Positions 1 to 59,567 of a stretch of DNA of 59,567 nt are shown one piece after another (within the stretch, counting starts at the first letter, position 1; every line of letters starts with the position of its first letter). A model generated the notes under the pieces. That model had not been told where the DNA came from. It saw only the letters and a list, made by a program, of their open reading frames with translations, and did no database searches. The position numbers were made by a program, and so were the translations under genes. This DNA comes from an uncultured Piscirickettsiaceae bacterium (GTDB taxonomy: Bacteria; Pseudomonadota; Gammaproteobacteria; GCF-002020875), in contig CAYFNH010000003.1 in NCBI GenBank assembly GCA_964344435.1, positions 1 to 59,567 of the forward strand, written 5' to 3'.

Positions 1-3000
1 TCGATCGACTGCAACAGTGCATCCACTTCATCGGAACCATCCCCACTATTCCACTCCATACTGTCTGGGGAGAGCTTGATCTCTGTTGTCTTGGTAATCG
101 GGTCATAGTCGATCGCATACTTGAATGAATAATCGTCAGCAGACAGATTAGCCCCGGTATCGTCAGTAAGGGAGATCACGGTTCCATGAACGCGTATCCA
201 GTCCCCTGCAACCACATTTTGCACCACAACCTTGATGCCACCAATATTTTGGATACTGTCTTCGTTCAATCCTGCTGACGATGCGAAAGTCAGCCCATCA
301 AAGACGGATACATAAGCACCACCGCCATCTGCATCCTCCTCCTCATAGAAAACCACATCCTGAGCAGGATCACCGCTTTCTACAGTCAATGTGGGAGGTT
401 GATTAGCTGGACTTTTAACAACCGTAAAGAGGTTATCACTAACGTATTGTCCCCCTTGGTCATCCACAATCCTTTCAACTTTGATGGTTCTGGACTGCGC
501 AAGAATCGATTCCGAACTGGAATAGGCAATCCCACTAATCAATTCTGAAATTTCTGCACTATTCCATGAACCTGTAAGAGTGACCACTGCCTGACCTGTT
601 ACAGCATCTATTGGGGAGATCTCATAGTCATAGTTTGCCACCGAATTTGTTGCGCTAGACACCGATCCAGAGGCCTCTCCAACCAAATTAATTGCCGTCC
701 CTCCAACAATTAGCTGCTCAGCTGCTTCACTGGAAAGATTGGTAATTGACAAGACCAGCTCGGTGATTGTGCCACTCAACTCGACTGGTGTTGCTGTAGC
801 TCCAGCAAACAGTCCTGCCGTCTGCTCACCAGCATACTCGTAAGTCACAACACCATCTGTATGGTATGGCAAATCATTGATTGAATATACATTGATCACG
901 GTAGAAAGCGCGCTATCCTGTAATCCAACAGCATCATCCGACGCAACCCCTAAGCTTCCCCCATCGTCTCGCAAAGTCTGAATGGATATCTTGCGAGTAG
1001 GATTGGCACCACTCACATCGGGATCATCCCCCACATTGGTAAATTTGAGATCATTGATTAAGCTAATGAGCTGTTCTGATGACCAATCCCCTGTAAGTAC
1101 CAGATCTTTTGCTCCTGCAATTGGATCCCCATTAGGATCCATCGCCTCAACAACCTGATACTGAAATTCTGGCAGACTCGTAAATGGCACTGCAGTTGCT
1201 TCGGTCATGTTCTGCGAAAGATCTATTTCAGCCACTCCAAGCAGAATCAGATCATCCAGCGCCACCCCCTCAACACGAACCACCAACTGATTAACATTCT
1301 GATTTCCATCATCCAAACCAAACACTGCCGCTTGACTGTCTGCGAGAGGAAAGAGCTGTACCGGGCTCGGTGCTGAGTCTTGGTTGGGATAGTTATCCGA
1401 GGTCTCATAAAAGTGCTGCTGTTGTGGAATAACATCGGCCTCCACACTCAGTGTGGGTGGTAGCAGTACTGCAACGGTGGCAGAAACCCCAGAGAGTTGT
1501 GCGGTATCCACCCCTCCAAACTCATTTCCACCATCATCAATCACCAGCTCCAGTGCAATCTCACGATTCCCCTCTACCGGATTGGGGTTATCATTCTGGT
1601 AACGGATCGAGCGGATAAAATCGGAAATCTCATTCTGATTCCACTCCCCCTCCATGGAGATCAACAGGCGCCCATCATTCCCTTCACCATAGCTGATGAC
1701 CGTACCATCTGCCAGTTCAGTAACCACCCCCTGTGTAAAGACCAGAGGCACCGCTTCAGCCGGACTTCCCACCAGCAACATCTCTTGTGCATCCCCTGGG
1801 GTTACCCCAGTTACCGAGAAGACCAATCGTTGAATGGTCTGCCAATCCTCAATCGGATCAATATCGAGACTAGGAAACAGGGCCTTAGATGCCTCGGCAG
1901 GAGAGCCATAAGGAACCGGTTTAGTTGGCTCACCAGATAGAGTCGGCGGATTGTTGACCGGGGTGATATTGACATCCAGAGTAAACGGCTCACTCACCAA
2001 CCCCTCTGCACTGCCGTCATTTTCCGTTACCGTCCAGGTGATGGAGCGGGTGGGAGTCAGTCCATTCTGAGTAGGGTCTTCTCCTCCGCTGCTCTTGAAC
2101 AGCACGTTGAGCATGGCGTCCTGATAATCGGCATACGAACCTGCCCCGGTCAGGGTCAAGGTGCCCACACCATTTTCAACCACATACTCTGCCTGAATCG
2201 AACTTCCCTCTGGTGGGGTAAAACTCAGTTCATCGGTTGCCAGCGCATTGTTGATGGTGATGGTAGCTCCCAGGAGCTGGTCACCGGTATTGTCTACATC
2301 GGTGACATTAAGCTGCCCCTGAAGGGGAAGATCGCCCTCCTTGAATACCAGCACCCCGTCGACCATCAATACTGGGGCATCATTGACCTCGGAAAGACTA
2401 ACGATCACTTGTGCGGTGGACTCATCTCCATCCACATCGCGAATGGTATAGGTAAAGCTGTCAACTCCGTTGTAGTTAGGATCCGGGGTATAGGTAAAGC
2501 TACCATCTGCACTGATCACTACGGTACCGTGTTCCGGCTGCCCGGCAACAAACCAGGTGTGTTTACCATCCCCCAACTGGTCGTTGGAGGCGAGTGTACC
2601 GGTCACGATGCCATCCTCCTCGCCAGTCAGCAGGTCATTAAAGGCGGTAGGCACAGCATTTTGTTGAACCTCTTCAACTTTAACCTCTTCTTCCACTTCA
2701 ACCACTTCAACAACCGGGGCGAGCGGCTCTTCTCCCCCTTCTCCTTCGCCCTCCTCTTCACCTTCACCATCGACCAGGGCGGCTTGCTGGGCCAACAGTT
2801 CACCCTCGCCTTCTGCCTCCTCCTCATCATGGGTTACTACAAAATCGGGCGGGGGTGGCAGTGCCTCTTCAAAGGTAGCCAGCAGGGACGCCGGTGCCTC
2901 GAATGCGGTTGCCGGTGCGCCCGGCTTGCTGCTGACTGCGGTAGCCATACCGGGTTCGTCGAGGGTTACGGTGCCGCGCCCGTTTGCATCGGAGACGTCG

Positions 3001-3755
3001 AGAATACCGTCTTTATGGACAAAGGTACTGGAGCCGTCCTCCTCGATAATGCCCTCCATTTCGGAACCACGAACACCAATCTGTGCAGTCGGAGTCTTGA
3101 TGGTGGTGTGGGTACCCTTGTCCAGCCCCCCCAATTTACCACTGGCGTAACGGAAGAAGCCGGAGATTACGGTGGCCTCGAACTGGCCACTCTCCACCCC
3201 CGGGGTGTAGTTGTAGTTTTCGATGATGGCACGGGTCTCTTTACCGAGCTGGAAGCTGGTGTCATCCAGCATTCTCAGGTTGGCGAAGGAGCGACCGATG
3301 GTCTCGATCACATCATCCTGATAGATGGGATCCCCTTCATTGAGGGTACGCACCACACCATCCGCCCCCTTGGCAGTGGCCTGAGCATCGCCCCCCAGCT
3401 CATCGATGGTGCCGATCGGGTCACCGAGCAGCCCGGGAATCGAGAGCGAACCGGCAGGTCCGGCAACCTCGAATGAATCTACGTTAACCAGTAGTTTTTG
3501 AACAGTTTCCGGAAGAACGACCGCACCATAAGGGGTCTCCAGGGTGGGGGGTACATCGGCTGAAAAATACTCCTCGACCCGGATCTCTTCCCCCAGATCC
3601 CCACGAATAATGAGGTCGTCCCCATCGCGCAGGTAATCCCCCTTGAGCATCAATTCCGATGAGAGGATGGTAAAGCTGTTCTCTTCGGGCAGCAGCGACT
3701 CCGCCGCCATGGCCACTGCATCCAGTGATCGGTCGTTAAAGGTCTGAACCGCCAT
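1..3755 (-). CDS. Giant secreted adhesin/T1SS substrate (partial, runs off the left edge): BapA-prefix-like N-terminus, FecR-like domain, acidic linker, cadherin/Ig-like repeats
   Basis: Hand translation from ATG at 3755 (MAVQTFNDRSL...); the frame was spot-checked and agrees with base 1, and the ORF is missing from the track, consistent with no stop in the window. Motifs: DYLRDGDDLIIRG..EEIRVEEYF; GDPIYQDDVIET..IKTPTAQIGVRGS (FecR-like); HGTVVISADGSFTYTPDPNYNGVDSFTYTI (cadherin-like/Ig); repeats opened by VNDAP/VNNPP/INDLP/NQPP. Confidence 0.8.
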   Translation of the reverse strand, partial: MAVQTFNDRSLDAVAMAAESLLPEENSFTILSSELMLKGDYLRDGDDLIIRGDLGEEIRVEEYFSADVPPTLETPYGAVVLPETVQKLLVNVDSFEVAGPAGSLSIPGLLGDPIGTIDELGGDAQATAKGADGVVRTLNEGDPIYQDDVIETIGRSFANLRMLDDTSFQLGKETRAIIENYNYTPGVESGQFEATVISGFFRYASGKLGGLDKGTHTTIKTPTAQIGVRGSEMEGIIEEDGSSTFVHKDGILDVSDANGRGTVTLDEPGMATAVSSKPGAPATAFEAPASLLATFEEALPPPPDFVVTHDEEEAEGEGELLAQQAALVDGEGEEEGEGEGGEEPLAPVVEVVEVEEEVKVEEVQQNAVPTAFNDLLTGEEDGIVTGTLASNDQLGDGKHTWFVAGQPEHGTVVISADGSFTYTPDPNYNGVDSFTYTIRDVDGDESTAQVIVSLSEVNDAPVLMVDGVLVFKEGDLPLQGQLNVTDVDNTGDQLLGATITINNALATDELSFTPPEGSSIQAEYVVENGVGTLTLTGAGSYADYQDAMLNVLFKSSGGEDPTQNGLTPTRSITWTVTENDGSAEGLVSEPFTLDVNITPVNNPPTLSGEPTKPVPYGSPAEASKALFPSLDIDPIEDWQTIQRLVFSVTGVTPGDAQEMLLVGSPAEAVPLVFTQGVVTELADGTVISYGEGNDGRLLISMEGEWNQNEISDFIRSIRYQNDNPNPVEGNREIALELVIDDGGNEFGGVDTAQLSGVSATVAVLLPPTLSVEADVIPQQQHFYETSDNYPNQDSAPSPVQLFPLADSQAAVFGLDDGNQNVNQLVVRVEGVALDDLILLGVAEIDLSQNMTEATAVPFTSLPEFQYQVVEAMDPNGDPIAGAKDLVLTGDWSSEQLISLINDLKFTNVGDDPDVSGANPTRKISIQTLRDDGGSLGVASDDAVGLQDSALSTVINVYSINDLPYHTDGVVTYEYAGEQTAGLFAGATATPVELSGTITELVLSITNLSSEAAEQLIVGGTAINLVGEASGSVSSATNSVANYDYEISPIDAVTGQAVVTLTGSWNSAEISELISGIAYSSSESILAQSRTIKVERIVDDQGGQYVSDNLFTVVKSPANQPPTLTVESGDPAQDVVFYEEEDADGGGAYVSVFDGLTFASSAGLNEDSIQNIGGIKVVVQNVVAGDWIRVHGTVISLTDDTGANLSADDYSFKYAIDYDPITKTTEIKLSPDSMEWNSGDGSDEVDALLQSI

Positions 3756-3818
3756 ACACTATCTCCACCCTCTATCCATATCAGACTGATTTCTCTACGC
3801 TCTTCATTATAGTCAAAG

Positions 3819-3830
3819 CGCACAGAAACC
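3819..3830 (+). repeat. 12-bp direct repeat CGCACAGAAACC, left copy flanking the toxin-antitoxin module
   Basis: Identical to 4424-4435. Confidence 0.7.
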
Positions 3831-3853
3831 CCAAAGGGGGAGATAAAATTTAA

Positions 3854-4192
3854 TCAAAGGCAGCGAAAATAGGCACAATATTGCTGATTTATCTTCTGCA
3901 GCACCGTTTTCTCCAGCCGCCCATAGCATTTGACCGGGTTACTTTTCGATACCACAAAGGATTTACGTAACATTAGCTTGGAGTCGACAGGGAGATCGCC
4001 AGACTCCAACATCGCCCTTGTAATCAGCACCTCATCATCATACAGACGATCGATCTTGCTACTCATCGGCAGACCGATAAAATCATCGAAGGGAAGGTTA
4101 TCTTTGAATACCAGTACCGGTCTTCTTTTGCTCTGTTTCAGATCACTAAAATAGAATTCACACAGAACGATATCGCCTTCTGCTACTTCCAT
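3854..4192 (-). CDS. PemK/MazF-family endoribonuclease toxin
   Basis: GDIVLCEFYFSDLKQSKRRPVLV N-terminal motif, 112 aa, overlaps the upstream small gene. Confidence 0.85.
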   Translation of the reverse strand: MEVAEGDIVLCEFYFSDLKQSKRRPVLVFKDNLPFDDFIGLPMSSKIDRLYDDEVLITRAMLESGDLPVDSKLMLRKSFVVSKSNPVKCYGRLEKTVLQKINQQYCAYFRCL

Positions 4193-4386
4193 ACCAGGTC
4201 TTCATCACTATAGAGCCACTCTGTTACGGTAGATGCGCTATGGTCAGAAAGTGCCTGTACATCATGATCCATTTGGCCTTTTACAGGAAAAATCAATATT
4301 TCAACCTGATGATCAATAAACTCGGGGGGGATTTTCAGAGTTAGCTCATCAGAGTGTGGCGTGGTAATCTCTCTCAACAACGTCAT
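4183..4386 (-). CDS. Putative antitoxin (about 67 aa) with an acidic C-terminal W..SDEDLVW motif
   Basis: Small gene overlapping the toxin start; GGAG ribosome-binding site before ATG 4386 (the track start at 4407 is probably too long). Confidence 0.65.
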   Translation of the reverse strand: MTLLREITTPHSDELTLKIPPEFIDHQVEILIFPVKGQMDHDVQALSDHSASTVTEWLYSDEDLVWK

Positions 4387-4423
4387 GTTTTTTCTCCACA
4401 TAGACACTCTCTGTGATTATCCA

Positions 4424-4435
4424 CGCACAGAAACC
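4424..4435 (+). repeat. 12-bp direct repeat CGCACAGAAACC, right copy
   Basis: Identical to 3819-3830. Confidence 0.7.
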
Positions 4436-4444
4436 GTTTTCAAG

Positions 4445-5944
4445 TTACTCCTGCAACCTGGGTAACAACAGTGCCAGCCGATAGTGTGCCTCGGCATACT
4501 CCTTGTTGAGCTTGATGGCGGTCTCCAGTGACATCTGTGCCTTGCGGAAGTCCCCCATCTTCTCCAGCACCAGCGCCAGATGGTAGTAGGCGTTGGGGAA
4601 TTTTGGATTGATATTGATCGCCTTGGTGAACATACTGACTGACTCATCCAGCTCGGGCTTGGTGACCGGGGTACCATCGGCGGCTACCTGCAGCCCACCC
4701 CCCAGCAGTTTTGCCAGCTCATAGTAGGCCATGGCATGACTATTATCGATATCGATCGCCACAGTATAGTACTTGCAGGCAGACTCATATTCCTCCGGGT
4801 CACGCATCAGTAATGCCAGCCGATAGTAGGCATCGGCAAAATTGGGATCGATGGCAATTGCTTTCTCGAAGTTGCTCTTGGCTTCCACCAGCTCATCATG
4901 ACGCACCAGCAACAGCCCCAGGTGGTAGTGACCCAAGGCATGCTCCTCACTCAGCTCAACGGTACGGTTGTAGTGGGTACGCGCCTCATCGTCTTCCCCC
5001 TCCTCTTCCAGCAGTAGCGCCAGATTGTAGTGGGCTTCCGGGAATTCGGGCTTGATCTCGATGGTCTTGAGGAAATACTCCCGTGCAGTAGCCAGATCGC
5101 GCTGACTATATTGCAGCATCGCCAACTGGAAGTACGTCTGCTCATCCTCCGGGTAGTACTCTATCGATTTCTTGAAGTTCTCCAGTGCCAATGTCGGCTC
5201 ATTCAGCTCTTCCAACAGCATCGCCAGCTGGAAGTAGGCCTTGGCATACCCGTTATCGAGGCTGATGGCCTGCTCCAGCATACTGCGTGCCTCGTCCAGC
5301 GCCTCTCGCTTCTTCAGCATCAGACCAAGATTGTAGTAGGCCTTGGCATATTCCGGATCGATTTCAACCACCCGGCGCAGCAGCTGCTCCGCCTCCTCCG
5401 GCTCAGGCTCCAGTAGCGGAGTACCATCGGTAGTACTTTTGCTGCCGGTTGCCAGTAGTTTGGCCAGATAGTAATGGGCCTCACGATAGTCTGGATCGAT
5501 ATCAATCGCCGTAGTGTAGTTTTTGCGCGCCTCCTCGAACTCTTCCGGTGCAATCAGCAGGCGGGCAAGATTGTAGTAGGCGGGGGCATAGTTGCTGTCG
5601 AGCTCGATCGACTGAATCAGGTTGTACTTAGCCTCCTCGGTCGCCTCCATCTCCACAAACAGGGAGGCCATATTGGAGTAGGTCATCGCCTTTTCCGGAT
5701 CGATCTCTATCGACTGCTGGAAACGTTCACGGGCCTCTTCAAATTTCCTGGCGCGCTGCAACAGCAGACCAAGATAGCGATAGGCCTCGGCATGTTCAGG
5801 TACCAGCTCGATCACCTTCTCCAGATGGGGCTGAGCTCGATCATCCTCTCCATCGGCAACATAGAGCAGCGCCAGCTGAAAGCGAGCATCCGAGAAGTCC
5901 GGATTGATCTCAATCGCCTTTTCCAGGTGTTCTTTTGGATTCAT
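4445..5944 (-). CDS. Cytoplasmic all-TPR protein (about 13-14 34-aa TPRs)
   Basis: Repeated A(Y/H)(Y/F)xLAxLL...AIEIDP(D/E) units; no signal peptide; 19 bp downstream of the cyclase. Confidence 0.85.
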   Translation of the reverse strand: MNPKEHLEKAIEINPDFSDARFQLALLYVADGEDDRAQPHLEKVIELVPEHAEAYRYLGLLLQRARKFEEARERFQQSIEIDPEKAMTYSNMASLFVEMEATEEAKYNLIQSIELDSNYAPAYYNLARLLIAPEEFEEARKNYTTAIDIDPDYREAHYYLAKLLATGSKSTTDGTPLLEPEPEEAEQLLRRVVEIDPEYAKAYYNLGLMLKKREALDEARSMLEQAISLDNGYAKAYFQLAMLLEELNEPTLALENFKKSIEYYPEDEQTYFQLAMLQYSQRDLATAREYFLKTIEIKPEFPEAHYNLALLLEEEGEDDEARTHYNRTVELSEEHALGHYHLGLLLVRHDELVEAKSNFEKAIAIDPNFADAYYRLALLMRDPEEYESACKYYTVAIDIDNSHAMAYYELAKLLGGGLQVAADGTPVTKPELDESVSMFTKAININPKFPNAYYHLALVLEKMGDFRKAQMSLETAIKLNKEYAEAHYRLALLLPRLQE

Positions 5945-5963
5945 TGCGCTATCTCCACAGCCG

Positions 5964-8237
5964 TTACTTGGATGTCAGTACCCAGACACCATCCCACTCA
6001 CCCTCGGGTGGGTTGGCCTTCATGTGTTCACAACGCTCGATGTACATCTGTGAAGGCTTGTCCTTATCGTAACACTTCAACGACTCCTGGAACTGCCCAA
6101 TCGCGGCATCCCAGTTGGCTTCGTTCCAGTACTTGATTCCATTATTGAACAGACCCACTGCATCAATCATGTTGGGGAAGCTCTCGTTGTCATGGTAGTC
6201 AAGCACCTCGTACACACCGACCGGCTCGGTCTTGCCCTTGACGATTACATTATCGACCTTACGGGTGCGGTAGGTGCCCTTGCAGGCATCCAAGGTATAG
6301 TTGCTGACCAGAATGTGGGCGCCATACTGTTTACAGGCACTCTCCAGGCGAGCCGCCGTATTCACACCATCACCAATCACGGTGTAGTCCATGCGTTTGG
6401 AGGAGCCGATATTACCGGAGACAATGGCATCGGTATTTACCCCCATACCGTGATCGATCGGTGGCTTGCCCTCGGAGGCACGCTTGGCATTGAAGACCTT
6501 GAGTTCCGTCATCATTCCGATCGCGGCACGCACACCACGATCAGGGTCATCCTCATGAGGGATCGGGGTGCCGAAGATCGCCATGATCGCATCCCCGATA
6601 AACTTGTCGAGCATTCCCCCCTGGCCGGTGATCACATCGACCATCACCTCGAAGTATTCGTTGAGCAGTTTTACGGTACCCTGTGCACCCAACTCTTCGG
6701 TAATGGTGGTAAAGCTGCGCACATCGGAGAAGAGTACGGTACCAATTCCCTGTTTGCCGCCCATGATATCTTCCTGGCTCTGGTCGTCCAGCAGTTGATC
6801 CGCCAGGGTTGGATCCATGTAGCGGGACATGGTGGATTTCATCCGCTTCTCGCTGCTGATATCCTCCAGCATAATCATCGAACCCAGATTCTCTCCCTCA
6901 CTCCCCTTCAATGGCAGCAGGGTGATATTGAGCGAGACCGCCTCTTCGCCAAAAGTCAGTTCACGATCCGGCAGGATATCAATATCCTCTACCGTCTCCA
7001 GCTTGTCCGCCAGCCACTGATTGGCCTCACTACTGAAGAATTCGACCGCATTCTGCCCAATCACCTCATCCATCCGGTAGATCTTCATCATATTGATGCC
7101 GGACTGGTTACAGGTGGCAATCTTGCCCTCGTTGATGGTGATCACCCCGTTACTCATCGAGGAGAGAATGCTCTCGTTGTAGTTCATGGTGTTCTGTACA
7201 TCGGCAAAGAGCTTGGCATTCTCGATACCGATGGAGATCTGCGAGGTGAATGCCTTGAGCCGCTTCTCATCCTCGTCGGTAAAGACGCCGCCATGCTTGT
7301 TGAGCACCTGACTGACACCGATCACCTTGCCCTCTTTATTGATAACCGGAACGCAGAGCACGGAACGGGTGAAGTAACCGGTCTGCTTGTCGAAGGTGGG
7401 GTTAAAGCGCAAATCGGCATAGGCATAGGGAATATTCATCACCTCGCCACTCTGGAACACCGCTCCGGCAATTCCCATATGGTTGGGAAAGCGGATCACA
7501 TCCTTCTTGCCCAGCCCCTCACCCACCTCGGTGTAGAGTTCGTTGGTGGACTCGTCATTGATGAAGAGGGTGGAACGGTCGGCATCCAACATGGTGGTGA
7601 TGGTGGTCATGATCTTCGCCAGCAACGGGCTCAGCTCGATCTCCGAGGAGATCTGCGAAACCACATCGAGGAACTCCAGCTCCTGTTTACGTGAGTTCTC
7701 GATCTGCTCAACGATCACATTACCCTGAATGGCGACCGCCGCCTGCATCGTCATCGATTCCAGCAGCCCCAGATCTTGATCCGTGAATTCACCATCCATC
7801 TTGTTGAGAATCTGCGAAACACCGATGGTCTCCCCGTTTGGGGTACGCAGGGGCGCACAGAGAATACTCTTGGTACGGAACCCGGTACGCATATCGACCG
7901 ACTTGTCAAAACGATCATCGGAGTAGGCGTCGTTAATCACCACCCCTTCATCATTACTGAAGGCCCAGCCTGCAATACCCTTGGTGTTGAGGATACGGAT
8001 TTCACGGGTAAAACTTCCCTGAGCGATACGGGAGTAGAGCTCCCCGGTATGTTCATCATTGAGGAAGATGGTGCCACGCTCGGCATTGATGGTGGTTGTG
8101 GTCAGGTTGACCAACCGCCCCAGCGCATCGTCCAAGCTCTTGCTGGTCGCCAGATCATTGGTGACCTTGAGCAGCATCTCCAGGAAGTGTTCCCGTTTAT
8201 CAAAGCGCTCATCCAGGTCCGAATTATAGGTCATCAT
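5964..8237 (-). CDS. Soluble class III adenylate cyclase, GAF-GAF-PAS-cyclase (CyaB-like) with a helical C-terminal tail
   Basis: Two GAF domains with NK..F...D(E) signatures; catalytic motifs FSDVRSFT, DKFIGDA and DYTVIGDGVNTAARLE (Lys plus Thr, adenylyl class IIIb). Confidence 0.9.
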   Translation of the reverse strand: MMTYNSDLDERFDKREHFLEMLLKVTNDLATSKSLDDALGRLVNLTTTTINAERGTIFLNDEHTGELYSRIAQGSFTREIRILNTKGIAGWAFSNDEGVVINDAYSDDRFDKSVDMRTGFRTKSILCAPLRTPNGETIGVSQILNKMDGEFTDQDLGLLESMTMQAAVAIQGNVIVEQIENSRKQELEFLDVVSQISSEIELSPLLAKIMTTITTMLDADRSTLFINDESTNELYTEVGEGLGKKDVIRFPNHMGIAGAVFQSGEVMNIPYAYADLRFNPTFDKQTGYFTRSVLCVPVINKEGKVIGVSQVLNKHGGVFTDEDEKRLKAFTSQISIGIENAKLFADVQNTMNYNESILSSMSNGVITINEGKIATCNQSGINMMKIYRMDEVIGQNAVEFFSSEANQWLADKLETVEDIDILPDRELTFGEEAVSLNITLLPLKGSEGENLGSMIMLEDISSEKRMKSTMSRYMDPTLADQLLDDQSQEDIMGGKQGIGTVLFSDVRSFTTITEELGAQGTVKLLNEYFEVMVDVITGQGGMLDKFIGDAIMAIFGTPIPHEDDPDRGVRAAIGMMTELKVFNAKRASEGKPPIDHGMGVNTDAIVSGNIGSSKRMDYTVIGDGVNTAARLESACKQYGAHILVSNYTLDACKGTYRTRKVDNVIVKGKTEPVGVYEVLDYHDNESFPNMIDAVGLFNNGIKYWNEANWDAAIGQFQESLKCYDKDKPSQMYIERCEHMKANPPEGEWDGVWVLTSK

Positions 8238-9054
8238 ACTCCTCCAGTTTATTTCGCAGAGTCATAATTGTCTGTTGTAGCTGTACCACATCATTATTGA
8301 GTGCCCGGCGTTCCGCCTGCACCTTGTCTTCACAGAGCGCCTTGCCACGCTCCAACTCTTCGCGCAACCGGCCAATGGTAGCCATATGCTGCTTGATCTC
8401 TTTATTGCCCGCCGAAACCGCCTTCTGGATACGATCCTGCTCCAACTGTTTCTGACGCTCGGTCTCGTCTCGCAGAGATTGAATCATCTGCTTGAACTGG
8501 GCAATCTCCTTGTTGCCCGCCGAGACTGCCTTCTGGATGCGCTCCTGCTCCTTCTCTTTCTGCCGTTCGAGCTCATCACGCAGTGACTGCACCATATTGC
8601 GAAACTGGTGGGTCTCCTTGTTGGCGGCAGAGACCGCCTTCTGTACCCGCTCCTCCTCCAGCCCCTTCTGTCGCTCCATCTCATCACGCAGTGACTGGAT
8701 CATGCTCTTGAACTGGGCGATCTCCTTGTTGCTGGAAGAAACCGCCTTCTGGATACGCTCCTGCTCTTTCTCTTTTTGACGCTCCAGCTCATCTCGCAGT
8801 GATTGCACCATATTGCGAAACTGGTGGGTCTCCTTGTTGGCGGCAGAGACTGCCTTCTGCACCCGCTCCTCTTCGATCCCCTTCTGTCGCTCCATCTCAT
8901 CACGCAGCGACTGAATCATGGTCTTGAACTGGTGGCTCTCCTTGTTGGCAGCGGTACGCACCATCTGTACCGCCTCCTCCTTGGCCACCTCGCCACGCTC
9001 CAGGTTGTCACGCAAAATGGTGATGGTCTGCTTCAGATGAGCAACCTCAATCTC
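8224..9054 (-). repeat. Intragenic 108-bp tandem repeat (about 7.7 units) with a near-identical 216-bp higher-order duplication
   Basis: Units start at residues 18, 54, 90, 126, 162, 198, 234 and 270; shadow ORFs 8484-8687 and 8700-8903 are near-identical and offset by 216 bp. Confidence 0.85.
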
Positions 9055-9105
9055 CAGTTCACGGTTCAGTACCGTAAGCTTCTTTTTTTTCTGTTCCGCA
9101 CTCAT
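8224..9105 (-). CDS. Coiled-coil protein built of 36-aa tandem repeats
   Basis: NKE..QF..M.QSLRDE.ERQK..E.ER.QKAVS unit in exact 36-residue register; the stop overlaps the cyclase start by 14 bp. Confidence 0.8.
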   Translation of the reverse strand: MSAEQKKKKLTVLNRELEIEVAHLKQTITILRDNLERGEVAKEEAVQMVRTAANKESHQFKTMIQSLRDEMERQKGIEEERVQKAVSAANKETHQFRNMVQSLRDELERQKEKEQERIQKAVSSSNKEIAQFKSMIQSLRDEMERQKGLEEERVQKAVSAANKETHQFRNMVQSLRDELERQKEKEQERIQKAVSAGNKEIAQFKQMIQSLRDETERQKQLEQDRIQKAVSAGNKEIKQHMATIGRLREELERGKALCEDKVQAERRALNNDVVQLQQTIMTLRNKLEEYDDL

Positions 9106-9217
9106 AGCTATTTTGAAGTCTACCGTAAAAACAACCCTGTTTGACCACGAAAAGTGAAAATGAGGAAATTCTTAGCGCTTGATAATCAGCACCTTAACCA
9201 CTAACTATCGGTATACC

Positions 9218-10564
9218 CTAACGCTCTCTCAAGGCACTCTGTTGCGCCTTCAGAATCGGCTTCAAGAGGTAATCCAGTACCGTTTTCTGCCCCGTCAACA
9301 GCTCTACCGTTGTGGTCATCCCGGTGATGATGGGTAACGGATCCTCCTCACTGCCCAGCGCATTTTTCTCGGTACGCAACCGCACTCGGTAGTAGCGCTC
9401 CCCCTTCTCATCCACAATGGTGTCGGGGCTGATCTGCTCCAACTGAGCAGGAATGCCGCCATAGATGGTGGGATCGTAAGCGGTGAACTTGACCATCGCC
9501 TGCTGATCCGGGCGCAGAAAGCCGATATCGGATGGACGGATTCGGGCCTCGATCAGCAGTTGATCATTGAGTGGCACCACCTCCATGATCTCCATCCCCG
9601 GCTGGATCACCCCACCGATGGTGGTGACTTGAATCCGTTTTACTTCGCCATAAACCGGTGAGCGGATCTCGGTACGCTGCAGTCGGTCATTGAGGGTATT
9701 CTGCTGTTCCAGAGTGCGCGAAAGCATCGCCTTTGCCTCACTCAGCTCCTGGGTTGCCTGCGCTGCAAAGGAGCGGTGCTCTCCCTCCACCTTGCGCTCA
9801 ATCTCTTCGATGGCCGCCTCGATACGGGGGATCGCATTCTGGTTGGACTCATACTCGGTCTTCAAGCTGTGCAGTTCGCGCTCCAGACGGGCAAGATCCC
9901 GTTTCAGGCGCACCAGCTCGATCTCCGGCATCACCTTGATCTTGCGTACCCGCTCGGCAATCTCCATCTCTTTCTGTGCGTTTTCATATTCGGACTTGGA
10001 GAGCTGCAGACCCTGCTCCAGATTGCGAAGATTAACTTCGCGCTCCCTCAACTCCTGTTCACGCTGCTGGCGCTGTGCACTCAAGACCTCCAGAGCCGTA
10101 TCCAGTTCGGACTGGCGCACCTGATAGTTGGCCTCTTCACTGCTGGCAAAGTCGGGCTGTTCGTCGAGCACCTCCTGTGGGGGTTGATAGGTTTCACCAC
10201 TGGCCTCGGCCTCGAGGCGGGCGATCTTGGCCTTCAGATAGAGTGACTCCAGCCGGTTCTGCTTGGCCTCGGAGATGTACTGGGTGCCGGAGAGACGGAT
10301 AACCACCTGCCCTTTCTCGACAATCTCTCCCTCCTTGACCAGGATCTCCTCGACTATTCCCCCTTCCAGATTCTGCACAATCTGCACCTGTGAGGATGGG
10401 ATCACCCGCCCTTCACCACGGGTTACCTCATCCAGTACCGCCCAGTTGGCCCAGTAGAGTGCTACCCCAATGACCACCACCACCGAGATCAGCAAGAGAT
10501 GATTCAAGGGCCGGATGCGGTTGCTGGAGACCTTGGTCCACTCCTCGTAGCTGGTTTTTGCCAT
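9218..10564 (-). CDS. HlyD-family type I secretion periplasmic adaptor (LapC/PrtE-like)
   Basis: N-terminal TM, LDEVTRGEGRVIP..VQNLEGG, long coiled coil, IRSPVYG, C-terminal TVLDYLLKPI...ALRER. Confidence 0.92.
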   Translation of the reverse strand: MAKTSYEEWTKVSSNRIRPLNHLLLISVVVVIGVALYWANWAVLDEVTRGEGRVIPSSQVQIVQNLEGGIVEEILVKEGEIVEKGQVVIRLSGTQYISEAKQNRLESLYLKAKIARLEAEASGETYQPPQEVLDEQPDFASSEEANYQVRQSELDTALEVLSAQRQQREQELREREVNLRNLEQGLQLSKSEYENAQKEMEIAERVRKIKVMPEIELVRLKRDLARLERELHSLKTEYESNQNAIPRIEAAIEEIERKVEGEHRSFAAQATQELSEAKAMLSRTLEQQNTLNDRLQRTEIRSPVYGEVKRIQVTTIGGVIQPGMEIMEVVPLNDQLLIEARIRPSDIGFLRPDQQAMVKFTAYDPTIYGGIPAQLEQISPDTIVDEKGERYYRVRLRTEKNALGSEEDPLPIITGMTTTVELLTGQKTVLDYLLKPILKAQQSALRER

Positions 10565-10588
10565 TACAGATACTCAAAATTGATTATT

Positions 10589-10853
10589 TCACCATGAAGG
10601 TCATGAAGATACATGAAGAACCACGGAAAACAAAGCTAACAACACATAACCATGCCTATGATTTCAACCACAGGATGGGGATGAGCGGCATAACCAGACA
10701 CGTCATCCCTTCGGAACGCCCTTGGGCGGTAACCCCCACCCCTGCCCTCCCCCTGACAGGGGGAGGGAGTTGCTGCAGAGATTTGTCGAGAAGCTATGTT
10801 CGATACGAGTTATACATTGTATCTCTTCATGAGCTTCATGCTCTTCATGGTGA
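10589..10853. mobile_element. 265-bp MITE-like element with about 30-bp imperfect terminal inverted repeats made of CATGAAG units
   Basis: Left end TCACCATGAAGGTCATGAAGATACATGAAGA (10589-10619) matches the reverse complement of the right end TCTTCATGAGCTTCATGCTCTTCATGGTGA (10824-10853); no transposase. Confidence 0.6.
10731..10767 (+). repeat. REP-like palindrome ACCCCCACCCCTG-CCCTCCCCCTG-A-CAGGGGGAGGG
   Basis: Perfect 11-bp inverted repeat at 10745-10767; related copies at 42371-42393 and 42417-42451. Confidence 0.7.
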
Positions 10854-10860
10854 GCGGCGG

Positions 10861-12996
10861 TTACCCCTTCTCGGTGTGAGTCCAGACGCCATCCCAGTCA
10901 GCCGCTGGTGGGTTGTCGATAAAGTGCTGACAACGCTCCACGTAGGTGATGGAGGGGCCATCGCTTTCGAGGATGGTGAGCGCCTTCTCGAAGAGCTGCT
11001 TAGCCGCCACGAAATCCATCTCTTTGTATTTCTGCAGCCCCTGCAGATAGATCGGCACCACATCGGCCATTGGTCCACTGGTCTGGTTCTTGCGGTCAAT
11101 CACATCATAGACGGTGACCGGCTCCTTCTTGCCCACCACGCGGATACGATCCAGCTCACGGGTATCAATATTGTCCTTGGCCTGTTCGTAGGTACTCTCG
11201 GAGATCATCGAGTAGTTCTTGTAGAACTTGTTGGCCCCTTCCAGACGCGCCGCGAGATTCACCGAGTCTCCCATCATGGTGTAGTCCATACGCTGCTGGG
11301 AACCCATGTTACCAACAATCATCGGTCCGGTATTGACACCCATCCGCACCCGGAACTCCACCGGCAACCAATCCTTCTCGATCTGCTCCTGACGGAACGG
11401 CACCAGGAACTTCTGCTGGTCGATGATACTGTAACAGGCACGGGTGGCGTGGTCTGGCTGCTCCAGTGGCGCCCCCCAGAAGGCGATAATCGCATCTCCT
11501 TCGAACTTGTCGATGGTACCGCCGTGATCCGCAATGATGTCACACATGGCCGTCAGGTACTCATTGAGCAGTGCCACCAGCTCTGCCGGGGTGATCTTCT
11601 CGGAGATGGTGGAGAAACTGGCCACATCGGAGAAGAATGCGGTCATCTCGCGGCTCTCTCCACCTAGGGACATCTTGGAGGGGTCTTTCACCAGCGCATC
11701 GACCACGTCAGGAGAGAGGTACTGCCCGAACGCAGCAGTCACAAACCCCTTTTGGTCACGCTCCACCAGATAGTGGCGCAGATTGATCACCAGATAGGAG
11801 AGGAAGGCCGCTACCAGCACATAGCTCATGGAGAAGACCACTCCCTGATCGATATAGAGCTTGCCAGCGGCATAGATATATCCGCTCAACAACAGTGCAG
11901 TGACTGCAAAACTGATAGCGGGGGTAGAGATCATGCTAACCAGCAGCATCGCCACCATGACCGCCATCAACACCACAAACTCCTGCTCTTGTGAGGCGGG
12001 CTGCAGTGGAGTACCTCGCATCATGGTGTGAATTGCATCGGCGATGATCTCCACTCCGTAGACCATGCCCACCGGGGTATCAAACCAGTCATGAGAGACC
12101 TCCGAGGTATCCCCAACCACCACGATCTTGTCCTGGAACAGGAAAGAGAGCTCTTCCAACTCCTCCATGGCGATCTCCTGCTCCTCCTGTGGATCCTCCA
12201 TGCCTTCAAACAGGTACGGCAGATAAGGCCGCAACACTGTCATCGCACTGATAGAGGCATCGGTCTGGCTCAGAAAGGAGGCCCCCATTGTCAGTGAGGG
12301 GAAATCGATATGGAACTGGTTGTGATGATCAAGCGGGACTCTCAGCTCTCCTATGAGCAGATACTTCTGCCCCTCCACCTCGGTCAGCACCGGCTCGACA
12401 TCGTAGTACATCGCCAGCGCCTGAACCGCGAATGGCCAGCCATCCTCCATCTCGATGGTATCGTCCCGCACCCGTAGCTTGGAGAGGCTGGTGATGATCG
12501 AGCTGGAGGAGGTGATATTGGTATAGCCGCTCTTTGCAGAGCCATGATAGGCCTTGGTGGGATAGTTCATCCCCGTGGCCACATCCTCGTCATTGATCTG
12601 GGCCTGTGATACCAGCAGAGAGCTGCCGGTCCCTTTCAGCAGTTTGGCGGCCTTCTCATCCTCTCCGTAGGAGCTGGGGAAGTCAAACAGTACGTCAAGT
12701 GCAATCACCTTGGCCCCCAAGTCGTGAAGTGCACTGGCCATGGTGGCAATATCGGTACGACGTAGCGGGAAGCTGCGATACTCGTCAAAGAAGGCCTCGT
12801 CCATATTGAGGACAACAACCTGATCCTTGGAGAAGCCGGTCTGCTCCTCGTCTCCATAGGACATCCTCAAGATCTGACGAACCGAGAGGGTCTGCTCCTC
12901 GAGCAGGGCAAACGACTCGTTGTACTCTGCAGGAATCATCGCCATAAACAGCACGATGGTGATCAGTATGTCATAACGTCCCAGAATTTTTTTCAA
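10861..12996 (-). CDS. Membrane CHASE2-domain adenylate cyclase (class III)
   Basis: N-terminal TM, CHASE2 motifs (FPLRR, VIALDVLF, KIVVVG, TPVG..YGVEI.A), three TMs, FFSDVASFS, DKFEGDA and DYTMMGDSVNLAARLEG; TTG start with a GGAGG RBS. Confidence 0.92.
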   Translation of the reverse strand: MKKILGRYDILITIVLFMAMIPAEYNESFALLEEQTLSVRQILRMSYGDEEQTGFSKDQVVVLNMDEAFFDEYRSFPLRRTDIATMASALHDLGAKVIALDVLFDFPSSYGEDEKAAKLLKGTGSSLLVSQAQINDEDVATGMNYPTKAYHGSAKSGYTNITSSSSIITSLSKLRVRDDTIEMEDGWPFAVQALAMYYDVEPVLTEVEGQKYLLIGELRVPLDHHNQFHIDFPSLTMGASFLSQTDASISAMTVLRPYLPYLFEGMEDPQEEQEIAMEELEELSFLFQDKIVVVGDTSEVSHDWFDTPVGMVYGVEIIADAIHTMMRGTPLQPASQEQEFVVLMAVMVAMLLVSMISTPAISFAVTALLLSGYIYAAGKLYIDQGVVFSMSYVLVAAFLSYLVINLRHYLVERDQKGFVTAAFGQYLSPDVVDALVKDPSKMSLGGESREMTAFFSDVASFSTISEKITPAELVALLNEYLTAMCDIIADHGGTIDKFEGDAIIAFWGAPLEQPDHATRACYSIIDQQKFLVPFRQEQIEKDWLPVEFRVRMGVNTGPMIVGNMGSQQRMDYTMMGDSVNLAARLEGANKFYKNYSMISESTYEQAKDNIDTRELDRIRVVGKKEPVTVYDVIDRKNQTSGPMADVVPIYLQGLQKYKEMDFVAAKQLFEKALTILESDGPSITYVERCQHFIDNPPAADWDGVWTHTEKG

Positions 12997-13143
12997 ACCC
13001 GACCTCCCGTGGTTTTATATATCTTTTTTCCAGCTATAAAGTAGCCATAGTAGGTTATACGGCGCTGTACTCCAATAATAAATCGGATTTTCCTTATTAT
13101 CGCCCCGGAATTCCTCAGATTCTCTGAGCAGCCATCCCGGCAC

Positions 13144-13179
13144 AAAAAAACCCACAGCCTGCAACTGCAGACTGTGGGT
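13144..13179 (-). terminator. Rho-independent terminator downstream of the CHAT/336-aa operon
   Basis: ACCCACAGCCTGCA-AC-TGCAGACTGTGGGT hairpin followed by T7 on the minus strand. Confidence 0.75.
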
Positions 13180-13213
13180 CGAGCCAACAGGCTTGAGAGG
13201 TTGTGGCGAGGTA

Positions 13214-14224
13214 CTAGCCCTCATCCTCCTCTTTCAGCTTGGTGTAGAGCTCACCTTCATGGGAGAGCAACTCACCCAACTTCAGCTTGCGGATGTGCTC
13301 CAACATCTGAGGACGCATATCGATCTCGTCCAGGTTCTCGCTGAAGAACTGGACATACATATCCAGTGCTCCCACCTTGATGCCGTCATTGTCCAGTGAG
13401 ATTGCCTCCAGCAACTGGTCGCCACCTCGGGCATCCTTGCGAGCCATGATCTCGGACTCCTCGGACTGATCCACCCAGACAAATGAGCTGGCACGTCTCA
13501 CCTTCTCGGAAGCCAGCTCCCCATTCTTCAACAGCTCGACCTTGTAGTCGTGCTTGCCTGGAGCCATATCGCTGAGCGCGTGACGAACCACCAACTGCCC
13601 CTGCGGAGCCGGAATCATGACCACCTGATCGTCAATGGTCAGACGATAGCTGAACTCGCTGTAGTTCTCCGCAGTGATCTTCGATGCCTTCTTGACAACC
13701 GCATTCTCGATCACGTTGTCCCAGATCAGCTCGGGCCATGCTGCAGAGAGCTTGTAAGGTGCGCGCTTACTGTGGCTTGCCGCACCCAGCTTGATCTTCA
13801 GGCCACGACGTACGGTGGTGTACTTTTGTCCCTTCTTGAAGCGGTTGCCCAAGCTGGCCACCAGATCACCAGAACCCTTGGTTGCTTCGCCCAGGGCGCC
13901 TTCGGTTGCCTCTGCACCCTCCGCAGTAATCATCACTACGGTGTTTCCACTCAGAGCACGTGACATCCCGGTCTGCTGATTGAGGAAGGTTCCCTTGCCA
14001 TTGGCACCGGTACGGATCTGATAGCCGGGAAAGAGGAACTTGTTACGTCTTACCTTTCTCCACTTCTTGCCATTTTTGCTGTACTCGATCTGTCCATCCA
14101 CATTCATGATCATGGTGACAGGAGCTCCTTTCTTCTTTTTGCCTTTTGCCAATGCCAGGTCGCCCTGCACAATCAGCAGAACCGACATGACGGCCACTGT
14201 AAATATTTTCATAAAACGTCTCAT
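13214..14224 (-). CDS. Exported hypothetical protein: signal peptide, FecR-like N-domain, beta-sandwich, helical C-terminus (possibly DUF928-like)
   Basis: Signal peptide ending ALA|K; VDGQIEYS..W.KV..NKFLFPGYQIRTG; 73 bp downstream of the CHAT gene. Confidence 0.7.
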   Translation of the reverse strand: MRRFMKIFTVAVMSVLLIVQGDLALAKGKKKKGAPVTMIMNVDGQIEYSKNGKKWRKVRRNKFLFPGYQIRTGANGKGTFLNQQTGMSRALSGNTVVMITAEGAEATEGALGEATKGSGDLVASLGNRFKKGQKYTTVRRGLKIKLGAASHSKRAPYKLSAAWPELIWDNVIENAVVKKASKITAENYSEFSYRLTIDDQVVMIPAPQGQLVVRHALSDMAPGKHDYKVELLKNGELASEKVRRASSFVWVDQSEESEIMARKDARGGDQLLEAISLDNDGIKVGALDMYVQFFSENLDEIDMRPQMLEHIRKLKLGELLSHEGELYTKLKEEDEG

Positions 14225-14297
14225 TTCAATACTCCTTCATCATCCAAAAACAGAAATAACGCAAAAACCGACCGGTATTTTGCCCACTATAAACCAG

Positions 14298-17200
14298 CTA
14301 ACCTTCGGAGTCAGCCCCTATTGCACCCTCAACCATAAAGAACGCAGACCAGATATAAGGGTGCGACCACTCATCCGATTGCGCCATCTCCAACTGTGTA
14401 TTGCGTAAGGCCGCATGCACATCCTCTCCCTCCAACACTCTTTGGTAGAGTCCATTCATCAGCGCCTGGGTTCCGGCATCACTGACCTCCCACAGAGAGT
14501 TGACCACCGCACCTGCACCCGCCTCCTGGAAGGAGCGACGCAGGCCGTAGACCCCCTCACCTTCATGGATCTCTCCCAAACCTGTTTCGCAGGCAGAGAG
14601 AATGGCCAGGCGGGTTCCGGTCAGGTTGAGGCCAAGCGCCTCCAACGCAGTCAGCACTCCGTCGTTATCGGTATCAATCTCGCCCAACAGCTTGGCGTTG
14701 GCATTAAGCCCGGCAAAGGCGAGGCCGGCACGCATCAACGGATTGTCTCCCGGTGGCGGCACATTCACCCCTCCGGCACCACGAGTCAGTTTACTCAACC
14801 GTTTCTTCAACTTCTCATTGGGTTTGAGGAAGAAGCCATGGGTGGAGATATGGAGTACCTCGGGTGGTTCCATCTTGCGCAGCAGCTCCTCTTGTGCCGC
14901 CTTCTTCTGGATCAGCTGAGTCATCGCCTCCTGTTCCGCACCACCGGCCTCGGCAATCTGCTCCTTGATCTGACGCCCCTCCTCCTCTGCACCGGGCAGT
15001 GGGGCAAAACTGAGCCCTCGCATACCGTGTGCCATACCGCGCATGGCCTGGTTATTGGCCGCTGCCGACCGTTTACCATTGAGTGCAGCCAGCATCTTCT
15101 TCCCGGTCACCTCATCGGTATCATAATCAGGTCCCGCCATGATCATGTATCCACCCTTGGCAACCGGAATATCGGAGGGGATGATGTTGCGGCTGGAGGA
15201 GATGGTATGCAGATCAACTGCAGCCAACAGATACTCTTCATCCTCGGTCACCATCGCATTGAAGGGGAGGATATTGAGCATTCCGTCCGGTACCACATAG
15301 ATATTGGGAATCTCTGCCAGCTTCTCGACCAGAGGGCTCCAGACCTGACCGAAGGTCTCCATCCCCATCTCCATTAACTCATCCGGCCCTACGAACTCAT
15401 CCTGAATCACCTCTCGTAGAATGTCGATACTCTCATTAATGGCTGCCAGATCCTCATAGAGATAATGGTCATACGAGACCTCCCCCTCCTGCTTCTTCAA
15501 CAGGGAGACCTGCAGCTTGCTGGTATCCTCGGCATCGCGGAAGATCATGTAGTCGACCAATGCAGAGTCCTCCGGCAGGCTCTCTTCGAGCGACTGCAGA
15601 GTAACCTTCTCCGCAGACTCCTTGAAGCGCAAACTGGCGCGCCCCAACTCACCCTCCAGCTCACTGATGCGCTCCTTGAGGTTGTACTGCTTCTCCAGGA
15701 AGGAGACCGCTGTACCCTCGGTAGGGCCAGACAGTGTCAACGCGGCCAGATCCTTGCGACTCTGCATCAGCTCGTCACTGATTGCAGTCAGTGCAGGATC
15801 ATCTGCCATCTTGGTAACCTGGTGAATCTGGGATGAGACCTGCAACAGCAACCCCTTGCGGTTCAAGCTGACGCGCATCAATTCACGCCCCGCCTGCTCC
15901 GGCTCGAGCTCGGCAATCATCGCCATGTAGCGGTTCAGCTCGGGACGATGGAGACGAATATAGCCTTCCCTTGCATTTTCGCTGGTGGCCCAGAGCATCT
16001 GATCAAGGAAGATGTTGCGGCGCACGAAGATTGTCTGCTGGGTATTGAAGGCCGCCTCGTTGTCCTCCATCTTCAACTGCAGCAGGGCTAGCGTGTTGAG
16101 TGTCTCGAAGGTGTAGGGGTGCTGTTCACCCAGGTTCTCTTCTGCCTGTTTCAGCGTCTTCTGCAGCAGCTCCAGCGCCTCCTCCAGGCGATCCATATCC
16201 ATATAGAGTTTACCGAGATCATGCCGGGAGCGGATTACGTCCATATGGTTCTCACCCAACACCCGGATACGAAGATCCAGCGCACGACCAATCATCTCTT
16301 CGGCTGCGTCGTAATCCTTGAGATTGTGGGTGACACGCCCCAGGTTATTGAGTGCCTTCATGAACTTCTGATGGTCCTCACCCAGAGTTGCCTCCCAATT
16401 GTCCACCACCTCTTCGAAAATCCCCACGGCATCTTCATTGCGCTCTTGCAACAGATAGAGGTACCCCAGGTTGTTTTTCACTGCAATGGTGTCGGGATGG
16501 CCTGCGCCACGCTCATCCGCGAGAATTTCAATGGTCTGTTTATAGAGTGGCTCCGCCTTGTCAAAGGTACCTTGGCTTTCATAGAGCAGGGCCAGGTTAT
16601 TCATATTGGCCACCGTGGTCGGGTGCGCCTCTCCCAGCTGTTCTTTGGAGTATTTCAGTGCCTTGCGATAGAGTGGTTCGGCCCGATCATAGAGCCCCTC
16701 TGTTTCCAGCGTCAGTGCGAGGTTGTTCATCACCGCCAGGGTCGAGGGGTGGGTCTCCCCAAGACGCTCACTGAAGCGCTGCAGTGCCAGCTCATAACCC
16801 TCCTCTGCCTCTATCAACCGGGACTGTTTGCGCTGCAGCCCAGCCAGATTATTCAGGGTGGTGATCGCATTGGGATGCGTCTCCCCGAGCGTTTCATTCT
16901 CATAATCAAGAATCTCACGAGTGACCTCCTCGGCCCGTGGGTAGAGTCCCTGATCTTCCAGCAGTTGAGCCAACACCCCCTTGGCCTCAAACTTCAGATT
17001 CTTGGGGGACTCTTCTGCTTCGGTCACCTTGCGGATAATCTCCTCGGCCTCCCAAAACTCTGCCTCCACCCGAGCCAGATCGGCACGATAGACCTGGGTC
17101 TGCACCCAGGAGGGGTGGCCCTTGCCTGCTACACCCTTGAGAATCTTGGAGGATTTACCGTAGGAGAGGCGAGCCTTGGCATAATCACCTTGGCGAAAAT

Positions 17201-18137
17201 TCATCAACCCCAGGCGCCGGTAACACTCCCCAGTATCAATATGCAGCTCACCCAGGGTCCTGCCAGCGGCAACACAACTGATCAACAATGCATCAGCTGC
17301 GGCATCATACTCTCCCCGCAGCTCCTCAATCGTGGCCAGGCGCTGACCCGCATCGAGGGTAGAGGGGTGGCCTGCCCCCAGAGAGAGATCATAGGCCGCC
17401 AGTGCCTTGCGATAGAGTGCTGCGGCACTCTGATAATTACCGCTGCGTTGCTGCAGATCTCCGTTCAGCATCTGTAGCTGTTGGGTCTGCGGGTGATGTT
17501 CCCCCAGTGACTCGGTGGCTGCTACCTCTGCCTCCATCAACACCTTGAAGGCTGTCTCTGCTGCCCCATTGGAGTAGAGCGCGTAAGCGTAACGGGATTG
17601 GCCCTCTAGCGTGGCCGGATGACCCGCACCCAGCTGTGCCAGCGCCTGATCGACCACTTTTTGTCCCTGCTCTGCCGCCTTGTCAAATTTCTTCTGCTGA
17701 ATATAGGCATTCAACTGATCCATCTCAGCCTGCCACGCCTCCGAAACGGCGCCCTTGGTAGCTGCTTCCAGCTTCTCTGCCACCCATGATGGAGCTATCT
17801 CCGCCAACTTGAGGATCTTGCGGTTATAGACCTGTACCGCCTCATAATCCTTGCGCTGCGATGCGAGCTCGGTTGCCCGACGGTAGAAGGGGAGCACTTC
17901 CGCTGCAGCACGACCTGCCAGCTCACTCAGGATCGCTGCATCCACCTGGTAATCTTCACTATCGGGGGCCAGCTTGGCGGCCTTCGCCATATGTTCATAG
18001 GCAGCGCCGAAAGATTTGTTGTTGTACTGCTCGATACTCAGCTTTGCCTCGGCTGCCGCCTCCTGTGGTGAAGCCACCACAGCTCCAACCTGGGCAAAAA
18101 AGAGCAACGCCACCAATCTGATGAATATGCTTAACAT
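14298..18137 (-). CDS. Exported TPR-CHAT (caspase-like cysteine protease) protein
   Basis: Start at ATG 18137 (GAGG RBS) gives signal peptide MLSIFIRLVALLFFAQVGAVVA; many 42-aa LGxxHPxT..NNLA repeats; CHAT dyad motifs LHISTHGF and ILSACETG; C-terminal HPYIWSAF. Confidence 0.9.
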   Translation of the reverse strand: MLSIFIRLVALLFFAQVGAVVASPQEAAAEAKLSIEQYNNKSFGAAYEHMAKAAKLAPDSEDYQVDAAILSELAGRAAAEVLPFYRRATELASQRKDYEAVQVYNRKILKLAEIAPSWVAEKLEAATKGAVSEAWQAEMDQLNAYIQQKKFDKAAEQGQKVVDQALAQLGAGHPATLEGQSRYAYALYSNGAAETAFKVLMEAEVAATESLGEHHPQTQQLQMLNGDLQQRSGNYQSAAALYRKALAAYDLSLGAGHPSTLDAGQRLATIEELRGEYDAAADALLISCVAAGRTLGELHIDTGECYRRLGLMNFRQGDYAKARLSYGKSSKILKGVAGKGHPSWVQTQVYRADLARVEAEFWEAEEIIRKVTEAEESPKNLKFEAKGVLAQLLEDQGLYPRAEEVTREILDYENETLGETHPNAITTLNNLAGLQRKQSRLIEAEEGYELALQRFSERLGETHPSTLAVMNNLALTLETEGLYDRAEPLYRKALKYSKEQLGEAHPTTVANMNNLALLYESQGTFDKAEPLYKQTIEILADERGAGHPDTIAVKNNLGYLYLLQERNEDAVGIFEEVVDNWEATLGEDHQKFMKALNNLGRVTHNLKDYDAAEEMIGRALDLRIRVLGENHMDVIRSRHDLGKLYMDMDRLEEALELLQKTLKQAEENLGEQHPYTFETLNTLALLQLKMEDNEAAFNTQQTIFVRRNIFLDQMLWATSENAREGYIRLHRPELNRYMAMIAELEPEQAGRELMRVSLNRKGLLLQVSSQIHQVTKMADDPALTAISDELMQSRKDLAALTLSGPTEGTAVSFLEKQYNLKERISELEGELGRASLRFKESAEKVTLQSLEESLPEDSALVDYMIFRDAEDTSKLQVSLLKKQEGEVSYDHYLYEDLAAINESIDILREVIQDEFVGPDELMEMGMETFGQVWSPLVEKLAEIPNIYVVPDGMLNILPFNAMVTEDEEYLLAAVDLHTISSSRNIIPSDIPVAKGGYMIMAGPDYDTDEVTGKKMLAALNGKRSAAANNQAMRGMAHGMRGLSFAPLPGAEEEGRQIKEQIAEAGGAEQEAMTQLIQKKAAQEELLRKMEPPEVLHISTHGFFLKPNEKLKKRLSKLTRGAGGVNVPPPGDNPLMRAGLAFAGLNANAKLLGEIDTDNDGVLTALEALGLNLTGTRLAILSACETGLGEIHEGEGVYGLRRSFQEAGAGAVVNSLWEVSDAGTQALMNGLYQRVLEGEDVHAALRNTQLEMAQSDEWSHPYIWSAFFMVEGAIGADSEG

Positions 18138-18241
18138 GAAACCCTCACAAAACCTCAAACCCACTCCAGAAACAACCCACTCTCCCCATTAACTATACGC
18201 AGCGAATCGGCAAGGTACAGGGCAACCAACAGAAAAAATAC

Positions 18242-18274
18242 CGTAACTATTCAGCTCACCCCTGAACAGCTACA
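18242..18274. mobile_element. Minimal MITE-like element: GTAACTATTCAG / CTGAACAGCTAC imperfect inverted ends with a 7-bp spacer
   Basis: Both ends recur at 20930-20954 and 21040-21053. Confidence 0.5.
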
Positions 18275-18452
18275 AAATACCAATCACTCGACAAATCATG
18301 CTACCTGATACAGCCCCCAAACCAAGGCCGTGCAACCCCTTCTTCAATAGAGAACAGATGAGCATCATATATTTCATTATAAGTTTATGATGTAATTGTA
18401 AAACTGATTGACCAATCCGAACAGATACTCTACTGTAAGCAAATCAAAAACC

Positions 18453-18468
18453 TGTGACGTACGTCATT
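18453..18468. promoter_or_regulatory. Candidate operator TGTGA-CGTACG-TCATT (CRP-like; contains the perfect palindrome TGACGTACGTCA)
   Basis: 8 of 10 positions match TGTGA-N6-TCACA; lies 18 bp upstream of the DUF1538 start. Confidence 0.4.
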
Positions 18469-18486
18469 TAACTATAGGGAGCGTTC

Positions 18487-20262
18487 ATGGCAAGTCAAAT
18501 CCGGTTTGGCGATTACCTCAGCAAGGTGTCCGTCCAACACAATACTCTTAATTACAATCAGCTAACCCCCACCCCGGAACGGGACTCCGAGGGCAAGCTG
18601 ATCCCCATCCAGCCCAAGAAACTGACATTCACCCCGGTTGATATTTACCGTCTGCTGAAGCCCTATATCAGTGTACGGGTAATGGAGCAGGTTCAGGCGG
18701 TGGTTCCACTGGGGCTCTACCTGGCCCTGTTCCAGATCCTGATGCTGCGCGAGAATGTACAAGACTCCTGGATCATCACCATGGGGCTGGCTGCGGTTAT
18801 CTTCGGTCTGATGCTGTTCATGGAGGGGTTGAAACTGGGGCTGATGCCCTTTGGTGAGGTGATCGGCAACGGTCTACCGAAGAAGTCGCCACTTCCGGTG
18901 GTGCTCTTCATCGCCTTTCTGCTCGGGATCGGGGTAACCTTCGCTGAACCAGCGATTGGTGCCCTGCAGGCAGTAGGTGCCGGCGTGGATGTCACCAAGG
19001 CCCCCTATCTCTATACCTTGCTCAATGACTGGGCCGGGGTGCTGGTGCTGATGGTAGGTGCCGGTGTAGGCATTGCCGCAGTACTGGGTGCGCTGCGCTT
19101 CCTGCGTGGCTGGAGCCTCAAGCCGATGATCTACATGGCGCTCGCTCCAACCTTGCTGATTACCATGTATATGATGAATGACCCCGAGTTGGCCGCCGTA
19201 CTGGGGCTGGCCTGGGACTGTGGTGCTGTTACCACAGGGCCGGTAACCGTTCCTCTGGTACTCTCCCTCGGTATCGGTATCGCCTCCGCCTCCGGCAAGG
19301 GAGACTCCTCCCTCTCCGGTTTCGGCATCGTAACCCTAGCCTCCCTGTTCCCGATCATTGCAGTGCTGATACTGACTCTCTACATCTCCAGCGTGGTTCC
19401 CGCCTCTGAGATTATCGCCGCTGCCCAGAGCACGACCGCTGTGGTCGCTCAACCCCAGTGGTACGAGGTGACACCAGGGGCCGAGATCATTGGCGGCATT
19501 CGCGCCATTGTTCCTCTGGTGATCTTCCTGGTGATCGTACTGACGATCATTCTGCGTGAGAAGATCAGCCAGCCCGGTATCGTCTTCTACGGCATCTTTC
19601 TGGCGGTTGCCGGCATGATCGTCTTCAGCATTGGCCTGAGCTATGGCCTGGCCAAGCTGGGTGGGCAATCTGGTGGACTGGTTCCGGCAGCCTTTTCGCA
19701 ATTACCGGCTGTTGAAGACTCACCACTCTATGACTACACCACCGGTATCGCCGTGGCACTGATCTTTGCCTGGCTGCTCGGTTTTGGTGCAACCCTGGCA
19801 GAGCCTGCCCTCAACGCTCTGGGTATGACGGTAGAGAATCTCACCAATGGCGCTTTCAAGAAGAGTACCTTGATGTATGCGGTCTCTTTCGGGGTTGCCT
19901 GCGGCATCGCCACCGGGGTAACCAAGATCATCTACGATATCCCGATTGCCAACCTGCTGATTCCCGCCTATATCCTTGGCGTGGTTCTCACCTACCTCTC
20001 CACCGAGGAGTTCGTGAACGTGGCCTGGGACAGTGCCGGCGTAACCACTGGCCCGGTAACGGTGCCACTGGTGCTGGCGATGGGACTCGGTTTTGGTAAT
20101 GCCGTGGATGCGGTGGATGGGTTCGGTATTCTGTCCATGGCCTCGATTGGCCCCATCCTCTCTGTTATGACCGTTGGCCTCTGGGTTCAATACCAGACCC
20201 GCCGTACAGAGCAACAAGAAGCAAATGAAATGACACAAGCTGCAACAGGAGAAAACGCATGA
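18487..20262 (+). CDS. Membrane protein with two fused DUF1538 domains
   Basis: Duplicated motifs TFAEPA / TLAEPA and DCGAVTTGPVTVPLVL / DSAGVTTGPVTVPLVL; many TM segments. Confidence 0.88.
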   Translation: MASQIRFGDYLSKVSVQHNTLNYNQLTPTPERDSEGKLIPIQPKKLTFTPVDIYRLLKPYISVRVMEQVQAVVPLGLYLALFQILMLRENVQDSWIITMGLAAVIFGLMLFMEGLKLGLMPFGEVIGNGLPKKSPLPVVLFIAFLLGIGVTFAEPAIGALQAVGAGVDVTKAPYLYTLLNDWAGVLVLMVGAGVGIAAVLGALRFLRGWSLKPMIYMALAPTLLITMYMMNDPELAAVLGLAWDCGAVTTGPVTVPLVLSLGIGIASASGKGDSSLSGFGIVTLASLFPIIAVLILTLYISSVVPASEIIAAAQSTTAVVAQPQWYEVTPGAEIIGGIRAIVPLVIFLVIVLTIILREKISQPGIVFYGIFLAVAGMIVFSIGLSYGLAKLGGQSGGLVPAAFSQLPAVEDSPLYDYTTGIAVALIFAWLLGFGATLAEPALNALGMTVENLTNGAFKKSTLMYAVSFGVACGIATGVTKIIYDIPIANLLIPAYILGVVLTYLSTEEFVNVAWDSAGVTTGPVTVPLVLAMGLGFGNAVDAVDGFGILSMASIGPILSVMTVGLWVQYQTRRTEQQEANEMTQAATGENA

Positions 20263-20615
20263 GTGCTCGTAATATTACCTATCTGACGGATGTTTCACTG
20301 ATTACCTGCATCGTGCAGCGCGGCAACGCGGATGCCATCGTCAAGGCGGCCCAGGAGTCGGGGGCACAGGGTGCTACCGTCAACTTCGCCAAGGGCTCCG
20401 GTATTCGTGAGCGCATGGGCATCCTCGGAGTGGCCGTTGAGGTCGACAAGGAGATTATTCAGGTTATTGTCTCCACCGAGCAGCAGGAGCTGATTTTCGA
20501 GCAGATGTTCCTTGCCGGTGAACTGGATACCCCGGGAATGGGAATCATGTACATCACCCCTCTGGACAAGGCCGCCACCTATATTCCAGCCGAAGTGGTC
20601 GCCAAGCTGGCGTAA
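20259..20615 (+). CDS. PII-like signalling protein
   Basis: LITCIVQRG..AQESGAQGAT....GSG...KEII.V...GELDTPGMGIMYITPL; short T-loop without the canonical Tyr51; overlaps the DUF1538 stop (ATGA). Confidence 0.85.
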   Translation: MSARNITYLTDVSLITCIVQRGNADAIVKAAQESGAQGATVNFAKGSGIRERMGILGVAVEVDKEIIQVIVSTEQQELIFEQMFLAGELDTPGMGIMYITPLDKAATYIPAEVVAKLA

Positions 20616-20625
20616 GGGGAAAACC

Positions 20626-20928
20626 ATGGATATCGAGACCAACAACAAGCTGATCACCTGCCTGATCCCCAAGGGAGAGGGGGTATCGACCATCTCTGCC
20701 CTCAAGGACGAGAAGCAGATCAATGGCGCCAACGTCTATGGCGGGCGCAGCAACCTCTTCTATGTCGGCAAGGATCTGGAATCTGAAACACTGGCCGTGG
20801 TAGTACCTGAAGAGCGTGCTGACGAAATCTTTGACTTCCTCTATGAGCGCCTGGAGATTGGCTCCAAGCACCATGGGGTCATGTTCCAGTGCCCACTTAC
20901 CAGTAGCACGGTGTTCACACTGTCCTGA
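20626..20928 (+). CDS. Second, divergent PII-like protein (100 aa)
   Basis: KLITCLIPKG...ETLAVVVPEERADEIFDFLYERLEIG..HHGVMF; ATG 20626 with a GGGG RBS (the track start at 20512 overlaps the previous gene). Confidence 0.7.
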   Translation: MDIETNNKLITCLIPKGEGVSTISALKDEKQINGANVYGGRSNLFYVGKDLESETLAVVVPEERADEIFDFLYERLEIGSKHHGVMFQCPLTSSTVFTLS

Positions 20929-20929
20929 T

Positions 20930-21053
20930 CGTAACTATTCAGCTCCCCCCCTGAAACCCGCCATCTCTATGTTCGAAAATGGTCATTTACACTTATAAAC
21001 TCACATTTTCTGCCTTGATCTGGCGGACTTCAGAGGCAACCTGAACAGCTACA
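20930..21053. mobile_element. 124-bp MITE-like element with the same ends as 18242-18274
   Basis: 20930-20954 matches 18242-18266 at 24 of 25 nt; 21040-21053 matches 18261-18274 at 14 of 14 nt. Confidence 0.55.
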
Positions 21054-21073
21054 GTCATTTTTATCAACAACCC

Positions 21074-21109
21074 AAAAGCCCTGATGGTTATTCCATCAGG
21101 GCTTTTTTT
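21074..21109. terminator. Bidirectional rho-independent terminator between the convergent PII and pentapeptide genes
   Basis: AAAAGCCCTGATGG-TTATT-CCATCAGGGCTTTTTTT. Confidence 0.85.
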
Positions 21110-21130
21110 ATGACTTTCACAGGATTGGCT

Positions 21131-21742
21131 CTACTTCCACCCTACTGCAAACAACGATTTCTTCGCCTTGCGCTTGCCCTTGACTATACTCAGCTTTGCC
21201 CCGGTAAAGTCTGCCCCCTCAATATTGGCACCACTAAAGTTTGAACTGCCAAGATCCACTCCACGGAAATTACTCCAACTCAAATCGGCACCGGAAAAGT
21301 CTACCCCCTTGACCTGCGCCCCCTGAAAATTGGCTGCCGCCAGATCTGCCTTGGTAAAGTTGGCGTATGAGAGATCCACCCCCTCAAAATTGAGCCCATA
21401 CCCCTTGAGCCCCTTGGCCGTCACCCCGTTCATATTGGCCCCCTTGAGGGTAGCCCCCGCAATCATCGCCCCGTTGAGAACAGCCATCTTCAAGTTGGCA
21501 TCCGAAAGATCCGCCTTTTTCAGGTTGGCCTTGGTAAGATTCTTGCGTCCCAGGTTGACCTTGATAAAGACGGCACCACTCAGATCACACTTCTTGCAGA
21601 CCTTCTTCCTCTTGGCCTTCTTCACATCCTTGGGCTTCGCCGCCCAGGCGACTGAGTCGACCACACCGGCCCCACCCAACAGCAGGGAACATACCGTCAG
21701 ATAGACCACTGCACCGATGTGAACTCTCTTTAACCGCATCAT
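21131..21742 (-). CDS. Exported, highly basic pentapeptide-repeat protein
   Basis: Signal-like N-terminus ending AWA, CKKCDLSGA, then about 24 A(D/N)(L/F)xx repeats. Confidence 0.88.
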   Translation of the reverse strand: MMRLKRVHIGAVVYLTVCSLLLGGAGVVDSVAWAAKPKDVKKAKRKKVCKKCDLSGAVFIKVNLGRKNLTKANLKKADLSDANLKMAVLNGAMIAGATLKGANMNGVTAKGLKGYGLNFEGVDLSYANFTKADLAAANFQGAQVKGVDFSGADLSWSNFRGVDLGSSNFSGANIEGADFTGAKLSIVKGKRKAKKSLFAVGWK

Positions 21743-21789
21743 AATGTTACTAATCTTCTTGTTCCATACCCGGGCCTTTCGATAACCGG

Positions 21790-22635
21790 CTAACTCTTCT
21801 TTTTCCGCTTCTTCTTGCGGCGCTTCTTCCTTTTCTTCTTCTTGTCGACCCGTTCCCCCCCCTGGACCTTGACTCGCTTCTGCCAGGCCGGGGCATTTTC
21901 ATCATCCTGATTGAACTCTACTGCCTTGTCGACCTTGATGATAACACGCCGGTTTTCCGCCTGGTTCGCCTTGATGGGGCGCCCGGTCTTATCCCGATTC
22001 GGTACCTTGGGAACCGAATCGGCAAAGGCACTCGCCTTGACCCGTTTGGGATCCATCCCATGATCGGTCATAAACTTCAATACATTGATCGCACGCACCG
22101 AGGAGAGTTCCCAGTTCGACGGAAATTTGGCTGTATTGATCGGCACATCATCGGTGTGCCCCTGCACCTCCATCTGTGCCCCATCCACCCTGTTAATCGC
22201 CCTTGCCAGCTGTGTTAGTACCGGCTTGATGGTACGTTGCAGCGTGGCAGAACCACTGGTAAAGAGTGAGTTATTGGCCAACTCCAACTCAAATCCCCCT
22301 GGAGTTTTGGTAACGCTGACAAACTCCTCTACCCCACGAGCAGCGACCATATCCTCCACCTTCTCGGCCGCCTTCTCCGCCTCACTTTTACCCTTCCCTT
22401 TACCTTCACCAGCCTCTGAGCCGGCCATCGGGGATTCGTGGATCGCAGGGACCGCAACACGGGCAAAGGCCTCCTTCATCCCTTCGGAGACCATACCAAA
22501 CTTGATCGGATCCCAGTGTGCCGTCGCCAACAGCATTACAAAGAACGCCATCAGCAGCGACATCATATCGGCGAAGGTTCCCATCAACTCATCGGGATCT
22601 TCACAAACTTCGCACTCTGGACACTTCTTGGCCAT
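21790..22635 (-). CDS. motB: MotB/PomB-family stator subunit with an OmpA-like peptidoglycan-binding domain
   Basis: MGTFADMMSLLMAFFVMLL TM with the conserved Asp; VQGHTDDVPI...NWELSSVRA; NRRVII. Confidence 0.88.
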   Translation of the reverse strand: MAKKCPECEVCEDPDELMGTFADMMSLLMAFFVMLLATAHWDPIKFGMVSEGMKEAFARVAVPAIHESPMAGSEAGEGKGKGKSEAEKAAEKVEDMVAARGVEEFVSVTKTPGGFELELANNSLFTSGSATLQRTIKPVLTQLARAINRVDGAQMEVQGHTDDVPINTAKFPSNWELSSVRAINVLKFMTDHGMDPKRVKASAFADSVPKVPNRDKTGRPIKANQAENRRVIIKVDKAVEFNQDDENAPAWQKRVKVQGGERVDKKKKRKKRRKKKRKKKS

Positions 22636-22675
22636 ACAATTCTACCGAGATGCTTCGCTCTACCGTACGCTCTAA

Positions 22676-23458
22676 CTATTCCGCCACATCAAACCAGGCA
22701 GCCGGCGCCAGGAAACTGTTGAGCTTGTCCTGAATTTCACGCCCAGGACGCTGCTCTGCCAGCATGATAAACCCCTCCACCAGCAACATGTTACGAAAAC
22801 GGATCATCTCCTCCTTCTGCTGTAGCTTGACCGCCGCAGGCAGGAAGATCATCTGCGCAAAGATTACCCCGTAGAGCGTAGTCAACATCGCAACCGCCAT
22901 ACCGGCACCGAGTGCCGCCGGGTCACCACCCATGTTGCCCAACATCAGTACCAGTCCCACCAGGGTGCCGATCATTCCATAGGCCGGGGAGAGAGAGGAC
23001 ATCTTCTTGAGCACATCCACCTGAATGGTATTACGCTGAAAGGAGGTGGCATTGGCCGTCTCCAGCAATTCCCGCAGCTCTTCCCCCTTGTAGTTGGAAA
23101 GTACGAACTTGCCCCCTACAGCAAGAAAGGCATCCGTGGTGTCCGAACCCATCTCCTGCTCCAGGGCAACAACTCCCTGTGTTTGAACCACTTTTGCCCA
23201 CTCAATCATCTTCTGTACGTCTGCCATCAGAGAGAAGAAGTTGACCGTGGAGGCCTGAAACTGAGCCACCATCGCGCCAAAGGCGCGGTTTACATAGAGC
23301 GGTTGATAGGACATATACGAGCCGGCAATTGCACCACCCGCCACAATGGCCAGACTGGGCAGGTCGACAAAGACCGCCGGATTGTCCGTACTACTGAGGA
23401 TGGCCCCGAAAAAGATGCCGAAGCCTCCTAAAATTCCACCCAACGTTCCTAACGACAT
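22676..23458 (-). CDS. motA: MotA/PomA-family stator subunit
   Basis: VDLPSLAIVAGG; PAYGMIGTLVGLVLML; GMAVAMLTTLYG; 260 aa. Confidence 0.88.
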   Translation of the reverse strand: MSLGTLGGILGGFGIFFGAILSSTDNPAVFVDLPSLAIVAGGAIAGSYMSYQPLYVNRAFGAMVAQFQASTVNFFSLMADVQKMIEWAKVVQTQGVVALEQEMGSDTTDAFLAVGGKFVLSNYKGEELRELLETANATSFQRNTIQVDVLKKMSSLSPAYGMIGTLVGLVLMLGNMGGDPAALGAGMAVAMLTTLYGVIFAQMIFLPAAVKLQQKEEMIRFRNMLLVEGFIMLAEQRPGREIQDKLNSFLAPAAWFDVAE

Positions 23459-23590
23459 AACAACTAACCTCTATTTGATTTCCAATCCCGTGACGTTTTT
23501 CTGACGCGATTTACTCGTAACACCATAGAGCAGAAAACATGCCACTATTTTATTTGTTCAAAATCAGCCATATACTGAAAATCATTTCCC

Positions 23591-23628
23591 AAAATAAAAA
23601 GGGAGGCTTCAATTCAGAGGCCTCCCTT
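23591..23628 (-). terminator. Rho-independent terminator downstream of the cNMP-binding gene
   Basis: AAGGGAGGC...GCCTCCCTT stem followed by TTTTATTTT on the minus strand. Confidence 0.7.
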
Positions 23629-23646
23629 AGGGCGGTAACTATAATC

Positions 23647-24003
23647 CTAGCCCGCCTTGGACTGCAACATCTGCTGCATTCGGCGAATCAGGCTCAGGAC
23701 AATGGCACGCATAATCGGAGGACTCTTTCCCAGCATCATGTTCACATCTTTGCGCGTCACCTGCATGATCTCGGTGTACTCCGTGGCCCGGATGGTGGCA
23801 CTACGCTTGTCATCAGCCGAGAGAATCGCCAGCTCACCAAACACCTCACCCTTGCCCAACTGGGCAAGTACCAGCCGATCTCCATCGCTTTGCTCAATAT
23901 AGACCTCAACCGCCCCTTCACGGATCACCCCGGCCCATTCGCCACGCATCCCCTGCTTGAAGACCTCTTCATTGGCCGAGAATTTTTTTAATGTAGCCGC
24001 CAT
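23647..24003 (-). CDS. Standalone cyclic-nucleotide-binding domain protein (no HTH)
   Basis: VFKQG, GAVEV, phosphate-binding cassette FGELAILSADDKRSATIRA, C-helix; 118 aa. Confidence 0.85.
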   Translation of the reverse strand: MAATLKKFSANEEVFKQGMRGEWAGVIREGAVEVYIEQSDGDRLVLAQLGKGEVFGELAILSADDKRSATIRATEYTEIMQVTRKDVNMMLGKSPPIMRAIVLSLIRRMQQMLQSKAG

Positions 24004-24025
24004 AGTCTGTTCTCTGTCTCTCTAT

Positions 24026-25588
24026 TTATTGTTGTTCTGCATCCTGCTTGCTGTCGGATGACGCCCTGCCAAAACCACCGCCACCTGGGGTAGTTATCGT
24101 CAACTCATCCCCCCGCTTGACCTGTAGAGAGCATTTTGAGGAGAGCCTTAGCTCTCCCAGTCGATTCTCACCACTTTTTCCGGGCCCGCCACCATTCAGC
24201 CCCCATGGAGAGGAGGTTCTACGCTCGGTAAGCAGCGTCACCGAGGCAGGCTGCAGAAAATGGAAGGACCGGCAGAGCCCATCTCCCCCCACATGCTCGC
24301 CTGCCCCACCAGAACCCCGACGAATCTGGTAGCGGCCAATCCGTACCGGGATCGACATCTCCACCACCTCCACCGGGGTATTGAGCGTGTTGGTCATGTG
24401 GGTCTGCAGCGCCGAGCAGCCGGGAGAGAATGGACTGGCCCCCATGCCGCCCCCCAAGGTCTCATAATAGTCCCAGTGGCCACCGTCTATCGTACCTCCC
24501 ATGGCGAGGTTGTTCATGGTTCCCTGGCTTGCGGCTGTCATTCGCTGAGGAATAGCCTGGGCCAGTGCTCCCATCACCACATCCACCACCCGCGAACTGG
24601 TCTCGACATTGCCTGCAGCAACCGCTGCCGGACGCCGGGCATTGAGCAGACCCCCCACCGGGGCATGAATCGATATAGGATAAAAACAGCCTGCTGCAGC
24701 CGGCGTCTGTGGAGGCATCAGGCTGCGAAAAACGTAATAGACGCCAGCAGCGGCAACCGACAGCGGGCAGTTTATATTGCCCTCGGTCTGCTCTGCGCTA
24801 CCGCTAAAATCAACTTCGATACGCCCCTCTGCGGCGGTAATTGCTACCACAATCGGTAGCCTCTCCCCCTCACTCCCCTCCATCTCATCAGCAAAGCGAT
24901 AACAACCATCAGGGATCTCACGCAGTGTCTGTAGCGATAGCTGCTCAGCATAGCGGTTGAGCGCATCCAGCCCCTGACGGTAACAGGAGAACCCATACCT
25001 CTCTATCCACTGCGAAAGCCGCTGGATCCCGGCCCGATTGGCACTGATCTGTGCCTCAAAATCGCCCTGCGACCCATCCGGATTGCGCAGCTGTGAAAGC
25101 AGTTGCTGGTAAAAGGGTTGTTGAATCTCCCCCCCGCGCAGCAGGTGAGTAGGGGGGATCACCACCCCCTCCTCCTCCAGAGTATTGGAGAGAGGCATCG
25201 AACCGGGACTTTTTGCACCGATGTCGGCATGGTGCGCACGATTGACCACAAACCCCAGCAGCTGCTGCTGGAGAATCAGCGGTGAGATCATGGTGACATC
25301 CGGCAGATGGGTTCCACCCAGGAAAGGGTCATTGACTACAACCAGGTCACCCGCCTGCCACTCAATATCAGAGACAATATCGCGCATGGCATAGGCCATA
25401 CTGCCCAGATGAACCGGAATATGAGCTGCCTGCGCGCACAGCGCCCCCTCCGCATCGAAGATGGCGCACGAGTAGTCGAGTCGGTCCCGAATGTTGGGCG
25501 AGAAAGCGGCCCGGCGCAACACCGCACCCATCTCGTCACAGACCGCCTCAATTCGGCTTGAAAAGATCGTTAAATCGACCGCATCCAT
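24026..25588 (-). CDS. Hydantoinase B / 5-oxoprolinase family subunit
   Basis: AFSPNIRDRLDYSCA, AAHIPVHLGSM, NDPFLGGTHLPD, THMTNTLNTPVE, TPGGGGFG. Confidence 0.92.
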   Translation of the reverse strand: MDAVDLTIFSSRIEAVCDEMGAVLRRAAFSPNIRDRLDYSCAIFDAEGALCAQAAHIPVHLGSMAYAMRDIVSDIEWQAGDLVVVNDPFLGGTHLPDVTMISPLILQQQLLGFVVNRAHHADIGAKSPGSMPLSNTLEEEGVVIPPTHLLRGGEIQQPFYQQLLSQLRNPDGSQGDFEAQISANRAGIQRLSQWIERYGFSCYRQGLDALNRYAEQLSLQTLREIPDGCYRFADEMEGSEGERLPIVVAITAAEGRIEVDFSGSAEQTEGNINCPLSVAAAGVYYVFRSLMPPQTPAAAGCFYPISIHAPVGGLLNARRPAAVAAGNVETSSRVVDVVMGALAQAIPQRMTAASQGTMNNLAMGGTIDGGHWDYYETLGGGMGASPFSPGCSALQTHMTNTLNTPVEVVEMSIPVRIGRYQIRRGSGGAGEHVGGDGLCRSFHFLQPASVTLLTERRTSSPWGLNGGGPGKSGENRLGELRLSSKCSLQVKRGDELTITTPGGGGFGRASSDSKQDAEQQ

Positions 25589-25653
25589 GGATCACGCTCC
25601 GCAACAACAGGGCGAGAGAGTATAGCAACCAATGGGCTGCAGAGATCCGGCAA

Positions 25654-27819
25654 TCAGGCGCTGTACTGCTCCTCCAGCACCTTCCACAACAGAATGGGGA
25701 TCTCTCGAAGCAGAGTACCGGAAACTCGATAGACATCTGCCTGCTCCAGCACCTTGATACGACGCAGCTCTTCCTGCTCAAGGATGGCTCGCTTCTGACC
25801 AAAGTGGTCTCCTCGCTGCAACAGCCCCCCCGCCTCATCCTGTAACTGACCGGAAGAGATCAGGTAGAGGGCATCCTGCTGGGTAACAATCTCCTCATCA
25901 ACCTCATACGTCCTCAGCTCCATCTCATGAGCAATCCGGTTCTTGAGCGAGTAGGAGATCGCCTCACTGAAAAGCTCCATCTCGTTGAGCAGGGTTCTAC
26001 GGGTCTCAAGCTCTTCGATCTCACCAAACAGTTCGTTTTGTGAAACAAAAACCGTGAACAGCGAACTGGGAATCCGCAACGCCTGTACAAAGTTGGTGGT
26101 TCGATAGGTGTAGGGTGAAGGCAGCTTGTGCAACCCGGAGTATTCACCAATAAAGGTACCCGCATAGAGGGTACAGTTGACCCCGTTCTCTGCACTCAAC
26201 AGCTCTACATTACCGGTCAGGGTCAGATAGATCTCACTGTTGACTGCCCCTTCCTTGAGGATGATCGACTCGGGATTAAACAGCTCCACCTTGTTGTTCA
26301 ACAAGATACGCATGTAGTAGTCCGATGCGGAGGGGAAGTAGGTCTGCAGATACTCGATCGCGAAACGCCAGGCATAGTTCTGATAGACCGGGATCAGATG
26401 ATCCACCGCACCAAACGGCGCACCGGAACCGATCTCTTTCTGCCGGTCGGTATAGGGCACCGCAGAGTGAGAAAGAATAATCCGCTCGGAGACATCATCG
26501 GCAAAGTCCTCGATATCTCCATGGATCATGCCACCACCAATATCAACCTTCTTGGTGTTGGCCGGCTCCAGATAGTCATTCTTTACCTTCTCGATCGTCG
26601 CCTGACTCAGCCCGGGCTTACCCTCCTCCTCAAGCATTCCATCAATCACGCTGAAGGCTGCAATATCGGCGAAGTGGGCGTAGGTGTGATAACCATCCTC
26701 CCACAGGGAGCGGAAGCGCATGATGGTGGTCTCCACCGGGTGTGGAGAGAAGATCGGACGCACCTCGAGGCCATCGATATTATTCCACTCATCCTCAACC
26801 ATATCATTGATATTGAAACACTTCTCGAAGAAGGACTCCTCCACCGAGAGCAGTGCACAGAGCTTTTTGGTAACCGATGCACGCACCAACGGGGTTGCGT
26901 AGTACTCAATACGGTGACCGGAACGCGCCAGGGTTGCCAGGCCACCAAAGTGGTCATCATGGGAGTGGGTGTGGAACAGTCCGTGCACCTCGTTCAGGCT
27001 GATACCCAACGCCTCCAGATTCTCATGCACATTGGGGCCGACATCGATCATGTAGACCTTGCCCTGAAACATCAGGATGGAAGACATGCTGGGGCGGTTG
27101 GCATCCCAACCATCCCCCTGACCGGAGTGGAGTACCGAGAAATAGCCCCGCTTGATATTATGAAAATCGAGTGGATAGGGCACCTCAAATCCCTGCCCTG
27201 GCGGCAGATTGAGATCCACCGTTGCCGTCTCACCCTGATAGGCAAACTCGAATACGTTCTGTTGCAGACGCCGAACGGTGACCCCCCCCAGAATCTCGAC
27301 CGTCTCACTTCCTTCAACCATACGAGGGTCAAGCAGATCCTCGGTTGGACGGATCGCACCAAAGGCGAAGCGCAGCTTCATCGCCATCAGCTCATCCGCT
27401 TGCGCCTCCTCGACCCCGGTCTCCATGATCTCCTCCTTGGAGACCAGACCATAGTTGCCACGGTAGATATACTGCATCTGCGCCTCAACCTGATCCGGCG
27501 CACCGATCAACAGGGGTTTCTGGCCGTTATTGTTGGGGTGCCCCGGGATGATCATCCCCTGGCGATAGAGCATCTGCAGTACCGGGAACTCTGCCAGACT
27601 GGAAAACTCCCCATTCTGTAACAGCACATCCGAAAGCAGAATGGCGTTGGGCCCCAACTCGAACTTCACCCCATCGAGTTCACTCCAGACAATCAGGCCA
27701 CGTTTCATCAGGTGTTTCACGCTGTCTGCAGGACAACCACAGAGAATGCGCAGATCCGCCTCCGGCACCTCGATCCACTTGACTCCAGATGCCACCTCAA
27801 TCAACTTAATCTTACGCAT
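25654..27819 (-). CDS. Metallo-beta-lactamase-fold hydrolase fused to two C-terminal cNMP-binding-like domains
   Basis: FHTHSHDDHFGG (HxHxDH), SPHPVET, HFAD, IILSHS; C-terminal IILKEG...GTFIGEY and GDHFGQ. Confidence 0.8.
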   Translation of the reverse strand: MRKIKLIEVASGVKWIEVPEADLRILCGCPADSVKHLMKRGLIVWSELDGVKFELGPNAILLSDVLLQNGEFSSLAEFPVLQMLYRQGMIIPGHPNNNGQKPLLIGAPDQVEAQMQYIYRGNYGLVSKEEIMETGVEEAQADELMAMKLRFAFGAIRPTEDLLDPRMVEGSETVEILGGVTVRRLQQNVFEFAYQGETATVDLNLPPGQGFEVPYPLDFHNIKRGYFSVLHSGQGDGWDANRPSMSSILMFQGKVYMIDVGPNVHENLEALGISLNEVHGLFHTHSHDDHFGGLATLARSGHRIEYYATPLVRASVTKKLCALLSVEESFFEKCFNINDMVEDEWNNIDGLEVRPIFSPHPVETTIMRFRSLWEDGYHTYAHFADIAAFSVIDGMLEEEGKPGLSQATIEKVKNDYLEPANTKKVDIGGGMIHGDIEDFADDVSERIILSHSAVPYTDRQKEIGSGAPFGAVDHLIPVYQNYAWRFAIEYLQTYFPSASDYYMRILLNNKVELFNPESIILKEGAVNSEIYLTLTGNVELLSAENGVNCTLYAGTFIGEYSGLHKLPSPYTYRTTNFVQALRIPSSLFTVFVSQNELFGEIEELETRRTLLNEMELFSEAISYSLKNRIAHEMELRTYEVDEEIVTQQDALYLISSGQLQDEAGGLLQRGDHFGQKRAILEQEELRRIKVLEQADVYRVSGTLLREIPILLWKVLEEQYSA

Positions 27820-27979
27820 GAACTCCTACCCTTGAATACTCAGTACTAGATCTGGTACAGCATATATTATTGTTATATATCAAAGCGCGAAAGCATATCA
27901 TAGTCCCTCGTGGATGCTAACCATTTTCCGCAACTTGCGAAAACCATGACTTCCATTACAATAGCCCGTTTTGATCGAT

Positions 27980-28010
27980 CGGCAGCATCTTCCGGGGCTG
28001 CCGTTTTTTA
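27980..28010 (+). terminator. Terminator-like hairpin immediately upstream of argD
   Basis: CGGCAGC-N10-GCTGCCG-TTTTTT. Confidence 0.45.
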
Positions 28011-28037
28011 TTCTGGATTACCCTACCATACAGAACT

Positions 28038-29219
28038 ATGAGCAACACCATCATGAATACCTACGGGCGCCTTCCGGTCTCCTTTGTAAAGGGAGAAGGA
28101 GCCTGGCTGGAGGATGACAAGGGAAACCGCTATCTGGATGCACTCAGCGGAATCGCTGTTTGCGGACTGGGCCACAGCCACCCAACCATTACCCGGGCAA
28201 TTTGTGAGCAGGCAGGCACCCTGCTGCACACCTCCAACCTGTATGGCATTCCCAACCAGCAACGTCTGGCCGACCGTTTATGTGAGATCTCCGGCATGGA
28301 GAGTGTATTCTTCAGCAACTCGGGTGCCGAAGCCAATGAGGCTGCGATCAAGCTGGCTCGCCTGCATGGCCACCATCAGGGCTTCAACAACCCCGCAATC
28401 ATTGTGGTCAAACAGAGTTTTCACGGGCGCACCCTGGCCACCCTGAGCGCAACCGGTAACCGCAAGGTACAGGCAGGCTTCGAGCCTCTGGTCTCCGGCT
28501 TTATCCGAGCCCCCTACAACGATCTGGATGCACTGCAGGAGATTACAACAAACTCCAGAGAAGTGGCTGCCGTAATGGTTGAGCCCATCCAGGGTGAAGG
28601 GGGAATCCAGCTTGCAGACAGTGGCTATCTGCAAGGCATACGTGAACTCTGCGACCAACATGGCTGGCTGATGATCCTCGACGAGATTCAGACCGGCATG
28701 GGCAGAACTGGTCGCTGGTTTGGATTCCAGCACGAAAGCGTGCAACCCGACGTAATCACTCTGGCCAAAGGGCTCGGCAATGGCCTCCCCATTGGGGCCT
28801 GCCTGGCACACGGTAGTGCGGCAACGCTGTTCCAGCCGGGGATGCATGGATCCACCTTTGGGGGAAACCCGTTGGTAACCCGGGCCGCACTCAGCGTTAT
28901 CGAAACCATCGAGCAGGACAACCTGGTCGAACGAGCCGAAGTGCTGGGGGCCCGTATGCTGGATGGAATCAACTCCAGACTCTCCACCAACCGTTTGGTA
29001 GTGAGCGTACGAGGGAAAGGGCTGATGATCGGTATTGAGCTCGCCAGCCCCTGTGCAGAGCTGGTATCGAGGGCACTCGAACAGAAGTTGTTGATCAATG
29101 TCACCGCAGGTTCGGTTGTACGCCTGCTGCCCCCACTGATTCTCAGTGACCATGAGGCCGACCAGATTGTCGATCAGGTCTGTTCACTGATCGAGCTGTG
29201 GAGCCAACAAGGAGCATAG
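28038..29219 (+). CDS. argD: Acetylornithine aminotransferase
   Basis: [43 protein letters not shown]. Confidence 0.95.
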
Positions 29220-29221
29220 AG

Positions 29222-30124
29222 ATGACCACTCGACATTTTCTCACCCTGCTCGACCTCTCTACCGAAGAGCTCGAGCAACTACTGCAACGTGCGATCGAGC
29301 TCAAACAGATGCGCCGTGATGGTACGCTGCATGAACCCCTGAAAAACCGGGTTCTTGGCATGATCTTCGAAAAATCCTCCACCCGTACCCGAGTCTCCTT
29401 CGAGGCCGGAATGGCACAGTTTGGGGGTAGCGCCATCTTTCTCTCCTCACGGGATACCCAGCTGGGTCGTGGAGAGCCGATAGAGGACAGTGCCCGGGTG
29501 CTCTCCAGCATGGTAGACGCGGTAATGATCCGCACCTTTGCACACGAAAATGTCGAGCGCTTCGCCAACTACTCTTCGGTTCCGGTAATCAACGCACTTA
29601 CGGATGACTATCATCCCTGTCAGCTACTGGCGGATATGCAGACCTACCTGGAGCAGCGGGGATCGATCCGTGGCAAAACGGTGGCCTGGATCGGAGATGG
29701 CAACAACATGTGCCACTCCTACATGAATGCAGCCATACGCTTTGGCTTTCACCTCAACATCGCTACGCCGGATGGATATGAGCCGAAAGCGGAAGTGGTC
29801 GAGGCCACCCGTTCCAACATCACCCTGATGAGAGAGCCTGTGGAAGCGGTTACCGCTGCAGATCTGGTGGTGACCGATGTCTGGGCCAGCATGGGCCAGG
29901 AAGAGGAAAGCAGCACGCGCAACACACTGTTCCAGAACTATCAGGTCAATACTGCACTGATGAGCCATGCCAACCCGGATGCGCTTTTCATGCACTGCCT
30001 CCCTGCCCACCGTGGTGAAGAGGTCTCTGCAGAGGTGATTGACGGGCCACAGAGCGTAGTCTGGGAGGAGGCCGAAAACCGCCTCCATGCACAGAAGGCG
30101 CTACTGGAGTTTCTGCTACCGTAA
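29222..30124 (+). CDS. argF: Ornithine carbamoyltransferase
   Basis: [19 protein letters not shown]; start placed at ATG 29222 (MTTRHF). Confidence 0.96.
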
Positions 30125-30133
30125 GCGCGAACC

Positions 30134-30382
30134 GTGGAGCAGCCCTACCACCCCATCTCCTGTGCCCGGCACAGCGAGCTGGAGCTGGCCATCCTCCGCA
30201 AAAACCTGCTGACCGTTCAGTGGCTCGACCCCGAGGGGGAGCAACAACAGGCCACACTACAGCCGCTCGACCTGACCACACGCAAGCAGGGAGAGTTTCT
30301 ACTTGCACGCAAAACCGTGGACCACACCATGGTAGAGATCCGGCTCGATAAAATCGTCAGCAGCGAGATCATCACTCCATAG
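30134..30382 (+). CDS. rof: Rof/YaeO-family Rho-binding antiterminator
   Basis: YHPISC...ELELAI...L.W and EIRLDKI pattern; 82 aa. Confidence 0.75.
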   Translation: MEQPYHPISCARHSELELAILRKNLLTVQWLDPEGEQQQATLQPLDLTTRKQGEFLLARKTVDHTMVEIRLDKIVSSEIITP

Positions 30383-30833
30383 CCCTGTCCGAGGCAACCG
30401 TATTGTGTTCCACCCAGCGTGCCCCCGCCTCCAGCTGCTCCTTTTTCCAGAAGGGCGCACGCGACTTGAGCTCCTCGATCAGATAACGAGCAGCCTGAAA
30501 TGACTCCCCCCGATGTGCAGACCAGGCTGCCACCAGCACAATGGGATCATTGGGCATCATCAGCCCTACCCGGTGGATAATCAGGGTATCGATAATATTC
30601 CAGCGGGTCACCGCCTCCTGCGAGATCTTCTGCAGATGACGATCGGTCATCCCCGGATAGTGCTCGAGCAGCATCCCTGTCACCCCGTCCCCCTCATTGA
30701 ACTCACGCATGGTGCCGGAAAACAGGGTGGCTGCTCCATACTTGCCACCATACTCGGGATCGAGCACCTCTTTCTCATAACGGGCCATCTCCTCCCATGG
30801 AGAGAAGGGCTGCTCTCGAATCTCGACCTTCAC
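30372..30833 (-). CDS. moaE: Molybdopterin synthase catalytic subunit
   Basis: LEHYPGMT, HRVG, KSRAPFWKKE. Confidence 0.95.
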   Translation of the reverse strand: MKVEIREQPFSPWEEMARYEKEVLDPEYGGKYGAATLFSGTMREFNEGDGVTGMLLEHYPGMTDRHLQKISQEAVTRWNIIDTLIIHRVGLMMPNDPIVLVAAWSAHRGESFQAARYLIEELKSRAPFWKKEQLEAGARWVEHNTVASDRAME

Positions 30834-30836
30834 GGG

Positions 30837-31067
30837 TCAGCCCCCGGTTACCGGCGGAAAGAAGGCCACCTCATCCCCATCGCCAACCGGGGTATCCGGA
30901 TCGGAGTAGTCCATATTCTTCGCCATCAGCAAATTGGCGGGGCGCTGCTTGCCAGCTGCCACCCGCTCCCACACCTCTCCGATGGTGGCTACCTCAGCCG
31001 CAGCGACCTCATCCCCTTCACGCCCCATCTCCTCTCGCAGACTGGCGAAAAAACGAACCTGAATCAT
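30837..31067 (-). CDS. moaD: Molybdopterin synthase sulfur carrier
   Basis: VRFFASLRE, C-terminal FFPPVTGG. Confidence 0.95.
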   Translation of the reverse strand: MIQVRFFASLREEMGREGDEVAAAEVATIGEVWERVAAGKQRPANLLMAKNMDYSDPDTPVGDGDEVAFFPPVTGG

Positions 31068-31143
31068 CTTCCTTCTCTCACTACACGATTGTCAAAAATG
31101 GTAGTCTCCCCTTTTCCGTAACGATTCACAAGGATTGAAATCA

Positions 31144-31620
31144 ATGAGCGAGCTGACCCACTTCAATGCCTCGGGCGATGCCCATATGGTGGATGTAGGG
31201 GAGAAGGATATCACCCGGCGGGTCGCAGTGACCGAGGGGGAGATCACCATGCTCCCGGCCACGCTGGAGAAGATCATGCAGGGCGACCACAAAAAAGGGG
31301 ATGTGCTCGGCATCGCAAGGGTGGCAGGCATCATGGCCGCAAAGAAGACCGCAGAGCTGATTCCACTCTGCCACCCACTGGCCCTGACCCATGTAGAGAT
31401 CGAACTAACCCCGCAACCGGAGCACCACTGTGTCCATTGCCAAACCACTGTGGAAACCCGTGGTCAGACCGGGGTGGAGATGGAAGCCCTGACCGCCACC
31501 CAGATAGCCCTGTTGACCATCTACGACATGTGCAAGGCGGTGGATCGTGGCATGGAGATGGGCGGTGTGCGGCTGATTGAAAAGAGAGGAGGCAAGTCGG
31601 GGCACTGGAAACGCGAGTGA
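31144..31620 (+). CDS. moaC: Cyclic pyranopterin monophosphate synthase
   Basis: LTHF...[34 protein letters not shown]; start placed at ATG 31144. Confidence 0.96.
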
Positions 31621-32666
31621 ATTCCTCTCTGACCGACCGGGCGCGGGTACTCAGCGCCGGTATCCTCAGCCTGATCCTGATGCTGGGCATTGCCCGCTTT
31701 GCCTACACCCCACTGCTGCCAATCATGCAGCAACAGGCCGGGCTTGGGGTTGCCGAGGGGGGCTGGCTTGCCTCCATCAACTATCTGGGCTATCTCAGCG
31801 GTGCTGCCGGGCTGTTGATTGGTTCAGGGCTGGTACTGCACTGGCTGCTGCGCCACAACTATCGCAGCGAGTTGGGCATTCACTTCAGTGGGCTGGGTCT
31901 TGGGATCGCCTTCAGCGCAGTGGCGGTTGAGTGGATGGGTGAAGTCATCTGGGCACAGCAGTGGCTGCTATTGACGGCTGCAGGTCTGTTGTTGCTGATC
32001 CCGGCATGGCGCTGGCTTCCCGCTCCCGGCAACCATAATGCCACCAACAGTGGAGAAGCCCTGGTCGATAACCCACCCAGCCGTCAATTTCTGCTCTACT
32101 TCATGGCAGCCTACTTCTGTGCTGGAGTGGGCTATGTGGTCAGCGCAACCTTTATTGTTGATATCATCGAGCAGATCCCCGGCCTCTCCGGCAACGGCAA
32201 CTGGACTTTTCTGCTGTTGGGGCTGGGGGCGGCCCCCGCCTGTATCGTCTGGGACCTGATAGCACGACGCAGCGGTGACCTCAATGCTCTGATCCTCGCC
32301 TTCCTGCTGCAGATTGTCAGCATTCTGATGCCCTTGATGATTACCACCCTGATTGGCGCAATTTTCAGTGCACTGCTGTTTGGCAGCACCTTTGTCGGTA
32401 TTGTCAGCCTGGTACTGACGATGGCAGGGCGCTACTACCCAACCCGTCCCGCCAAGATGATGGGGAAGATGACCATCAGCTATGGGGTTGCACAGATTGC
32501 GGCCCCGGCGATTACCGGGTTACTCGCCACACACAGCGGCAGCTACAGCGATGGCCTCTGGCTGGCGGCCGGGATGATGGTGTTGGGTACGCTATTGATG
32601 CGTACAACTGAAACGGCTGGAGGTAAATCCTACCGCTTCAAGCAGAGGATGAAATCAGAGAAATAG
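31617..32666 (+). CDS. YbfB/YjiJ-family MFS transporter, apparently with an internal in-frame deletion (possible pseudogene)
   Basis: [37 protein letters not shown]; only 349 aa, with the segment after YLGYLSGA apparently missing. Confidence 0.75.
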
Positions 32667-32717
32667 GGAGGGGCAATTTTCAGCACTGATTGACAGGATT
32701 GAGAAGTTACGATGCTG

Positions 32718-33143
32718 CTAAGCAGCAGGTGATAGCCAATTTTCTATTTGAATTTCCGGCACACGAGCGAACTCTCGTTCGTTTGCTGTTACAACGGTGA
32801 GCGCGTGTGCTCTTGCATGTGCTGCAATCAGTAAGTCATTTGGGCCAATAGGTGTTCCAGCGGCTTCCAACACTTCTCTAATTTCAGCATAGTGTTGATC
32901 TGCGGGTTGATCAAAAGCCAATATTTCAATTGCAGAAAGGATTGCTTCGACTTGGTTATAAAGGCGTTCAGATCCGGTTCCAAGCTTATGCTTGCGAGCT
33001 CCGAACCGTAATTCACTGGCAACGATTACGCTGGTGCAAACTTTATCTTCACCAACTTGCCCAATCATCATGGCAATCTCCCCTTGAGGATTACGAACAA
33101 GATCTGAAAGAATATTGGTGTCAAGCAGGTAACTGTAGATCAA
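32718..33143 (-). CDS. vapC: VapC PIN-domain toxin
   Basis: YLLDTNILS, ELRFG, IGPNDLLIAAHA, VTANEREF. Confidence 0.93.
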   Translation of the reverse strand: MIYSYLLDTNILSDLVRNPQGEIAMMIGQVGEDKVCTSVIVASELRFGARKHKLGTGSERLYNQVEAILSAIEILAFDQPADQHYAEIREVLEAAGTPIGPNDLLIAAHARAHALTVVTANEREFARVPEIQIENWLSPAA

Positions 33144-33379
33144 AGTTCAATCTCATCTAGCGTTTGTAGCCCTTCATCCACATCTGGAAATGGCTCACTG
33201 ATTGGCTCCAAAGTATCCAGCAAGGCCAATAATCTGCCTTTCATCACAGGCTCAATAACCAGGTGATGACCTTCTTTGCGAATTATTGCCTGCTCGCTAT
33301 CCAATTCGAATTCTCTAGGGATGCGAACTGCTTGATTACGCCCGTTTCTAAAAAGATTTACCGTTCTTTCATGGTGCAT
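33140..33379 (-). CDS. vapB: VapB/AbrB-type antitoxin
   Basis: LFRNGRNQAVRIPREFEL; ATG 33379; 4-bp overlap with vapC. Confidence 0.9.
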   Translation of the reverse strand: MHHERTVNLFRNGRNQAVRIPREFELDSEQAIIRKEGHHLVIEPVMKGRLLALLDTLEPISEPFPDVDEGLQTLDEIEL

Positions 33380-33405
33380 TGTTCTTGCCTGAAATATGAA
33401 CATAT

Positions 33406-33425
33406 GCCAAAGTATATGCTTTGGC
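33406..33425. promoter_or_regulatory. Candidate vapBC autoregulatory operator GCCAAAG-TATATG-CTTTGGC
   Basis: Perfect 7-bp inverted repeat 26 bp upstream of the vapB start. Confidence 0.55.
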
Positions 33426-33469
33426 GGCAAGGCATGCAACGATTTGCTCCGAAGTCTGTTTAAAGCCGC

Positions 33470-34393
33470 TCAATCCAACATAAGCTGAACCCGGTTCCTC
33501 CCCAACTCCTTCGCCCGGTACAGGGCCTGATCCGCCTGATGAATCAACGCCTCAACACTGCTGTTCATGTCAGGAATGATGGCAGAGACCCCAATACTCA
33601 CAGTAACCGGGTGTGCTTCAGAGGTTACTCTGGGGCCAATCTCACTCCCCTCAATAGCGGCTCGCATCTGCTCAGCGAGCGCTGCAGCCACTTCCAGATC
33701 GGTTTCAGAAAACACACAACAGAACTCCTCACCCCCATAACGTGCCACCAGATCGGTTGGACGACGTGCATATCTCGACATGGCATCCACAATCTGTCTG
33801 AGGCACTCGTCTCCAGCAAGGTGTCCATAGGTATCGTTGAATGACTTGAACCAGTCGACATCGACCATACAGATGGAGAGCGGGTAGTGGCCACGACGTG
33901 CACGCAACATCTCGTTTTCCAGATAGGTGTCAAGATAGCGCCGGTTGGCCGCACCGGTCAAACCATCTACATTGACCAGTCGCTCCAGCTGCTTGTTACT
34001 TTCAGAGAGTTTCTGCCGTAGTATCGCAATGCGGTACATTGCATTCATCTTCGCTTCCAGTATCACCTTGTTGACCGGCTTGAACAGATAGTCATCTCCT
34101 CCTGCATCAATCCCGGTGGCAAGATCCTCATCCTCGGTCAGACCGCTCAGAAACAGAATCGGCACCCAGTCCTCCGCCATCAATGTACGAAGCTCCCTGG
34201 CGGCCTGATACCCATTCACCAGAGGCATCATCACATCGAGGATCAGTAGATCCAGCGTCTCTCGATGTTCTCGATACGCCTCAATGGCACTGGCGCCGTC
34301 TGCCACGTCAATCACCTCATGTCCCAACTGTTTGAGGTATGACTTCAATACAATCCGATCGCTGGCAGTATCATCCGCAATGAGAATTTTCAT
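33470..34393 (-). CDS. REC-GGDEF response regulator / diguanylate cyclase
   Basis: ILIADD, LILDVMMP, DGLTG..NRR, RPTD I-site, RYGGEEF. Confidence 0.93.
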   Translation of the reverse strand: MKILIADDTASDRIVLKSYLKQLGHEVIDVADGASAIEAYREHRETLDLLILDVMMPLVNGYQAARELRTLMAEDWVPILFLSGLTEDEDLATGIDAGGDDYLFKPVNKVILEAKMNAMYRIAILRQKLSESNKQLERLVNVDGLTGAANRRYLDTYLENEMLRARRGHYPLSICMVDVDWFKSFNDTYGHLAGDECLRQIVDAMSRYARRPTDLVARYGGEEFCCVFSETDLEVAAALAEQMRAAIEGSEIGPRVTSEAHPVTVSIGVSAIIPDMNSSVEALIHQADQALYRAKELGRNRVQLMLD

Positions 34394-34403
34394 CCCGTAT
34401 CTC

Positions 34404-37334
34404 CTACACGCCCATGCTGAGCCGTTTACGTACCTGATCGAACTCTTTTTGCAGTGCGCCGATCTGTTCCAGCACCTGGTTCAGACGCTGCTCCCTGACT
34501 GCAAACTCCAGCTCTCTGGCCATCTCTGAAAGATGGGTCGCGCCCGCATTGAGGCTGGATGATTTGATGCTGTGCGCATTGCGCTGCAAGGTCTCAAGAT
34601 CATTCGACTCCCGGGCCTGATAAAGCCCATCGAGTGACTCCTGGGTTCCCAATAGATAGGCCTCGATAAATTCATCAAAGTCCTCTCCCAGATTGTCTCG
34701 CATCATCGAGAGCTGCGCTTCATCCACCGGGCCATGCCCCTGCTGCAGAGAGGATGGCTCCACAATGTTGGTATCCACTTCAGCCCCTGCCGCAGCAGAC
34801 TTCGTCAGATATTTTTCCAGCACACCGAGGATATCGCTACGCTTGAAGGGCTTGACCACAAATCCGTCCATACCGGCTTGCGCCGTCTCCTCACGTGTCT
34901 TCGGTACCACATCTGCAGTCAGCGCAATGATCGGCGTATGTCGATCCCCGGACTGCTCCTGCTGGCGGATGATGCGACTGGCCACCAACCCATCCATCTC
35001 CGGCATTCGAAGATCCATGAAGATCAGATCAAAATGGCTACTTTCATACTGTGCAACGGCCTCTTTGCCACTGTTGGCAATTTCCACCTCGAGCCCGAGT
35101 TTAGTCAACAGAGTACGAATCACCACCACATTTGCCGGGGTATCCTCTGCAACCAGAACTCTCCCTCTAAACTCTTGATCTTGTGGTTGAACAGTAGATA
35201 GTTTACCCGTTGGTGAAAAATGCTCCATCAACAGGTGACGGGTAACAAAAGGAGCCTGTGGTCTGTTGATCCCCCCCATCACACTGGTCAGAAAATAGAA
35301 CAGCATCTCTCTACTGACCGGCTTGACCAGATAACCAGCGGCGCCGGCCTTCCTGAACGTGTCACCATCCCCCCGATGCCCCGAAGAGGTCACCACCACG
35401 ACCGCAGGGGAGATATCGTGTGCCTGCTTGATCGCTCTGGTAAATTGCAGGCCATCCATCTTTGGCATGTTCTGATCCGAGAGAACAATATCAACAGGTC
35501 TCCCAATACGACTCTTGTCCCGCATCAGTGCAAGGGCGCTGATCGCGTCATCTGCCGTATCTACCTGCATGCCAAAGGATTCCAGCTGCCGCTTGAACAC
35601 GGTTCGGTTGGGCTCATAGTCATCGACCACCAGAATGCGCACCTGACCCAACTCGGCATAGGGAAGCTCTCTGGGCTTCTCTGCAACCTGTAGAGGGATC
35701 GTAAAGAAGAAGGTAGAGCCTTGCCCGGCACTACTCTCCACACCAATTTCACCACCAAACAGATTGACCAACCGTTTACTGATCGCCAACCCCAGGCCGG
35801 TACCACCATACTCCCGTGTGGTACTGTTATCGGCTTGTGAAAAGACCTGAAACAGGTTTTGCTGCTGTTCTTCGGTAATCCCGATTCCGGTATCCTCAAC
35901 CGAGAAATGGAGGAAATCCTGCTGGTGCTGCACACGCAGTAGAACATGTCCCTCCTGGGTAAACTTGATCGCATTGCCCATCAAATTGACCAAAATCTGC
36001 CTCAGACGTCCCGGATCGCTGGTCACGAACTGTGGACACTCTGGCGCGTAATCGACGATCAGTTTGATCGCACGGAGCTGTGCTTTCAGATCCAGTAGTG
36101 CAACCACATCATTGACCAGGTGCTCCAGATCAAAATCGATCATCTCCAACTCCATGCGGTTGGACTCAACCTTGGAGTAGTCGAGGATATCATTGATCAA
36201 CGTGAGTAGTGCTTCACTGGATGACTGGACAATTTCAGCAAACTCCTGCTGTTCAGCAGTCAATTCGGTATTTTTCAACAGTAGATCCGTCATCCCCTGA
36301 ATCGCATTCATTGGGGTACGTATTTCATGGCTCATGGTTGCTAGAAAGGCACTTTTCGAGTGTGATGCCTCTTCTGCCCGCTGCTTGGCAATCAACAGCG
36401 CCTCTTCAATCCGTTTGCGTTCGGTGATATCGACAAAGGTTTCCAGCAACAGCTTTTTGCCGGAGATATCCGTTATTGGCTGAGAAGATCTCAGCACGGG
36501 CAATTGTGCCCCACTCTTCAGCAGCAGCTCCGTTTCAGAGATTCCTCCCGTACCTGCTGCATGGTAGCGCTCGGCAGCTCCCTCCCGATCCAGAGAGATC
36601 AGGCCATAGCTCTGCCCCACCACCTCGCTCTCGCTGCGCTGAACCATCTCCAAACCAGCCTGATTGATATGGCGAATCACCCCCGATTGATCCGTCAGCG
36701 TCACCCCAAATGGTAGTGCTTCCAGAATGATGGAGGTCGATTGCAGCGAGTGGTTGATAATCTTGTAAATGTAGTAGGCTGCTACGACGATCATCAGCAG
36801 CGAAAAGAGAATGATCAACTCCATCCAGAACACCCGGCTCTTCACTGCACTGACATTCTTCTGGTTGATGGTGGCAACCACTCTCAACGCACTGTCCAAT
36901 CCCTCTTTATAGCGCTGCTTCAGCTGCTTGTACTCCTTGCTGAACAGGATCGACTGCGCCTCTTCAAACTGACTTTTACGACTGAATTCGAAGGATGCCT
37001 CCTCCATCGCGATCAACTTCTGGTTGGCATCATCCACCTGCTCCAGAGGGGCGGTAATCTCGGGAATCAATGCAATCGCCGAGTTGATGGCATCATCCAG
37101 CGGCCGGGTATGCTCATAGTAGCGCTTGATCCAGTGCAGGCTATCCTGCACCGCTGCCATTCTGGCTGACATGGTCAGCACCTCATCGTAATACTTGATC
37201 TGCTCTGCCAGGCGAGTGATCTCTCTAATATCATTCAGCTCTTGCTGACTTGAGTCGACCCCCTCGATAGAGTAGATCGCCGCAAGAAAACCAACCAGGA
37301 TCAGGCTGGCAAGAGTCAGGATTTTAGCCTTCAC
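34404..37334 (-). CDS. Hybrid sensor histidine kinase (periplasmic helical sensor, PAS, HisKA, HATPase, two REC, Hpt)
   Basis: Two TMs; FLATMSHEIRTP; NLMGNAIKFT; DTGIG; GGTGLGL; two receiver domains; AHSIKSSS Hpt motif. Confidence 0.93.
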   Translation of the reverse strand: MKAKILTLASLILVGFLAAIYSIEGVDSSQQELNDIREITRLAEQIKYYDEVLTMSARMAAVQDSLHWIKRYYEHTRPLDDAINSAIALIPEITAPLEQVDDANQKLIAMEEASFEFSRKSQFEEAQSILFSKEYKQLKQRYKEGLDSALRVVATINQKNVSAVKSRVFWMELIILFSLLMIVVAAYYIYKIINHSLQSTSIILEALPFGVTLTDQSGVIRHINQAGLEMVQRSESEVVGQSYGLISLDREGAAERYHAAGTGGISETELLLKSGAQLPVLRSSQPITDISGKKLLLETFVDITERKRIEEALLIAKQRAEEASHSKSAFLATMSHEIRTPMNAIQGMTDLLLKNTELTAEQQEFAEIVQSSSEALLTLINDILDYSKVESNRMELEMIDFDLEHLVNDVVALLDLKAQLRAIKLIVDYAPECPQFVTSDPGRLRQILVNLMGNAIKFTQEGHVLLRVQHQQDFLHFSVEDTGIGITEEQQQNLFQVFSQADNSTTREYGGTGLGLAISKRLVNLFGGEIGVESSAGQGSTFFFTIPLQVAEKPRELPYAELGQVRILVVDDYEPNRTVFKRQLESFGMQVDTADDAISALALMRDKSRIGRPVDIVLSDQNMPKMDGLQFTRAIKQAHDISPAVVVVTSSGHRGDGDTFRKAGAAGYLVKPVSREMLFYFLTSVMGGINRPQAPFVTRHLLMEHFSPTGKLSTVQPQDQEFRGRVLVAEDTPANVVVIRTLLTKLGLEVEIANSGKEAVAQYESSHFDLIFMDLRMPEMDGLVASRIIRQQEQSGDRHTPIIALTADVVPKTREETAQAGMDGFVVKPFKRSDILGVLEKYLTKSAAAGAEVDTNIVEPSSLQQGHGPVDEAQLSMMRDNLGEDFDEFIEAYLLGTQESLDGLYQARESNDLETLQRNAHSIKSSSLNAGATHLSEMARELEFAVREQRLNQVLEQIGALQKEFDQVRKRLSMGV

Positions 37335-37427
37335 GTTTACGCCTCCTACAAACGAACCGCTGACTCACTAACTCATATTCTCCACCGGAAAGATACGGGG
37401 GACGATAGTTCGTATCCAGGCAGGATG

Positions 37428-39357
<1,930 letters not shown>

Positions 39358-39418
39358 AATCGAAGGTGTGCACTATATCATAGCCACCCAGTATGGAATT
39401 TAGAGTGGGAGAAGAAAT

Positions 39419-40072
39419 ATGAATCTGGATCAGGCACGCTTCAACATGGTCGAACAGCAGATCCGCCCGTGGGACGTGATGGACTCACGGGTACTGGACG
39501 CCATTAGCGCAACCCCGCGCCACCACTTTGTAGCCGAGAGCCAGCATGCACTCGGCTATATGGATATTGCACTCCCAATCGGCGAGGGGCAGAGAATGAT
39601 GGAGCCGCGTCTGGAAGCACGAATGGTGCAGGCACTGAACCTGCAAAAGAGCGAGACCGTGCTGGAAGTTGGAACTGGCAGTGGATACGTCACCACCCTG
39701 CTCTGCCGACTGGGGGCCTCTGTACGCAGTATCGAACTGTTTGACTCACTGACCGAGCAGGCCAAGACACGTCTGACCGCCGAGAAGATCGGCAACTCCA
39801 TTCTGGAGAGTGGAGATGCGCTCTCCCCACAGTGGAACCCGGGAGGGCACTACGACGTGGTGGTACTGACTGGAGCACTCGGTGCAGTGCCGTCGCACAT
39901 TCTGGAACTGATCAATGAAGGAGGGCGGCTGTTTGCCTTCATCACTCAACAGGGGGTAACCAGTGCCACCCTGATGACCCGTATCGAGGGGGAGAGCTGG
40001 GTGACTGAATCTCTGTTTGAGACCGCAGTGGAACCCCTGGTGACGGTGGTCGGCTCCGACTTCCAGTTTTAG
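39419..40072 (+). CDS. pcm: Protein-L-isoaspartate O-methyltransferase family
   Basis: ARFNMVEQQIRPWDV, VLEVGTGSGY, YDVVVLTG. Confidence 0.88.
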   Translation: MNLDQARFNMVEQQIRPWDVMDSRVLDAISATPRHHFVAESQHALGYMDIALPIGEGQRMMEPRLEARMVQALNLQKSETVLEVGTGSGYVTTLLCRLGASVRSIELFDSLTEQAKTRLTAEKIGNSILESGDALSPQWNPGGHYDVVVLTGALGAVPSHILELINEGGRLFAFITQQGVTSATLMTRIEGESWVTESLFETAVEPLVTVVGSDFQF

Positions 40073-40112
40073 CCTGTAACACCACAACGCACCCACTCTG
40101 GTCATCCCCTCC

Positions 40113-41261
40113 ATGCCCGATACGATTCCACAAAACAGCGTTGGCCTGGTCACTCCCGAGAGCCTACACTTTGACCAGCCTCTGCAGTTGAGCTGTGGCG
40201 TCACACTGCCCGAATACGATCTCACCATCGAGACCTATGGCAAGCTCAATGAGCACAAGAATAATGCGGTGCTGGTCTGCCACGCGCTCTCCGGCAACCA
40301 CCATCTTGCCGGGTACCACAGTGAGAGCGACCGTAAACCAGGCTGGTGGGAGACCGCAATCGGTCCCGGCAAGGCCATTGATACCAACCGTTTTTTCGTG
40401 GTCGGTCTCAACAATCTGGGAGGGTGTGATGGATCTACCGGGCCAACCACCCTCAATCCTGAAACCGGCAAACTGTACGGCCCAGACTTCCCGCTGGTTA
40501 CGGTCGAGGACTGGGTGGAGAGTCAGGCTCGCTTGGCAGACCAACTGGGCATTGAGCAGTGGGCAGCCGTGGTCGGGGGCAGCCTGGGAGGGATGCAGGC
40601 ACTGCAGTGGTCCATCAGCTATCCACAGCGGGTACGCCATGTCATGGTGATTGCCGCTGCCCCCAAACTGACGGCCCAGAATATCGCCTTCAACGAAGTG
40701 GCTCGCCAGGCGATCCGCACCGACCCCGAGTTTCACGAGGGCAACTATGGAGAGGAGGGTGTTCTGCCAGAGCGGGGGCTCAAGCTGGCACGGATGCTGG
40801 GACATATCACCTACCTCTCTGACGAGGCCATGGGGAAGAAGTTTGGCCGAGAACTGCGCGAAGGGGAGATCCAATACAGCTTCGATGTGGAGTTTCAGGT
40901 AGAGAGTTATCTGCGCTATCAGGCGGAATCCTTTGTCGGCAAATTCGACGCCAATACCTACCTGCGGATGACCAAGGCGCTGGACTACTTTGACCCGGCC
41001 GCCAAACATGCAGGAGACCTCTCTGCCGCACTACACAAGGTAGAGGCAGACTTCTGTGTCATCTCCTTCACCAGTGACTGGCGCTTCTCGCCCGCCCGCT
41101 CCAAGGAGCTGGTTCGTGCGCTACTCGATAACGACTTGCGGGTCAATTATGCCGAGGTGGAGGCCAATCAGGGCCATGATGCCTTCCTGATGGCGATCCC
41201 CCACTACCTCAACGTATTTGGCGCCTACATGAACCGGGTTGCCAACGAAGGAGGATTCTGA
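40113..41261 (+). CDS. metX: Homoserine O-acyltransferase (acetyl or succinyl)
   Basis: [29 protein letters not shown]. Confidence 0.95.
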
Positions 41262-41875
41262 TGACGCTACGGGCCGATCAGGAGATCATCTGTGAATGGA
41301 TTCAGCCCAATACCCGAATCCTCGACCTCGGTTGTGGCGATGGCACCCTGCTACGCCACCTCAACCAGCACCACAACACCACCGGTTATGGACTTGAGCT
41401 CGACGATAGCAACGTCCTCACCTGTCTGGAGAATGGCATCGATGTAATCCAGTCCGATCTTGACCAGGGCCTGAGCCAATACTTCGATGATGACTCTTTC
41501 GACTACGTGATCATGAGTCTGACCCTGCAGGCGATGAACTTTCCCGACCGCATGCTGGACGAAATGCTGCGGGTCGGCAAGCAGGGTATCATCACCTTTC
41601 CCAACTTCGGGCACTGGCGCAACCGGCTTCAGCTGGCCCTTGGCGGCAAGATGCCGGTTACCCAGGCGCTACCCAACTACTGGTATAACACCCCAAACAT
41701 CCACCTCTGTACTGTGCATGACTTCGAGACCCTCTGTTCACAGAAAGGGATCCGTATCCTCGAACGCAGCGTGGTCGATCGCGAACACCGAGAACCGGCC
41801 CTGCTGAAGCTGGCCCCCAACCTGCTGGGGGAGATTGCGCTGTACCGTTTTGAACGCCTCCCCTACCACACCTGA
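41261..41875 (+). CDS. metW: Methionine biosynthesis protein MetW
   Basis: ILDLGCGDG, FPNFGHW, WYNTPNIH. Confidence 0.94.
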   Translation: MTLRADQEIICEWIQPNTRILDLGCGDGTLLRHLNQHHNTTGYGLELDDSNVLTCLENGIDVIQSDLDQGLSQYFDDDSFDYVIMSLTLQAMNFPDRMLDEMLRVGKQGIITFPNFGHWRNRLQLALGGKMPVTQALPNYWYNTPNIHLCTVHDFETLCSQKGIRILERSVVDREHREPALLKLAPNLLGEIALYRFERLPYHT

Positions 41876-41891
41876 CTGGAGTGAACCAACG

Positions 41892-42326
41892 ATGAGAACA
41901 ACCGCTCTGCTCCTCTCACTGCTGATGCTGCCACTGGTAGCGGCGGCAGAACGCTCACAGACCTTCGGGGATTACATTGTTCACTACAACGCCTTCCGCT
42001 CTGACACCATACCGCCAGAGGTGGCCCGTCTGCACAGCATCGTCCGCAGTGACCATCGTGGCCTGGCCAACATTACCGTTTTGAAGCGCCTGCCCGACAG
42101 CTCAACCCGGCCGGTGGCAGCAGAAGTTTGGGGGAGCTATCGCAACCTGGCCGACCAGCATAGCGAGATGCGCTTTTTCCCGGTCAAGGAGCAGCAGACC
42201 ATCTACTATCTGGATCAGTTCCGCATCAACGACCACGATACACTGCGCTTTACCATCCACATCAGACCCGAAGGCGGTGATCCGCACCACACCGTAGAAT
42301 TTGTGCAGCGCTTCTATACGGATTAG
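41892..42326 (+). CDS. DUF4426-family exported protein
   Basis: Signal peptide, FGDYIVHYNAF.SD...PEVA, EQQTIYYL; follows metW; start placed at ATG 41892. Confidence 0.75.
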   Translation: MRTTALLLSLLMLPLVAAAERSQTFGDYIVHYNAFRSDTIPPEVARLHSIVRSDHRGLANITVLKRLPDSSTRPVAAEVWGSYRNLADQHSEMRFFPVKEQQTIYYLDQFRINDHDTLRFTIHIRPEGGDPHHTVEFVQRFYTD

Positions 42327-42370
42327 GGCTCCTGACGCCCTCTTGGCATAAAGCATAAGTCCGTGTAGTC

Positions 42371-42451
42371 CCCTCCTCCTATCAGGGGGAGGGTTAAGTG
42401 CATGATTATACATATCACCCCCATCCCTACCTTCCCCCTCAAGGGGGAAGG
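42371..42451. repeat. Two REP-like palindromes (CCCTCCTCCT-ATC-AGGGGGAGGG and CCTTCCCCCT-CA-AGGGGGAAGG) between convergent genes
   Basis: 10-bp stems; the second is preceded by ACCCCCATCCCTA, like the copy at 10731. Confidence 0.7.
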
Positions 42452-42514
42452 CGCTACCGTTTGCATGTTGAGAAGTTGCTGCGATCAGCGAGAACCAATT
42501 TTAAATTATTGATA

Positions 42515-43900
42515 CTAAAATAGTTTTTTCAGAAATTTATCAAGCTGCTGCCTGGAGTCGTTGCCACCCCCCTCTTGTCTGGAGGGTTGCCCCATCAGCT
42601 GCTGCAGCTTGTTGCCAACCTTCTCTTTCAGCTTCTGCTCCAGCCCCCGCTTGAGTATCTCCTCCAGGTCAACATTGGGTTCGGGGTGCGTCAGAGTCCC
42701 TCTGATCTCGACCGGGAAGGAGCGCCCCGCCAGATCTCCCAGTAGTCGCTGCTGTTCTGCGGTCAAGCTCTCGTTGACCTTGGCAACCATGCGGTAGTCG
42801 ATCTTTTGAGTGGCAAGCTCCAGCCATCCACTCCCGCTCAGCACCATGCCGCCACTCTCCATTTTCATGTCACGGCTATTGATCCGCCCCTGCTCTATCC
42901 GGATCGATGCCTGCAGATCACGGAATGGAGTCTCTTTCGGTTCGCGGCTGGGAGGAACCGGCTTACCCTGAATCAGGGCCCGTGCCTGCGCGATAGATTC
43001 GGTGAGATTGATGCCGACCAGCACCCCCTCGGTCACTGCAATCGATGCATCTCCATTGAGCTGTTCCAGCAGTATTTTTGGATCTGTACCGGATGAAGAG
43101 AATTTTCCACTCAGCTCCAGTCGACCACGCAGCACATCAAGCTCGGCAACCGCCTGTAGCAGCGGGGCCAATGCCACTCCCTGCAAGGTCTCCTCCACCA
43201 CAACCTGTGGGGTATCGGTACGCACATCGGCCTGCATGGTCCCCTGATAGCCGCCCTGGTAGAGGGCCGCATCCATCGGCCCCACGCTAATGACACCGTC
43301 TTTGGCATGGAAGCGGGTGGCAACCTTGGTAACCTCAGCACCGGCCACCCGCAGCACTCCAATCTTGATCTCCCCCTCCAGGTCCAGTTCACGTAGCGGC
43401 TGTAGCGGTAACTGCACGATACCGGCTGCGGAACCGGCCACCGGATCGGCCACCTCCTGCCCGGCCGACTTGGGGAGATAACGATCCAGATCGAGCTGCT
43501 CCCCTTCCAGCATAAAGCGAACCACTCCGGCACTGCCTCTGGGCTGCAGTGCAACACTACCGACCCAGCGGGCCCCATCAACCACTGCCTCGAAGTGGGT
43601 TACCTCCAGCTTTTTACTCAGCAGCGGTGCCCATGCCAGCTTCAGTTCCAGCGCATTGACCTCGACCGGTTGCAGGGTCGCCCCCTCCAGCACCACTCCA
43701 TCCAGCATCAGCTCCGGCTGGGGAAGCAGTGACACCTGCAGTGGCTGCTGGATCTGCAGATTGTACCCCTGCGCGGCCGCTTGACGACGGATCTCCTCCC
43801 GTAGTGCGGCCTCATCAAACAGAAATGCTTTCCAGCCCAGCACCACAAGAACCAGAATCGCTACAACGGCACCAACCCCTTTCAGTATCATACCCACCAT
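42515..43900 (-). CDS. AsmA-family protein (compact)
   Basis: N-terminal TM, LDLDRYLP, LYQGGYQG, TPFRDLQASIRIEQG, PVEIRGTL..P. Confidence 0.82.
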   Translation of the reverse strand: MVGMILKGVGAVVAILVLVVLGWKAFLFDEAALREEIRRQAAAQGYNLQIQQPLQVSLLPQPELMLDGVVLEGATLQPVEVNALELKLAWAPLLSKKLEVTHFEAVVDGARWVGSVALQPRGSAGVVRFMLEGEQLDLDRYLPKSAGQEVADPVAGSAAGIVQLPLQPLRELDLEGEIKIGVLRVAGAEVTKVATRFHAKDGVISVGPMDAALYQGGYQGTMQADVRTDTPQVVVEETLQGVALAPLLQAVAELDVLRGRLELSGKFSSSGTDPKILLEQLNGDASIAVTEGVLVGINLTESIAQARALIQGKPVPPSREPKETPFRDLQASIRIEQGRINSRDMKMESGGMVLSGSGWLELATQKIDYRMVAKVNESLTAEQQRLLGDLAGRSFPVEIRGTLTHPEPNVDLEEILKRGLEQKLKEKVGNKLQQLMGQPSRQEGGGNDSRQQLDKFLKKLF

Positions 43901-43947
43901 ACCACTCCTTCCATTTCATCCATCATCGTGCCCCACATACCATACCC

Positions 43948-44325
43948 ATGAAAACAAGACTGACACAAACACTCTATCTGCTGCTGGGGCTACTGTTTGT
44001 CATTTTGGGGGCCATCGGAGTGTTGCTGCCACTGCTCCCAACCACCCCCTTCATGATTCTTGCCCTGGCACTGTTTGCACGCAGCTCACCACGGTTTCAT
44101 GACTGGCTCTACCACCACCGCCTGTTTGGGCCACCACTGCAAGCGTGGGAACAGAACGGTTCAGTCTCGCCCCAGGTCAAGGGGGTTGCAATCCTCTTCA
44201 TGACCATCAGCTTCTTCACCATGGCCTCACTGCAGAGCGTTACCCTGCCGATGTTGTTGGTCGCTGGCGGGCTGATGCTCTATGGTGGCTGGTTTTTACT
44301 GAACCGACCCAACCCACCAGAGTGA
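43948..44325 (+). CDS. YbaN/DUF454 family membrane protein
   Basis: GAIGVLLPLLPTTPF..LA..LFARSSPRFH.WL. Confidence 0.88.
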   Translation: MKTRLTQTLYLLLGLLFVILGAIGVLLPLLPTTPFMILALALFARSSPRFHDWLYHHRLFGPPLQAWEQNGSVSPQVKGVAILFMTISFFTMASLQSVTLPMLLVAGGLMLYGGWFLLNRPNPPE

Positions 44326-44347
44326 ATAGACACCCTGAAATGCAGCG

Positions 44348-44833
44348 CTAAAAAGGAATATCATCATCCAGGTCATCCTTCATCGGGGGTTGGGGAGCCC
44401 CACCCTGCTGAGATTGCTGTGGTGGTTGCTGTGGCGGCTGCTGGCGAGGTTGCGCAGCCGGGGCACTCGCACCGCCGTAGTCTGCAGTGCCTCCACTACG
44501 CCCTCCCAGCATCTGCATCTCATTGGCAACGATCTCGGTGGTATATCGATCCATACCGTTTTGATCCTGCCATTTGCGAGTCTGCAATTTACCTTCGACG
44601 TAGACCTGTGATCCCTTTTTCAGATACTCGGAGACAATCTCGGCCAATCGGTTGAAAAAGACCACACGGTGCCACTCGGTACGATCCTGCTGTTCACCGG
44701 TATTGCGATCCTTCCAGCTCTCGGTGGTCGCCAGAGAGATATTGGCGATTGCCCGCCCATCTGCGGTGTACTTTACATCCGGATCATTGCCCAGATTACC
44801 CACCAGGATTACCTTGTTTATGCCTCTTGCCAT
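44348..44833 (-). CDS. ssb: Single-stranded DNA-binding protein
   Basis: [22 protein letters not shown]-terminal DDDIPF. Confidence 0.98.
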
Positions 44834-44901
44834 CGTTCTATTCCTTACTCCATTGCCTCAACGTAACTGCTCACCCCTACGGGGGGGAATTGCCAATCTT
44901 C

Positions 44902-46284
44902 TCACGCCAACTGGATTGCTTCCAGCGCCTTTTCATCCAACCGCTGTTCATCTACCTTGAGATAGGCAACATGCTCCTCCGCAATCACCACCGCCTCGGC
45001 CACACCAGCCACCTCTCTCAACTTTGACGCCAACAGCGCAGATTGGGTTGCATCCATATCCCCTGTTTTCAGTAGTCTTGTCTTGACCTGTTGCGGTCGC
45101 TGCATTCCCAGTGCAATCAACAGCCACAGTAGCGCCAGCCCCGTCGTAAACAGGAAAACCGGCCCAATTTCACTGCCACCACTTAAGCCAAGCAGGGCAC
45201 CACCGACTATGCCACCAACAAAGGCCCCGAAAAACTGTGAGCTGGAGTAGACCCCCATGGCCGTCCCTTTCTTGTCTGCCGGCGCCATCTTCGAGATCAG
45301 TGAGGGCAGCGTCGCCTCCAATAAATTGAATCCTCCAAAGAAGAGCACCATCAACAGAATGATCCCCCAAAGCGAATCGGAAAATTGCCACAACCCCACC
45401 TGGGCGAGTGCCACCAGGGTAATCGCCAACACAAAGACCTCCTTCAGCTTACCCCGCTTCTCCCCGATGATAATCATCGGAACCATGATGGCCACCGCCA
45501 CCACCATCACTCCCAGATAGACCATCCAGTGCTCGCTCACCGCCAGCCCTGCATCCCGCAGCCCGATCGGGACCACTACAAACATCGCGGTGAGTATCAG
45601 GTGAAGTGCAAAGATGCCAAAGTCGAGACGCAGCAACTGCGAATCCTTGAGGACATCCCCAAACTGTTTGGGGTCGGCCTCTGCATCGTGGTGCATGTGG
45701 CTGTGTACCGGGCTTGGCACCACCTTGAACAGCACTACCAGCCCCAGTAACGCCAACACACCGGTAATCCAGAAGATCCCGGAGACCCCGACCCAGCCGT
45801 TCAAAATCGGCCCCAGGATGATCGCCAACATGAACGAGAAACCGATACTCATACCGAAGGTGGCCATCGCCTTGGTACGCTGCTCCTCGCGGGTGAGGTC
45901 GGCCAATAGCGCCATCGCTGCCGCCGCAATCGCCCCGGCCCCCTGCAACGCACGCCCGGCAATCACCCACTCTATCGTGGTAGCCAGTGCAGCCACCACG
46001 CTGCCCGCTGCAAAAATCAGCAGCCCCATGGCAATCACCCGCTTGCGACCGATACGGTCAGAGAGCATGCCGAACGGTATCTGCAGCAGTGCCTGAGTCA
46101 ATCCATAGATACCCAGCGCCACCCCCATCAGTACCGGAGTTGCGCCCGTAAAGCTCTCTGCATAGAGCGAGAGTACCGGCAGCAGCATAAACAGCCCCAG
46201 CATTCGTAGCGCAAAGATCCCTGCCAAAGAGCTAGCCGCCCTGCGCTCTACCGACAACATCCCCGCTGTCTCCTCTCTATTCAT
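44902..46284 (-). CDS. YajR-like MFS transporter
   Basis: LRMLGLFM.LPV, SDRIGRK, NLLEATLPSL, C-terminal YAM domain AYLKVD. Confidence 0.9.
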   Translation of the reverse strand: MNREETAGMLSVERRAASSLAGIFALRMLGLFMLLPVLSLYAESFTGATPVLMGVALGIYGLTQALLQIPFGMLSDRIGRKRVIAMGLLIFAAGSVVAALATTIEWVIAGRALQGAGAIAAAAMALLADLTREEQRTKAMATFGMSIGFSFMLAIILGPILNGWVGVSGIFWITGVLALLGLVVLFKVVPSPVHSHMHHDAEADPKQFGDVLKDSQLLRLDFGIFALHLILTAMFVVVPIGLRDAGLAVSEHWMVYLGVMVVAVAIMVPMIIIGEKRGKLKEVFVLAITLVALAQVGLWQFSDSLWGIILLMVLFFGGFNLLEATLPSLISKMAPADKKGTAMGVYSSSQFFGAFVGGIVGGALLGLSGGSEIGPVFLFTTGLALLWLLIALGMQRPQQVKTRLLKTGDMDATQSALLASKLREVAGVAEAVVIAEEHVAYLKVDEQRLDEKALEAIQLA

Positions 46285-46487
46285 GCCTTACCTCAAAATG
46301 GTTGCCCTGTACTACTGAAGCCGTAACTGCTCAGCAGAAAAGTCGAGCTATTTTATCAGGTTTTAGTGCAAATATTTCATCCCTGAATCAGCTATAAATC
46401 GTCTCGAATGCATGGGCAGCCCTGATCTGTGGCCACACTCCGTTGTAAAATGGCTCTCTCATTCCAACCAATACAGCCCTCTCTTCC

Positions 46488-49310
46488 ATGGACAAGATTC
46501 TCGTTCGCGGCGCACGCACCCATAACCTGAAGAACATCGATCTGGAGCTTCCGCGCGACAAGCTGATTGTGATTACCGGACTATCCGGCTCCGGCAAGTC
46601 CTCACTCGCCTTCGATACCATCTATGCCGAAGGGCAGCGCCGTTATGTGGAGTCGCTCTCGGCCTACGCCCGACAATTTCTCTCGCTGATGGAGAAGCCC
46701 GATGTAGACCATATCGAAGGACTCTCTCCAGCAATCTCGATCGAGCAGAAGTCGACCTCGCATAACCCACGCTCTACCGTCGGCACAGTGACCGAGATCC
46801 ATGACTATCTGCGCCTGCTCTATGCACGAGTCGGCACCCCGCACTGCCCGCAGCACGATACCGTTTTGGAGGCACAGCCGATCAGCCAGATGGTGGATCA
46901 AATTCTGGCCCTGCCGGAGGGGAGCAAGATTCTACTACTGGCACCGCTGGTACGGGAGCGCAAGGGGGAGCACACTCAGCTATTGGAAGAGCAACGTGCC
47001 AGCGGCTTTCTGCGGGTGCGCATCGACGGAGCACTGTATGAGCTGGATCAGTTGCCAAAGATTGATGGACGCAGAAAGCACACCATCGAGATCGTGGTCG
47101 ACCGCCTCAAGGTACGGGCCGATATTCGCCAACGACTGGCCGAGTCACTGGAGACGGCCATTGAACTCTCCGATGGGCTCGCCTCGGTGGCCGATATGGG
47201 CAGTCCCGAAAAAGATCTGCTCAACTTCTCCGCCCGCTTCAGCTGCAGTGAATGTGGCTACACTCTGGAGGAGCTGGAGCCACGCCTCTTCTCCTTCAAC
47301 AATCCGGCCGGGGCCTGCCCCAGCTGCGAAGGGTTGGGAGTGGAACAGTATCTTGACCCTGGCCGTGTGGTGGCGGATGAGACCCTGTCACTGGCCGATG
47401 GGGCCATCAAGAACTGGGACCGTCGCAACAACTGGATCTACCAGACTCTCAACTCGCTGGCGGCCCATTATGCGTTTGATCTGGAGACCCCGTTTGAGGC
47501 ACTGCCGGAATCGATTCGTCAGACCATCCTCTACGGCTCCGGTGATGAGGTGATTGCGTTCACCTTCAGCAACAGTCGCGGAGAGATCACCCGCAAGGAG
47601 CACCCGTTTGAGGGGATCATCCCCAATATGGAGCGGCGCTATCGAGAGAGTGAATCGAACCGGGTGCGTGAGGAGATCTCGAAATACCTCAATAGCCGCC
47701 CCTGCCCCAGCTGTAACGGCAGCCGCCTGCGCGAAGAGGCGCGCCATGTTTTTATCGATGGACGCCCCCTGCATGACATCAGCAACCTCGCCATCGGTGA
47801 GGCGGCAACATTTTTCGATACCCTGGTACTGCCAGGCTGGCGCGGCAAGGTGGCCACCAAGATCATCAAGGAGATCTCTGAGCGCCTCGGTTTCCTGGTC
47901 AATGTCGGGCTCAACTACCTCTCGCTGGAGCGCAGTGCCGACACCCTCTCCGGTGGCGAGGCTCAACGTATCCGTCTCGCCAGCCAAATTGGGGCCGGGC
48001 TGGTTGGAGTGATGTATGTGCTGGATGAGCCATCGATCGGGCTGCATCAACGCGACAATCAACGGTTGCTGGATACCCTGATCCGGCTGCGTGACCTGGG
48101 CAATACGGTGATTGTGGTGGAGCATGATGAGGACGCGATCCAGAGCGCCGACCATGTGGTCGATATCGGCCCCGGCGCCGGCAGCCACGGCGGACAGATT
48201 GTGGCCCAGGGCACCCCGAAACAGCTGCTGAAGAATCGCAACTCACTGACGGGTCAATACCTCTCCGGCACCCGCTCCATACCACTACCAACCGAGCGTA
48301 CGCCGGCAAAACCCGATCAACAATTAACCATTCGTGGTGCCAGTGGCAACAACCTGCAGTCGGTGACGGTGGAGATTCCGGCCGGCTTGATGATCTGCGT
48401 TACCGGGGTCTCCGGCTCCGGCAAATCGACGCTGATCAACGATACTCTCTATCGTGCCACCGCCCAGTTTCTCAACCGTGCCAAGGAGGCTCCGGCCCCC
48501 TATGAGTCGATTGAGGGGCTTTCTCTGTTCGACAAGGTGGTCAACATCAATCAGAGCCCGATTGGGCGTACTCCACGCTCCAATCCAGCCACCTACACCG
48601 GGCTATTCTCCCCGATCCGTGAGCTCTTTTCCGGAACCGAAGAGTCGCGCTCTCGTGGCTATACACCGGGGCGCTTCTCCTTCAACGTCAAGGGAGGGCG
48701 CTGCGAAGCGTGTCAGGGGGATGGGGTTATTCGGGTGGAGATGCATTTCCTCGCCGATATCTATGTGCCGTGCGATGTCTGCAAGGGCAAGCGTTATAAC
48801 CGTGAGACACTGGAGGTACAGTACAAGGGCAAGAGCATCCATGAGGTACTGGAGATGACGGTGGAGGAGGCGCGCACCTTCTTTGACCCGGTACCCACCA
48901 TCGCCAACAAGCTGCAGACTCTGATGGATGTTGGCTTGAGTTATATTCGTTTGGGACAAAATGCAACCACACTCTCCGGTGGAGAGGCTCAGCGAGTCAA
49001 GCTTTCACGCGAACTTTCGAAGCGGGACACCGGAAAGACCCTCTATATTCTGGATGAACCGACCACCGGATTGCACTTCCACGATATTGAACAGCTACTC
49101 CAGGTACTGCATCGGCTACGCGATCACGGAAACACCATCGTGGTGATCGAGCACAATCTGGATGTGATCAAGACTGCGGACTGGCTGATTGATCTAGGAC
49201 CCGAAGGAGGTGCTGGGGGCGGAGAGATTATCGCCACCGGCACACCGGAATCGGTGGCCGCCAACCCGGACTCCCATACCGGTCACTACCTGAAGCCTTA
49301 TCTGCAATGA
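46488..49310 (+). CDS. uvrA: Excinuclease ABC subunit A
   Basis: GLSGSGKSS, zinc fingers, LSGGEAQR twice, GVSGSGKS. Confidence 0.98.
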
Positions 49311-49762
49311 GTGATCCAGAAATGAGGGACAACAGCACTGCAGACTATCAGGGTGGATGCCTTTGTGGTGCTGTACGCTATCGAATCAGTCGGTTTCAGC
49401 CCCGTATCGCACACTGTCACTGCACCATGTGTCAACGCTTTCATGGGGCCGCCTTCTCCACTCTGGGGGAGGTCCGTGTGAATGACTTTAGCTGGCTACA
49501 GGGACAATCGAAGGTACACAGCTACCGGGCAGAGAATGGAACTCATCGCAGCTTCTGTTCAGTTTGTGGTTCGAGCCTGCTGTTCGAGTCACCATATAAC
49601 CGGGAAGATCAGACCCTGGAGGTAGCCATTGCCACCCTGGATGATCCGGGCTCACTACAACCCGATGCACACATGTATACCGATACCCAGGTTCCCTGGA
49701 TTACTCTGGGGGACCATCTACCCCGATATCATGCCTACCGCGCAGTTACGGAGGAGGATTAA
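49307..49762 (+). CDS. GFA/CENP-V family Zn-binding protein
   Basis: [26 protein letters not shown]. Confidence 0.88.
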
Positions 49763-49784
49763 ACCATAAGATGCGCCAAGCATA

Positions 49785-49818
49785 AAAAAACCGGATATCA
49801 GAGAGGATATCCGGTTTT
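49785..49818. terminator. Bidirectional terminator between GFA and rplQ
   Basis: AAAAAACCGGATATC-AGAGAG-GATATCCGGTTTT. Confidence 0.85.
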
Positions 49819-49848
49819 CATGATCATTGAGGTGGGAGTGAAGGGAGA

Positions 49849-50253
49849 TTAATCCTCATCAACCTCCTCGAACTCATCCTCATCAAACTCTGGCAGAGGA
49901 CGATCCACCAGTTCAACCAGTGCCATCGGTGCCTTGTCCCCGGCACGAAAGCCCGCCTTGAGGATACGAACATAGCCACCCGGGCGGTCACTATAGCGTG
50001 GGCCGAGCTCGTTAAAGAGTTTGGTAACCATGTCACGATCGCGCATACGATCAAAGGCAAGACGACGGTTGGCGACACTGTCACTCTTGGCCAGAGTAAT
50101 CAGTGGCTCGGCAACCCGACGCAACTCCTTGGCCTTGGGCAGGGTGGTGCGGATCAACTCATGCTGGAACAGGGAGTTGCTCATGTTACGGAACATCGCC
50201 TTGCGATGGCTGCTATTCCGGTTTAGTTGTCTTCCACTATGACGATGACGCAT
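49849..50253 (-). CDS. rplQ: 50S ribosomal protein L17
   Basis: [25 protein letters not shown]. Confidence 0.98.
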
Positions 50254-50291
50254 GTTCTTCTACTCTTCTATCGTTTTCTACACGTAAGTCG

Positions 50292-51287
50292 TTACGCAGT
50301 CTTGTCTTCACGAATACTGGCAGGTGGCCAGTTCTCCAGGCGAACGCCCAGCGAGAGGCCGCGAGAGGCCAATACATCCTTGATCTCATTCAGTGACTTC
50401 TTACCAAGGTTAGGGGTTCTCAGCAGTTCGGTCTCGGTGCGCTGGATCAGATCACCGATATACATAATCGCTTCTGCCTTGAGACAGTTGGCTGAACGCA
50501 CGGTCAATTCAAGATCGTCGACCGGACGCAGCAGAATTGGGTCTACCTCAGGCTCATCTTCTGCAGCGGCCTCCTCCTCTTCCTCGGTATGCAGCTCAAC
50601 GAAGGATTCCAGCTGAGTCTGCAGGATGGTTGCTGCGCGGCGAATCGCCTCTTCCGGATCGATGGTGCCGTTGGTTTGCAGGTCTATCACCAGACAATCA
50701 AGGTCGGTACGCTGCTTCAGACGGGCCGCCTCTACCGTATAGCTGACACGATCAATCGGGCTGTAGGAGGCATCCAGTCGCAGTGCACCGATGGCATGAC
50801 TCTCCTCCTCGGTAGAGCGCTCGGAGGCCGGCTGGTAACCCCGTCCGGTAGTCACCTTTAGACTCATACTGAGCACAACCTCAGGGTCGGTCACATTGGC
50901 AATCACATGATCCGGATTGATGATCTCGACGTCATCCCCACTGATATCGCCCGCAACCACTGCACCCGCACCATTGCTCTTCAGAGAGAGCTCGGCAGTT
51001 GCATGTGCACCCAGCTTGATGGCAACCCCTTTGAGATTCAACAGAATATCGATGACATCTTCCTGTACCCCTTCGATAGCAGAGTACTCATGGCTGACAC
51101 CATCGATCAGTACCTCGGTGATTGCACTGCCATGCATGGAGGAGAGCAGAATGCGACGCAGCGCATTGCCCAGGGTATGGCCGAAGCCACGCTCCAGCGG
51201 CTCGATTGCTACCTGGATATGGTTGGTATCGATATTCTTGATGTTGGCCAGCTTGGGCTTCAGGAATTCTTTGATGGAACCTTGCAT
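50292..51287 (-). CDS. rpoA: RNA polymerase alpha subunit
   Basis: [23 protein letters not shown]. Confidence 0.98.
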
Positions 51288-51336
51288 CTAAAATCAGACC
51301 TCGAAAGTAATGGGTGACTTGCTATCTACTCAGGGT

Positions 51337-51966
51337 TTACTTGGAGTAGAGCTCGACGATCAGATGTTCGTTAATCTCGGCAGAGAGATCGGAACGATCC
51401 GGAGCATTCTTGAAAGTGCCCTCCATCTTCTCGCTGTTCACATCAATCCACTCGGCATCCTCACGTGTCTGTGGAGCCAGTTGCAGCGCCATCTTGATGC
51501 GCTCCTGCTTCTTGGCCTTCTCGCGCACAGATATGGTATCACTCGGCTTGAGTTGATAAGAGGGAATATTCAACACCTCACCATTTACCAGAATGGACTT
51601 GTGGTTGACCAGCTGACGCGCCTCGGCACGGGTAGCACCAAAGCCCATACGATAGACCACATTGTCCAGACGAGACTCCAAAATCTGCAGCAGATTCTCG
51701 CCGGTTGAGCCCTTGCGGCGCGCAGCCTCCTTGTAGTAGCTGCGGAACTGCTTCTCGAGCAGGCCGTAAATACGACGTACCTTCTGCTTTTCACGCAGCT
51801 GCAGTGCATAGTCGGACATGCGAGGGGCACGTCCACCTGCGCCATGCTGTCCGGGCAGCTGATCAGGCTTGCACTTGGTTTCCAGTGCACGCAGCCCGCT
51901 CTTCAACCCCAGGTCAGTCCCCTCGCGACGAGACAGTTTACATTTTGGTCCAGTATATTTAGCCAC
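51337..51966 (-). CDS. rpsD: 30S ribosomal protein S4
   Basis: [27 protein letters not shown]. Confidence 0.98.
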
Positions 51967-51996
51967 CGTACTATTCTCCTGATCTCTCTATGGCCG

Positions 51997-52386
51997 TTAT
52001 ACGCGGCGTTTCTTGGGTGGACGGCAGCCATTGTGCGGCAGCGGAGTTACGTCGGTGATGCTGTTAATGCGGATACCGATGTTGTTGAGTGCACGAACTG
52101 ATGACTCACGCCCTGGCCCTGGCCCCTTGATGCGAACGTCGACTGACTTCAGGCCATACTCCTGAGCCTGGGTACCGGCACGTTCTGCAGCCACCTGTGC
52201 AGCAAAAGGTGTGCTCTTGCGCGAACCACGAAAGCCACTGCCGCCAGAGGTAGCCCAGCACAGGGTATCCCCCTTGCGATCGGTTATGGTGATAATGGTG
52301 TTGTTGAATGTCGCATGAACATGGGCAATCCCCTCAGGGACATTCTTTTTTACCTTTTTGCGCTTGGAAGCGGATACCTTGGCCAT
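51997..52386 (-). CDS. rpsK: 30S ribosomal protein S11
   Basis: [22 protein letters not shown]. Confidence 0.98.
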
Positions 52387-52435
52387 AAAACTCTAAAACC
52401 TGTAGTTAAGTAAATCGTTATTGGGTGAGAAGCGA

Positions 52436-52792
52436 CTATCGCTTGATAGGCTTCTTCGGACCCTTGCGGGTACGGGCATTGTTTTTGGTGTTCTGTCCAC
52501 GAACAGGGAGTCCACGACGATGTCGAATTCCGCGATTGGTGCCCAGATCCATCAAACGCTTGATGTTCATGGAGACTTCACGACGCAGATCACCTTCCAC
52601 AGTAAGCTTGCCAACCTCACTACGGATATTCTCAAGCTGCGCATCCTCCAGCTCGCGTACCTTGGTTGAGGCCTCAATACCGGCTGCTGCACATATTTCG
52701 TATGCACGGGTACGTCCAATCCCGTAGATTGAGGTCAATGCAACCCATGCATGTTTGTTATCAGGTACGTTTACACCCGCAATTCGTGCCAT
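52436..52792 (-). CDS. rpsM: 30S ribosomal protein S13
   Basis: [24 protein letters not shown]. Confidence 0.98.
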
Positions 52793-52912
52793 CTGGCTCT
52801 TCTCCTATAATCCCTGTATTGCTCCCGCAAGCAGCCTGTGCCACGCAGAGGGCGCGAAAGGATACCTATACTCTATTCAAAAATCAACTATTATCGTTAA
52901 GAAATTGTGCAA

Positions 52913-53029
52913 TCAACCCTGACGCTGCTTGTGCTTTGGGTCCTTGCTACAAATTACACGGACAACGCCGTTGCGGCGAATCACCTTGCAGTGCTGACAC
53001 ATTTTCTTGACGGATGCGCGAACTTTCAT
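52913..53029 (-). CDS. rpmJ: 50S ribosomal protein L36 (Zn-ribbon form); not in the ORF track
   Basis: Hand translation: [38 protein letters not shown]. Confidence 0.97.
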
Positions 53030-53070
53030 TTTCTTACTCCAGAACTTCTTTACTATCTTCGCTTCAGGGT

Positions 53071-54402
53071 CTACAGACCACTGCGCCCATACCCTTTGAG
53101 ATTGGCCTTCTTCATCAACCCATCATACTGATGAGAGAGCAGGTGCGACTGAACCTGTGAGATAAAATCCATGATGACTACAACAATAATCAGCAGTGAG
53201 GTACCACCAAAGTAGAAGGGTACATTCCACTTGATAATAAGGAACTCGGGCAACAGGCTGACTGCTGTGATATAGCCTGCACCAATCAGCGTCAACCGGG
53301 TCATCACCTTGTCGATATACTTCGCGGTCTGTGCACCGGGACGAATACCGGGAATGAAGGCACCCGATTTTCTCAGGTTATCTGCAGTCTCCTTCGGATT
53401 GAATACCAGTGCGGTATAGAAGAAGCAGAAGAAGATAATTGCAACCGCATAGAAGGCGACATAAAGCGGCTGACCGGGGGACAAGGTCGTTGCCAGATCC
53501 TTCATCCACTCCATTCCCTCGCCACTACCAAACCAGCTTCCCATGGTGGCCGGAAACAGAATGATACTGGAGGCGAAGATGGGCGGAATCACACCGGCCA
53601 TGTTGACCTTGAGCGGCAGGTGACTGCTCTGCCCCGCATACATGCGGTTGCCACGCTGCTGCTTGGCATAGTTTACAGTAATGCGACGCTGTCCGCGCTC
53701 TACAAAGACCACAAATGCGGTGACCAGTATTGCACCAATAAACAGCACCAGAACCGTGATGGCGTGCATCTCACCGGTACGCGCCAGCTCCATGGTGCCA
53801 CCGACTGCAGAAGGCAGACCGGCTACGATACCGGAAAAGATAATCAGCGAAATACCGTTACCGATACCGCGTTCGGTAATCTGCTCACCCAGCCACATCA
53901 GAAACATGGTTCCGGTTACCAGGGTAGTCACGGCTACAAAACGGAACCCCAGACCGGGATCGATGACAACACTCATCCCACCGGCTGACTGAGACTCCAG
54001 CGCGATGGAGATCCCCAACGCCTGGAAAGTGGCCAGTACCAGCGTGCCATAACGGGTATATTGAGTGATCTTGCGACGTCCCGCCTGTCCCTCTTTCTTC
54101 AACTGCTCCAGTTTCGGAGAGGTGACTGTCAGCAGGTTCATGATGATCGACGCAGAGATATAGGGCATAACCCCCAGTGCAAACAGACTCAGGCGCATCA
54201 ATGCACCACCCGAGAACATGTTGAACATATCCAGGATGGTACCGGACTGGGCATCAAACATCGCCTGCAGCGCAACCGGGTTGATACCGGGAACCGGCAC
54301 GTGTGCCCCCATGCGGTAGACAATGATCGCACCCAGCACAAACCAGAGGCGAGACTTCAGCTCTGCCAGCTTATCTGCGCCCGCGCCGATTTTCTGTGCC
54401 AT
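53071..54402 (-). CDS. secY: Preprotein translocase SecY
   Basis: [43 protein letters not shown]. Confidence 0.98.
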
Positions 54403-54433
54403 GCCTCAAAGACCTCTTGATAACCGCTACCGA

Positions 54434-54877
54434 CTACTCTTCGATCTTGCCGCCAGCCGCTTCAATCGCAGCTCGTGCACCCGCAGTTACACCAAGACCG
54501 GAGATGGTAACAGCACGATCAATCTCACCCGAGGCAATCACCTTGGCCCGCTTGATATCGTGGCTCACAATGTTTGCGGCCTTCAATGCCAACAGATCTA
54601 CCGTTCCATCGGTAGCTGCTGCAACCTTGGCCAGCTCATGCAGACGCACTTCCGCCACAAAGCGGGCCGTACGGGAGTTGAAACCAACCTTGGGTAGACG
54701 ACGCTGCAGTGGCTGCTGACCACCCTCGAACCCAACCTTGTGGTAACCACCAGAACGGGATTTCTGTCCCTTGTGACCACGGCCACAGGTTTTGCCGAGA
54801 CCGGAACCGATTCCGCGCCCTACTCGTTTACCAACCTTCTTGGCACCTTCCGCAGGCTTGATTGTATTGAGACGCAT
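54434..54877 (-). CDS. rplO: 50S ribosomal protein L15
   Basis: [24 protein letters not shown]. Confidence 0.97.
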
Positions 54878-54880
54878 CAC

Positions 54881-55063
54881 TTAATCCTCAATCTTCAGCA
54901 TATAGCTGATCTTGTTAATCATTCCACGATTCTCCGGTGTATCAGACACGGTAACGCTCTGATGCATCTTGCGAATCCCAAGCCCCGCTGCACACGCCTT
55001 GTGTGCAGGAAGACGACCGATCAGACTCTTGACCAGTGTCACTGTAACGGTGTTATCTGCCAT
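54881..55063 (-). CDS. rpmD: 50S ribosomal protein L30
   Basis: KSLIGR..HKA...LG.RK, RGMINK. Confidence 0.96.
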
Positions 55064-55069
55064 AACGCT

Positions 55070-55579
55070 CTACCCCAGAATCTCTTCTACTGTCTTGCCA
55101 CGCTTTGCTGCAATCTGCTCCGGGCTCGCCATATCGGTAAGTCCCTTGATGGTTGCACGCACTACATTGATCGGATTGGATGAACCATTGCGCTTTGCCA
55201 GCACGTTGTGCACACCAACCACCTCGAACACGGCACGCATCGCACCACCAGCAATAATACCGGTACCTTCCGAGGCAGGCTGCATATAGACATCCGCTGC
55301 ACCATGACGAGCACGAATGGGATACTGCAGGGTGCCTCCATTGAGGTTTACACTCTTGACATTGCGGCGAGCACGCTCCATCGCCTTCTGGATCGCCAGC
55401 GGTACTTCACGCGCCTTGCCATATCCAAAACCGATCTTGCCATTGCCATCACCCACTACCGTCAGCGCGGTGAATGAGAAGATGCGGCCGCCCTTTACGG
55501 TCTTGGCTACACGGTTGACAGCAACCAGCTTCTCCAGCATCTCATCGTCATTCTCTTTCTTGAACTGTTTCTCAGCCAT
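55070..55579 (-). CDS. rpsE: 30S ribosomal protein S5
   Basis: [18 protein letters not shown]. Confidence 0.98.
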
Positions 55580-55619
55580 GTTCGATTTCCTAATTTGTAA
55601 ACAGTGCGCTTAAGGTCAA

Positions 55620-55967
55620 TTAAAATTCCAGACCACCCTCACGGGCTGCCTCGGCCAGAGCCTTGATACGGCCATGGTACTTGAATCCGGAACGGTCAAA
55701 GGCAACCCGGGTTACCCCAGCCTCTTTGGTACGCTCGGCAATCATCTTGCCCACCGCAGTAGCGGCCTCGACATTACCGGTAGCCGATGCACTACGCAGC
55801 TCTGCCACTACGGTTGAGGCGCTGGCAACCACCTTCGATTCACTGTCGATTACCTGTGCATAGATATGACGGGGAGTACGGTGTACCGTAAGGCGAGGTA
55901 CGCCCAGCTCTTTGATCTTTGCACGTGTACGTCTTGCGCGACGTAGTCGAGTCTGCTTCTTATCCAT
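55620..55967 (-). CDS. rplR: 50S ribosomal protein L18
   Basis: [24 protein letters not shown]. Confidence 0.98.
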
Positions 55968-56006
55968 TGAACAATCCTATTACCAATACTGGTATCACCA
56001 TGATCC

Positions 56007-56537
56007 TTATTTCTTCTTGGCTTCCTTGCGGATGACATACTCATCTGCATAGCGAACGCCCTTGCCCTTGTATGGCTCAGGTGGACGGTAGGCACGAATC
56101 TCGGCCGCGACCTGTCCAACCTTCTGCTTGTCAGCACCCTTTACTACTACCTCGGTAGCCGAAGGAGTCTCAATTGTGATTCCATCGGGAATCGCGTAAT
56201 TGACCGGATGTGAAAAACCAAGTGACAACTCCAGGCTGTTGCCAGCTGCCTTGGCGCGATAACCAACACCGATCAGGGTCAGCTTTTTCTCAAAGCCCTG
56301 GCTTACACCAACCACCATGTTGTTGATCAGTGCGCGCATGGTACCAGCCATTGCAACCGTCTCTTTACCGCCTTTGGCAGCAACACGAACCGTATTGCCT
56401 TCCTGCTCTACGCCTACGGTCTCATGGACTTCATAATCGAAGTTTCCATTGGCACCCTTGATCTGAATCTTTTGCCCGTTAACCGAGACATCTACACCGG
56501 TAGGGATCTCAACGGGAGCATTTGCAACTCTAGACAT
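56007..56537 (-). CDS. rplF: 50S ribosomal protein L6
   Basis: [16 protein letters not shown]. Confidence 0.98.
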
Positions 56538-56569
56538 TATACTTTCCTGAATTCAACTGTTAGCGGCTA

Positions 56570-56965
56570 TTAATAGACGTAGCAGATTACTTCACCACCT
56601 ACACCGGCAGCCTTGGCTGCACGATCTGTCAGCAGACCTTTTGGAGTAGAGATGATTGCCACTCCCAGACCACCATTGACTGAAGGCAGATCATCCTTGC
56701 CCTTGTAGGTACGCAGACCCGGACGACTGACACGCTTCATCATCTCGATTACCGGCTGTCCCTGGAAATACTTCAGCTCGATCTTGAGCTCTGACTTGCC
56801 ACCAGACTCGGCTACCGAGAAGTCCGAAATATAGCCTTCCTCTTTCATTACATTGGCAATCGCTGCCTTCATGCGTGAAGAGGGCATTGCAACGGTCTTT
56901 TTCTCAACGGCCAGTGCATTGCGGATACGGGTCAACATGTCCGCGATTGGGTCTTGCATACTCAT
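56570..56965 (-). CDS. rpsH: 30S ribosomal protein S8
   Basis: [25 protein letters not shown]. Confidence 0.98.
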
Positions 56966-57014
56966 CTTTAACTATTCCAAATACTCTATGTTGTATAGAA
57001 AACCGGGGAGCAGA

Positions 57015-57320
57015 CTACCAGCTCGCCTTTCTCAAACCGGGAACATCACCACGCATGGTGGCTTCACGCAACTTGTTACGACTGAGGCCAAACTTGCGGT
57101 AGTAGCCATGCGGACGACCGGTCAGGTTACAGCGGTTATGTTGGCGAACCGGGCTGGAGTCTCTTGGCAGCATATTGAACTTGCGTCGCGCTGCAGCGCG
57201 CTCTTCTGCGGAAAGCTCCGGGTCATGCATCTTGCTCTTGAGCTCGGCACGCTTTGCAGCATACCTCTTGACCAGCTTTTCGCGGCGAATTTCGCGTCGT
57301 ATCATTGAGACCTTTGCCAT
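57015..57320 (-). CDS. rpsN: 30S ribosomal protein S14 (101-aa non-Zn form)
   Basis: [25 protein letters not shown]. Confidence 0.98.
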
Positions 57321-57362
57321 GCTACTTAATCCTGTTCTCTTCTCTGTTGTTTCTTGTTGCCG

Positions 57363-57902
57363 TTAGTTCTTGAAGGGGAAGTTCATTGCCGCCAGCAGTG
57401 CCTTGCCCTCTTCATCACTCTTCGCAGTGGTTACTACACTGATATCGAGGCCACGCAGTGCATCCACCTTGTCGTAATCGATCTCCGGGAAGATGATCTG
57501 CTCGGTGACGCCCATGCTGTAGTTGCCACGACCATCAAAGGATTTCCCGTTGAGGCCACGGAAGTCACGAATACGGGGAATTGCGATACTGATCAGGCGA
57601 TCGAGAAAGTCATACATGCGATCCTTGCGCAGGGTGACCTTACAGCCAATCGGCCAACCATCACGAATCTTGAAGCCTGCAATGGATAGACGAGCCAATG
57701 TCTTGACGGGCTTCTGTCCGGCAATCTTCTCCATGTCGGCCAGCGCATTTTCCAAAATCTTCTTGTCGCCAACCGCTTCACCAACCCCCATGTTGAGGGT
57801 GATCTTGCTGATTTTCGGTACTTCCATCGTACTCTTGTAACCAAACTGATCCATCAGCTGGTTTACGACGGTCTCTTTATAGTGTTGCTTACTGATACTC
57901 AT
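57363..57902 (-). CDS. rplE: 50S ribosomal protein L5
   Basis: [16 protein letters not shown]. Confidence 0.98.
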
Positions 57903-57934
57903 GATCCTTTCCTGCCGCTATTGCTGCCGTACCG

Positions 57935-58255
57935 TTATGCGTCGACCACTTCGCCATTTGATTTAAAAACACGCACCTTGTTGCCATCTTCCAAAGTCTT
58001 GAAGCCGACTCGATCCGCCTTCTCGGTTGCATGGTTGTAGATGGCGACATTGGAGACATGCATAGGCATCTCTTTTTCGATGATTCCACCCGCAATACCA
58101 AGGTTAGGGTTAGGCTTGGTGTGCTTTTTCACCATATTGATACCGTCAACGATCACGCGATCCTTCTCTGGAATCACGCGCGCAACGGTACCCCGCTGCC
58201 CCTTGTCTTTTCCGGTAAGGACGACTACTTCGTCACCTTTTCTGATCTTGCGCAT
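57935..58255 (-). CDS. rplX: 50S ribosomal protein L24
   Basis: [20 protein letters not shown]. Confidence 0.98.
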
Positions 58256-58277
58256 GTTGCTATCTCTACAATCTCTG

Positions 58278-58646
58278 TTAAATCACTTCCGGAGCCAATG
58301 AAACGATCTTCATGAACTTCTTGCCACGCAACTCACGTGTAACCGGGCCAAAAATACGGGTGCCGATAGGCTCATGCTTGTTGTTCAGCATTACCGCAGC
58401 ATTGCCATCAAAACGGATCAGGGAGCCATCCGGACGGCGTACACCCTTGCGAGTACGTACAACCACGGCATTGTAAACATCACCCTTTTTCACCTTGCCA
58501 CGCGGCAGGGCCTCTTTGACACTCACCTTGATCACGTCACCAATGCCTGCGTAACGACGCTTTGAGCCACCGAGCACCTTGATGCACATGACCTTCTTTG
58601 CGCCGCTGTTGTCCGCAACAGTCAATGTAGATTGCATCTGAATCAT
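58278..58646 (-). CDS. rplN: 50S ribosomal protein L14
   Basis: [20 protein letters not shown]. Confidence 0.98.
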
Positions 58647-58692
58647 TGGTTCTACTCCAAACTAATATCTGCTAAATCTTCTGTTCAGCCAC

Positions 58693-58959
58693 CTAGACAG
58701 CAGCTGCACCCTCTACCACTTCAACCAGACGGAAAGACTTGGTCTTGGAGACTGGGCGACACTCTTCAATTTTTACCACATCCCCTTCGTTGGCCTGATT
58801 GCTCTCATCATGGGCGTGCAACTTGGTAGAACGCTTGATGAACTTCTTGTAGATCGGATGCTTCACATAACGCTCCACCATTACGGTGATGCTCTTGTCA
58901 CCCTTGTTGGAGACAACGCGACCAGTGATGGTACGTGCACTACTACTCTGATCTGTCAT
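58693..58959 (-). CDS. rpsQ: 30S ribosomal protein S17
   Basis: [27 protein letters not shown]. Confidence 0.98.
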
Positions 58960-59153
58960 GACGCTGCACCTTTCATCTCATTCATGATGGTTTTAACCCG
59001 GGCGATATTACGGCGAACCTTCTTCATCTGGCTGCTATCGCTCAGCTGGTTTGTTGCCTTCTGCATACGCAGGTTAAATTGCTCACGAAGCATGTCCTGC
59101 AGCTCTTTCTGCAGATCCGCCTCACTCTTCTCTCTCAATTCGCTTGTTTTCAT
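58956..59153 (-). CDS. rpmC: 50S ribosomal protein L29
   Basis: [17 protein letters not shown]. Confidence 0.97.
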
Positions 59154-59162
59154 CACTACACC

Positions 59163-59567
59163 CTACAGCGGAGTACGCGCTACAAATGTTGTTGGAACCG
59201 GCAACTTGGCCGCGGCCAGCTTGAACGCCTCACGCGCCAGCTCCTCTGAGACCCCTTCGATCTCGTACAGCATCTTGCCTGGCTGAATCTGCGCTACCCA
59301 GTACTCGACATTACCCTTACCCTTACCCTGACGTACTTCCAGAGGTTTCTTGGTAATAGGCTTGTCCGGGAAGATGCGGATGGTCAACTTACCACCACGC
59401 TTTACCTGACGGGTAATGGTACGACGCGCCGCCTCGATCTGACGAGCGGTGATACGACCACGCCCCGTTGCCTTGAGGCCAAACTCGCCAAAGCTGACTG
59501 CATTACCATTCTGTGCAAGGCCACGGTTTCTACCCTTGTGCTGCTTGCGAAATTTTGTTCTTTTCGG
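59163..59567 (-). CDS. rplP: 50S ribosomal protein L16 (partial; about the first three codons are outside the window)
   Basis: [12 protein letters not shown]..., RMGKGKG-like RQGKGKG, AAAKLP. Confidence 0.97.

Follow-up and report, generated by a model that had tools for sequence, protein, structure and literature searches.

In Pseudomonas aeruginosa, surface sensing involves the class III cyclase CyaB, CpdA, Vfr and the polar cAMP-binding protein CbpA. The class IIIb cyclases CyaB1 and CyaB2 of Anabaena/Nostoc are cAMP-activated. In the MGR_0208 region of magnetotactic bacteria, a gene for a CHASE2 adenylate cyclase comes after mtxA (PMC4439547), and the Dictyostelium proteins GbpA and GbpB (PdeD and PdeE) are class IIb MBL phosphodiesterases that are activated by cNMPs via two C-terminal CNB domains (PMC11988041). 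In addition, UmpAB has been characterised as a Na+(Li+,K+)/H+ antiporter (PMC5484666). Here, we compare with these systems a cAMP-related neighbourhood of 23 kb (positions 4445-27819) in an uncultured marine gammaproteobacterium (Piscirickettsiaceae; contig CAYFNH010000003.1); the window, that is, the whole stretch of DNA analysed, comprises 59,567 nucleotides.

Gene content and enrichment

The features of the neighbourhood are the following:

4445-5944, minus strand: TPR protein, 499 aa, directly 3' of the GAF cyclase (TPR families)
5964-8237, minus strand: GAF-GAF-PAS adenylate cyclase of CyaB1/CyaB2 type, 757 aa (two GAF, PAS_9, Guanylate_cyc PF00211 E 5e-21)
8224-9105, minus strand: repetitive coiled-coil protein, 293 aa (ORF coordinates; stop overlaps the GAF cyclase start by 14 bases)
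9218-10564, minus strand: HlyD-family membrane-fusion protein, 448 aa (HlyD_3 E 5e-19)
10861-12996, minus strand: CHASE2 receptor adenylate cyclase, class IIIb type, 711 aa (CHASE2 E 2e-29, Guanylate_cyc E 5e-20)
13149-13180, minus strand: terminator-like hairpin between the MtxA-like and CHASE2 cyclase genes (14-bp stem, 8 G-C pairs, T run)
13214-14224, minus strand: MtxA-like protein, 336 aa (DUF7354 E 4e-28, MtxA_IG-like E 7e-15, MtxA_C E 1e-10)
14298-18164, minus strand: TPR-CHAT protein, 1288 aa, first gene of the CHAT/MtxA/CHASE2-cyclase module (PF12770 CHAT E 8e-69, TPR_12)
18453-18468, no strand: palindrome TGTGACGTACGTCATT, two mismatches to the CRP consensus
18487-20262, plus strand: fused double-DUF1538 membrane protein, UmpA+UmpB-like, 591 aa (PF07556 E 1e-105)
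20259-20615, plus strand: PII-like protein 1, 118 aa (PF00543 E 9e-8, above the Pfam cut-off)
20626-20928, plus strand: PII-like protein 2, 100 aa, marginal assignment (PF00543 E 0.017, below cut-off)
21131-21742, minus strand: pentapeptide-repeat protein, 203 aa, last gene of the motAB unit (PF00805 E 2e-35)
21790-22635, minus strand: MotB-like stator subunit, 281 aa (MotB_plug E 3e-12, OmpA E 3e-15)
22676-23458, minus strand: MotA/PomA-like stator subunit, 260 aa (PF01618 E 1e-20)
23530-23544, minus strand: sigma-54-type -24/-12 element TGGCATGTTTTCTGC 5' of motA (sequence reading)
23591-23626, minus strand: hairpin GGGAGGC...GCCTCCC with T run after the CNB gene, likely an intrinsic terminator (sequence reading)
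23647-24003, minus strand: single-domain cAMP-binding (CNB) protein, 118 aa (PF00027 E 7e-20)
24026-25588, minus strand: hydantoinase B/oxoprolinase subunit (HyuB), 520 aa (PF02538 E 2e-186)
25654-27819, minus strand: protein with pseudo-MBL, MBL and two CNB-like domains, 721 aa (Lactamase_B, cNMP_binding)

The 2.45-Mb, 97%-complete genome contains exactly two class III cyclases (PF00211), both in the neighbourhood and 4.9 kb apart, and two of its six PF00027 (CNB) matches lie there as well. In simulations, finding at least four of the eight cAMP-related domains of the genome inside 23.4 kb had a probability of 2.3e-4, and finding two cyclases within 5 kb a probability of 0.004. No class I cyclase was detected in the source genome or in the 10 genus relatives searched, and CpdA was found neither in the source genome nor in the genus. 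Three CRP/FNR-type proteins of the genome score 36-62 bits, none reaching the CRP family cut-off of 266 bits, and two of the three lack the cassette Arg. The only cyclases, the only canonical cAMP-type receptor and the only PDE candidate of the genome thus sit within 1% of its length. The original prediction, made from the sequence, of two adenylyl-type class III cyclases, tandem NKFDE-type GAFs, a standalone CNB protein and an MBL-hydrolase/CNB fusion agrees with this inventory, and the genome-wide count supports the clustering that it proposed, the genome being by no means uniformly rich in cyclases.

At least five transcription units, spread over both strands, make up the block, and, as predicted, stator and transporter genes are interleaved among the cAMP genes, namely an extra MotA/MotB stator (21790-23458) and the fused DUF1538 antiporter-like gene with two PII-like genes. 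The right half of the window, initially read as housekeeping, is mostly so (argD-like aminotransferase, OTCase, ThiC, UvrA, SecY and ribosomal proteins) but also encodes a hybrid histidine kinase and a REC-GGDEF protein. Note that the sequencing runs containing the stretch are DNA runs only.

Cyclase modules and the DUF1538-PII unit

Both cyclases carry a complete catalytic set including the Lys/Thr adenine pair, namely D457, K497, D501, T573, N580 and R584 in the CHASE2 cyclase and, likewise of class IIIb, D505, K545, D549, T619, N626 and R630 in the GAF cyclase. The CHASE2 domain reads as flanked by hydrophobic, transmembrane-like segments, and we propose the CHASE2 cyclase as the putative signal input. 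The TPR-CHAT gene lies 5' of the MtxA-like and CHASE2 cyclase genes wherever the region was recovered (eight genus genomes). As in the magnetotactic cluster, the MtxA-like gene (DUF7354, MtxA Ig-like and MtxA C-terminal domains) stands directly 5' of the CHASE2 cyclase gene, whereas here the TPR-CHAT gene precedes the pair, and the HlyD gene and the second cyclase come after it; since none of the searches of this analysis turned up magnetosome genes, the MtxA-CHASE2 pair is not specific to magnetotactic bacteria. No ABC partner adjoins the HlyD gene (9218-10564), whose product is 34-37% identical to the HlyD preceding MotA in a distant cyclase-linked cluster, and a closer HlyD paralogue and its ABC partner lie on contigs C162/C65.

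The GAF cyclase shares with CyaB1/CyaB2 the domain order, the NKFDE-type GAF-B (NK..F...DE at 313-324) and the Lys/Thr catalytic set, and its top solved-structure match is the tandem GAF of Anabaena CyaB2 (1YKD, E 1.5e-37). It differs in GAF-A (145-155), where NK..F...D is followed by Leu instead of the expected final Glu, in its host, a gammaproteobacterial MAG, and in the translational coupling of its gene to that of a 36-residue-repeat coiled-coil protein, a pair conserved in several lineages. Indeed, a coil-like ORF also stands 5' of the GAF cyclase orthologue in two other genomes (G381 and G249) and at locus L044, and the TPR protein keeps its position in six genomes. We propose the GAF cyclase as a candidate cAMP-stimulated amplifier.

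The DUF1538 protein is probably, from its domain matches, a cation/proton antiporter: its two halves match UmpA and UmpB (NCBIfam E 2e-59 and 1e-48, both below cut-off) but are fused here. Small PII-like genes directly 3' of a transporter gene recall the cAMP-binding PII-like SbtB with SbtA; however, the present proteins are very divergent, and the unit persists in G003, a genus genome without a cyclase. Two PII proteins had been predicted, of which the first was recovered (archaeal GlnB structures match it at E 5e-4), whereas the second, 24% identical to the first and adjoining it in every genus genome, stays marginal. The DUF1538/PII-like operon is most likely a bystander. The palindrome 5' of it, probably the CRP-like site of the original prediction, sits between a conserved TTGACC promoter and the ribosome-binding site. 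TGTGA-N6-TCACA had no match at <=1 mismatch anywhere in 4445-27819, and TGTGACGTACGTCATT is not supported as a CRP site, since two-mismatch sites in the window are rarer than chance (19 observed versus 30.5 expected) and the palindrome is only partly conserved in the genus.

CNB protein, stator and MBL enzyme across genomes

The phosphate-binding cassette of the 118-aa CNB protein, FGELAILSADDKRSATIRA (55-73), contains the CRP-type Glu together with Arg-Ser-Ala (GE...RSA), and the protein is, as judged from its sequence, the best candidate cAMP receptor of the genome. Its gene is separated from motA by the terminator-like hairpin, an equivalent of which is kept in four genomes, and by the sigma-54-type promoter, whose TGGCA-N6/7-TGC is kept in six genomes while the flanks diverge. 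The CNB protein and the MotA orthologue occur together in 11/11 genus genomes, and the other 4/4 have neither. MotP and PomA models match MotA at E 1e-41, below cut-off, and its nearest relatives outside the genus are 44-53% identical and mostly labelled Alphaproteobacteria; two further MotA/MotB sets are present in the genome, on contigs C1 and C5. The MotAB pair of the neighbourhood would accordingly count, by sequence affinity, as an extra stator of alphaproteobacterial type. The pentapeptide-repeat gene follows motB in the genus genomes with the region recovered; its product has, by eye, a hydrophobic, signal-peptide-like N-terminus, and a second copy (79% identical) lies on contig C118.

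A similar arrangement is found in a separate MotA clade (support 99/97), probably alphaproteobacterial, in which loci with enough flank contain a CHASE2 cyclase, a T1SS ABC protein, HlyD, MotA and MotB, and most loci extending that far also a 273-aa MBL protein. Four of these loci add a GAF-GAF-PAS cyclase 57-62% identical to that of the source genome, so that both cyclase types again flank an HlyD-MotA-MotB operon.

In the MBL-CNB protein, the MBL metal site is intact, HSHDDH (285-290), H360, H382, D385, H433 and H451 being invariant in 42 homologues. Comparison of its predicted structure (AF2 pLDDT 89) shows that the C-terminal half resembles the tandem CNB of PKA-R/PKG and that the modelled catalytic fold falls in the phosphodiesterase clade of RNase Z, YhfI, Apyc1 and PhnP (target-normalised TM 0.65-0.72). 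Although they share this fold, the phage anti-Pycsar cNMP phosphodiesterase Apyc1 and Bacillus subtilis YhfI belong to a group of homodimers of about 250 aa without regulatory domains, whereas here a single chain carries two CNB domains; the long-form RNase Z ELAC2 has, like the MBL-CNB protein, pseudo-MBL and MBL in one chain (TMq 0.55). The first CNB domain has Ser568 where the canonical phosphate-binding Arg would stand, which makes cAMP feedback on the enzyme doubtful; the second has FGQ where FGE is expected. The gene heads a closely spaced three-gene run on the same strand (gaps 65 and 22 bp) that ends in the canonical CNB gene. Inside this PDE-receptor unit, HyuB is probably a metabolic bystander, its HyuA partner being on contig C1 and a fused HyuA-HyuB gene lying elsewhere in G003. 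We found no experimental study of the bacterial pseudo-MBL/MBL/2xCNB family in the literature, and its sequence features make this member a plausible candidate cyclic-nucleotide phosphodiesterase, which would provide the degradation arm.

From TPR to MBL-CNB, the genes stand in the same order in seven other genomes of the genus (63-97% amino-acid identity), and all genus relatives that carry the 18-kb and 21-28-kb blocks have them linked. The GAF cyclase and MBL-CNB genes, though 20 kb apart, are both present in 8/8 genomes and both absent from the other 7/7; within a single genus, however, common ancestry and genome reduction confound such a co-occurrence, since it is the 1.5-2.0-Mb genomes that lack the genes. 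G003 keeps two CNB genes, MotAB and DUF1538-PII with no detectable cyclase, and G006 has no GAF cyclase, MBL-CNB or DUF1538 gene at this site. Overall, the neighbourhood is vertically inherited, lineage-conserved, accessory and built from known kinds of parts.

A proposed cAMP circuit and known systems

A single circuit can plausibly be assembled from these parts, and we consider it somewhat probable that the block is one cAMP circuit holding the whole recognisable cAMP toolkit of the organism, with the steps that we infer as follows. A periplasmic signal, probably shaped by the co-conserved TPR-CHAT and MtxA-like proteins, would activate the CHASE2 receptor cyclase to produce cAMP; the GAF-GAF-PAS cyclase would bind cAMP at its NKFDE-type GAF-B and amplify the signal. 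The 118-aa CNB protein would be the receptor and, given that every CRP/FNR regulator stays below the CRP family cut-off, would act by protein contacts, and the pseudo-MBL/MBL/2xCNB enzyme would hydrolyse the cyclic nucleotide as an off-switch. The likely outputs would be envelope machines, namely the sigma-54-driven extra MotAB stator and the HlyD-type fusion protein with a nearby adhesin, in which case the circuit would govern a swim-or-stick decision. Surface sensing would indeed fit the stator, the HlyD-type fusion protein, the large Ig/cadherin adhesin and the periplasmic CHASE2 sensor.

Co-location without a circuit is possible but rather unlikely: the CHAT-MtxA-CHASE2 sensor, the coil-GAF cyclase pair, the DUF1538-PII antiporter unit, the extra stator and the MBL enzyme would be independent modules, perhaps from Alphaproteobacteria, that were inherited together, their adjacency reflecting history and not function. 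The several transcription units on both strands, the embedded housekeeping subunit HyuB and the partial gene sets of G003 and G006 are consistent with this, and descent alone predicts collinearity within the genus. Moreover, modules are found singly elsewhere, with no cyclase within 10 kb of the MBL-CNB gene in the distant genomes of Magnetococcus, Paramagnetospirillum and Desulfonema, and with coil-GAF cyclase orthologues in four other gammaproteobacterial families that have neither CHASE2 cyclase nor MotAB neighbours. However, independent modules would not lead one to expect the confinement of cyclases, canonical receptor and PDE candidate to 1% of the genome, the renewed linkage of both cyclase types to HlyD-MotAB in the separate MotA clade, or block ends that occur together in 8/8 genomes and are jointly absent in 7/7.

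It is also conceivable, although we think it unlikely, that there is no degradation arm and that the MBL-2xCNB protein acts as a nuclease akin to RNase Z or hydrolyses a different phosphodiester (for example a 2',3'-cNMP, a nucleoside derivative or a cyclic dinucleotide), with CNB-like domains that bind a ligand other than cAMP. Ser568 and FGQ would suit such a ligand, as would the trypanosome PKA-R subunits, which bind nucleosides and not cAMP, among the top tandem-CNB fold matches; the architecture, in contrast, is that of the cNMP-stimulated GbpA and GbpB. RNase Z, an arylsulfatase and PhnP fit the catalytic fold as well as Apyc1 does, and the Pfam Apyc1 match is weak (E 0.006), but distant homologues match the Anti-Pycsar_Apyc1 model, at a strength left unmarked. 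While a hemerythrin domain and a solitary genomic position are common in the family, the present gene tracks the GAF cyclase across a genus without a CpdA-type PDE and opens the run that ends with the canonical CNB gene. Finally, a Pycsar-type anti-phage defence, with cyclases signalling infection, the CNB protein as effector sensor and CHAT as death protease, is very improbable. In PADLOC, the two cyclase domains hit PycC models (E 1e-23 to 1e-28) and the CNB protein hits Pycsar effector models (E 9e-13), and CHAT-TPR proteins are known in defence systems; these PADLOC matches are nevertheless domain-level only, both cyclases combine large sensory modules (CHASE2; GAF-GAF-PAS) with a Lys/Thr pair of adenine type, the CNB protein lacks both a TIR and a membrane effector part, and no ZorA model matches MotA. 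In addition, the block lies between housekeeping genes, with a synteny and vertical inheritance that set it apart from a variable defence island.

Altogether, a cAMP circuit remains our preferred reading, and of the hub originally predicted, synthesis and sensing are well supported and degradation is plausible (invariant MBL site, phosphodiesterase-clade fold, GbpA/GbpB architecture and no CpdA). To call the hub 'complete' overstated the case, given a PII-like unit that also occurs in cyclase-free G003, an unsupported CRP site, no CRP regulator at cut-off, an MBL enzyme whose CNB lacks the phosphate-binding Arg, and several transcription units. Nothing points to the suggested host sensing, the relatives being free-living marine MAGs.

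Like GbpA and GbpB, the MBL-CNB protein has an MBL domain with HxHxDH followed by two CNB domains and is predicted to be cytosolic, whereas the bacterial family adds a strongly conserved N-terminal pseudo-MBL (invariant Cys27, Cys29 and His36), many of its members have a hemerythrin domain, and the first CNB here is without the phosphate-binding Arg. The locus resembles the P. aeruginosa system in its gammaproteobacterial host and in having a class III cyclase associated with the membrane, and it would also share with that system a dedicated PDE and a cAMP-binding protein other than a transcription factor. In contrast to that system, it has no Vfr/CRP-type regulator at the CRP cut-off and no CpdA, its sensors are CHASE2 and GAF and not MASE2/Pil-Chp, and its genes are clustered instead of dispersed.

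Layout and clustering of the cAMP genes

Gene calls were obtained from the ORF listing together with Pfam and NCBIfam scans of the window, and the cAMP block (4445-27819) comprises at least five transcription units with the following features.

Features of the cAMP block (window coordinates, strand, description)
4445-5944, minus, TPR protein
5964-8237, minus, GAF-GAF-PAS adenylate cyclase (GAF-AC)
8224-9105, minus, repetitive coiled-coil protein, its stop overlapping the start of the GAF-AC gene
9218-10564, minus, HlyD-family fusion protein
10861-12996, minus, CHASE2 receptor adenylate cyclase (CHASE2-AC)
13149-13180, terminator-like hairpin between the MtxA-like and CHASE2-AC genes
13214-14224, minus, MtxA-like protein (Pfam/NCBIfam)
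14298-18164, minus, TPR-CHAT protein (Pfam/NCBIfam)
18453-18468, 12-bp perfect palindrome TGACGTACGTCA, likely the candidate CRP-like site
18487-20262, plus, fused double-DUF1538 protein matching the UmpA and UmpB antiporter subunits
20259-20615, plus, PII-1 (clear assignment)
20626-20928, plus, PII-2 (marginal assignment)
21131-21742, minus, pentapeptide-repeat protein
21790-22635, minus, MotB
22676-23458, minus, MotA
23530-23544, minus, sigma-54-type -24/-12 element TGGCATGTTTTCTGC (TGGCAT-N5-CTGC) upstream of motA
23591-23626, hairpin and T run 3' of the CNB gene, kept in the genus while its flanks diverge
23647-24003, minus, 118-aa CNB protein
24026-25588, minus, hydantoinase B subunit (HyuB)
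25654-27819, minus, MBL/CNB fusion (MBL-CNB)

The predicted standalone CNB gene corresponds to 23647-24003 on the minus strand; the plus-strand ORF that overlaps it was rejected. Since a hairpin follows the CNB gene and a sigma-54-type element precedes motA, the right-hand genes form two closely spaced same-strand runs, one of MBL-CNB, HyuB and CNB and the other of motA, motB and the pentapeptide gene. The sigma-54-type element is conserved in six genus genomes with diverged flanks; promoters of this class are unusual for stators. Note that the public runs containing the stretch, among which RNA evidence was sought, are DNA metagenomes only.

In the source assembly (2.45 Mb, 172 contigs, 97% complete), both PF00211 matches and two of the six PF00027 matches are located in the block. 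By simulation, a 23.4-kb stretch contains four of eight such genes with P = 2.3e-4, and two cyclases lie at most 5 kb apart with P = 0.004; the genome is therefore not uniformly rich in cyclase and CNB genes, and the enrichment proposed in the original prediction holds. In addition, searches of ten genus relatives detected neither a class I cyclase nor CpdA.

Linkage was followed on contigs from ten genus genomes by tblastn with all window proteins, and by family searches in all 15 genomes. The whole order, i.e., TPR, GAF-AC, coil, HlyD, CHASE2-AC, MtxA and CHAT, then DUF1538, the two PII genes, pentapeptide, MotB and MotA, and finally CNB, HyuB, MBL-CNB and an aminotransferase, is collinear in seven relatives (G001, G002, G004, G005, G007, G013 and G014), with contig breaks at the expected places, so that the 18-kb and 21-28-kb blocks are indeed linked as had been proposed. 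Two relatives (G006 and G009) keep CHASE2-AC, the CNB protein and the MotA orthologue without GAF-AC and MBL-CNB, G006 having the full CHAT-MtxA-CHASE2 run and the CNB-MotAB-pentapeptide unit, while G003 keeps DUF1538-PII-PII, pentapeptide-MotB-MotA and two tandem CNB genes without any cyclase. The four genomes of 1.5-1.9 Mb (G008, G010, G011 and G012) are without all block genes, and G008 and G010 are also without FliG. GAF-AC and MBL-CNB are jointly present in 8/8 and jointly absent in 7/7 genomes despite the 20 kb between them, and the CNB protein likewise accompanies the MotA orthologue in 11/11 genomes, with joint absence in 4/4. In the MotA tree, the copies of G003 and G006 nest within the genus clade beside the window copy, which points to a loss of GAF-AC and MBL-CNB in both, in at most one or two events that are confounded with genome reduction.

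Cyclases, candidate receptor and candidate phosphodiesterase

The cyclase homology domains score 75.4 and 72.4 bits with PF00211 (cut-off 21.9), and the class III motifs FSDV, DKFxGD and MDYTxxGDxVNxAARLE are present in both proteins. By motif, with residue roles that we take from general family knowledge, GAF-AC has the metal Asp D505 and D549 and the transition-state Asn/Arg N626 and R630, and CHASE2-AC has D457, D501, N580 and R584. Both have the Lys/Thr pair by which class IIIb selects adenine (K545/T619 and K497/T573, respectively) and not the guanylate-cyclase Glu/Cys. With both metal Asp, the Lys/Thr pair and the Asn/Arg pair in place, the label 'adenylyl-type' that both cyclases had been given is therefore justified at the level of sequence, and these residues predict that both would produce cAMP from ATP. 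GAF-AC displays the Pfam order GAF-GAF-PAS-cyclase (35-170, 205-340, 363-461 and 500-672); the tandem NKFDE-type GAFs were also recovered, with a complete motif in GAF-B (NKHGGVFTDEDE at 313-324) and, in GAF-A, NKMDGEFTDQD followed by Leu. Among solved structures, the tandem GAF of Anabaena CyaB2 with bound cAMP is closest to these GAFs, and the domain order and NKFDE GAF are shared with CyaB1-type cAMP-stimulated cyclases, from which a cAMP stimulation of GAF-AC may be predicted. An exact look-up of GAF-AC in public assemblies gave no match.

The pair formed by mtxA and a CHASE2 cyclase was once called specific to magnetotactic bacteria (mtxA cluster: PMC4439547). The MtxA family itself was at first also described as confined to these bacteria. 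Here, the MtxA-like protein (13214-14224, minus) and the CHASE2 cyclase occur together in a gammaproteobacterial MAG, and magnetosome genes were met in none of the searches of this analysis, which corrects the magnetotactic specificity of the pair.

Regarding the receptor, the phosphate-binding cassette of the CNB protein (FGELAILSADDKRSATIRA) is CRP-like, with Gly-Glu and Arg-Ser/Thr-Ala present, and its Glu-to-Arg spacing of 10 is that of E. coli CRP. Wider relatives of this 118-aa protein were sought, and matches were obtained at genus level only. The predicted CRP-like site was not upheld. Indeed, TGTGA-N6-TCACA has no occurrence at one mismatch or fewer in 4445-27819, sites at two mismatches number 19, fewer than the 30.5 of shuffled sequence, and the search at one and two mismatches with a conservation check gave nothing better than chance. 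With the CRP cut-off at 266 bits, the three CRP/FNR-type proteins of the genome reach only 36-62 bits; the cassette Arg is missing in two, and the third is FNR-like with an N-terminal Cys cluster. The palindrome at 18453-18468 sits between a conserved TTGACC promoter and the DUF1538 ribosome-binding site and drifts within the genus, where dyads resembling TGACA-N2-TGTCA preserve part of it; its appearance is that of an operator or a 5'-UTR hairpin, and not of a CRP site. Elsewhere in the source genome, a 928-aa RND/MMPL-like transporter (contig C66, 3730-6735) ends in a CNB domain whose cassette (FGEISSLAGVPRYSRV) is near-canonical; judged by this cassette, the transporter could be the only other plausible cAMP receptor outside the window.

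The proposed MBL-hydrolase/CNB fusion stands, with intact MBL metal ligands and a confirmed CNB fold (Pfam 44 bits and a tandem CNB structural match). Its HxHxDH metal site reads HSHDDH (H285, H287, D289 and H290), and H360, H382, D385, H433 and H451 are also invariant among 42 sequences that are 52-85% identical to the window protein. The AlphaFold2 model built on this 42-sequence alignment (pLDDT 89, pTM 0.90) has the catalytic domain followed by two CNB domains, and by Foldseek the C-terminal half superposes on the tandem CNB domains of PKA-R and PKG. For residues 1-480 (pLDDT 88.6), the nearest folds are RNase Z, B. subtilis YhfI, Apyc1, PhnP and a nucleotide-bound Brucella MBL (target-normalised TM 0.64-0.72), and long-form RNase Z (ELAC2) spans both halves of the model, which points to a pseudo-MBL followed by an MBL. 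Within the MBL superfamily, the modelled fold places MBL-CNB on the phosphodiesterase branch. The pseudo-MBL half (residues 1-230), which folds like the N-terminal half of ELAC2, is the most conserved part of the family and contains the invariant Cys27, Cys29 and His36 (CGCPADSVKH).

MBL-CNB does not have the CRP-type Gly-Glu / Arg-Ser/Thr-Ala cassette. Its first CNB domain reads GEYSGLHKLPSPYTYRT with Ser568 at the Arg position when aligned on Glu559 and Pro567, and the second reads FGQ, so cAMP binding at the first domain appears doubtful from the residues present. R573 had been considered as the cassette Arg and was dropped after this re-alignment. Among curated phosphodiesterase models, PF23023 alone matches (E 0.006, 16.6 bits vs a cut-off of 50), and no match was listed for PF02112 and NF041851. 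The overall architecture is the same as that of Dictyostelium GbpA/GbpB, which are cNMP-activated phosphodiesterases (PMC11988041), and we regard MBL-CNB as a candidate class II 3',5'-cAMP/cGMP phosphodiesterase. The family has more than 3000 matches, often with a C-terminal hemerythrin, and keeps 53-57% identity across Magnetococcus, Magnetospirillum and Desulfonema. Neither a cyclase nor a conserved neighbour was found beside it in Magnetococcus, Paramagnetospirillum and Desulfonema; therefore, its link with cyclases is not universal. Our search found no experimental study of the MBL-2xCNB family, which is a good candidate for a missing class of bacterial cNMP phosphodiesterases.

Stator linkage beyond the genus and neighbouring genes

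The window stator pairs a MotA_ExbB protein with a MotB_plug and OmpA protein (Pfam) and misses all NCBIfam equivalog cut-offs. The flagellum marker FliG (contig C6) and two further MotA/MotB sets are also encoded in the genome, and the window MotAB is an extra stator. The nearest MotA homologues outside the genus share 44-53% identity and are mostly labelled Alphaproteobacteria. In three of six assembly contexts, a divergent CHASE2 cyclase adjoins T1SS-type ABC, HlyD, MotA and MotB genes, with a 273-aa MBL on the opposite strand, and the same arrangement occurs in many of 80 metagenome loci. Moreover, four of these loci (L044, L045, L046 and L050) have a full-length GAF-GAF-PAS cyclase 57-62% identical to GAF-AC, preceded by a coil-like ORF in one of them. 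In the MotA tree, which lacks resolution at its deeper nodes, the cyclase-linked loci form one clade (support 99/97) separate from the genus clade, and nearly every locus of that clade with enough upstream flank has a cyclase. Since this separate clade has both cyclase types with HlyD-MotAB, the linkage recurs in a second lineage, which is the strongest argument for a functional unity of the left and right halves of the block.

The cluster was observed as marine and probably alphaproteobacterial in L031-L033, L040, L043-L047 and L050. Its order is (coil), GAF-GAF-PAS cyclase, CHASE2 cyclase, T1SS ABC, HlyD, MotA, MotB, the 273-aa MBL and a SAM hydroxide adenosyltransferase, the ABC-to-MotB genes being closely spaced on one strand, operon-like, and the sigma-54 element being absent. 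The 273-aa MBL also accompanies MotAB in sister loci without cyclases, and its adjacency may therefore be lineage synteny. With a custom CNB profile, narrow enough to miss two of the genome's own CRP/FNR proteins, no CNB gene was found beside MotA homologues outside the genus in ~0.9 Mb of loci; a C-terminal extension of the L050 ABC protein was rejected as a CNB domain, being a low-complexity tail. The window HlyD is only 33-37% identical to that of the distant cluster, and a closer paralogue lies elsewhere in the genome. Concerning an ABC partner for the window HlyD, the best cluster-type ABC orthologue is on another contig (C162) with no stator gene 3' of it, and a different HlyD is on C65.

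GAF-AC orthologues (56-59% identical) also occur in four other gammaproteobacterial families, where the coil partner is kept and a CNB protein is nearby in two or three; neither a CHASE2 cyclase nor MotAB was found beside them within the available flanks. In two such genomes (loci L131 of G381 and L130 of G042), a CNB-domain gene is directly beside the pair of coil and GAF-GAF-PAS cyclase, which hints at a recurrent GAF cyclase/CNB partnership.

Other genes of the block appear as bystanders. The prediction of two PII proteins is retained for PII-1 (32.9 bits with PF00543, gathering cut-off 25) and is marginal for PII-2, which falls below it (15.9 bits). Proximity is the sole tie of the PII-like proteins and the DUF1538 transporter to cAMP. 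A second DUF1538 locus of the source genome (contig C72, 6037-7805), with separate UmpA-like and UmpB-like genes, also has a PII-like gene; therefore, the PII association is a property of the transporter family and not of the cAMP block. HyuA is encoded elsewhere (contig C1, 1830-2660), HyuA and HyuB are on different contigs in most genus genomes, and in G003 (C67) they are fused in one 1249-aa ORF with the B gene missing at the cAMP-block site. HyuB (24026-25588) was thus rejected as a signalling part and is most likely a metabolic passenger.

The minus strand at 33470-37334 encodes a hybrid histidine kinase (PAS-HisKA-HATPase-REC-REC-Hpt) and, after it, a diguanylate cyclase of REC-GGDEF type, which places c-di-GMP genes 6 kb from the cAMP block, in the half of the window that had been described as housekeeping. 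On the other side, a large Big_9/cadherin adhesin gene (3-3755) is separated from the TPR gene by a MazF/PemK-type toxin gene (3854-4192, minus), for which no antitoxin was identified.

Readings of the block and comparison with known systems

The most economical reading, to which we give somewhat better than even chances, is a compact and mostly post-translational cAMP system, in which CHASE2-AC would provide the signal input and GAF-AC (CyaB1-type) would amplify it, the 118-aa CNB protein would act as receptor, and the MBL-2xCNB enzyme would switch the signal off, with outputs probably among the neighbouring envelope machines. Its main rival, a historical co-location of independent modules, has a smaller though appreciable share of our confidence: MBL-CNB is without cyclase neighbours in three distant genomes and the GAF-AC orthologues of four families are without CHASE2 cyclase or MotAB in their available flanks, whereas the repetition of the cyclase/HlyD/MotAB linkage in a second MotA clade argues against it. 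Separately, we think it rather unlikely that the MBL enzyme is something other than a cAMP phosphodiesterase, as Ser568 in place of the cassette Arg and the missed cut-offs of curated models would have it; the phosphodiesterase-branch fold and the GbpA/GbpB architecture point the other way. A Pycsar-like anti-phage defence is unlikely, since PADLOC cross-matches are at domain level only, both cyclases combine adenine-type residues with sensory modules, no effector domain is present in the CNB protein, and the block differs from the compact two-gene operon of Pycsar, in which a pyrimidine cyclase is paired with a CNB-TIR or CNB-TM effector.

A bolder extension of the compact cAMP system, which we hold to be a long shot, is that cAMP would set the swim-or-stick decision here and, independently, in the marine, probably alphaproteobacterial clade, replacing or alongside c-di-GMP. 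It would act post-translationally from a CHASE2/GAF two-cyclase amplifier onto the auxiliary MotAB and a T1SS-type HlyD machine. In the genus, the CNB protein would serve as an adaptor that depends on cAMP, in the manner of a YcgR-type brake or clutch, and the pseudo-MBL/MBL/2xCNB protein would belong to a new class of phosphodiesterases acting on second messengers in bacteria.

Little is understood about cAMP signalling in bacteria beyond the CRP paradigm, and this small genome appears to run cAMP on two cyclases, one canonical 118-residue receptor and one candidate phosphodiesterase, a minimal and physically clustered system that should be easy to reconstitute. Moreover, cyclases beside HlyD-MotA-MotB in a second lineage provide a concrete hypothesis in which cAMP would be tied to an auxiliary stator or to secretion. 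Compared with known systems, each part is of a familiar type or belongs to a family that is uncharacterised but had been noticed before, and clustering of cyclase and CNB genes is common in the class, with several examples; what is new is the specific combination of parts, its exclusivity in a genome without a CRP-type regulator at the family cut-off, and the two-cyclase/HlyD/MotAB linkage recurring in a second lineage.

What the first reader, a model, noticed from the sequence alone, without database searches (positions are those of the whole stretch)
8224..9105. 36-residue-repeat coiled-coil rod translationally coupled to the GAF cyclase
About 7.7 units sit in exact 36-aa register. Units 3-4 and 5-6 form a near-identical 216-bp duplication, indicating recent expansion. 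A 36-residue period (10 helical turns, 7+11+7+11) predicts an almost unsupercoiled straight rod of roughly 40 nm. The stop overlaps the cyclase start by 14 bp. Inference: a length-variable scaffold or molecular ruler that positions or regulates the soluble cyclase; repeat number could tune it.
Basis: partly seen in the sequence, partly recalled or inferred. Interest (0 to 1): 0.68.

Follow-up and report, generated by a model that had tools for sequence, protein, structure and literature searches.

The report
Conserved helical-rod partner of GAF cyclases
This gene encodes a long, single-helix rod built from exact 36-residue repeats; it belongs to an undescribed protein family that almost always sits directly in front of, and overlaps, one type of cAMP-making enzyme, so it is very probably that enzyme's dedicated partner subunit.

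Summary
ORF 8224-9105 (-) encodes a 293-aa protein made of eight units in exact 36-residue register. Its stop overlaps the start of a GAF-GAF-PAS class III cyclase by 14 nt (11 nt from the second ATG).

"Recent expansion" is not supported here. The 216-bp blocks are only 84-86% identical. The two amino-acid-identical units differ by ten synonymous changes. All complete orthologues in five other GTDB species-representative MAGs, and in one metagenome contig, are also 293 aa, with dN/dS 0.02-0.06.

The new result is that the protein belongs to an uncurated family:
- 147 of 151 relatives carry their own 36-aa period, with 3 to 24 units.
- R23 is 98% conserved.
- In 79 of 80 independent metagenomic loci, a CyaB1/CyaB2-like cyclase follows within 400 nt on the same strand, usually with a start/stop overlap.

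AlphaFold2 predicts one continuous helix, and the hydrophobic period is 3.60 residues. A subfamily fuses the same repeats to an Apyc1-like MBL domain, again overlapping a GAF cyclase.

Most likely it is a stoichiometric coiled-coil partner or scaffold of the cyclase. Binding and any ruler function are untested. Unit number does vary elsewhere in the family, including one clean 216-bp indel between 99.4%-identical contigs.

The parts
8224..9105 (-). Rod gene: 293 aa, a 36-residue-repeat all-helical protein (stop codon 8224-8226).
   Evidence: The ORF is. dN/dS is 0.017-0.057 against six orthologues. AlphaFold2 predicts helices 3-36 and 42-292, mean pLDDT 86.
9079..9105 (-). Basic N-terminal tail MSAEQKKKK (aa 1-9), ahead of the repeat array.
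   Evidence: Read from the sequence. It is identical in all orthologues.
8971..9078 (-). N-cap unit (aa 10-45). Its first half is degenerate. It keeps the family's H-L-K-x-T-I-x-x-L-R-D-x-L-E core.
   Evidence: Unit HMM hit at aa 20-37. The corresponding N-cap unit of relatives carries an E-[NI]-R-H-L-K signature that the window's unit lacks. AlphaFold2 places a helix break after it, at aa 37-41.
8323..8970 (-). Six canonical 36-aa units: 8863-8970, 8755-8862, 8647-8754, 8539-8646, 8431-8538 and 8323-8430. They alternate between A and B types, giving a 72-aa (216-bp) super-repeat.
   Evidence: Register and identities are. Unit HMM scores are 32-46 bits. Relatives show the same A/B alternation.
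8227..8322 (-). C-cap unit (aa 262-293), ending ...LRNKLEEYDDL.
   Evidence: Unit HMM hit. A colinear C-cap is present in 3-unit homologues. In 5 of 6 orthologues it ends ...LEEYDEL.
8239..8245 (-). GGAGGAG Shine-Dalgarno-like sequence for the cyclase. It lies inside the rod codons Leu-Glu-Glu.
   Evidence: Read from the sequence. A CTGGAG(G/A) motif ahead of the overlapping ATG recurs in many family loci.
8224..8237 (-). Overlap of the rod's 3' end with the cyclase start (ATGATG; 14 nt, or 11 nt from the second ATG).
   Evidence: The overlap is conserved in all orthologous loci and common across the family.
5964..8237 (-). GAF-GAF-PAS class III cyclase (757 aa), of the CyaB1/CyaB2 type. GAF-B carries an N-K-x4-F-x3-D-E motif. 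The catalytic domain has the Lys/Asp pair typical of adenylate cyclases.
   Evidence: Pfam domains are. The best PDB match is 1YKD, the Anabaena CyaB2 tandem GAF (E 1.5e-37). The motifs were read directly from the translation and interpreted from general knowledge.
4445..5944 (-). 499-aa TPR protein, 19 nt downstream of the cyclase. It is a clade-specific third member of the module.
   Evidence: It is conserved in orthologous loci. A homologue begins within about 0.4 kb of the cyclase's C-terminal tail in four loci, which are the long-rod relatives L025, L042, L082 and L104.
9204..9232 (-). Weak sigma-70-like promoter match about 100 nt upstream of the rod start.
   Evidence: It matches 9 of 12 positions, and the number of sites in the region is not above the shuffled expectation. 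It is only a lead.

Best explanation
**Proposal.** The gene encodes a dedicated, stoichiometrically co-produced partner subunit of the downstream CyaB1/CyaB2-type adenylate cyclase.

**What the protein is.** It is one continuous alpha-helix of about 250 residues, plus a short N-terminal helix. The helix is built from 36-residue units. Each unit carries ten hydrophobic core positions in the pattern 11+7+7+11, a period of 3.60 residues, so the hydrophobic stripe does not wind around the helix.

**How it most likely works.** The rod most likely self-associates into a nearly straight coiled-coil of about 40 nm. It is made together with the cyclase by translational coupling: the cyclase's ribosome-binding site and start codon lie inside the rod's last codons. 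It probably docks to the cyclase. It would then act as an oligomerisation or tethering scaffold for a cAMP-autostimulated enzyme. In a sister subfamily the same repeats tether an Apyc1-like MBL (putative cyclic-nucleotide hydrolase) domain to the same kind of cyclase.

**Shown here:**
- the repeat anatomy;
- the predicted continuous helix;
- strong purifying selection;
- the near-obligate, overlapping gene pairing with this cyclase clade;
- the MBL-repeat fusions.

**Inferred, not shown:** self-association, physical binding to the cyclase, and any effect on cyclase activity or position.
For: **A real family, not generic coiled-coil similarity**
- 364 cluster representatives match at E<=1e-3, and 147 of the best 151 have their own 36-aa period.
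- 350 of 369 successive units are spaced exactly 36 aa apart.
- Unit positions R23 (98%), L15 (89%), E11 (86%), L22 (85%) and E27 (81%) are conserved.

**Gene pairing**
- A DNA pattern that specifies only the repeat found 120 metagenomic loci, which fall into 116 clusters at 90% identity.
- 79 of 80 loci with at least 700 nt downstream have a GAF domain within 400 nt on the same strand.
- 58 of 60 loci with at least 2.4 kb downstream show the full GAF-GAF-PAS-cyclase-tail order.
- The other neighbours differ between loci. In L010 the flanks are unrelated.
- In the 16 linked loci compared, the cyclases are 51-70% identical to the window's (14 of them over nearly the full length), consistent with one cyclase clade.

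**Coupling**
- Start/stop overlaps of 4-17 nt predominate among the 47 of 71 loci that overlap, and 15 more loci have gaps of 0-30 nt.
- The 14-nt overlap is conserved in all orthologues.

**Selection**
- dN/dS is 0.017-0.057 at dS 0.8-1.7.
- The rod is 88-98% identical between species. That matches the cyclase (89-95%) and exceeds the HlyD (72-84%) and TPR (77-83%) neighbours.

**Structure**
- AlphaFold2 with a 41-sequence alignment gives a single helix for residues 190-293, pLDDT 96.5.
- The full-length model has helices 3-36 and 42-292.
- The hydrophobic period peaks at 3.60 residues.

**Domain-fusion evidence**
- 18 MBL proteins of 613-643 aa carry 2-4 of these units at the C-terminus. None of 99 shorter homologues does.
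- In all three fusion-protein loci examined (two different fusion proteins), the fusion gene overlaps a downstream GAF-GAF-PAS-cyclase gene.
- Two repeat-less homologues are not next to cyclases.
- P0101 reads through from the repeats into a GAF domain.
Against: - No direct evidence of interaction, oligomeric state or effect on activity exists. AlphaFold2 was run on the monomer only.
- Unit number ranges from 3 to 24 beside cyclases that are 51-70% identical. This argues against a ruler matched to a fixed dimension of the enzyme.
- Translational coupling and synteny are also compatible with a purely regulatory subunit or a localisation factor.
- The MBL domain's similarity to Apyc1 is weak in the fusion proteins (Pfam E 0.047; PDB 7u2r E 0.001 for a repeat-less homologue).
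- P0101 may be a frameshift artefact rather than a natural fusion.
- No RNA data could be found.
Confidence: 0.6

Rival explanations
1. Allosteric regulatory subunit rather than scaffold. The helix binds along the tandem-GAF/PAS spine of the cyclase dimer and inhibits or primes it, as the small gamma subunit does for the tandem-GAF enzyme PDE6. Repeat number beyond a minimal three units would be largely incidental.
For: - The pairing and coupling evidence is the same as for the main explanation.
- The smallest complete members have only 3 units, about 108 aa and roughly 16 nm. From general knowledge, that is of the order of the length of a GAF-GAF-PAS-cyclase dimer.
- Polar positions flanking the core are conserved: E11, Q14, T18, R23 and E27.
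Against: - Every unit keeps the same conserved motif in exact register over as many as 24 units. That is hard to explain if only one short segment contacts the enzyme.
- The MBL fusions use the repeats as a C-terminal appendage, which looks more like a tether.
- Nothing tested here separates this rival from scaffolding.
Confidence: 0.2
2. Cytoskeleton-like or localisation factor. The rod forms filaments or binds a cell structure or membrane through its straight hydrophobic stripe or basic N-terminus, and recruits the cyclase to a subcellular site.
For: - The predicted helix is long and continuous, with a 3.6-residue period.
- The N-terminus MSAEQKKKK is polybasic.
- Length differs widely between lineages.
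Against: - There is no transmembrane segment or lipid-anchor motif in the sequence.
- The basic N-tail is not a family feature.
- There is no match to known filament families above their thresholds.
- No localisation data exist.
Confidence: 0.1
3. The ORF matters mainly as a translated leader that sets cyclase expression through coupling, and the protein itself has little function. Alternatively, the repeat array is a recent, unstable or mis-assembled expansion.
For: - The ORF overlaps the cyclase start, and the cyclase's Shine-Dalgarno sequence lies inside it.
- Contigs L007 and L008 end inside the array.
- Logan unitigs break at the 47-nt exact repeat.
Against: - dN/dS is 0.02-0.06, the length is 293 aa in six orthologues, and the motifs are conserved family-wide.
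- Ten synonymous and no non-synonymous differences separate the duplicated units.
- Unitig depth is consistent with the assembled copy number in four samples.
Confidence: 0.03
4. A secreted substrate or accessory of the neighbouring HlyD/AprE-type membrane-fusion protein (type I secretion).
For: The HlyD-family gene 9218-10564 lies directly upstream on the same strand, and this is conserved in the closest orthologous loci.
Against: - An HlyD homologue is present in only 5 of 120 family loci, whereas the cyclase is present in 79 of 80.
- No glycine-rich RTX repeats are visible in the sequence.
Confidence: 0.02

Closest known systems
Anabaena CyaB1/CyaB2 adenylate cyclases (tandem GAF, PAS, class III catalytic domain). 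This is the partner enzyme, not the rod.
   Same: The downstream gene has the same GAF-GAF-PAS-cyclase order. Its best solved relative is the CyaB2 tandem GAF, 1YKD. GAF-B carries the NKFDE-type motif of cyclic-nucleotide-binding GAF domains, and the catalytic domain has the Lys/Asp adenylate-cyclase residues (read; interpreted from general knowledge).
   Different: As far as I know, no dedicated coiled-coil partner gene has been described for CyaB1/CyaB2, and two of the five literature searches run, those aimed at such a partner, found none. Ligand and activity of this cyclase are untested.
Non-heptad coiled-coil rods with long sequence repeats, for example the Scy/FilP cytoskeletal proteins of Streptomyces (51-residue repeat mixing heptads and hendecads) and hendecad-based bundles.
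   Same: It is a long continuous helix with a fixed long repeat that mixes 7- and 11-residue segments, giving a near-straight hydrophobic stripe.
   Different: The period is 36 (11+7+7+11; 3.60 residues per turn), not 51. There is no sequence relationship. The size is 108-880 aa. The fixed genomic partner is a signalling enzyme. The oligomeric state is unknown.
Eukaryotic A-kinase anchoring proteins (AKAPs) and similar cAMP signalosome scaffolds.
   Same: The resemblance is functional only. A non-enzymatic helical protein is genetically tied to a cyclase, and in a sister subfamily the same repeats are fused to a putative cyclic-nucleotide hydrolase domain.
   Different: There is no homology and no evidence of binding. 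The Apyc1-like assignment of the MBL domain is weak.
PDE6 gamma subunit, a small dedicated regulator of a tandem-GAF enzyme.
   Same: It is a precedent that tandem-GAF enzymes can have a small dedicated partner polypeptide (general knowledge). PDE GAF domains are among the cyclase's best PDB matches.
   Different: PDE6 gamma is short and largely disordered, not a repeat rod. It is unrelated in sequence.
Signalling helix (S-helix) of multidomain sensors (PMC1592074).
   Same: Both are parallel coiled-coil-type helices of about 40 residues associated with GAF/PAS/cyclase proteins.
   Different: The S-helix lies inside one polypeptide between two domains, has five heptads and a central E-R-T signature. 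Here the unit is 36 aa with L-R-D-E-L-E, repeated 3-24 times in a separate protein.

Membership tests
Uncurated 36-residue-repeat family defined here | Successive units are spaced exactly 36 residues apart. | tested here: met
   The window protein has 8 units at aa 10, 46, 82, 118, 154, 190, 226 and 262. Across the family, 350 of 369 spacings equal 36.
Uncurated 36-residue-repeat family defined here | Unit motif E11, L/F15, L22-R23, L/M26-E27. | tested here: met
   The canonical units of the window score 32-46 bits against the family unit HMM.
Uncurated 36-residue-repeat family defined here | The gene lies directly upstream of, and on the same strand as, a GAF-GAF-PAS class III cyclase. | tested here: met
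   True for the window, for 79 of 80 evaluable loci and for 57 of 58 clusters at 70% identity.
Alpha-helical coiled coil with non-heptad (18/5) periodicity | A continuous alpha-helix across repeat boundaries. | tested here: met
   AlphaFold2 predicts a single helix for residues 190-293 (pLDDT 96.5) and helix 42-292 in the full-length model. These are predictions, not experiments.
Alpha-helical coiled coil with non-heptad (18/5) periodicity | Hydrophobic core positions recur with a period near 3.6. | tested here: met
   The Fourier peak is at 3.60 residues. Harmonic 10 of the 36-column family profile is the strongest. Core columns are 1, 4/5, 8, 12, 15, 19, 22, 26, 29/31.
Alpha-helical coiled coil with non-heptad (18/5) periodicity | Two or more helices pack together (self-association). 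| not testable with these tools
   Only monomer prediction was available. This needs SEC-MALS, analytical ultracentrifugation, a crystal structure or multimer modelling.
Pfam ApoO (PF09769) and BROMI_N (PF23431) | A domain-level match passing the family threshold. | tested here: not met
   Whole-sequence scores of 35.2 and 34.6 bits exceed the cut-offs only by summing weak repeat matches. Zero stretches pass on their own.
SMC / generic 'chromosome segregation ATPase' (names given by some sources to relatives) | A match to the SMC model at its curated cut-off. | tested here: not met
   TIGR02168 scores 17.6 bits against a cut-off of 567. No ATPase head is present.
Signalling helix (S-helix) | A central E-R-T signature, and a position between two signalling domains of one polypeptide. 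| tested here: not met
   The unit carries L-R-D-E-L-E with R at an e-type position. The protein is separate from the enzyme. The S-helix definition is taken from PMC1592074.
Scy/FilP-type 51-residue-repeat cytoskeletal proteins | A 51-residue repeat. | tested here: not met
   The only periods found are 36, 72 and 108 aa.
Type I secretion (RTX-type) substrate | Glycine-rich nonapeptide repeats, and conserved linkage to the secretion genes. | tested here: not met
   No such repeats are in the sequence. An HlyD homologue is present in only 5 of 120 family loci.
CyaB1/CyaB2-type cyclase (the neighbouring gene) | GAF-GAF-PAS-class III catalytic domain order, with a cyclic-nucleotide-type GAF motif. 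| tested here: met
   Pfam domains are and the best PDB match is 1YKD. N-K-x4-F-x3-D-E was read in GAF-B. Ligand binding and activity are not testable here.
AKAP-like scaffold (function, not homology) | Physical binding of the cyclase and of other cAMP-pathway enzymes. | not testable with these tools
   The evidence is indirect only: MBL-repeat fusions lie upstream of GAF cyclases.

The most novel reading that the evidence does not exclude
The rod is a periodic docking array, a bacterial counterpart of a cAMP signalosome scaffold. Each 36-residue unit, or each 72-residue A/B pair, would bind one GAF module. Unit number (3 to 24) would then set how many cAMP-autostimulated cyclase dimers, or in fused variants cyclic-nucleotide hydrolase domains, are held side by side. 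That would tune the cooperativity and threshold of a local cAMP switch, and in-frame 216-bp gains and losses would adjust it during evolution.
Probability: 0.12. Interest if true: 0.85.

Novelty: new variant of a known kind. Interest (0 to 1): 0.62.

Why it matters
CyaB1-type cyclases are a textbook case of a cAMP-autostimulated enzyme, and their tandem GAF domains are the model for mammalian phosphodiesterase regulation. Even so, the searches here found no described dedicated partner protein.

This locus points to a widespread, strongly conserved partner with no curated family model in the local Pfam and NCBIfam copies. It occurs in Gamma-, Alpha- and Betaproteobacteria and in MAGs labelled Acidobacteria and Latescibacterota. 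Its gene is fused by overlap to the cyclase gene. Its strict 36-residue, 3.6-residues-per-turn repeat is itself an unusual coiled-coil design.

If the rod binds the cyclase, it would:
- provide a first bacterial example of a structural scaffold organising a cAMP source, and in the fusion subfamily possibly a sink as well;
- offer a simple system for testing how scaffold length affects second-messenger signalling;
- justify a new family model, so that hundreds of 'hypothetical' or mis-named 'chromosome segregation ATPase' genes could be annotated.

Tried and rejected
- **Curated families.** Pfam and NCBIfam scans of the rod and of ten relatives gave only sub-threshold or repeat-summed coiled-coil matches. 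A precomputed hit to PF27935.1 on a few small members could not be identified, because that model is not in the local Pfam copy and no paper mentions it.
- **Solved structures.** A PDB sequence search with the rod found nothing.
- **First homologue search.** The word-indexed search found only three remote hits. The exhaustive HMMER search was needed to reveal the family.
- **Profile searches.** A 72-aa profile returned only proteins of 126 aa or less.
- **Locus retrieval.** I replaced it with a hand-built degenerate DNA pattern. The first version had one N too many and found nothing in the window. The corrected version worked.
- **Apparent long fusions.** The long ORFs in L016, L024, L074 and L109 are stop-free upstream stretches, not real domains.
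- **Solenoid alternative.** A helix-turn-helix solenoid (TPR, PPR or Sel1-like units of 34-36 residues) was considered, because Gly/Asn occur at unit positions 8-10. It was rejected because AlphaFold2 predicts an unbroken helix.
- **Other rejected readings.** S-helix, SMC, type I secretion substrate and leader-ORF-only readings are rejected as set out in the membership and rival sections.
- **Transcription evidence.** No RNA runs could be listed. The promoter and terminator scans were not above the shuffled background.
- **Literature.** Five literature searches were run, including one for the unidentified Pfam accession; none found a description of this family.

Full report
**1. What is in the sequence**

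The minus-strand ORF 8224..9105 encodes 293 aa. Self-comparison gives 55%, 57% and 49% identity at lags of 36, 72 and 108 residues. No other lag is above 20%. Tandem Repeats Finder reports periods of 108 and 216 bp, with scores 546 and 752.

Written in a 36-residue register, the protein has four parts:
- a basic tail, MSAEQKKKK;
- a degenerate N-terminal unit (aa 10-45);
- six canonical units (aa 46-261);
- a 32-residue C-terminal unit (aa 262-293).

The stop codon lies 14 nt inside the next ORF (5964..8237), a 757-aa GAF-GAF-PAS-class III cyclase. The sequence ...CTG GAG GAG TAT GAT GAC CTA TAA shows that the rod's Leu-Glu-Glu codons form a GGAGGAG Shine-Dalgarno-like element. Two ATGs follow. 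The second is better spaced, is the one used by the gene call on the source contig, and gives an 11-nt overlap.

**2. The duplication is old and the length is fixed in this lineage**

The 216-bp blocks are 84% and 86% identical in DNA. The longest exact repeat is 47 nt. Units aa 82-117 and aa 154-189 are identical in protein but differ at 10 of 108 nucleotides, and all ten differences are synonymous.

A scan of one genome per GTDB species found seven related loci in Gammaproteobacteria/'Piscirickettsiaceae' MAGs. All five complete genes, plus one more from a metagenome contig (L046), are 882 bp and 293 aa, and 88-98% identical in protein. Two further contigs end inside the array.

The gene order is conserved: MtxA-like, CHASE2 cyclase, HlyD-type, rod, GAF cyclase, TPR. 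So is the 14-nt overlap.

Between orthologues dS is 0.8-1.7 and dN/dS is 0.017-0.057. The rod is as conserved as the cyclase and more conserved than the HlyD and TPR neighbours.

Within genomes, the two identical-type units show dS of 0.15-1.1. Occasional conversion is possible, for example in L002. The eight-unit architecture nevertheless predates the split of all these species.

In four public samples, the unitig lying between the two copies of the 47-nt repeat has the same depth as the flanks, and no alternative joints appear. The array is therefore neither a recent expansion nor an assembly artefact. Only assembler contigs were available, not long reads.

**3. It belongs to a real family that is in no curated library**

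Pfam and NCBIfam give only sub-threshold or repeat-summed coiled-coil matches, and the PDB holds no relative.

An exhaustive HMMER search of 1.84 billion representatives found 364 proteins at E<=1e-3. Of the best 151, 147 have their own strongest internal period at exactly 36 residues.

A unit HMM finds 521 units in 152 proteins, with 350 of 369 successive spacings equal to 36. The unit consensus is V-Q-k-A-V-A-A-A-N-D-E-I-r-Q-L-K-a-T-I-a-A-L-R-D-E-L-E-k-a-R followed by six variable residues. Conservation is R23 98%, L15 89%, E11 86%, L22 85%, E27 81% and L26 76%.

The smallest complete members are about 108 aa: an N-cap, one canonical unit and a C-cap. The window protein has the same caps with six canonical units between them.

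**4. The family is tied to one cyclase clade**

I searched the metagenome collection with a degenerate DNA pattern that specifies only two repeat motifs 108 nt apart. All 120 loci returned contain a family ORF. They form 116 clusters at 90% identity and 84 at 70%.

Using HMMs built from the window's cyclase domains, the results are:
- 79 of 80 loci with at least 700 nt downstream have a GAF domain within 400 nt on the same strand.
- 58 of 60 loci with at least 2.4 kb downstream show the complete GAF, GAF, PAS, catalytic domain and C-terminal tail order.
- 57 of 58 evaluable clusters at 70% identity have the pairing.

In the 16 linked loci compared, the cyclases are 51-70% identical to the window's, 14 of them over nearly the full length. 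CHASE2 cyclase, HlyD and TPR homologues appear in only 5-6 loci each. In L010 the pair sits between unrelated genes on a 1-Mb contig.

Start/stop overlaps of 4, 8, 11, 14 or 17 nt predominate. In total 47 of 71 loci overlap and 15 more have gaps of 0-30 nt. A CTGGAG motif from the conserved C-cap 'LE' often sits just before the ATG.

**5. Structure**

AlphaFold2 with a 41-sequence colinear alignment predicts residues 190-293 as a single unbroken helix, pLDDT 96.5. The full-length model has helix 3-36, a break at 37-41 and one helix from 42 to 292, pLDDT 86. This rules out a helix-turn-helix solenoid.

Family-wide, the large hydrophobic residues occupy columns 1, 5, 12, 15, 19, 22, 26 and 29/31, with alanine at columns 4, 8 and 21. 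This reads as hendecad (1-11), heptad (12-18), heptad (19-25) and hendecad (26-36): ten core turns in 36 residues.

The Fourier peak for the window protein is at 3.60 residues. A helix of 251 residues is about 38 nm long. Self-association and handedness remain untested.

**6. Length across the family**

Complete-looking ORFs have 2-24 units, most often 4-5. The window's closest non-orthologous relatives have cyclases 65-70% identical and a TPR gene downstream. Their rods have 16-24 units in perfect register, with an alternating A/B 72-residue super-repeat. That super-repeat is the source of the window's 216-bp signal.

In another lineage, contigs L016 and L074 are 99.4% identical over 1.8 kb and differ by one clean 216-bp, two-unit indel. 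This is either true strain variation or an assembly collapse.

Unit number is therefore evolvable in steps of units or unit pairs. It is frozen at eight in the window's lineage. It is not matched to any fixed feature of the cyclase.

**7. Fusion evidence for function**

One representative, P0121, carries an MBL-fold domain in front of the repeats. Its homologues split in two:
- 18 proteins of 613-643 aa have 2-4 repeat units at the C-terminus.
- 99 shorter proteins have none.

In all three fusion-protein loci examined, which carry two different fusion proteins, the fusion gene overlaps a downstream GAF-GAF-PAS-cyclase gene by 14-17 nt. Two repeat-less homologues have no cyclase neighbour.

The MBL domain's best Pfam and PDB similarities are to the phage cyclic-nucleotide phosphodiesterase Apyc1. 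They are weak in the fusion proteins (Pfam E 0.047; 7u2r E 0.001 for a repeat-less homologue), although the precomputed hit is unmarked for P0311.

The repeats thus behave as the module that goes with the cyclase, whatever else is attached to them. P0101 reads from repeats into a GAF domain, but it looks frameshifted.

**8. The partner enzyme**

The cyclase's best solved relative is the Anabaena CyaB2 tandem GAF, 1YKD (E 1.5e-37). PDE5 and PDE2 GAF domains and bacterial class III catalytic domains follow.

GAF-B contains N-K-HGGV-F-TDE-D-E, the NKFDE-type motif of cyclic-nucleotide-binding GAF domains. The catalytic domain has D...K-F-I-G-D...D-Y-T...N-T-A-A-R, which is typical of adenylate cyclases. 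These motifs were read and interpreted from general knowledge of CyaB1/CyaB2 and class III cyclases. It is therefore probably a cAMP-stimulated adenylate cyclase.

**9. Interpretation**

Four lines of evidence point to a dedicated partner subunit of this cyclase that forms a straight helical rod:
- near-obligate pairing;
- conserved translational coupling;
- very strong purifying selection on every unit;
- reuse of the repeats as a C-terminal appendage on another enzyme at the same genomic position.

I put about 0.6 on a physically associated structural partner or scaffold, and about 0.2 on a primarily allosteric regulatory subunit. A localisation factor gets about 0.1. The leader-ORF, artefact and secretion readings get a few percent each. 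A strict molecular ruler is unlikely, given 3-24 units beside similar cyclases. A unit-number-dependent docking array remains possible, at about 0.12.

**10. Novelty**

No Pfam, NCBIfam or PDB entry accounts for the family, and five literature searches found no description. One unidentified newer Pfam accession, PF27935.1, is precomputed on a few small members. Public names are 'hypothetical protein' or automatic coiled-coil labels.

Coiled-coil scaffolds and non-heptad rods are known kinds. A 36-residue-period rod family dedicated to a bacterial cyclase is a new variant.

Noticed in passing
window 10861-18164 (-): A TPR-CHAT protein (14298-18164), an MtxA-like protein (13214-14224; DUF7354/MtxA_IG-like/MtxA_C) and a CHASE2 adenylate cyclase (10861-12996) lie in a row. 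The mtxA-CHASE2 cyclase pairing was described as typical of magnetotactic bacteria (PMC4439547). Here it occurs in Gammaproteobacteria/'Piscirickettsiaceae' MAGs with no magnetosome genes noticed, so the 'magnetotaxis-specific' label may be too narrow.
   Followed up: partly
window 9218-10564 (-): An HlyD/AprE-type membrane-fusion protein gene sits alone between the two cyclase genes. No ABC transporter or outer-membrane partner was seen among the Pfam-annotated genes called within 10 kb on either side of the rod gene. It is conserved in the orthologous loci but absent from most other family loci.
   Followed up: partly
window 5964-6170 and 10861-11070 (-) (the C-terminal ends of both cyclases): Both cyclases end in a similar tail of about 70 aa (...Y[IV]ERC[EQ]H...NPP..[EA][ED]WDGVW...). 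An HMM of this tail finds it after the cyclase catalytic domain in at least 58 of the 60 rod-linked loci with enough downstream sequence. Its role is unknown.
   Followed up: partly
window 3854-4386 (-): A PemK/MazF-like toxin gene (3854-4192) overlaps a 67-aa upstream ORF (4183-4386). This is probably a toxin-antitoxin pair, lying between the TPR gene and a giant adhesin-like gene.
   Followed up: no
window 1-3755 (-): The start of a very large protein (more than 2,100 aa on the source contig) with cadherin-like, Big_9 and LVIVD repeats. It runs off the window.
   Followed up: no
L132 8001-12192; L134 8001-12243; L135 3241-7483: Proteins of about 635 aa, made of an Apyc1-like MBL-fold domain plus 2-4 of the 36-residue units, overlap a downstream GAF-GAF-PAS-cyclase gene by 14-17 nt. 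Shorter homologues without repeats are not next to cyclases. This may be a cyclase plus cyclic-nucleotide-hydrolase pair held together by the repeats.
   Followed up: partly
L016 1261-2733 (-) versus L074 6562-8250 (+): Two contigs from different samples are 99.4% identical and differ by one clean in-frame 216-bp (two-unit) indel in the repeat array, giving 6 versus 8 units. It could be real strain-level copy-number variation or a short-read assembly collapse.
   Followed up: partly
L042 1344-3989; L025 3157-5376; L099 91-2520; L082 2-2167; L104 3989-5752: Relatives with 16-24 units keep an exact 36-residue register with no visible insertion or deletion over as much as 860 residues. They show a regular alternation of two unit types. 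All but L099, whose contig ends too soon to tell, have a TPR gene after the cyclase, as the window does.
   Followed up: partly
window 8588-8634 and 8804-8850: A 47-nt exact repeat inside the array breaks the Logan unitigs in all four samples. Two MAG contigs (L007, L008) end inside the array. Genes of this family are therefore likely to be truncated or labelled 'partial' in short-read assemblies, as many database entries are.
   Followed up: yes
proteins P0157, P0158, P0160, P0164, P0166, P0180, P0186: Some 3-unit family members carry a precomputed hit to Pfam PF27935.1. That accession is absent from the local Pfam copy and from the literature library. If it models this repeat, the family may already have a very recent Pfam entry.
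   Followed up: partly

What the first reader, a model, noticed from the sequence alone, without database searches (positions are those of the whole stretch)
21790..23458. Orphan PomAB-like stator lacking the rotor-contacting Arg
No flagellar genes are nearby. The TM motifs are PomA/PomB-like (GMIGTL, LTTLYG, MGTFADMMSLLM), suggesting Na+ coupling. Aligning AKVVQTQGVVALE with PomA ADAARKGGFLALE puts Gln-Thr at the R88-K89 positions that engage FliG, while E96 is kept. Inference: a non-flagellar ion-driven motor or mechanosensor, or a specialised alternative stator.
Basis: partly seen in the sequence, partly recalled or inferred. Interest (0 to 1): 0.62.

Follow-up and report, generated by a model that had tools for sequence, protein, structure and literature searches.

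The report
Second flagellar-type stator, rotor face remodelled
This gene pair encodes a sodium-type flagellar stator motor from a large, apparently undescribed subfamily in which most residues that normally grip the flagellar rotor have been replaced by other conserved ones; it occurs only in bacteria that also have flagella and a normal stator, so it is most likely a specialised extra stator.

Summary
motA (22676-23458, minus strand) and motB (21790-22635, minus strand) encode a PomAB-type pair, and Gln92/Thr93 sit at PomA R88/K89 while E96 is kept.

The Arg loss is not a one-off. The pair belongs to a well-supported clade inside the PomA/MotP stators, single-copy in 154 of 201 genomes of one Rhodospirillales-level order. 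In 155 members the ion path is intact, but the rotor face is replaced by other conserved residues:
- R88 to Q (89%)
- D114 to S/T (92%)
- D128/E to T/A (83%)
- H136 to N (75%)
- M83 to W (97%)

Here the unit is a sigma-54-type promoter, motA, motB, an exported pentapeptide-repeat gene and a terminator. A one-domain cNMP-binding gene lies just upstream. Alphaproteobacterial relatives sit beside a type I secretion ABC/HlyD pair, a CHASE2 cyclase and an MBL hydrolase.

The genome is flagellated and has four other stator-like pairs. In the window's genus the family is present in exactly the 11 of 15 genomes that have FliG.

Best reading: a specialised, possibly cNMP-controlled, second flagellar stator (0.5). 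Main rival: a non-flagellar motor tied to secretion or cAMP signalling (0.28).

The parts
23647..24003 (-). Gene for a 118-aa protein made of a single cyclic-nucleotide-binding domain, with the FGELA...RSA cassette. It lies immediately upstream of motA.
   Evidence: Pfam cNMP_binding, 71 bits. It holds the same position in relatives L013/L015 (83% MotA identity), L099 (76%) and G235 (81%), with 55-69% identity of its own.
23591..23628 (-). Terminator-like hairpin (AAGGGAGGC / GCCUCCCUU) plus a U-run, after the cNMP-binding gene.
   Evidence: Sequence read. Fold energy -19.4 kcal/mol, z -2.7.
23530..23544 (-). Sigma-54-type promoter element TGGCATgttttCTGC, ending 71 nt before the motA ATG.
   Evidence: It is the only one of 6 window matches that lies in an intergenic spacer upstream of a same-strand gene. 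Equivalent elements occur 87 nt and 79 nt before motA in L013/14/15/19 (TGGCATattttATGC) and L099 (TGGCACattacTTGC), although the spacers barely align. Only 4.7% of random 220-nt windows score as well.
22676..23458 (-). motA/pomA-like stator A subunit, 260 aa. Gln92 replaces the FliG-contacting Arg.
21790..22635 (-). motB/pomB-like B subunit, 281 aa. It has the channel Asp23, a plug segment, an OmpA-like peptidoglycan-binding domain and a Lys/Arg-only C-terminal tail.
   Evidence: Pfam MotB_plug 46 bits and OmpA 57 bits. Best solved relative is PomB 8bri_F at 89.5 bits. Alignment.
21131..21742 (-). Exported pentapeptide-repeat protein, 203 aa with a signal peptide. It is the third gene of the unit, 47 nt after motB.
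   Evidence: Pfam Pentapeptide, 120 bits. It holds the same position in L013/L015, L099 (53% identity) and G235 (65%). No hairpin was seen in the motB-penta spacer.
21074..21102 (-). Strong intrinsic terminator (10-bp GC-rich stem plus U-run) that closes the motA-motB-pentapeptide unit.
   Evidence: Sequence. Fold energy -23.9 kcal/mol, z -6.8, with 0 of 200 shuffles folding as well.
5964..12996 (-). Context, not shown to be part of the unit: GAF-PAS cyclase (5964-8237), coiled-coil protein (8224-9105), type I secretion HlyD adaptor (9218-10564) and CHASE2 cyclase (10861-12996). These are homologues of the genes that directly flank this stator family in Alphaproteobacteria.
   Evidence: Pfam and NCBIfam. 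phmmer hits of these window proteins fall in the loci of alphaproteobacterial family members.
25654..27819 (-). Context: MBL-fold hydrolase fused to a cNMP-binding domain, a candidate cNMP phosphodiesterase. It is absent from this position in the G235 relative.
   Evidence: Pfam. Synteny comparison.

Best explanation
The pair is a specialised second stator of the flagellar motor.

Shown:
- It has the complete architecture of a PomA5PomB2-type, probably Na+-conducting, rotary unit. This means four TM helices, the four-helix cytoplasmic domain, both hinge prolines, the Thr triad, the channel Asp in MotB, the plug and a peptidoglycan-binding domain.
- It belongs to a distinct, strongly conserved clade nested among flagellar PomA/MotP stators.
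- That clade occurs only in genomes that carry flagellar genes. A canonical stator is always present elsewhere in those genomes, often beside fliG or che genes.
- The rotor-facing surface has been rebuilt and then held constant. R88 became Q, D114 became S/T, D128/E became T/A, H136 became N, and M83 became W. E96, a Lys (position 93, or 89 in this lineage) and R232 are kept.

Inferred:
- The unit still docks at the C-ring through the retained E100-to-FliG-Arg contact, but it lacks the Arg-to-FliG-Asp pair linked to stator assembly in Salmonella. It would therefore couple differently: weaker or condition-dependent recruitment, a different torque regime, or occupation of stator slots as a brake.
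- In this genus it is transcribed as motA-motB-pentapeptide from its own sigma-54-type promoter.
- The exported pentapeptide protein acts as a periplasmic accessory of MotB, as MotX/Y, MotC or MotK/E do for other stators.
- The small cNMP-binding protein next door adjusts stator engagement in response to cAMP or cGMP, as PilZ proteins (YcgR, MotI, FlgZ) do in response to c-di-GMP. This would link it to the cyclase and adhesin-export genes nearby, a swim-or-stick switch.
For: Architecture:
- Pfam MotA_ExbB, MotB_plug and OmpA.
- Best solved relatives are PomA and PomB.
- AF2 model has pLDDT 79.5. It superposes on PomA/MotA at TM 0.81-0.87, against 0.35-0.5 for ExbB/TolQ.
- P151, T158, T185, T186 and P199 equivalents are kept in about 100% of 155 members.

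Clade:
- 41 rows with SH-aLRT 100, nested inside PomA-type stators.

Link to flagella:
- 37 of 39 diverse carrier genomes have FliG. The other two carry a flagellar rod-type gene.
- In one order the family is single-copy in 154 of 201 genomes.
- All 12 FliG-negative carriers that were checked have FlhA or rod genes, and the 4 genomes lacking all three markers lack the family.
- In the window's genus the family and FliG are present in the same 11 of 15 genomes and absent from the same 4. Fisher p = 0.0007, ignoring phylogeny.

Regulation:
- A sigma-54-type promoter is conserved in three orthologous spacers.
- Sigma-54 sites precede flg genes in this genome, and FleQ-like and FleR-like activators are 2 of about 5 sigma-54 activators.

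Locus structure:
- The cNMP-binding, MotA, MotB and pentapeptide block is conserved at 53-81% identity.

Precedents:
- PomA single R88A and double R88A/K89A mutants still rotate (PMC6079164).
- Stator exchange under second-messenger control is known in Pseudomonas (bioRxiv 10.1101/483339; PMC11005332).
Against: - The family is never encoded beside flagellar genes.
- Hu et al. 2023 (PMC10374538) report the charges of R88, D114 and E96 as indispensable for PomA-driven motility. Two of those three are missing here.
- D128/E150, essential in S. meliloti MotA according to PMC6079164, is also missing.
- In many Alphaproteobacteria the pair directly follows a type I secretion ABC/HlyD pair on the same strand. 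This recalls the non-flagellar SiiAB.
- Co-occurrence with flagella could reflect joint loss of motility and adhesion modules in streamlined genomes. The non-flagellated genomes may form one clade.
- No genome was found in which this family is the only stator. G235 looked like one, but its canonical stator region falls in an assembly gap.
- There is no expression or localisation data.
Confidence: 0.5

Rival explanations
1. The pair is a non-flagellar ion-driven 5:2 motor that evolved from a flagellar stator. Its rebuilt cytoplasmic face would bind a partner other than FliG. It would energise or sense an envelope process tied to type I secretion, adhesin retention and the cAMP (CHASE2 / mtx) module, as SiiAB does for the SPI-4 secretion system. 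It would be kept only by motile swim-and-stick bacteria.
For: - Four conserved rotor-face residues are replaced by other conserved residues. This looks like a new interface, not decay.
- At least 11 alphaproteobacterial loci have T1SS ABC + HlyD directly upstream on the same strand, with a divergent CHASE2 cyclase. About 21 have an MBL hydrolase downstream.
- The window and L099 carry homologous HlyD, CHASE2 and GAF cyclases or a cNMP phosphodiesterase and channel within 3-17 kb.
- In the same clade, Bermanella-type loci pair the stator with their own membrane-tethered FliG-like protein. This shows the clade can be used away from the flagellum.
- A canonical stator sits beside fliG or che genes in the same genomes.
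Against: - No carrier genome lacks flagellar genes, and there is exact co-presence with FliG within a genus.
- The B subunit keeps the plug and linker that Puente-Lelievre et al. 2025 (PMC12505986) find typical of flagellar, not generic, transporters.
- The T1SS adjacency is confined to one sub-clade of the tree and may be inherited synteny.
- In the window the HlyD gene is 11 kb away, with an unrelated plus-strand island in between.
- G235 keeps the four-gene block, yet no mtx, HlyD or CHASE2 homologue is found in its assembly. That assembly is incomplete.
- No SiiA-like match for MotB among solved structures at E <= 0.001.
Confidence: 0.28
2. The pair is an ordinary redundant stator paralogue, and the Gln is a tolerated neutral change. 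PomA tolerates R88A and even R88A/K89A, so the pair would work like any PomAB and carry no special meaning.
For: - PMC6079164 reports that single neutral changes have no effect on rotation and that the double R88A/K89A mutant is only slightly slower.
- Most family members keep Lys at the K89 column, and this lineage has Lys at position 89.
- The genome has several stator paralogues.
Against: - The replacements are not drift. W87 is at 97%, Q92 at 89%, S/T121 at 92% and N143 at 75% across 155 sequences from several classes.
- The family is single-copy and retained in 77% of an order, alongside a canonical stator.
- It scores far below every curated flagellar-stator equivalog cut-off, 140 bits against 341-394.
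Confidence: 0.12
3. The pair is a decaying or inactive remnant, or part of a Zorya-type phage-defence system.
For: It lies away from flagellar genes. MotB gives weak ZorB-model hits through its OmpA domain.
Against: - The frames are intact and strongly conserved, and all pore residues are kept.
- There is no ZorA match, no long ZorA tail and no ZorC/D-like genes.
Confidence: 0.03

Closest known systems
PomAB, the Na+-driven polar flagellar stator of Vibrio alginolyticus (PDB 8BRI/8BRD; PMC10374538)
   Same: - Best solved relative for both subunits: 107 and 89.5 bits, about 30% identity, TM-score 0.82.
- Same size and topology.
- Shared P151/P199, the T158/T185/T186 triad, PomB D24, the plug and the OmpA-like anchor.
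- E96 and R232 equivalents are kept.
   Different: - R88 is Q, K89 is T, D114 is S, D128 is A and H136 is N. D85 is K (Tyr in most family members) and M83 is W.
- It is not encoded with flagellar or che genes.
- It scores 140 bits against the 341-bit PomA equivalog cut-off.
- It has a different third gene, an exported pentapeptide-repeat protein. The PomAB accessories MotX/MotY (known from the literature) were not looked for.
Dual-stator motors with second-messenger control: Pseudomonas MotAB/MotCD with FlgZ and SadC; Bacillus MotAB/MotPS (PMC9039648; PMC11005332; bioRxiv 10.1101/483339)
   Same: Several stator sets serve one flagellum. One set is encoded away from the flagellar cluster. A small nucleotide-binding protein or a cyclase is functionally tied to a stator.
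   Different: The known extra stators keep the R90/E98-type charges. Their known messenger is c-di-GMP acting through PilZ domains. Here the neighbour is a cNMP-binding domain and the cyclases are class III. Nothing has been tested experimentally.
SiiAB, the MotAB-like accessory of the SPI-4 type I secretion system of Salmonella (bioRxiv 10.1101/641415; PMC6272769)
   Same: A MotA/MotB-like proton-channel pair is encoded with a type I secretion ABC/adaptor system for a giant adhesin. The alphaproteobacterial relatives of this pair follow a T1SS ABC-HlyD pair, and the window holds a HlyD adaptor gene and a large open-ended ORF read as an adhesin.
   Different: This family is a genuine flagellar-type stator by sequence and fold, with a plug. 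No SiiA-like match was found at E <= 0.001. In the window the secretion genes are 11 kb away. The family tracks flagella.
Periplasmic stator partners: MotX/MotY, S. meliloti MotC, Cereibacter MotK/MotE (PMC10954123; PMC7990780)
   Same: A periplasmic protein is encoded with motB and is needed for stator function. The exported pentapeptide-repeat gene occupies that position.
   Different: No pentapeptide-repeat protein is known in that role, and there is no sequence relationship.

Membership tests
Flagellar stator A subunit, PomA/MotP type (FIT / TGI4 of PMC12505986) | Four TM helices with a helical cytoplasmic domain of about 100 aa between TM2 and TM3; the fold of solved MotA/PomA | tested here: met
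   AF2 model has pLDDT 79.5. Foldseek TM is 0.81-0.87 to 8brd, 6ykm, 8gqy and 8ucs, against 0.35-0.5 to ExbB/TolQ.
Flagellar stator A subunit, PomA/MotP type (FIT / TGI4 of PMC12505986) | Conserved pore and hinge residues (PomA P151, P199) | tested here: met
   P158 and P207 in the query. 155/155 and 154/155 in the family.
Flagellar stator A subunit, PomA/MotP type (FIT / TGI4 of PMC12505986) | Adjacent B subunit with a TM Asp, a plug and an OmpA-like peptidoglycan-binding domain | tested here: met
   MotB_plug 46 bits and OmpA 57 bits. D23 is invariant. PomB is the best solved relative.
Flagellar stator A subunit, PomA/MotP type (FIT / TGI4 of PMC12505986) | Conserved rotor-facing charges: R88 (Ec R90), E96 (Ec E98), D114, D128 (Ec E150) | tested here: not met
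   Only E96 is kept (E100). R88 is Q92, D114 is S121 and D128 is A135.
Flagellar stator A subunit, PomA/MotP type (FIT / TGI4 of PMC12505986) | Passes a curated flagellar-stator equivalog model | tested here: not met
   Best scores are MotP 142 bits (cut-off 394) and PomA 140 bits (cut-off 341).
Flagellar stator A subunit, PomA/MotP type (FIT / TGI4 of PMC12505986) | Occurs in genomes with a flagellum | tested here: met
Flagellar stator A subunit, PomA/MotP type (FIT / TGI4 of PMC12505986) | Generates torque on FliG | not testable with these tools
   This needs genetics, localisation or a complex structure. The genome's FliG has the canonical KRAADMMLEDM torque helix.
Na+-coupled stators (PomAB/MotPS) | Thr triad: PomA T158, T185, T186 (PMC10374538) | tested here: met
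   T165, T193 and T194. These are 153-155 of 155 in the family. The comparison sets were collected with patterns that contain these motifs, so only the query and family result counts.
Na+-coupled stators (PomAB/MotPS) | Na+-dependent, phenamil-sensitive function | not testable with these tools
ExbBD / TolQR generic ion transporters | Condensed cytoplasmic domain, no plug in the B subunit, TonB/TolA partner | tested here: not met
   Fold TM is only 0.35-0.5. A plug is present. The genome's own TolQ and ExbB serve as outgroup in the tree.
Zorya ZorAB defence motor | ZorA with a long C-terminal tail; ZorC/D or ZorE partners | tested here: not met
   No PADLOC hit for MotA. There are only OmpA-region hits of MotB to ZorB models. 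MotA is 260 aa.
SiiAB-type accessory of type I secretion | Encoded in one operon with a T1SS ABC transporter and adaptor | tested here: inconclusive
   True for at least 11 alphaproteobacterial relatives. In the window the HlyD gene is 11 kb away and the best ABC homologue is on another contig, C162.
SiiAB-type accessory of type I secretion | Sequence relationship to SiiA/SiiB | tested here: inconclusive
   No SiiA or SiiB entry appears among the PDB matches of MotA or MotB at the thresholds used. No direct comparison was made.

The most novel reading that the evidence does not exclude
A widespread branch of true flagellar stators has been re-tooled. It keeps the Na+-driven rotary core but has exchanged its FliG-gripping surface for a new conserved one (W87, Q92, S121, N143). 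It would then work as a non-torque device, either a cAMP-linked mechanosensor or brake at the motor, or a motor for type I secretion and adhesin control. If so, stators are evolving away from flagellar rotation in the same clade that also holds stators paired with their own FliG-like membrane protein.
Probability: 0.28. Interest if true: 0.8.

Novelty: new variant of a known kind. Interest (0 to 1): 0.6.

Why it matters
The R90-D289 and E98-R281 charge pairs are the textbook model of how stators grip the rotor. This is a natural family, conserved across hundreds of marine and freshwater Proteobacteria. It keeps the engine but lacks R90 and two further acidic contacts, and it always sits beside a canonical stator.

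If it drives or brakes the flagellum, it gives a ready-made test of how much of the electrostatic interface is needed. It also gives a new case of stator exchange, here possibly governed by cAMP/cGMP and not by c-di-GMP. If it does not touch FliG, it documents a flagellar stator recruited to another envelope task.

Either way it makes the function of 'orphan' motAB pairs testable in culturable Thalassospira or Magnetospirillum. Current annotation simply calls these genes 'MotA' or 'chemotaxis protein MotA'.

Tried and rejected
- Chance or misalignment as the source of the Gln. Rejected: HMMER and two MAFFT alignments agree.
- Placing the nearby Lys at R88. Rejected: K89 aligns with PomA D85.
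- A carrier genome with no flagellar genes. None found: each FliG-negative carrier that was checked had FlhA or rod genes.
- A flagellated genome where this family is the only stator. G019 and G039 have an E. coli-type MotA. I fetched all 96 contigs of G235, which showed only this family. Its canonical pomAB/che/flh region falls in an assembly gap: the neighbouring gene is cut by a contig end.
- A sigma-28 promoter, checked by eye. There was only a weak, non-conserved match, so I dropped it.
- A sigma-54 promoter across the whole family. It is present only in the gammaproteobacterial sub-lineage, not in alphaproteobacterial members.
- A second FliG-like partner in this genome. None found. The FliG_C-like protein of relative G001/G237 has no counterpart here.
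- An orthologue of the alphaproteobacterial MBL274 gene in this genome. None found. MBL254 of L099 is only distantly similar to it.
- Zorya membership. Rejected.
- Literature on a cNMP-controlled or Gln-type stator. Nothing found in the searchable library.
Full report
**What is there**

On the minus strand the window carries two adjacent genes. motA is at 22676-23458 (260 aa) and motB at 21790-22635 (281 aa). Pfam gives MotA_ExbB (74 bits) for the first and MotB_plug + OmpA for the second.

The best NCBIfam models are MotP and PomA at about 140 bits. That is far below their equivalog cut-offs of 341-394 bits.

Against solved structures, MotA matches V. alginolyticus PomA best (8bri_A, 107 bits). 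MotB matches PomB best (8bri_F, 89.5 bits).

An AlphaFold model built on 24 family sequences has pLDDT 79.5. It superposes on PomA and MotA chains at TM 0.81-0.87, but on ExbB/TolQ only at 0.35-0.5. PADLOC finds no ZorA.

The HMMER alignment to PomA gives these equivalences:

| Query residue | PomA residue |
|---|---|
| Q92 | R88 |
| T93 | K89 |
| E100 | E96 |
| Q101 | E97 |
| K89 | D85 |

The three Thr that Hu et al. 2023 describe as conserved in all Na+-driven stators are present as T165, T193 and T194 (PMC10374538). MotB has the channel Asp (D23).

No flagellar gene lies in the 59.6-kb window.

**Not a one-off: a family**

More than 2,400 homologues were found. Those at about 50% identity, 264 aa long, come mostly from Rhodospirillales-like Alphaproteobacteria and share the motif W..vQK.G.paLE. 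In a 24-sequence alignment W87 and Q92 are invariant.

A tree places the query in a 41-row clade with SH-aLRT 100. The clade is nested among PomA/MotP-type stators. Its neighbour is a Halomonadaceae/Guyparkeria clade that also lacks the Arg.

A residue census compared 155 family members with 28 canonical PomA-type stators:

| PomA position | Family | Canonical set |
|---|---|---|
| M83 | W, 97% | Y/L/I |
| D85 | Y, 83% | N/E |
| R88 | Q, 89% | R in 27/28 |
| K89 | kept as K/R, 81% | R/K in 26/28 |
| E96 | kept, 95% | E in 26/28 |
| D114 | S/T, 92% | D in 23/28 |
| D128 (E. coli E150) | T/A, 83% | E in 23/28 |
| H136 | N, 75% | H in 25/28 |
| R232 | kept, 90% | R in 14/28 |
| P151, T158, T185, T186, P199 | essentially invariant | invariant (partly by the way the set was collected) |

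So the engine is kept. The rotor-facing surface has been exchanged for a different surface that is itself conserved.

In the query's sub-lineage position 93 is Thr and position 89 is Lys/Arg. In most other members position 93 is Lys and position 89 is Tyr. The positive charge has moved one helical turn.

**What the literature says about these residues**

- In a PomA/PotB chimera, single neutral changes including R88A did not affect rotation. R88A/K89A slowed it slightly, and only the quintuple mutant was dead (PMC6079164).
- Hu et al. found the charges of R88, D114 and E96 indispensable in their assay (PMC10374538).
- Per PMC6079164, the R90-D289 contact is linked to stator assembly in Salmonella. 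The same review reports E150 as essential in S. meliloti.

Loss of R88 alone is therefore not proof of a non-flagellar role. The combined, conserved loss of R88, D114 and D128 is nevertheless unusual.

The 2025 MotAB phylogeny (PMC12505986) would class this pair as a flagellar TGI4 type, since it has a plug and the cytoplasmic domain. A term search of that paper found R90 and E98 only in its introduction, so I found no description there of a Gln-type group.

**The transcription unit here**

- A hairpin plus U-run follows the upstream gene for a 118-aa single-domain cNMP-binding protein (23591-23628; -19.4 kcal/mol).
- A sigma-54-type element, TGGCATgttttCTGC, lies 71 nt before the motA ATG. 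It is the only one of six window matches that is intergenic and correctly oriented.
- Equivalent elements lie 87 nt and 79 nt before motA in relatives whose spacers otherwise barely align.
- motB is followed after 47 nt by a gene for an exported pentapeptide-repeat protein. A strong terminator comes next (21074-21102; -23.9 kcal/mol, z -6.8).
- The block of cNMP-binding gene, motA, motB and pentapeptide gene recurs in L013/L015, L099 and G235 at 53-81% identity. The neighbouring hydantoinase and MBL-CNB genes do not always recur.
- This genome has about five sigma-54 activators, two of them FleQ-like and FleR-like and located next to fliG. Sigma-54-type sites precede flg genes.
- The promoter element is not found in alphaproteobacterial members.

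**Neighbourhood in relatives**

In Rhodospirillales-like genomes the pair typically lies in this order: [GAF cyclase] [CHASE2 cyclase, divergent] [T1SS ABC] [HlyD] motA motB [MBL hydrolase, convergent] [SAM_HAT]. ABC + HlyD are present in at least 11 loci and the MBL gene in about 21.

The window's own GAF cyclase (5964-8237), HlyD adaptor (9218-10564) and CHASE2 cyclase (10861-12996) are homologues of those neighbours. In the window they sit next to the MtxA / TPR-CHAT genes.

In L099, motAB-pentapeptide is followed directly by a cNMP-gated channel, an Apyc1/PDEase_II-type MBL phosphodiesterase, TPR-CHAT, MtxA and a CHASE2 cyclase.

A few members sit beside an MCP gene instead.

The association with cyclic-nucleotide genes therefore recurs in two classes. 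The T1SS adjacency belongs mainly to one sub-clade of the tree.

**Does it go with flagella?**

This genome:
- It has FliG, FlhA and flg genes.
- It has four other stator-like pairs. One is a PomAB in the che cluster on C5, two are on C1 (one of them frameshifted), and one is an E. coli-type MotAB on C34. All of these keep the Arg.
- Its FliG has the canonical torque helix.

Diverse carriers:
- Of 39 diverse carrier genomes, 37 have FliG.
- The other two, G009 and G014, lack FlhA but each carries a flagellar rod-type gene. One carrier with only a weak FliG hit (G031) has FlhA.
- Nearly all 25 carrier genomes checked have a canonical PomA-type stator, often right beside fliG. The two that lack one (G019, G039) have an E. 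coli-type MotA.

One Rhodospirillales-level order:
- The family is single-copy in 154 of 201 genomes.
- Twelve carriers without a FliG hit were checked. Ten have FlhA and two have rod genes.
- The four genomes lacking all three markers lack the family.
- Nine further FliG-negative genomes were not listed by the tool and were not examined.

The window's genus:
- The family and FliG are present in exactly the same 11 of 15 genomes.
- Both are absent from the same 4, three of which are 98-99% complete.
- Two sister genera lack both. Other families of the class sampled have only canonical stators.
- Fisher p = 0.0007, without correction for phylogeny.

G235 at first appeared to carry only this family. 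Fetching all 96 contigs showed that its pomAB/che/flh region falls in an assembly gap, so it decides nothing.

**Reading**

The architecture, the position in the tree, the plug, the flagellum-bound distribution and the sigma-54 promoter favour a flagellum-linked role. I take it to be a specialised second stator with altered rotor coupling. It may be controlled by the adjacent cNMP-binding protein and assisted by the exported pentapeptide protein. Confidence is 0.5.

The remodelled face, the constant separation from flagellar genes and the T1SS / cyclase neighbourhood keep a non-flagellar, SiiAB-like or sensor role alive (0.28). Co-loss with flagella could also arise in streamlined non-motile lineages. 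A neutral, ordinary paralogue (0.12) fits poorly with the conservation of the replacement residues.

None of the mechanistic steps beyond architecture and distribution is shown.

**Limits**

- Most genomes are MAGs.
- The phyletic tests are not corrected for phylogeny.
- The comparison set for the residue census was gathered with patterns that contain the Thr motifs.
- No complex modelling or transcript data were available.
- Literature searches cover only the open library.

Noticed in passing
L051 8055-10795; L052 8061-10795; L056 8061-10795: In Bermanella-type Gammaproteobacteria a stator of the same clade (36-37% identity; the R88 equivalent is kept) is translationally coupled to a 645-651-aa protein. 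That protein has an N-terminal signal/TM segment and C-terminal FliG_M + FliG_C domains. It is preceded by a weak FlgO-like protein and a TPR lipoprotein. The genomes also have a normal FliG. This looks like a stator with its own membrane-tethered rotor-like partner.
   Followed up: partly
L067, L069, L078, L081, L082, L084, L086-L090, L094-L096 (MotA at about 10001-10750): The neighbouring clade, in Halomonadaceae, Guyparkeria, Halothiobacillus and Polaromonas, has SRLWFKGDVRAVE at the same place. That means Phe/Leu at the R88 column, Arg at D128 and Glu at H136. It is a second stator group without the canonical Arg.
   Followed up: no
G000 contigs C5:12768-14429, C1:44701-46300, C1:68861-70437, C34:16292-18048: This 2.45-Mb genome carries five stator-like pairs. 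The C1:44701-45328 motA is split by a frameshift into frames of 172-175 and 120 aa, which is either a pseudogene or an assembly error. The C5 pomAB is followed by a 204-aa protein of unidentified family, lies beside che genes, and is the likely main stator.
   Followed up: partly
window 21790-21850 (MotB C-terminus); L013 8833-9702; L099 9796-10632: The 17-residue Lys/Arg-only tail of MotB, odd for a periplasmic end, is kept in the 83%-identity relative. In the 76%-identity relative it is replaced by an acidic tail (LESEESGESDG).
   Followed up: partly
L102 (G001/G237 C16) 585-1985: The closest relative genome encodes a 466-aa protein with a FliG_C-like domain (60 bits) followed by a C-terminal TM helix. 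It lies in an operon of exported proteins. No counterpart exists in the window's genome.
   Followed up: partly
L049 7826-10048: In one Rhodospirillales genome the family's motA is interrupted by an insertion of about 1.3 kb with long ORFs on both strands (possibly a mobile element). The flanking ABC, HlyD, motB and MBL genes are intact.
   Followed up: no
L012 4328-6484 and homologues in about 11 loci: The T1SS ABC protein upstream of the alphaproteobacterial stators has no C39-type N-terminal domain. It carries a C-terminal extension of about 180 aa (residues 535-718) with no Pfam match. L012 also has two tandem motB genes that are 69% identical.
   Followed up: no
G000 C118:326-781; C162:98-1929: A 79%-identical paralogue of the exported pentapeptide-repeat gene lies at a contig start. 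The best homologue of the alphaproteobacterial T1SS ABC gene (43% identity) is on the short contig C162, followed by the start of a HlyD gene.
   Followed up: no
G235 C61:1-8600 (L163): In this streamlined congener (1.68 Mb) the cNMP-binding gene is followed directly by argD. The hydantoinase B and MBL-CNB genes of the window are missing at this place. No homologue of the CHAT, MtxA, CHASE2, HlyD or adhesin genes is found anywhere in the assembly, although a contig edge is nearby.
   Followed up: partly
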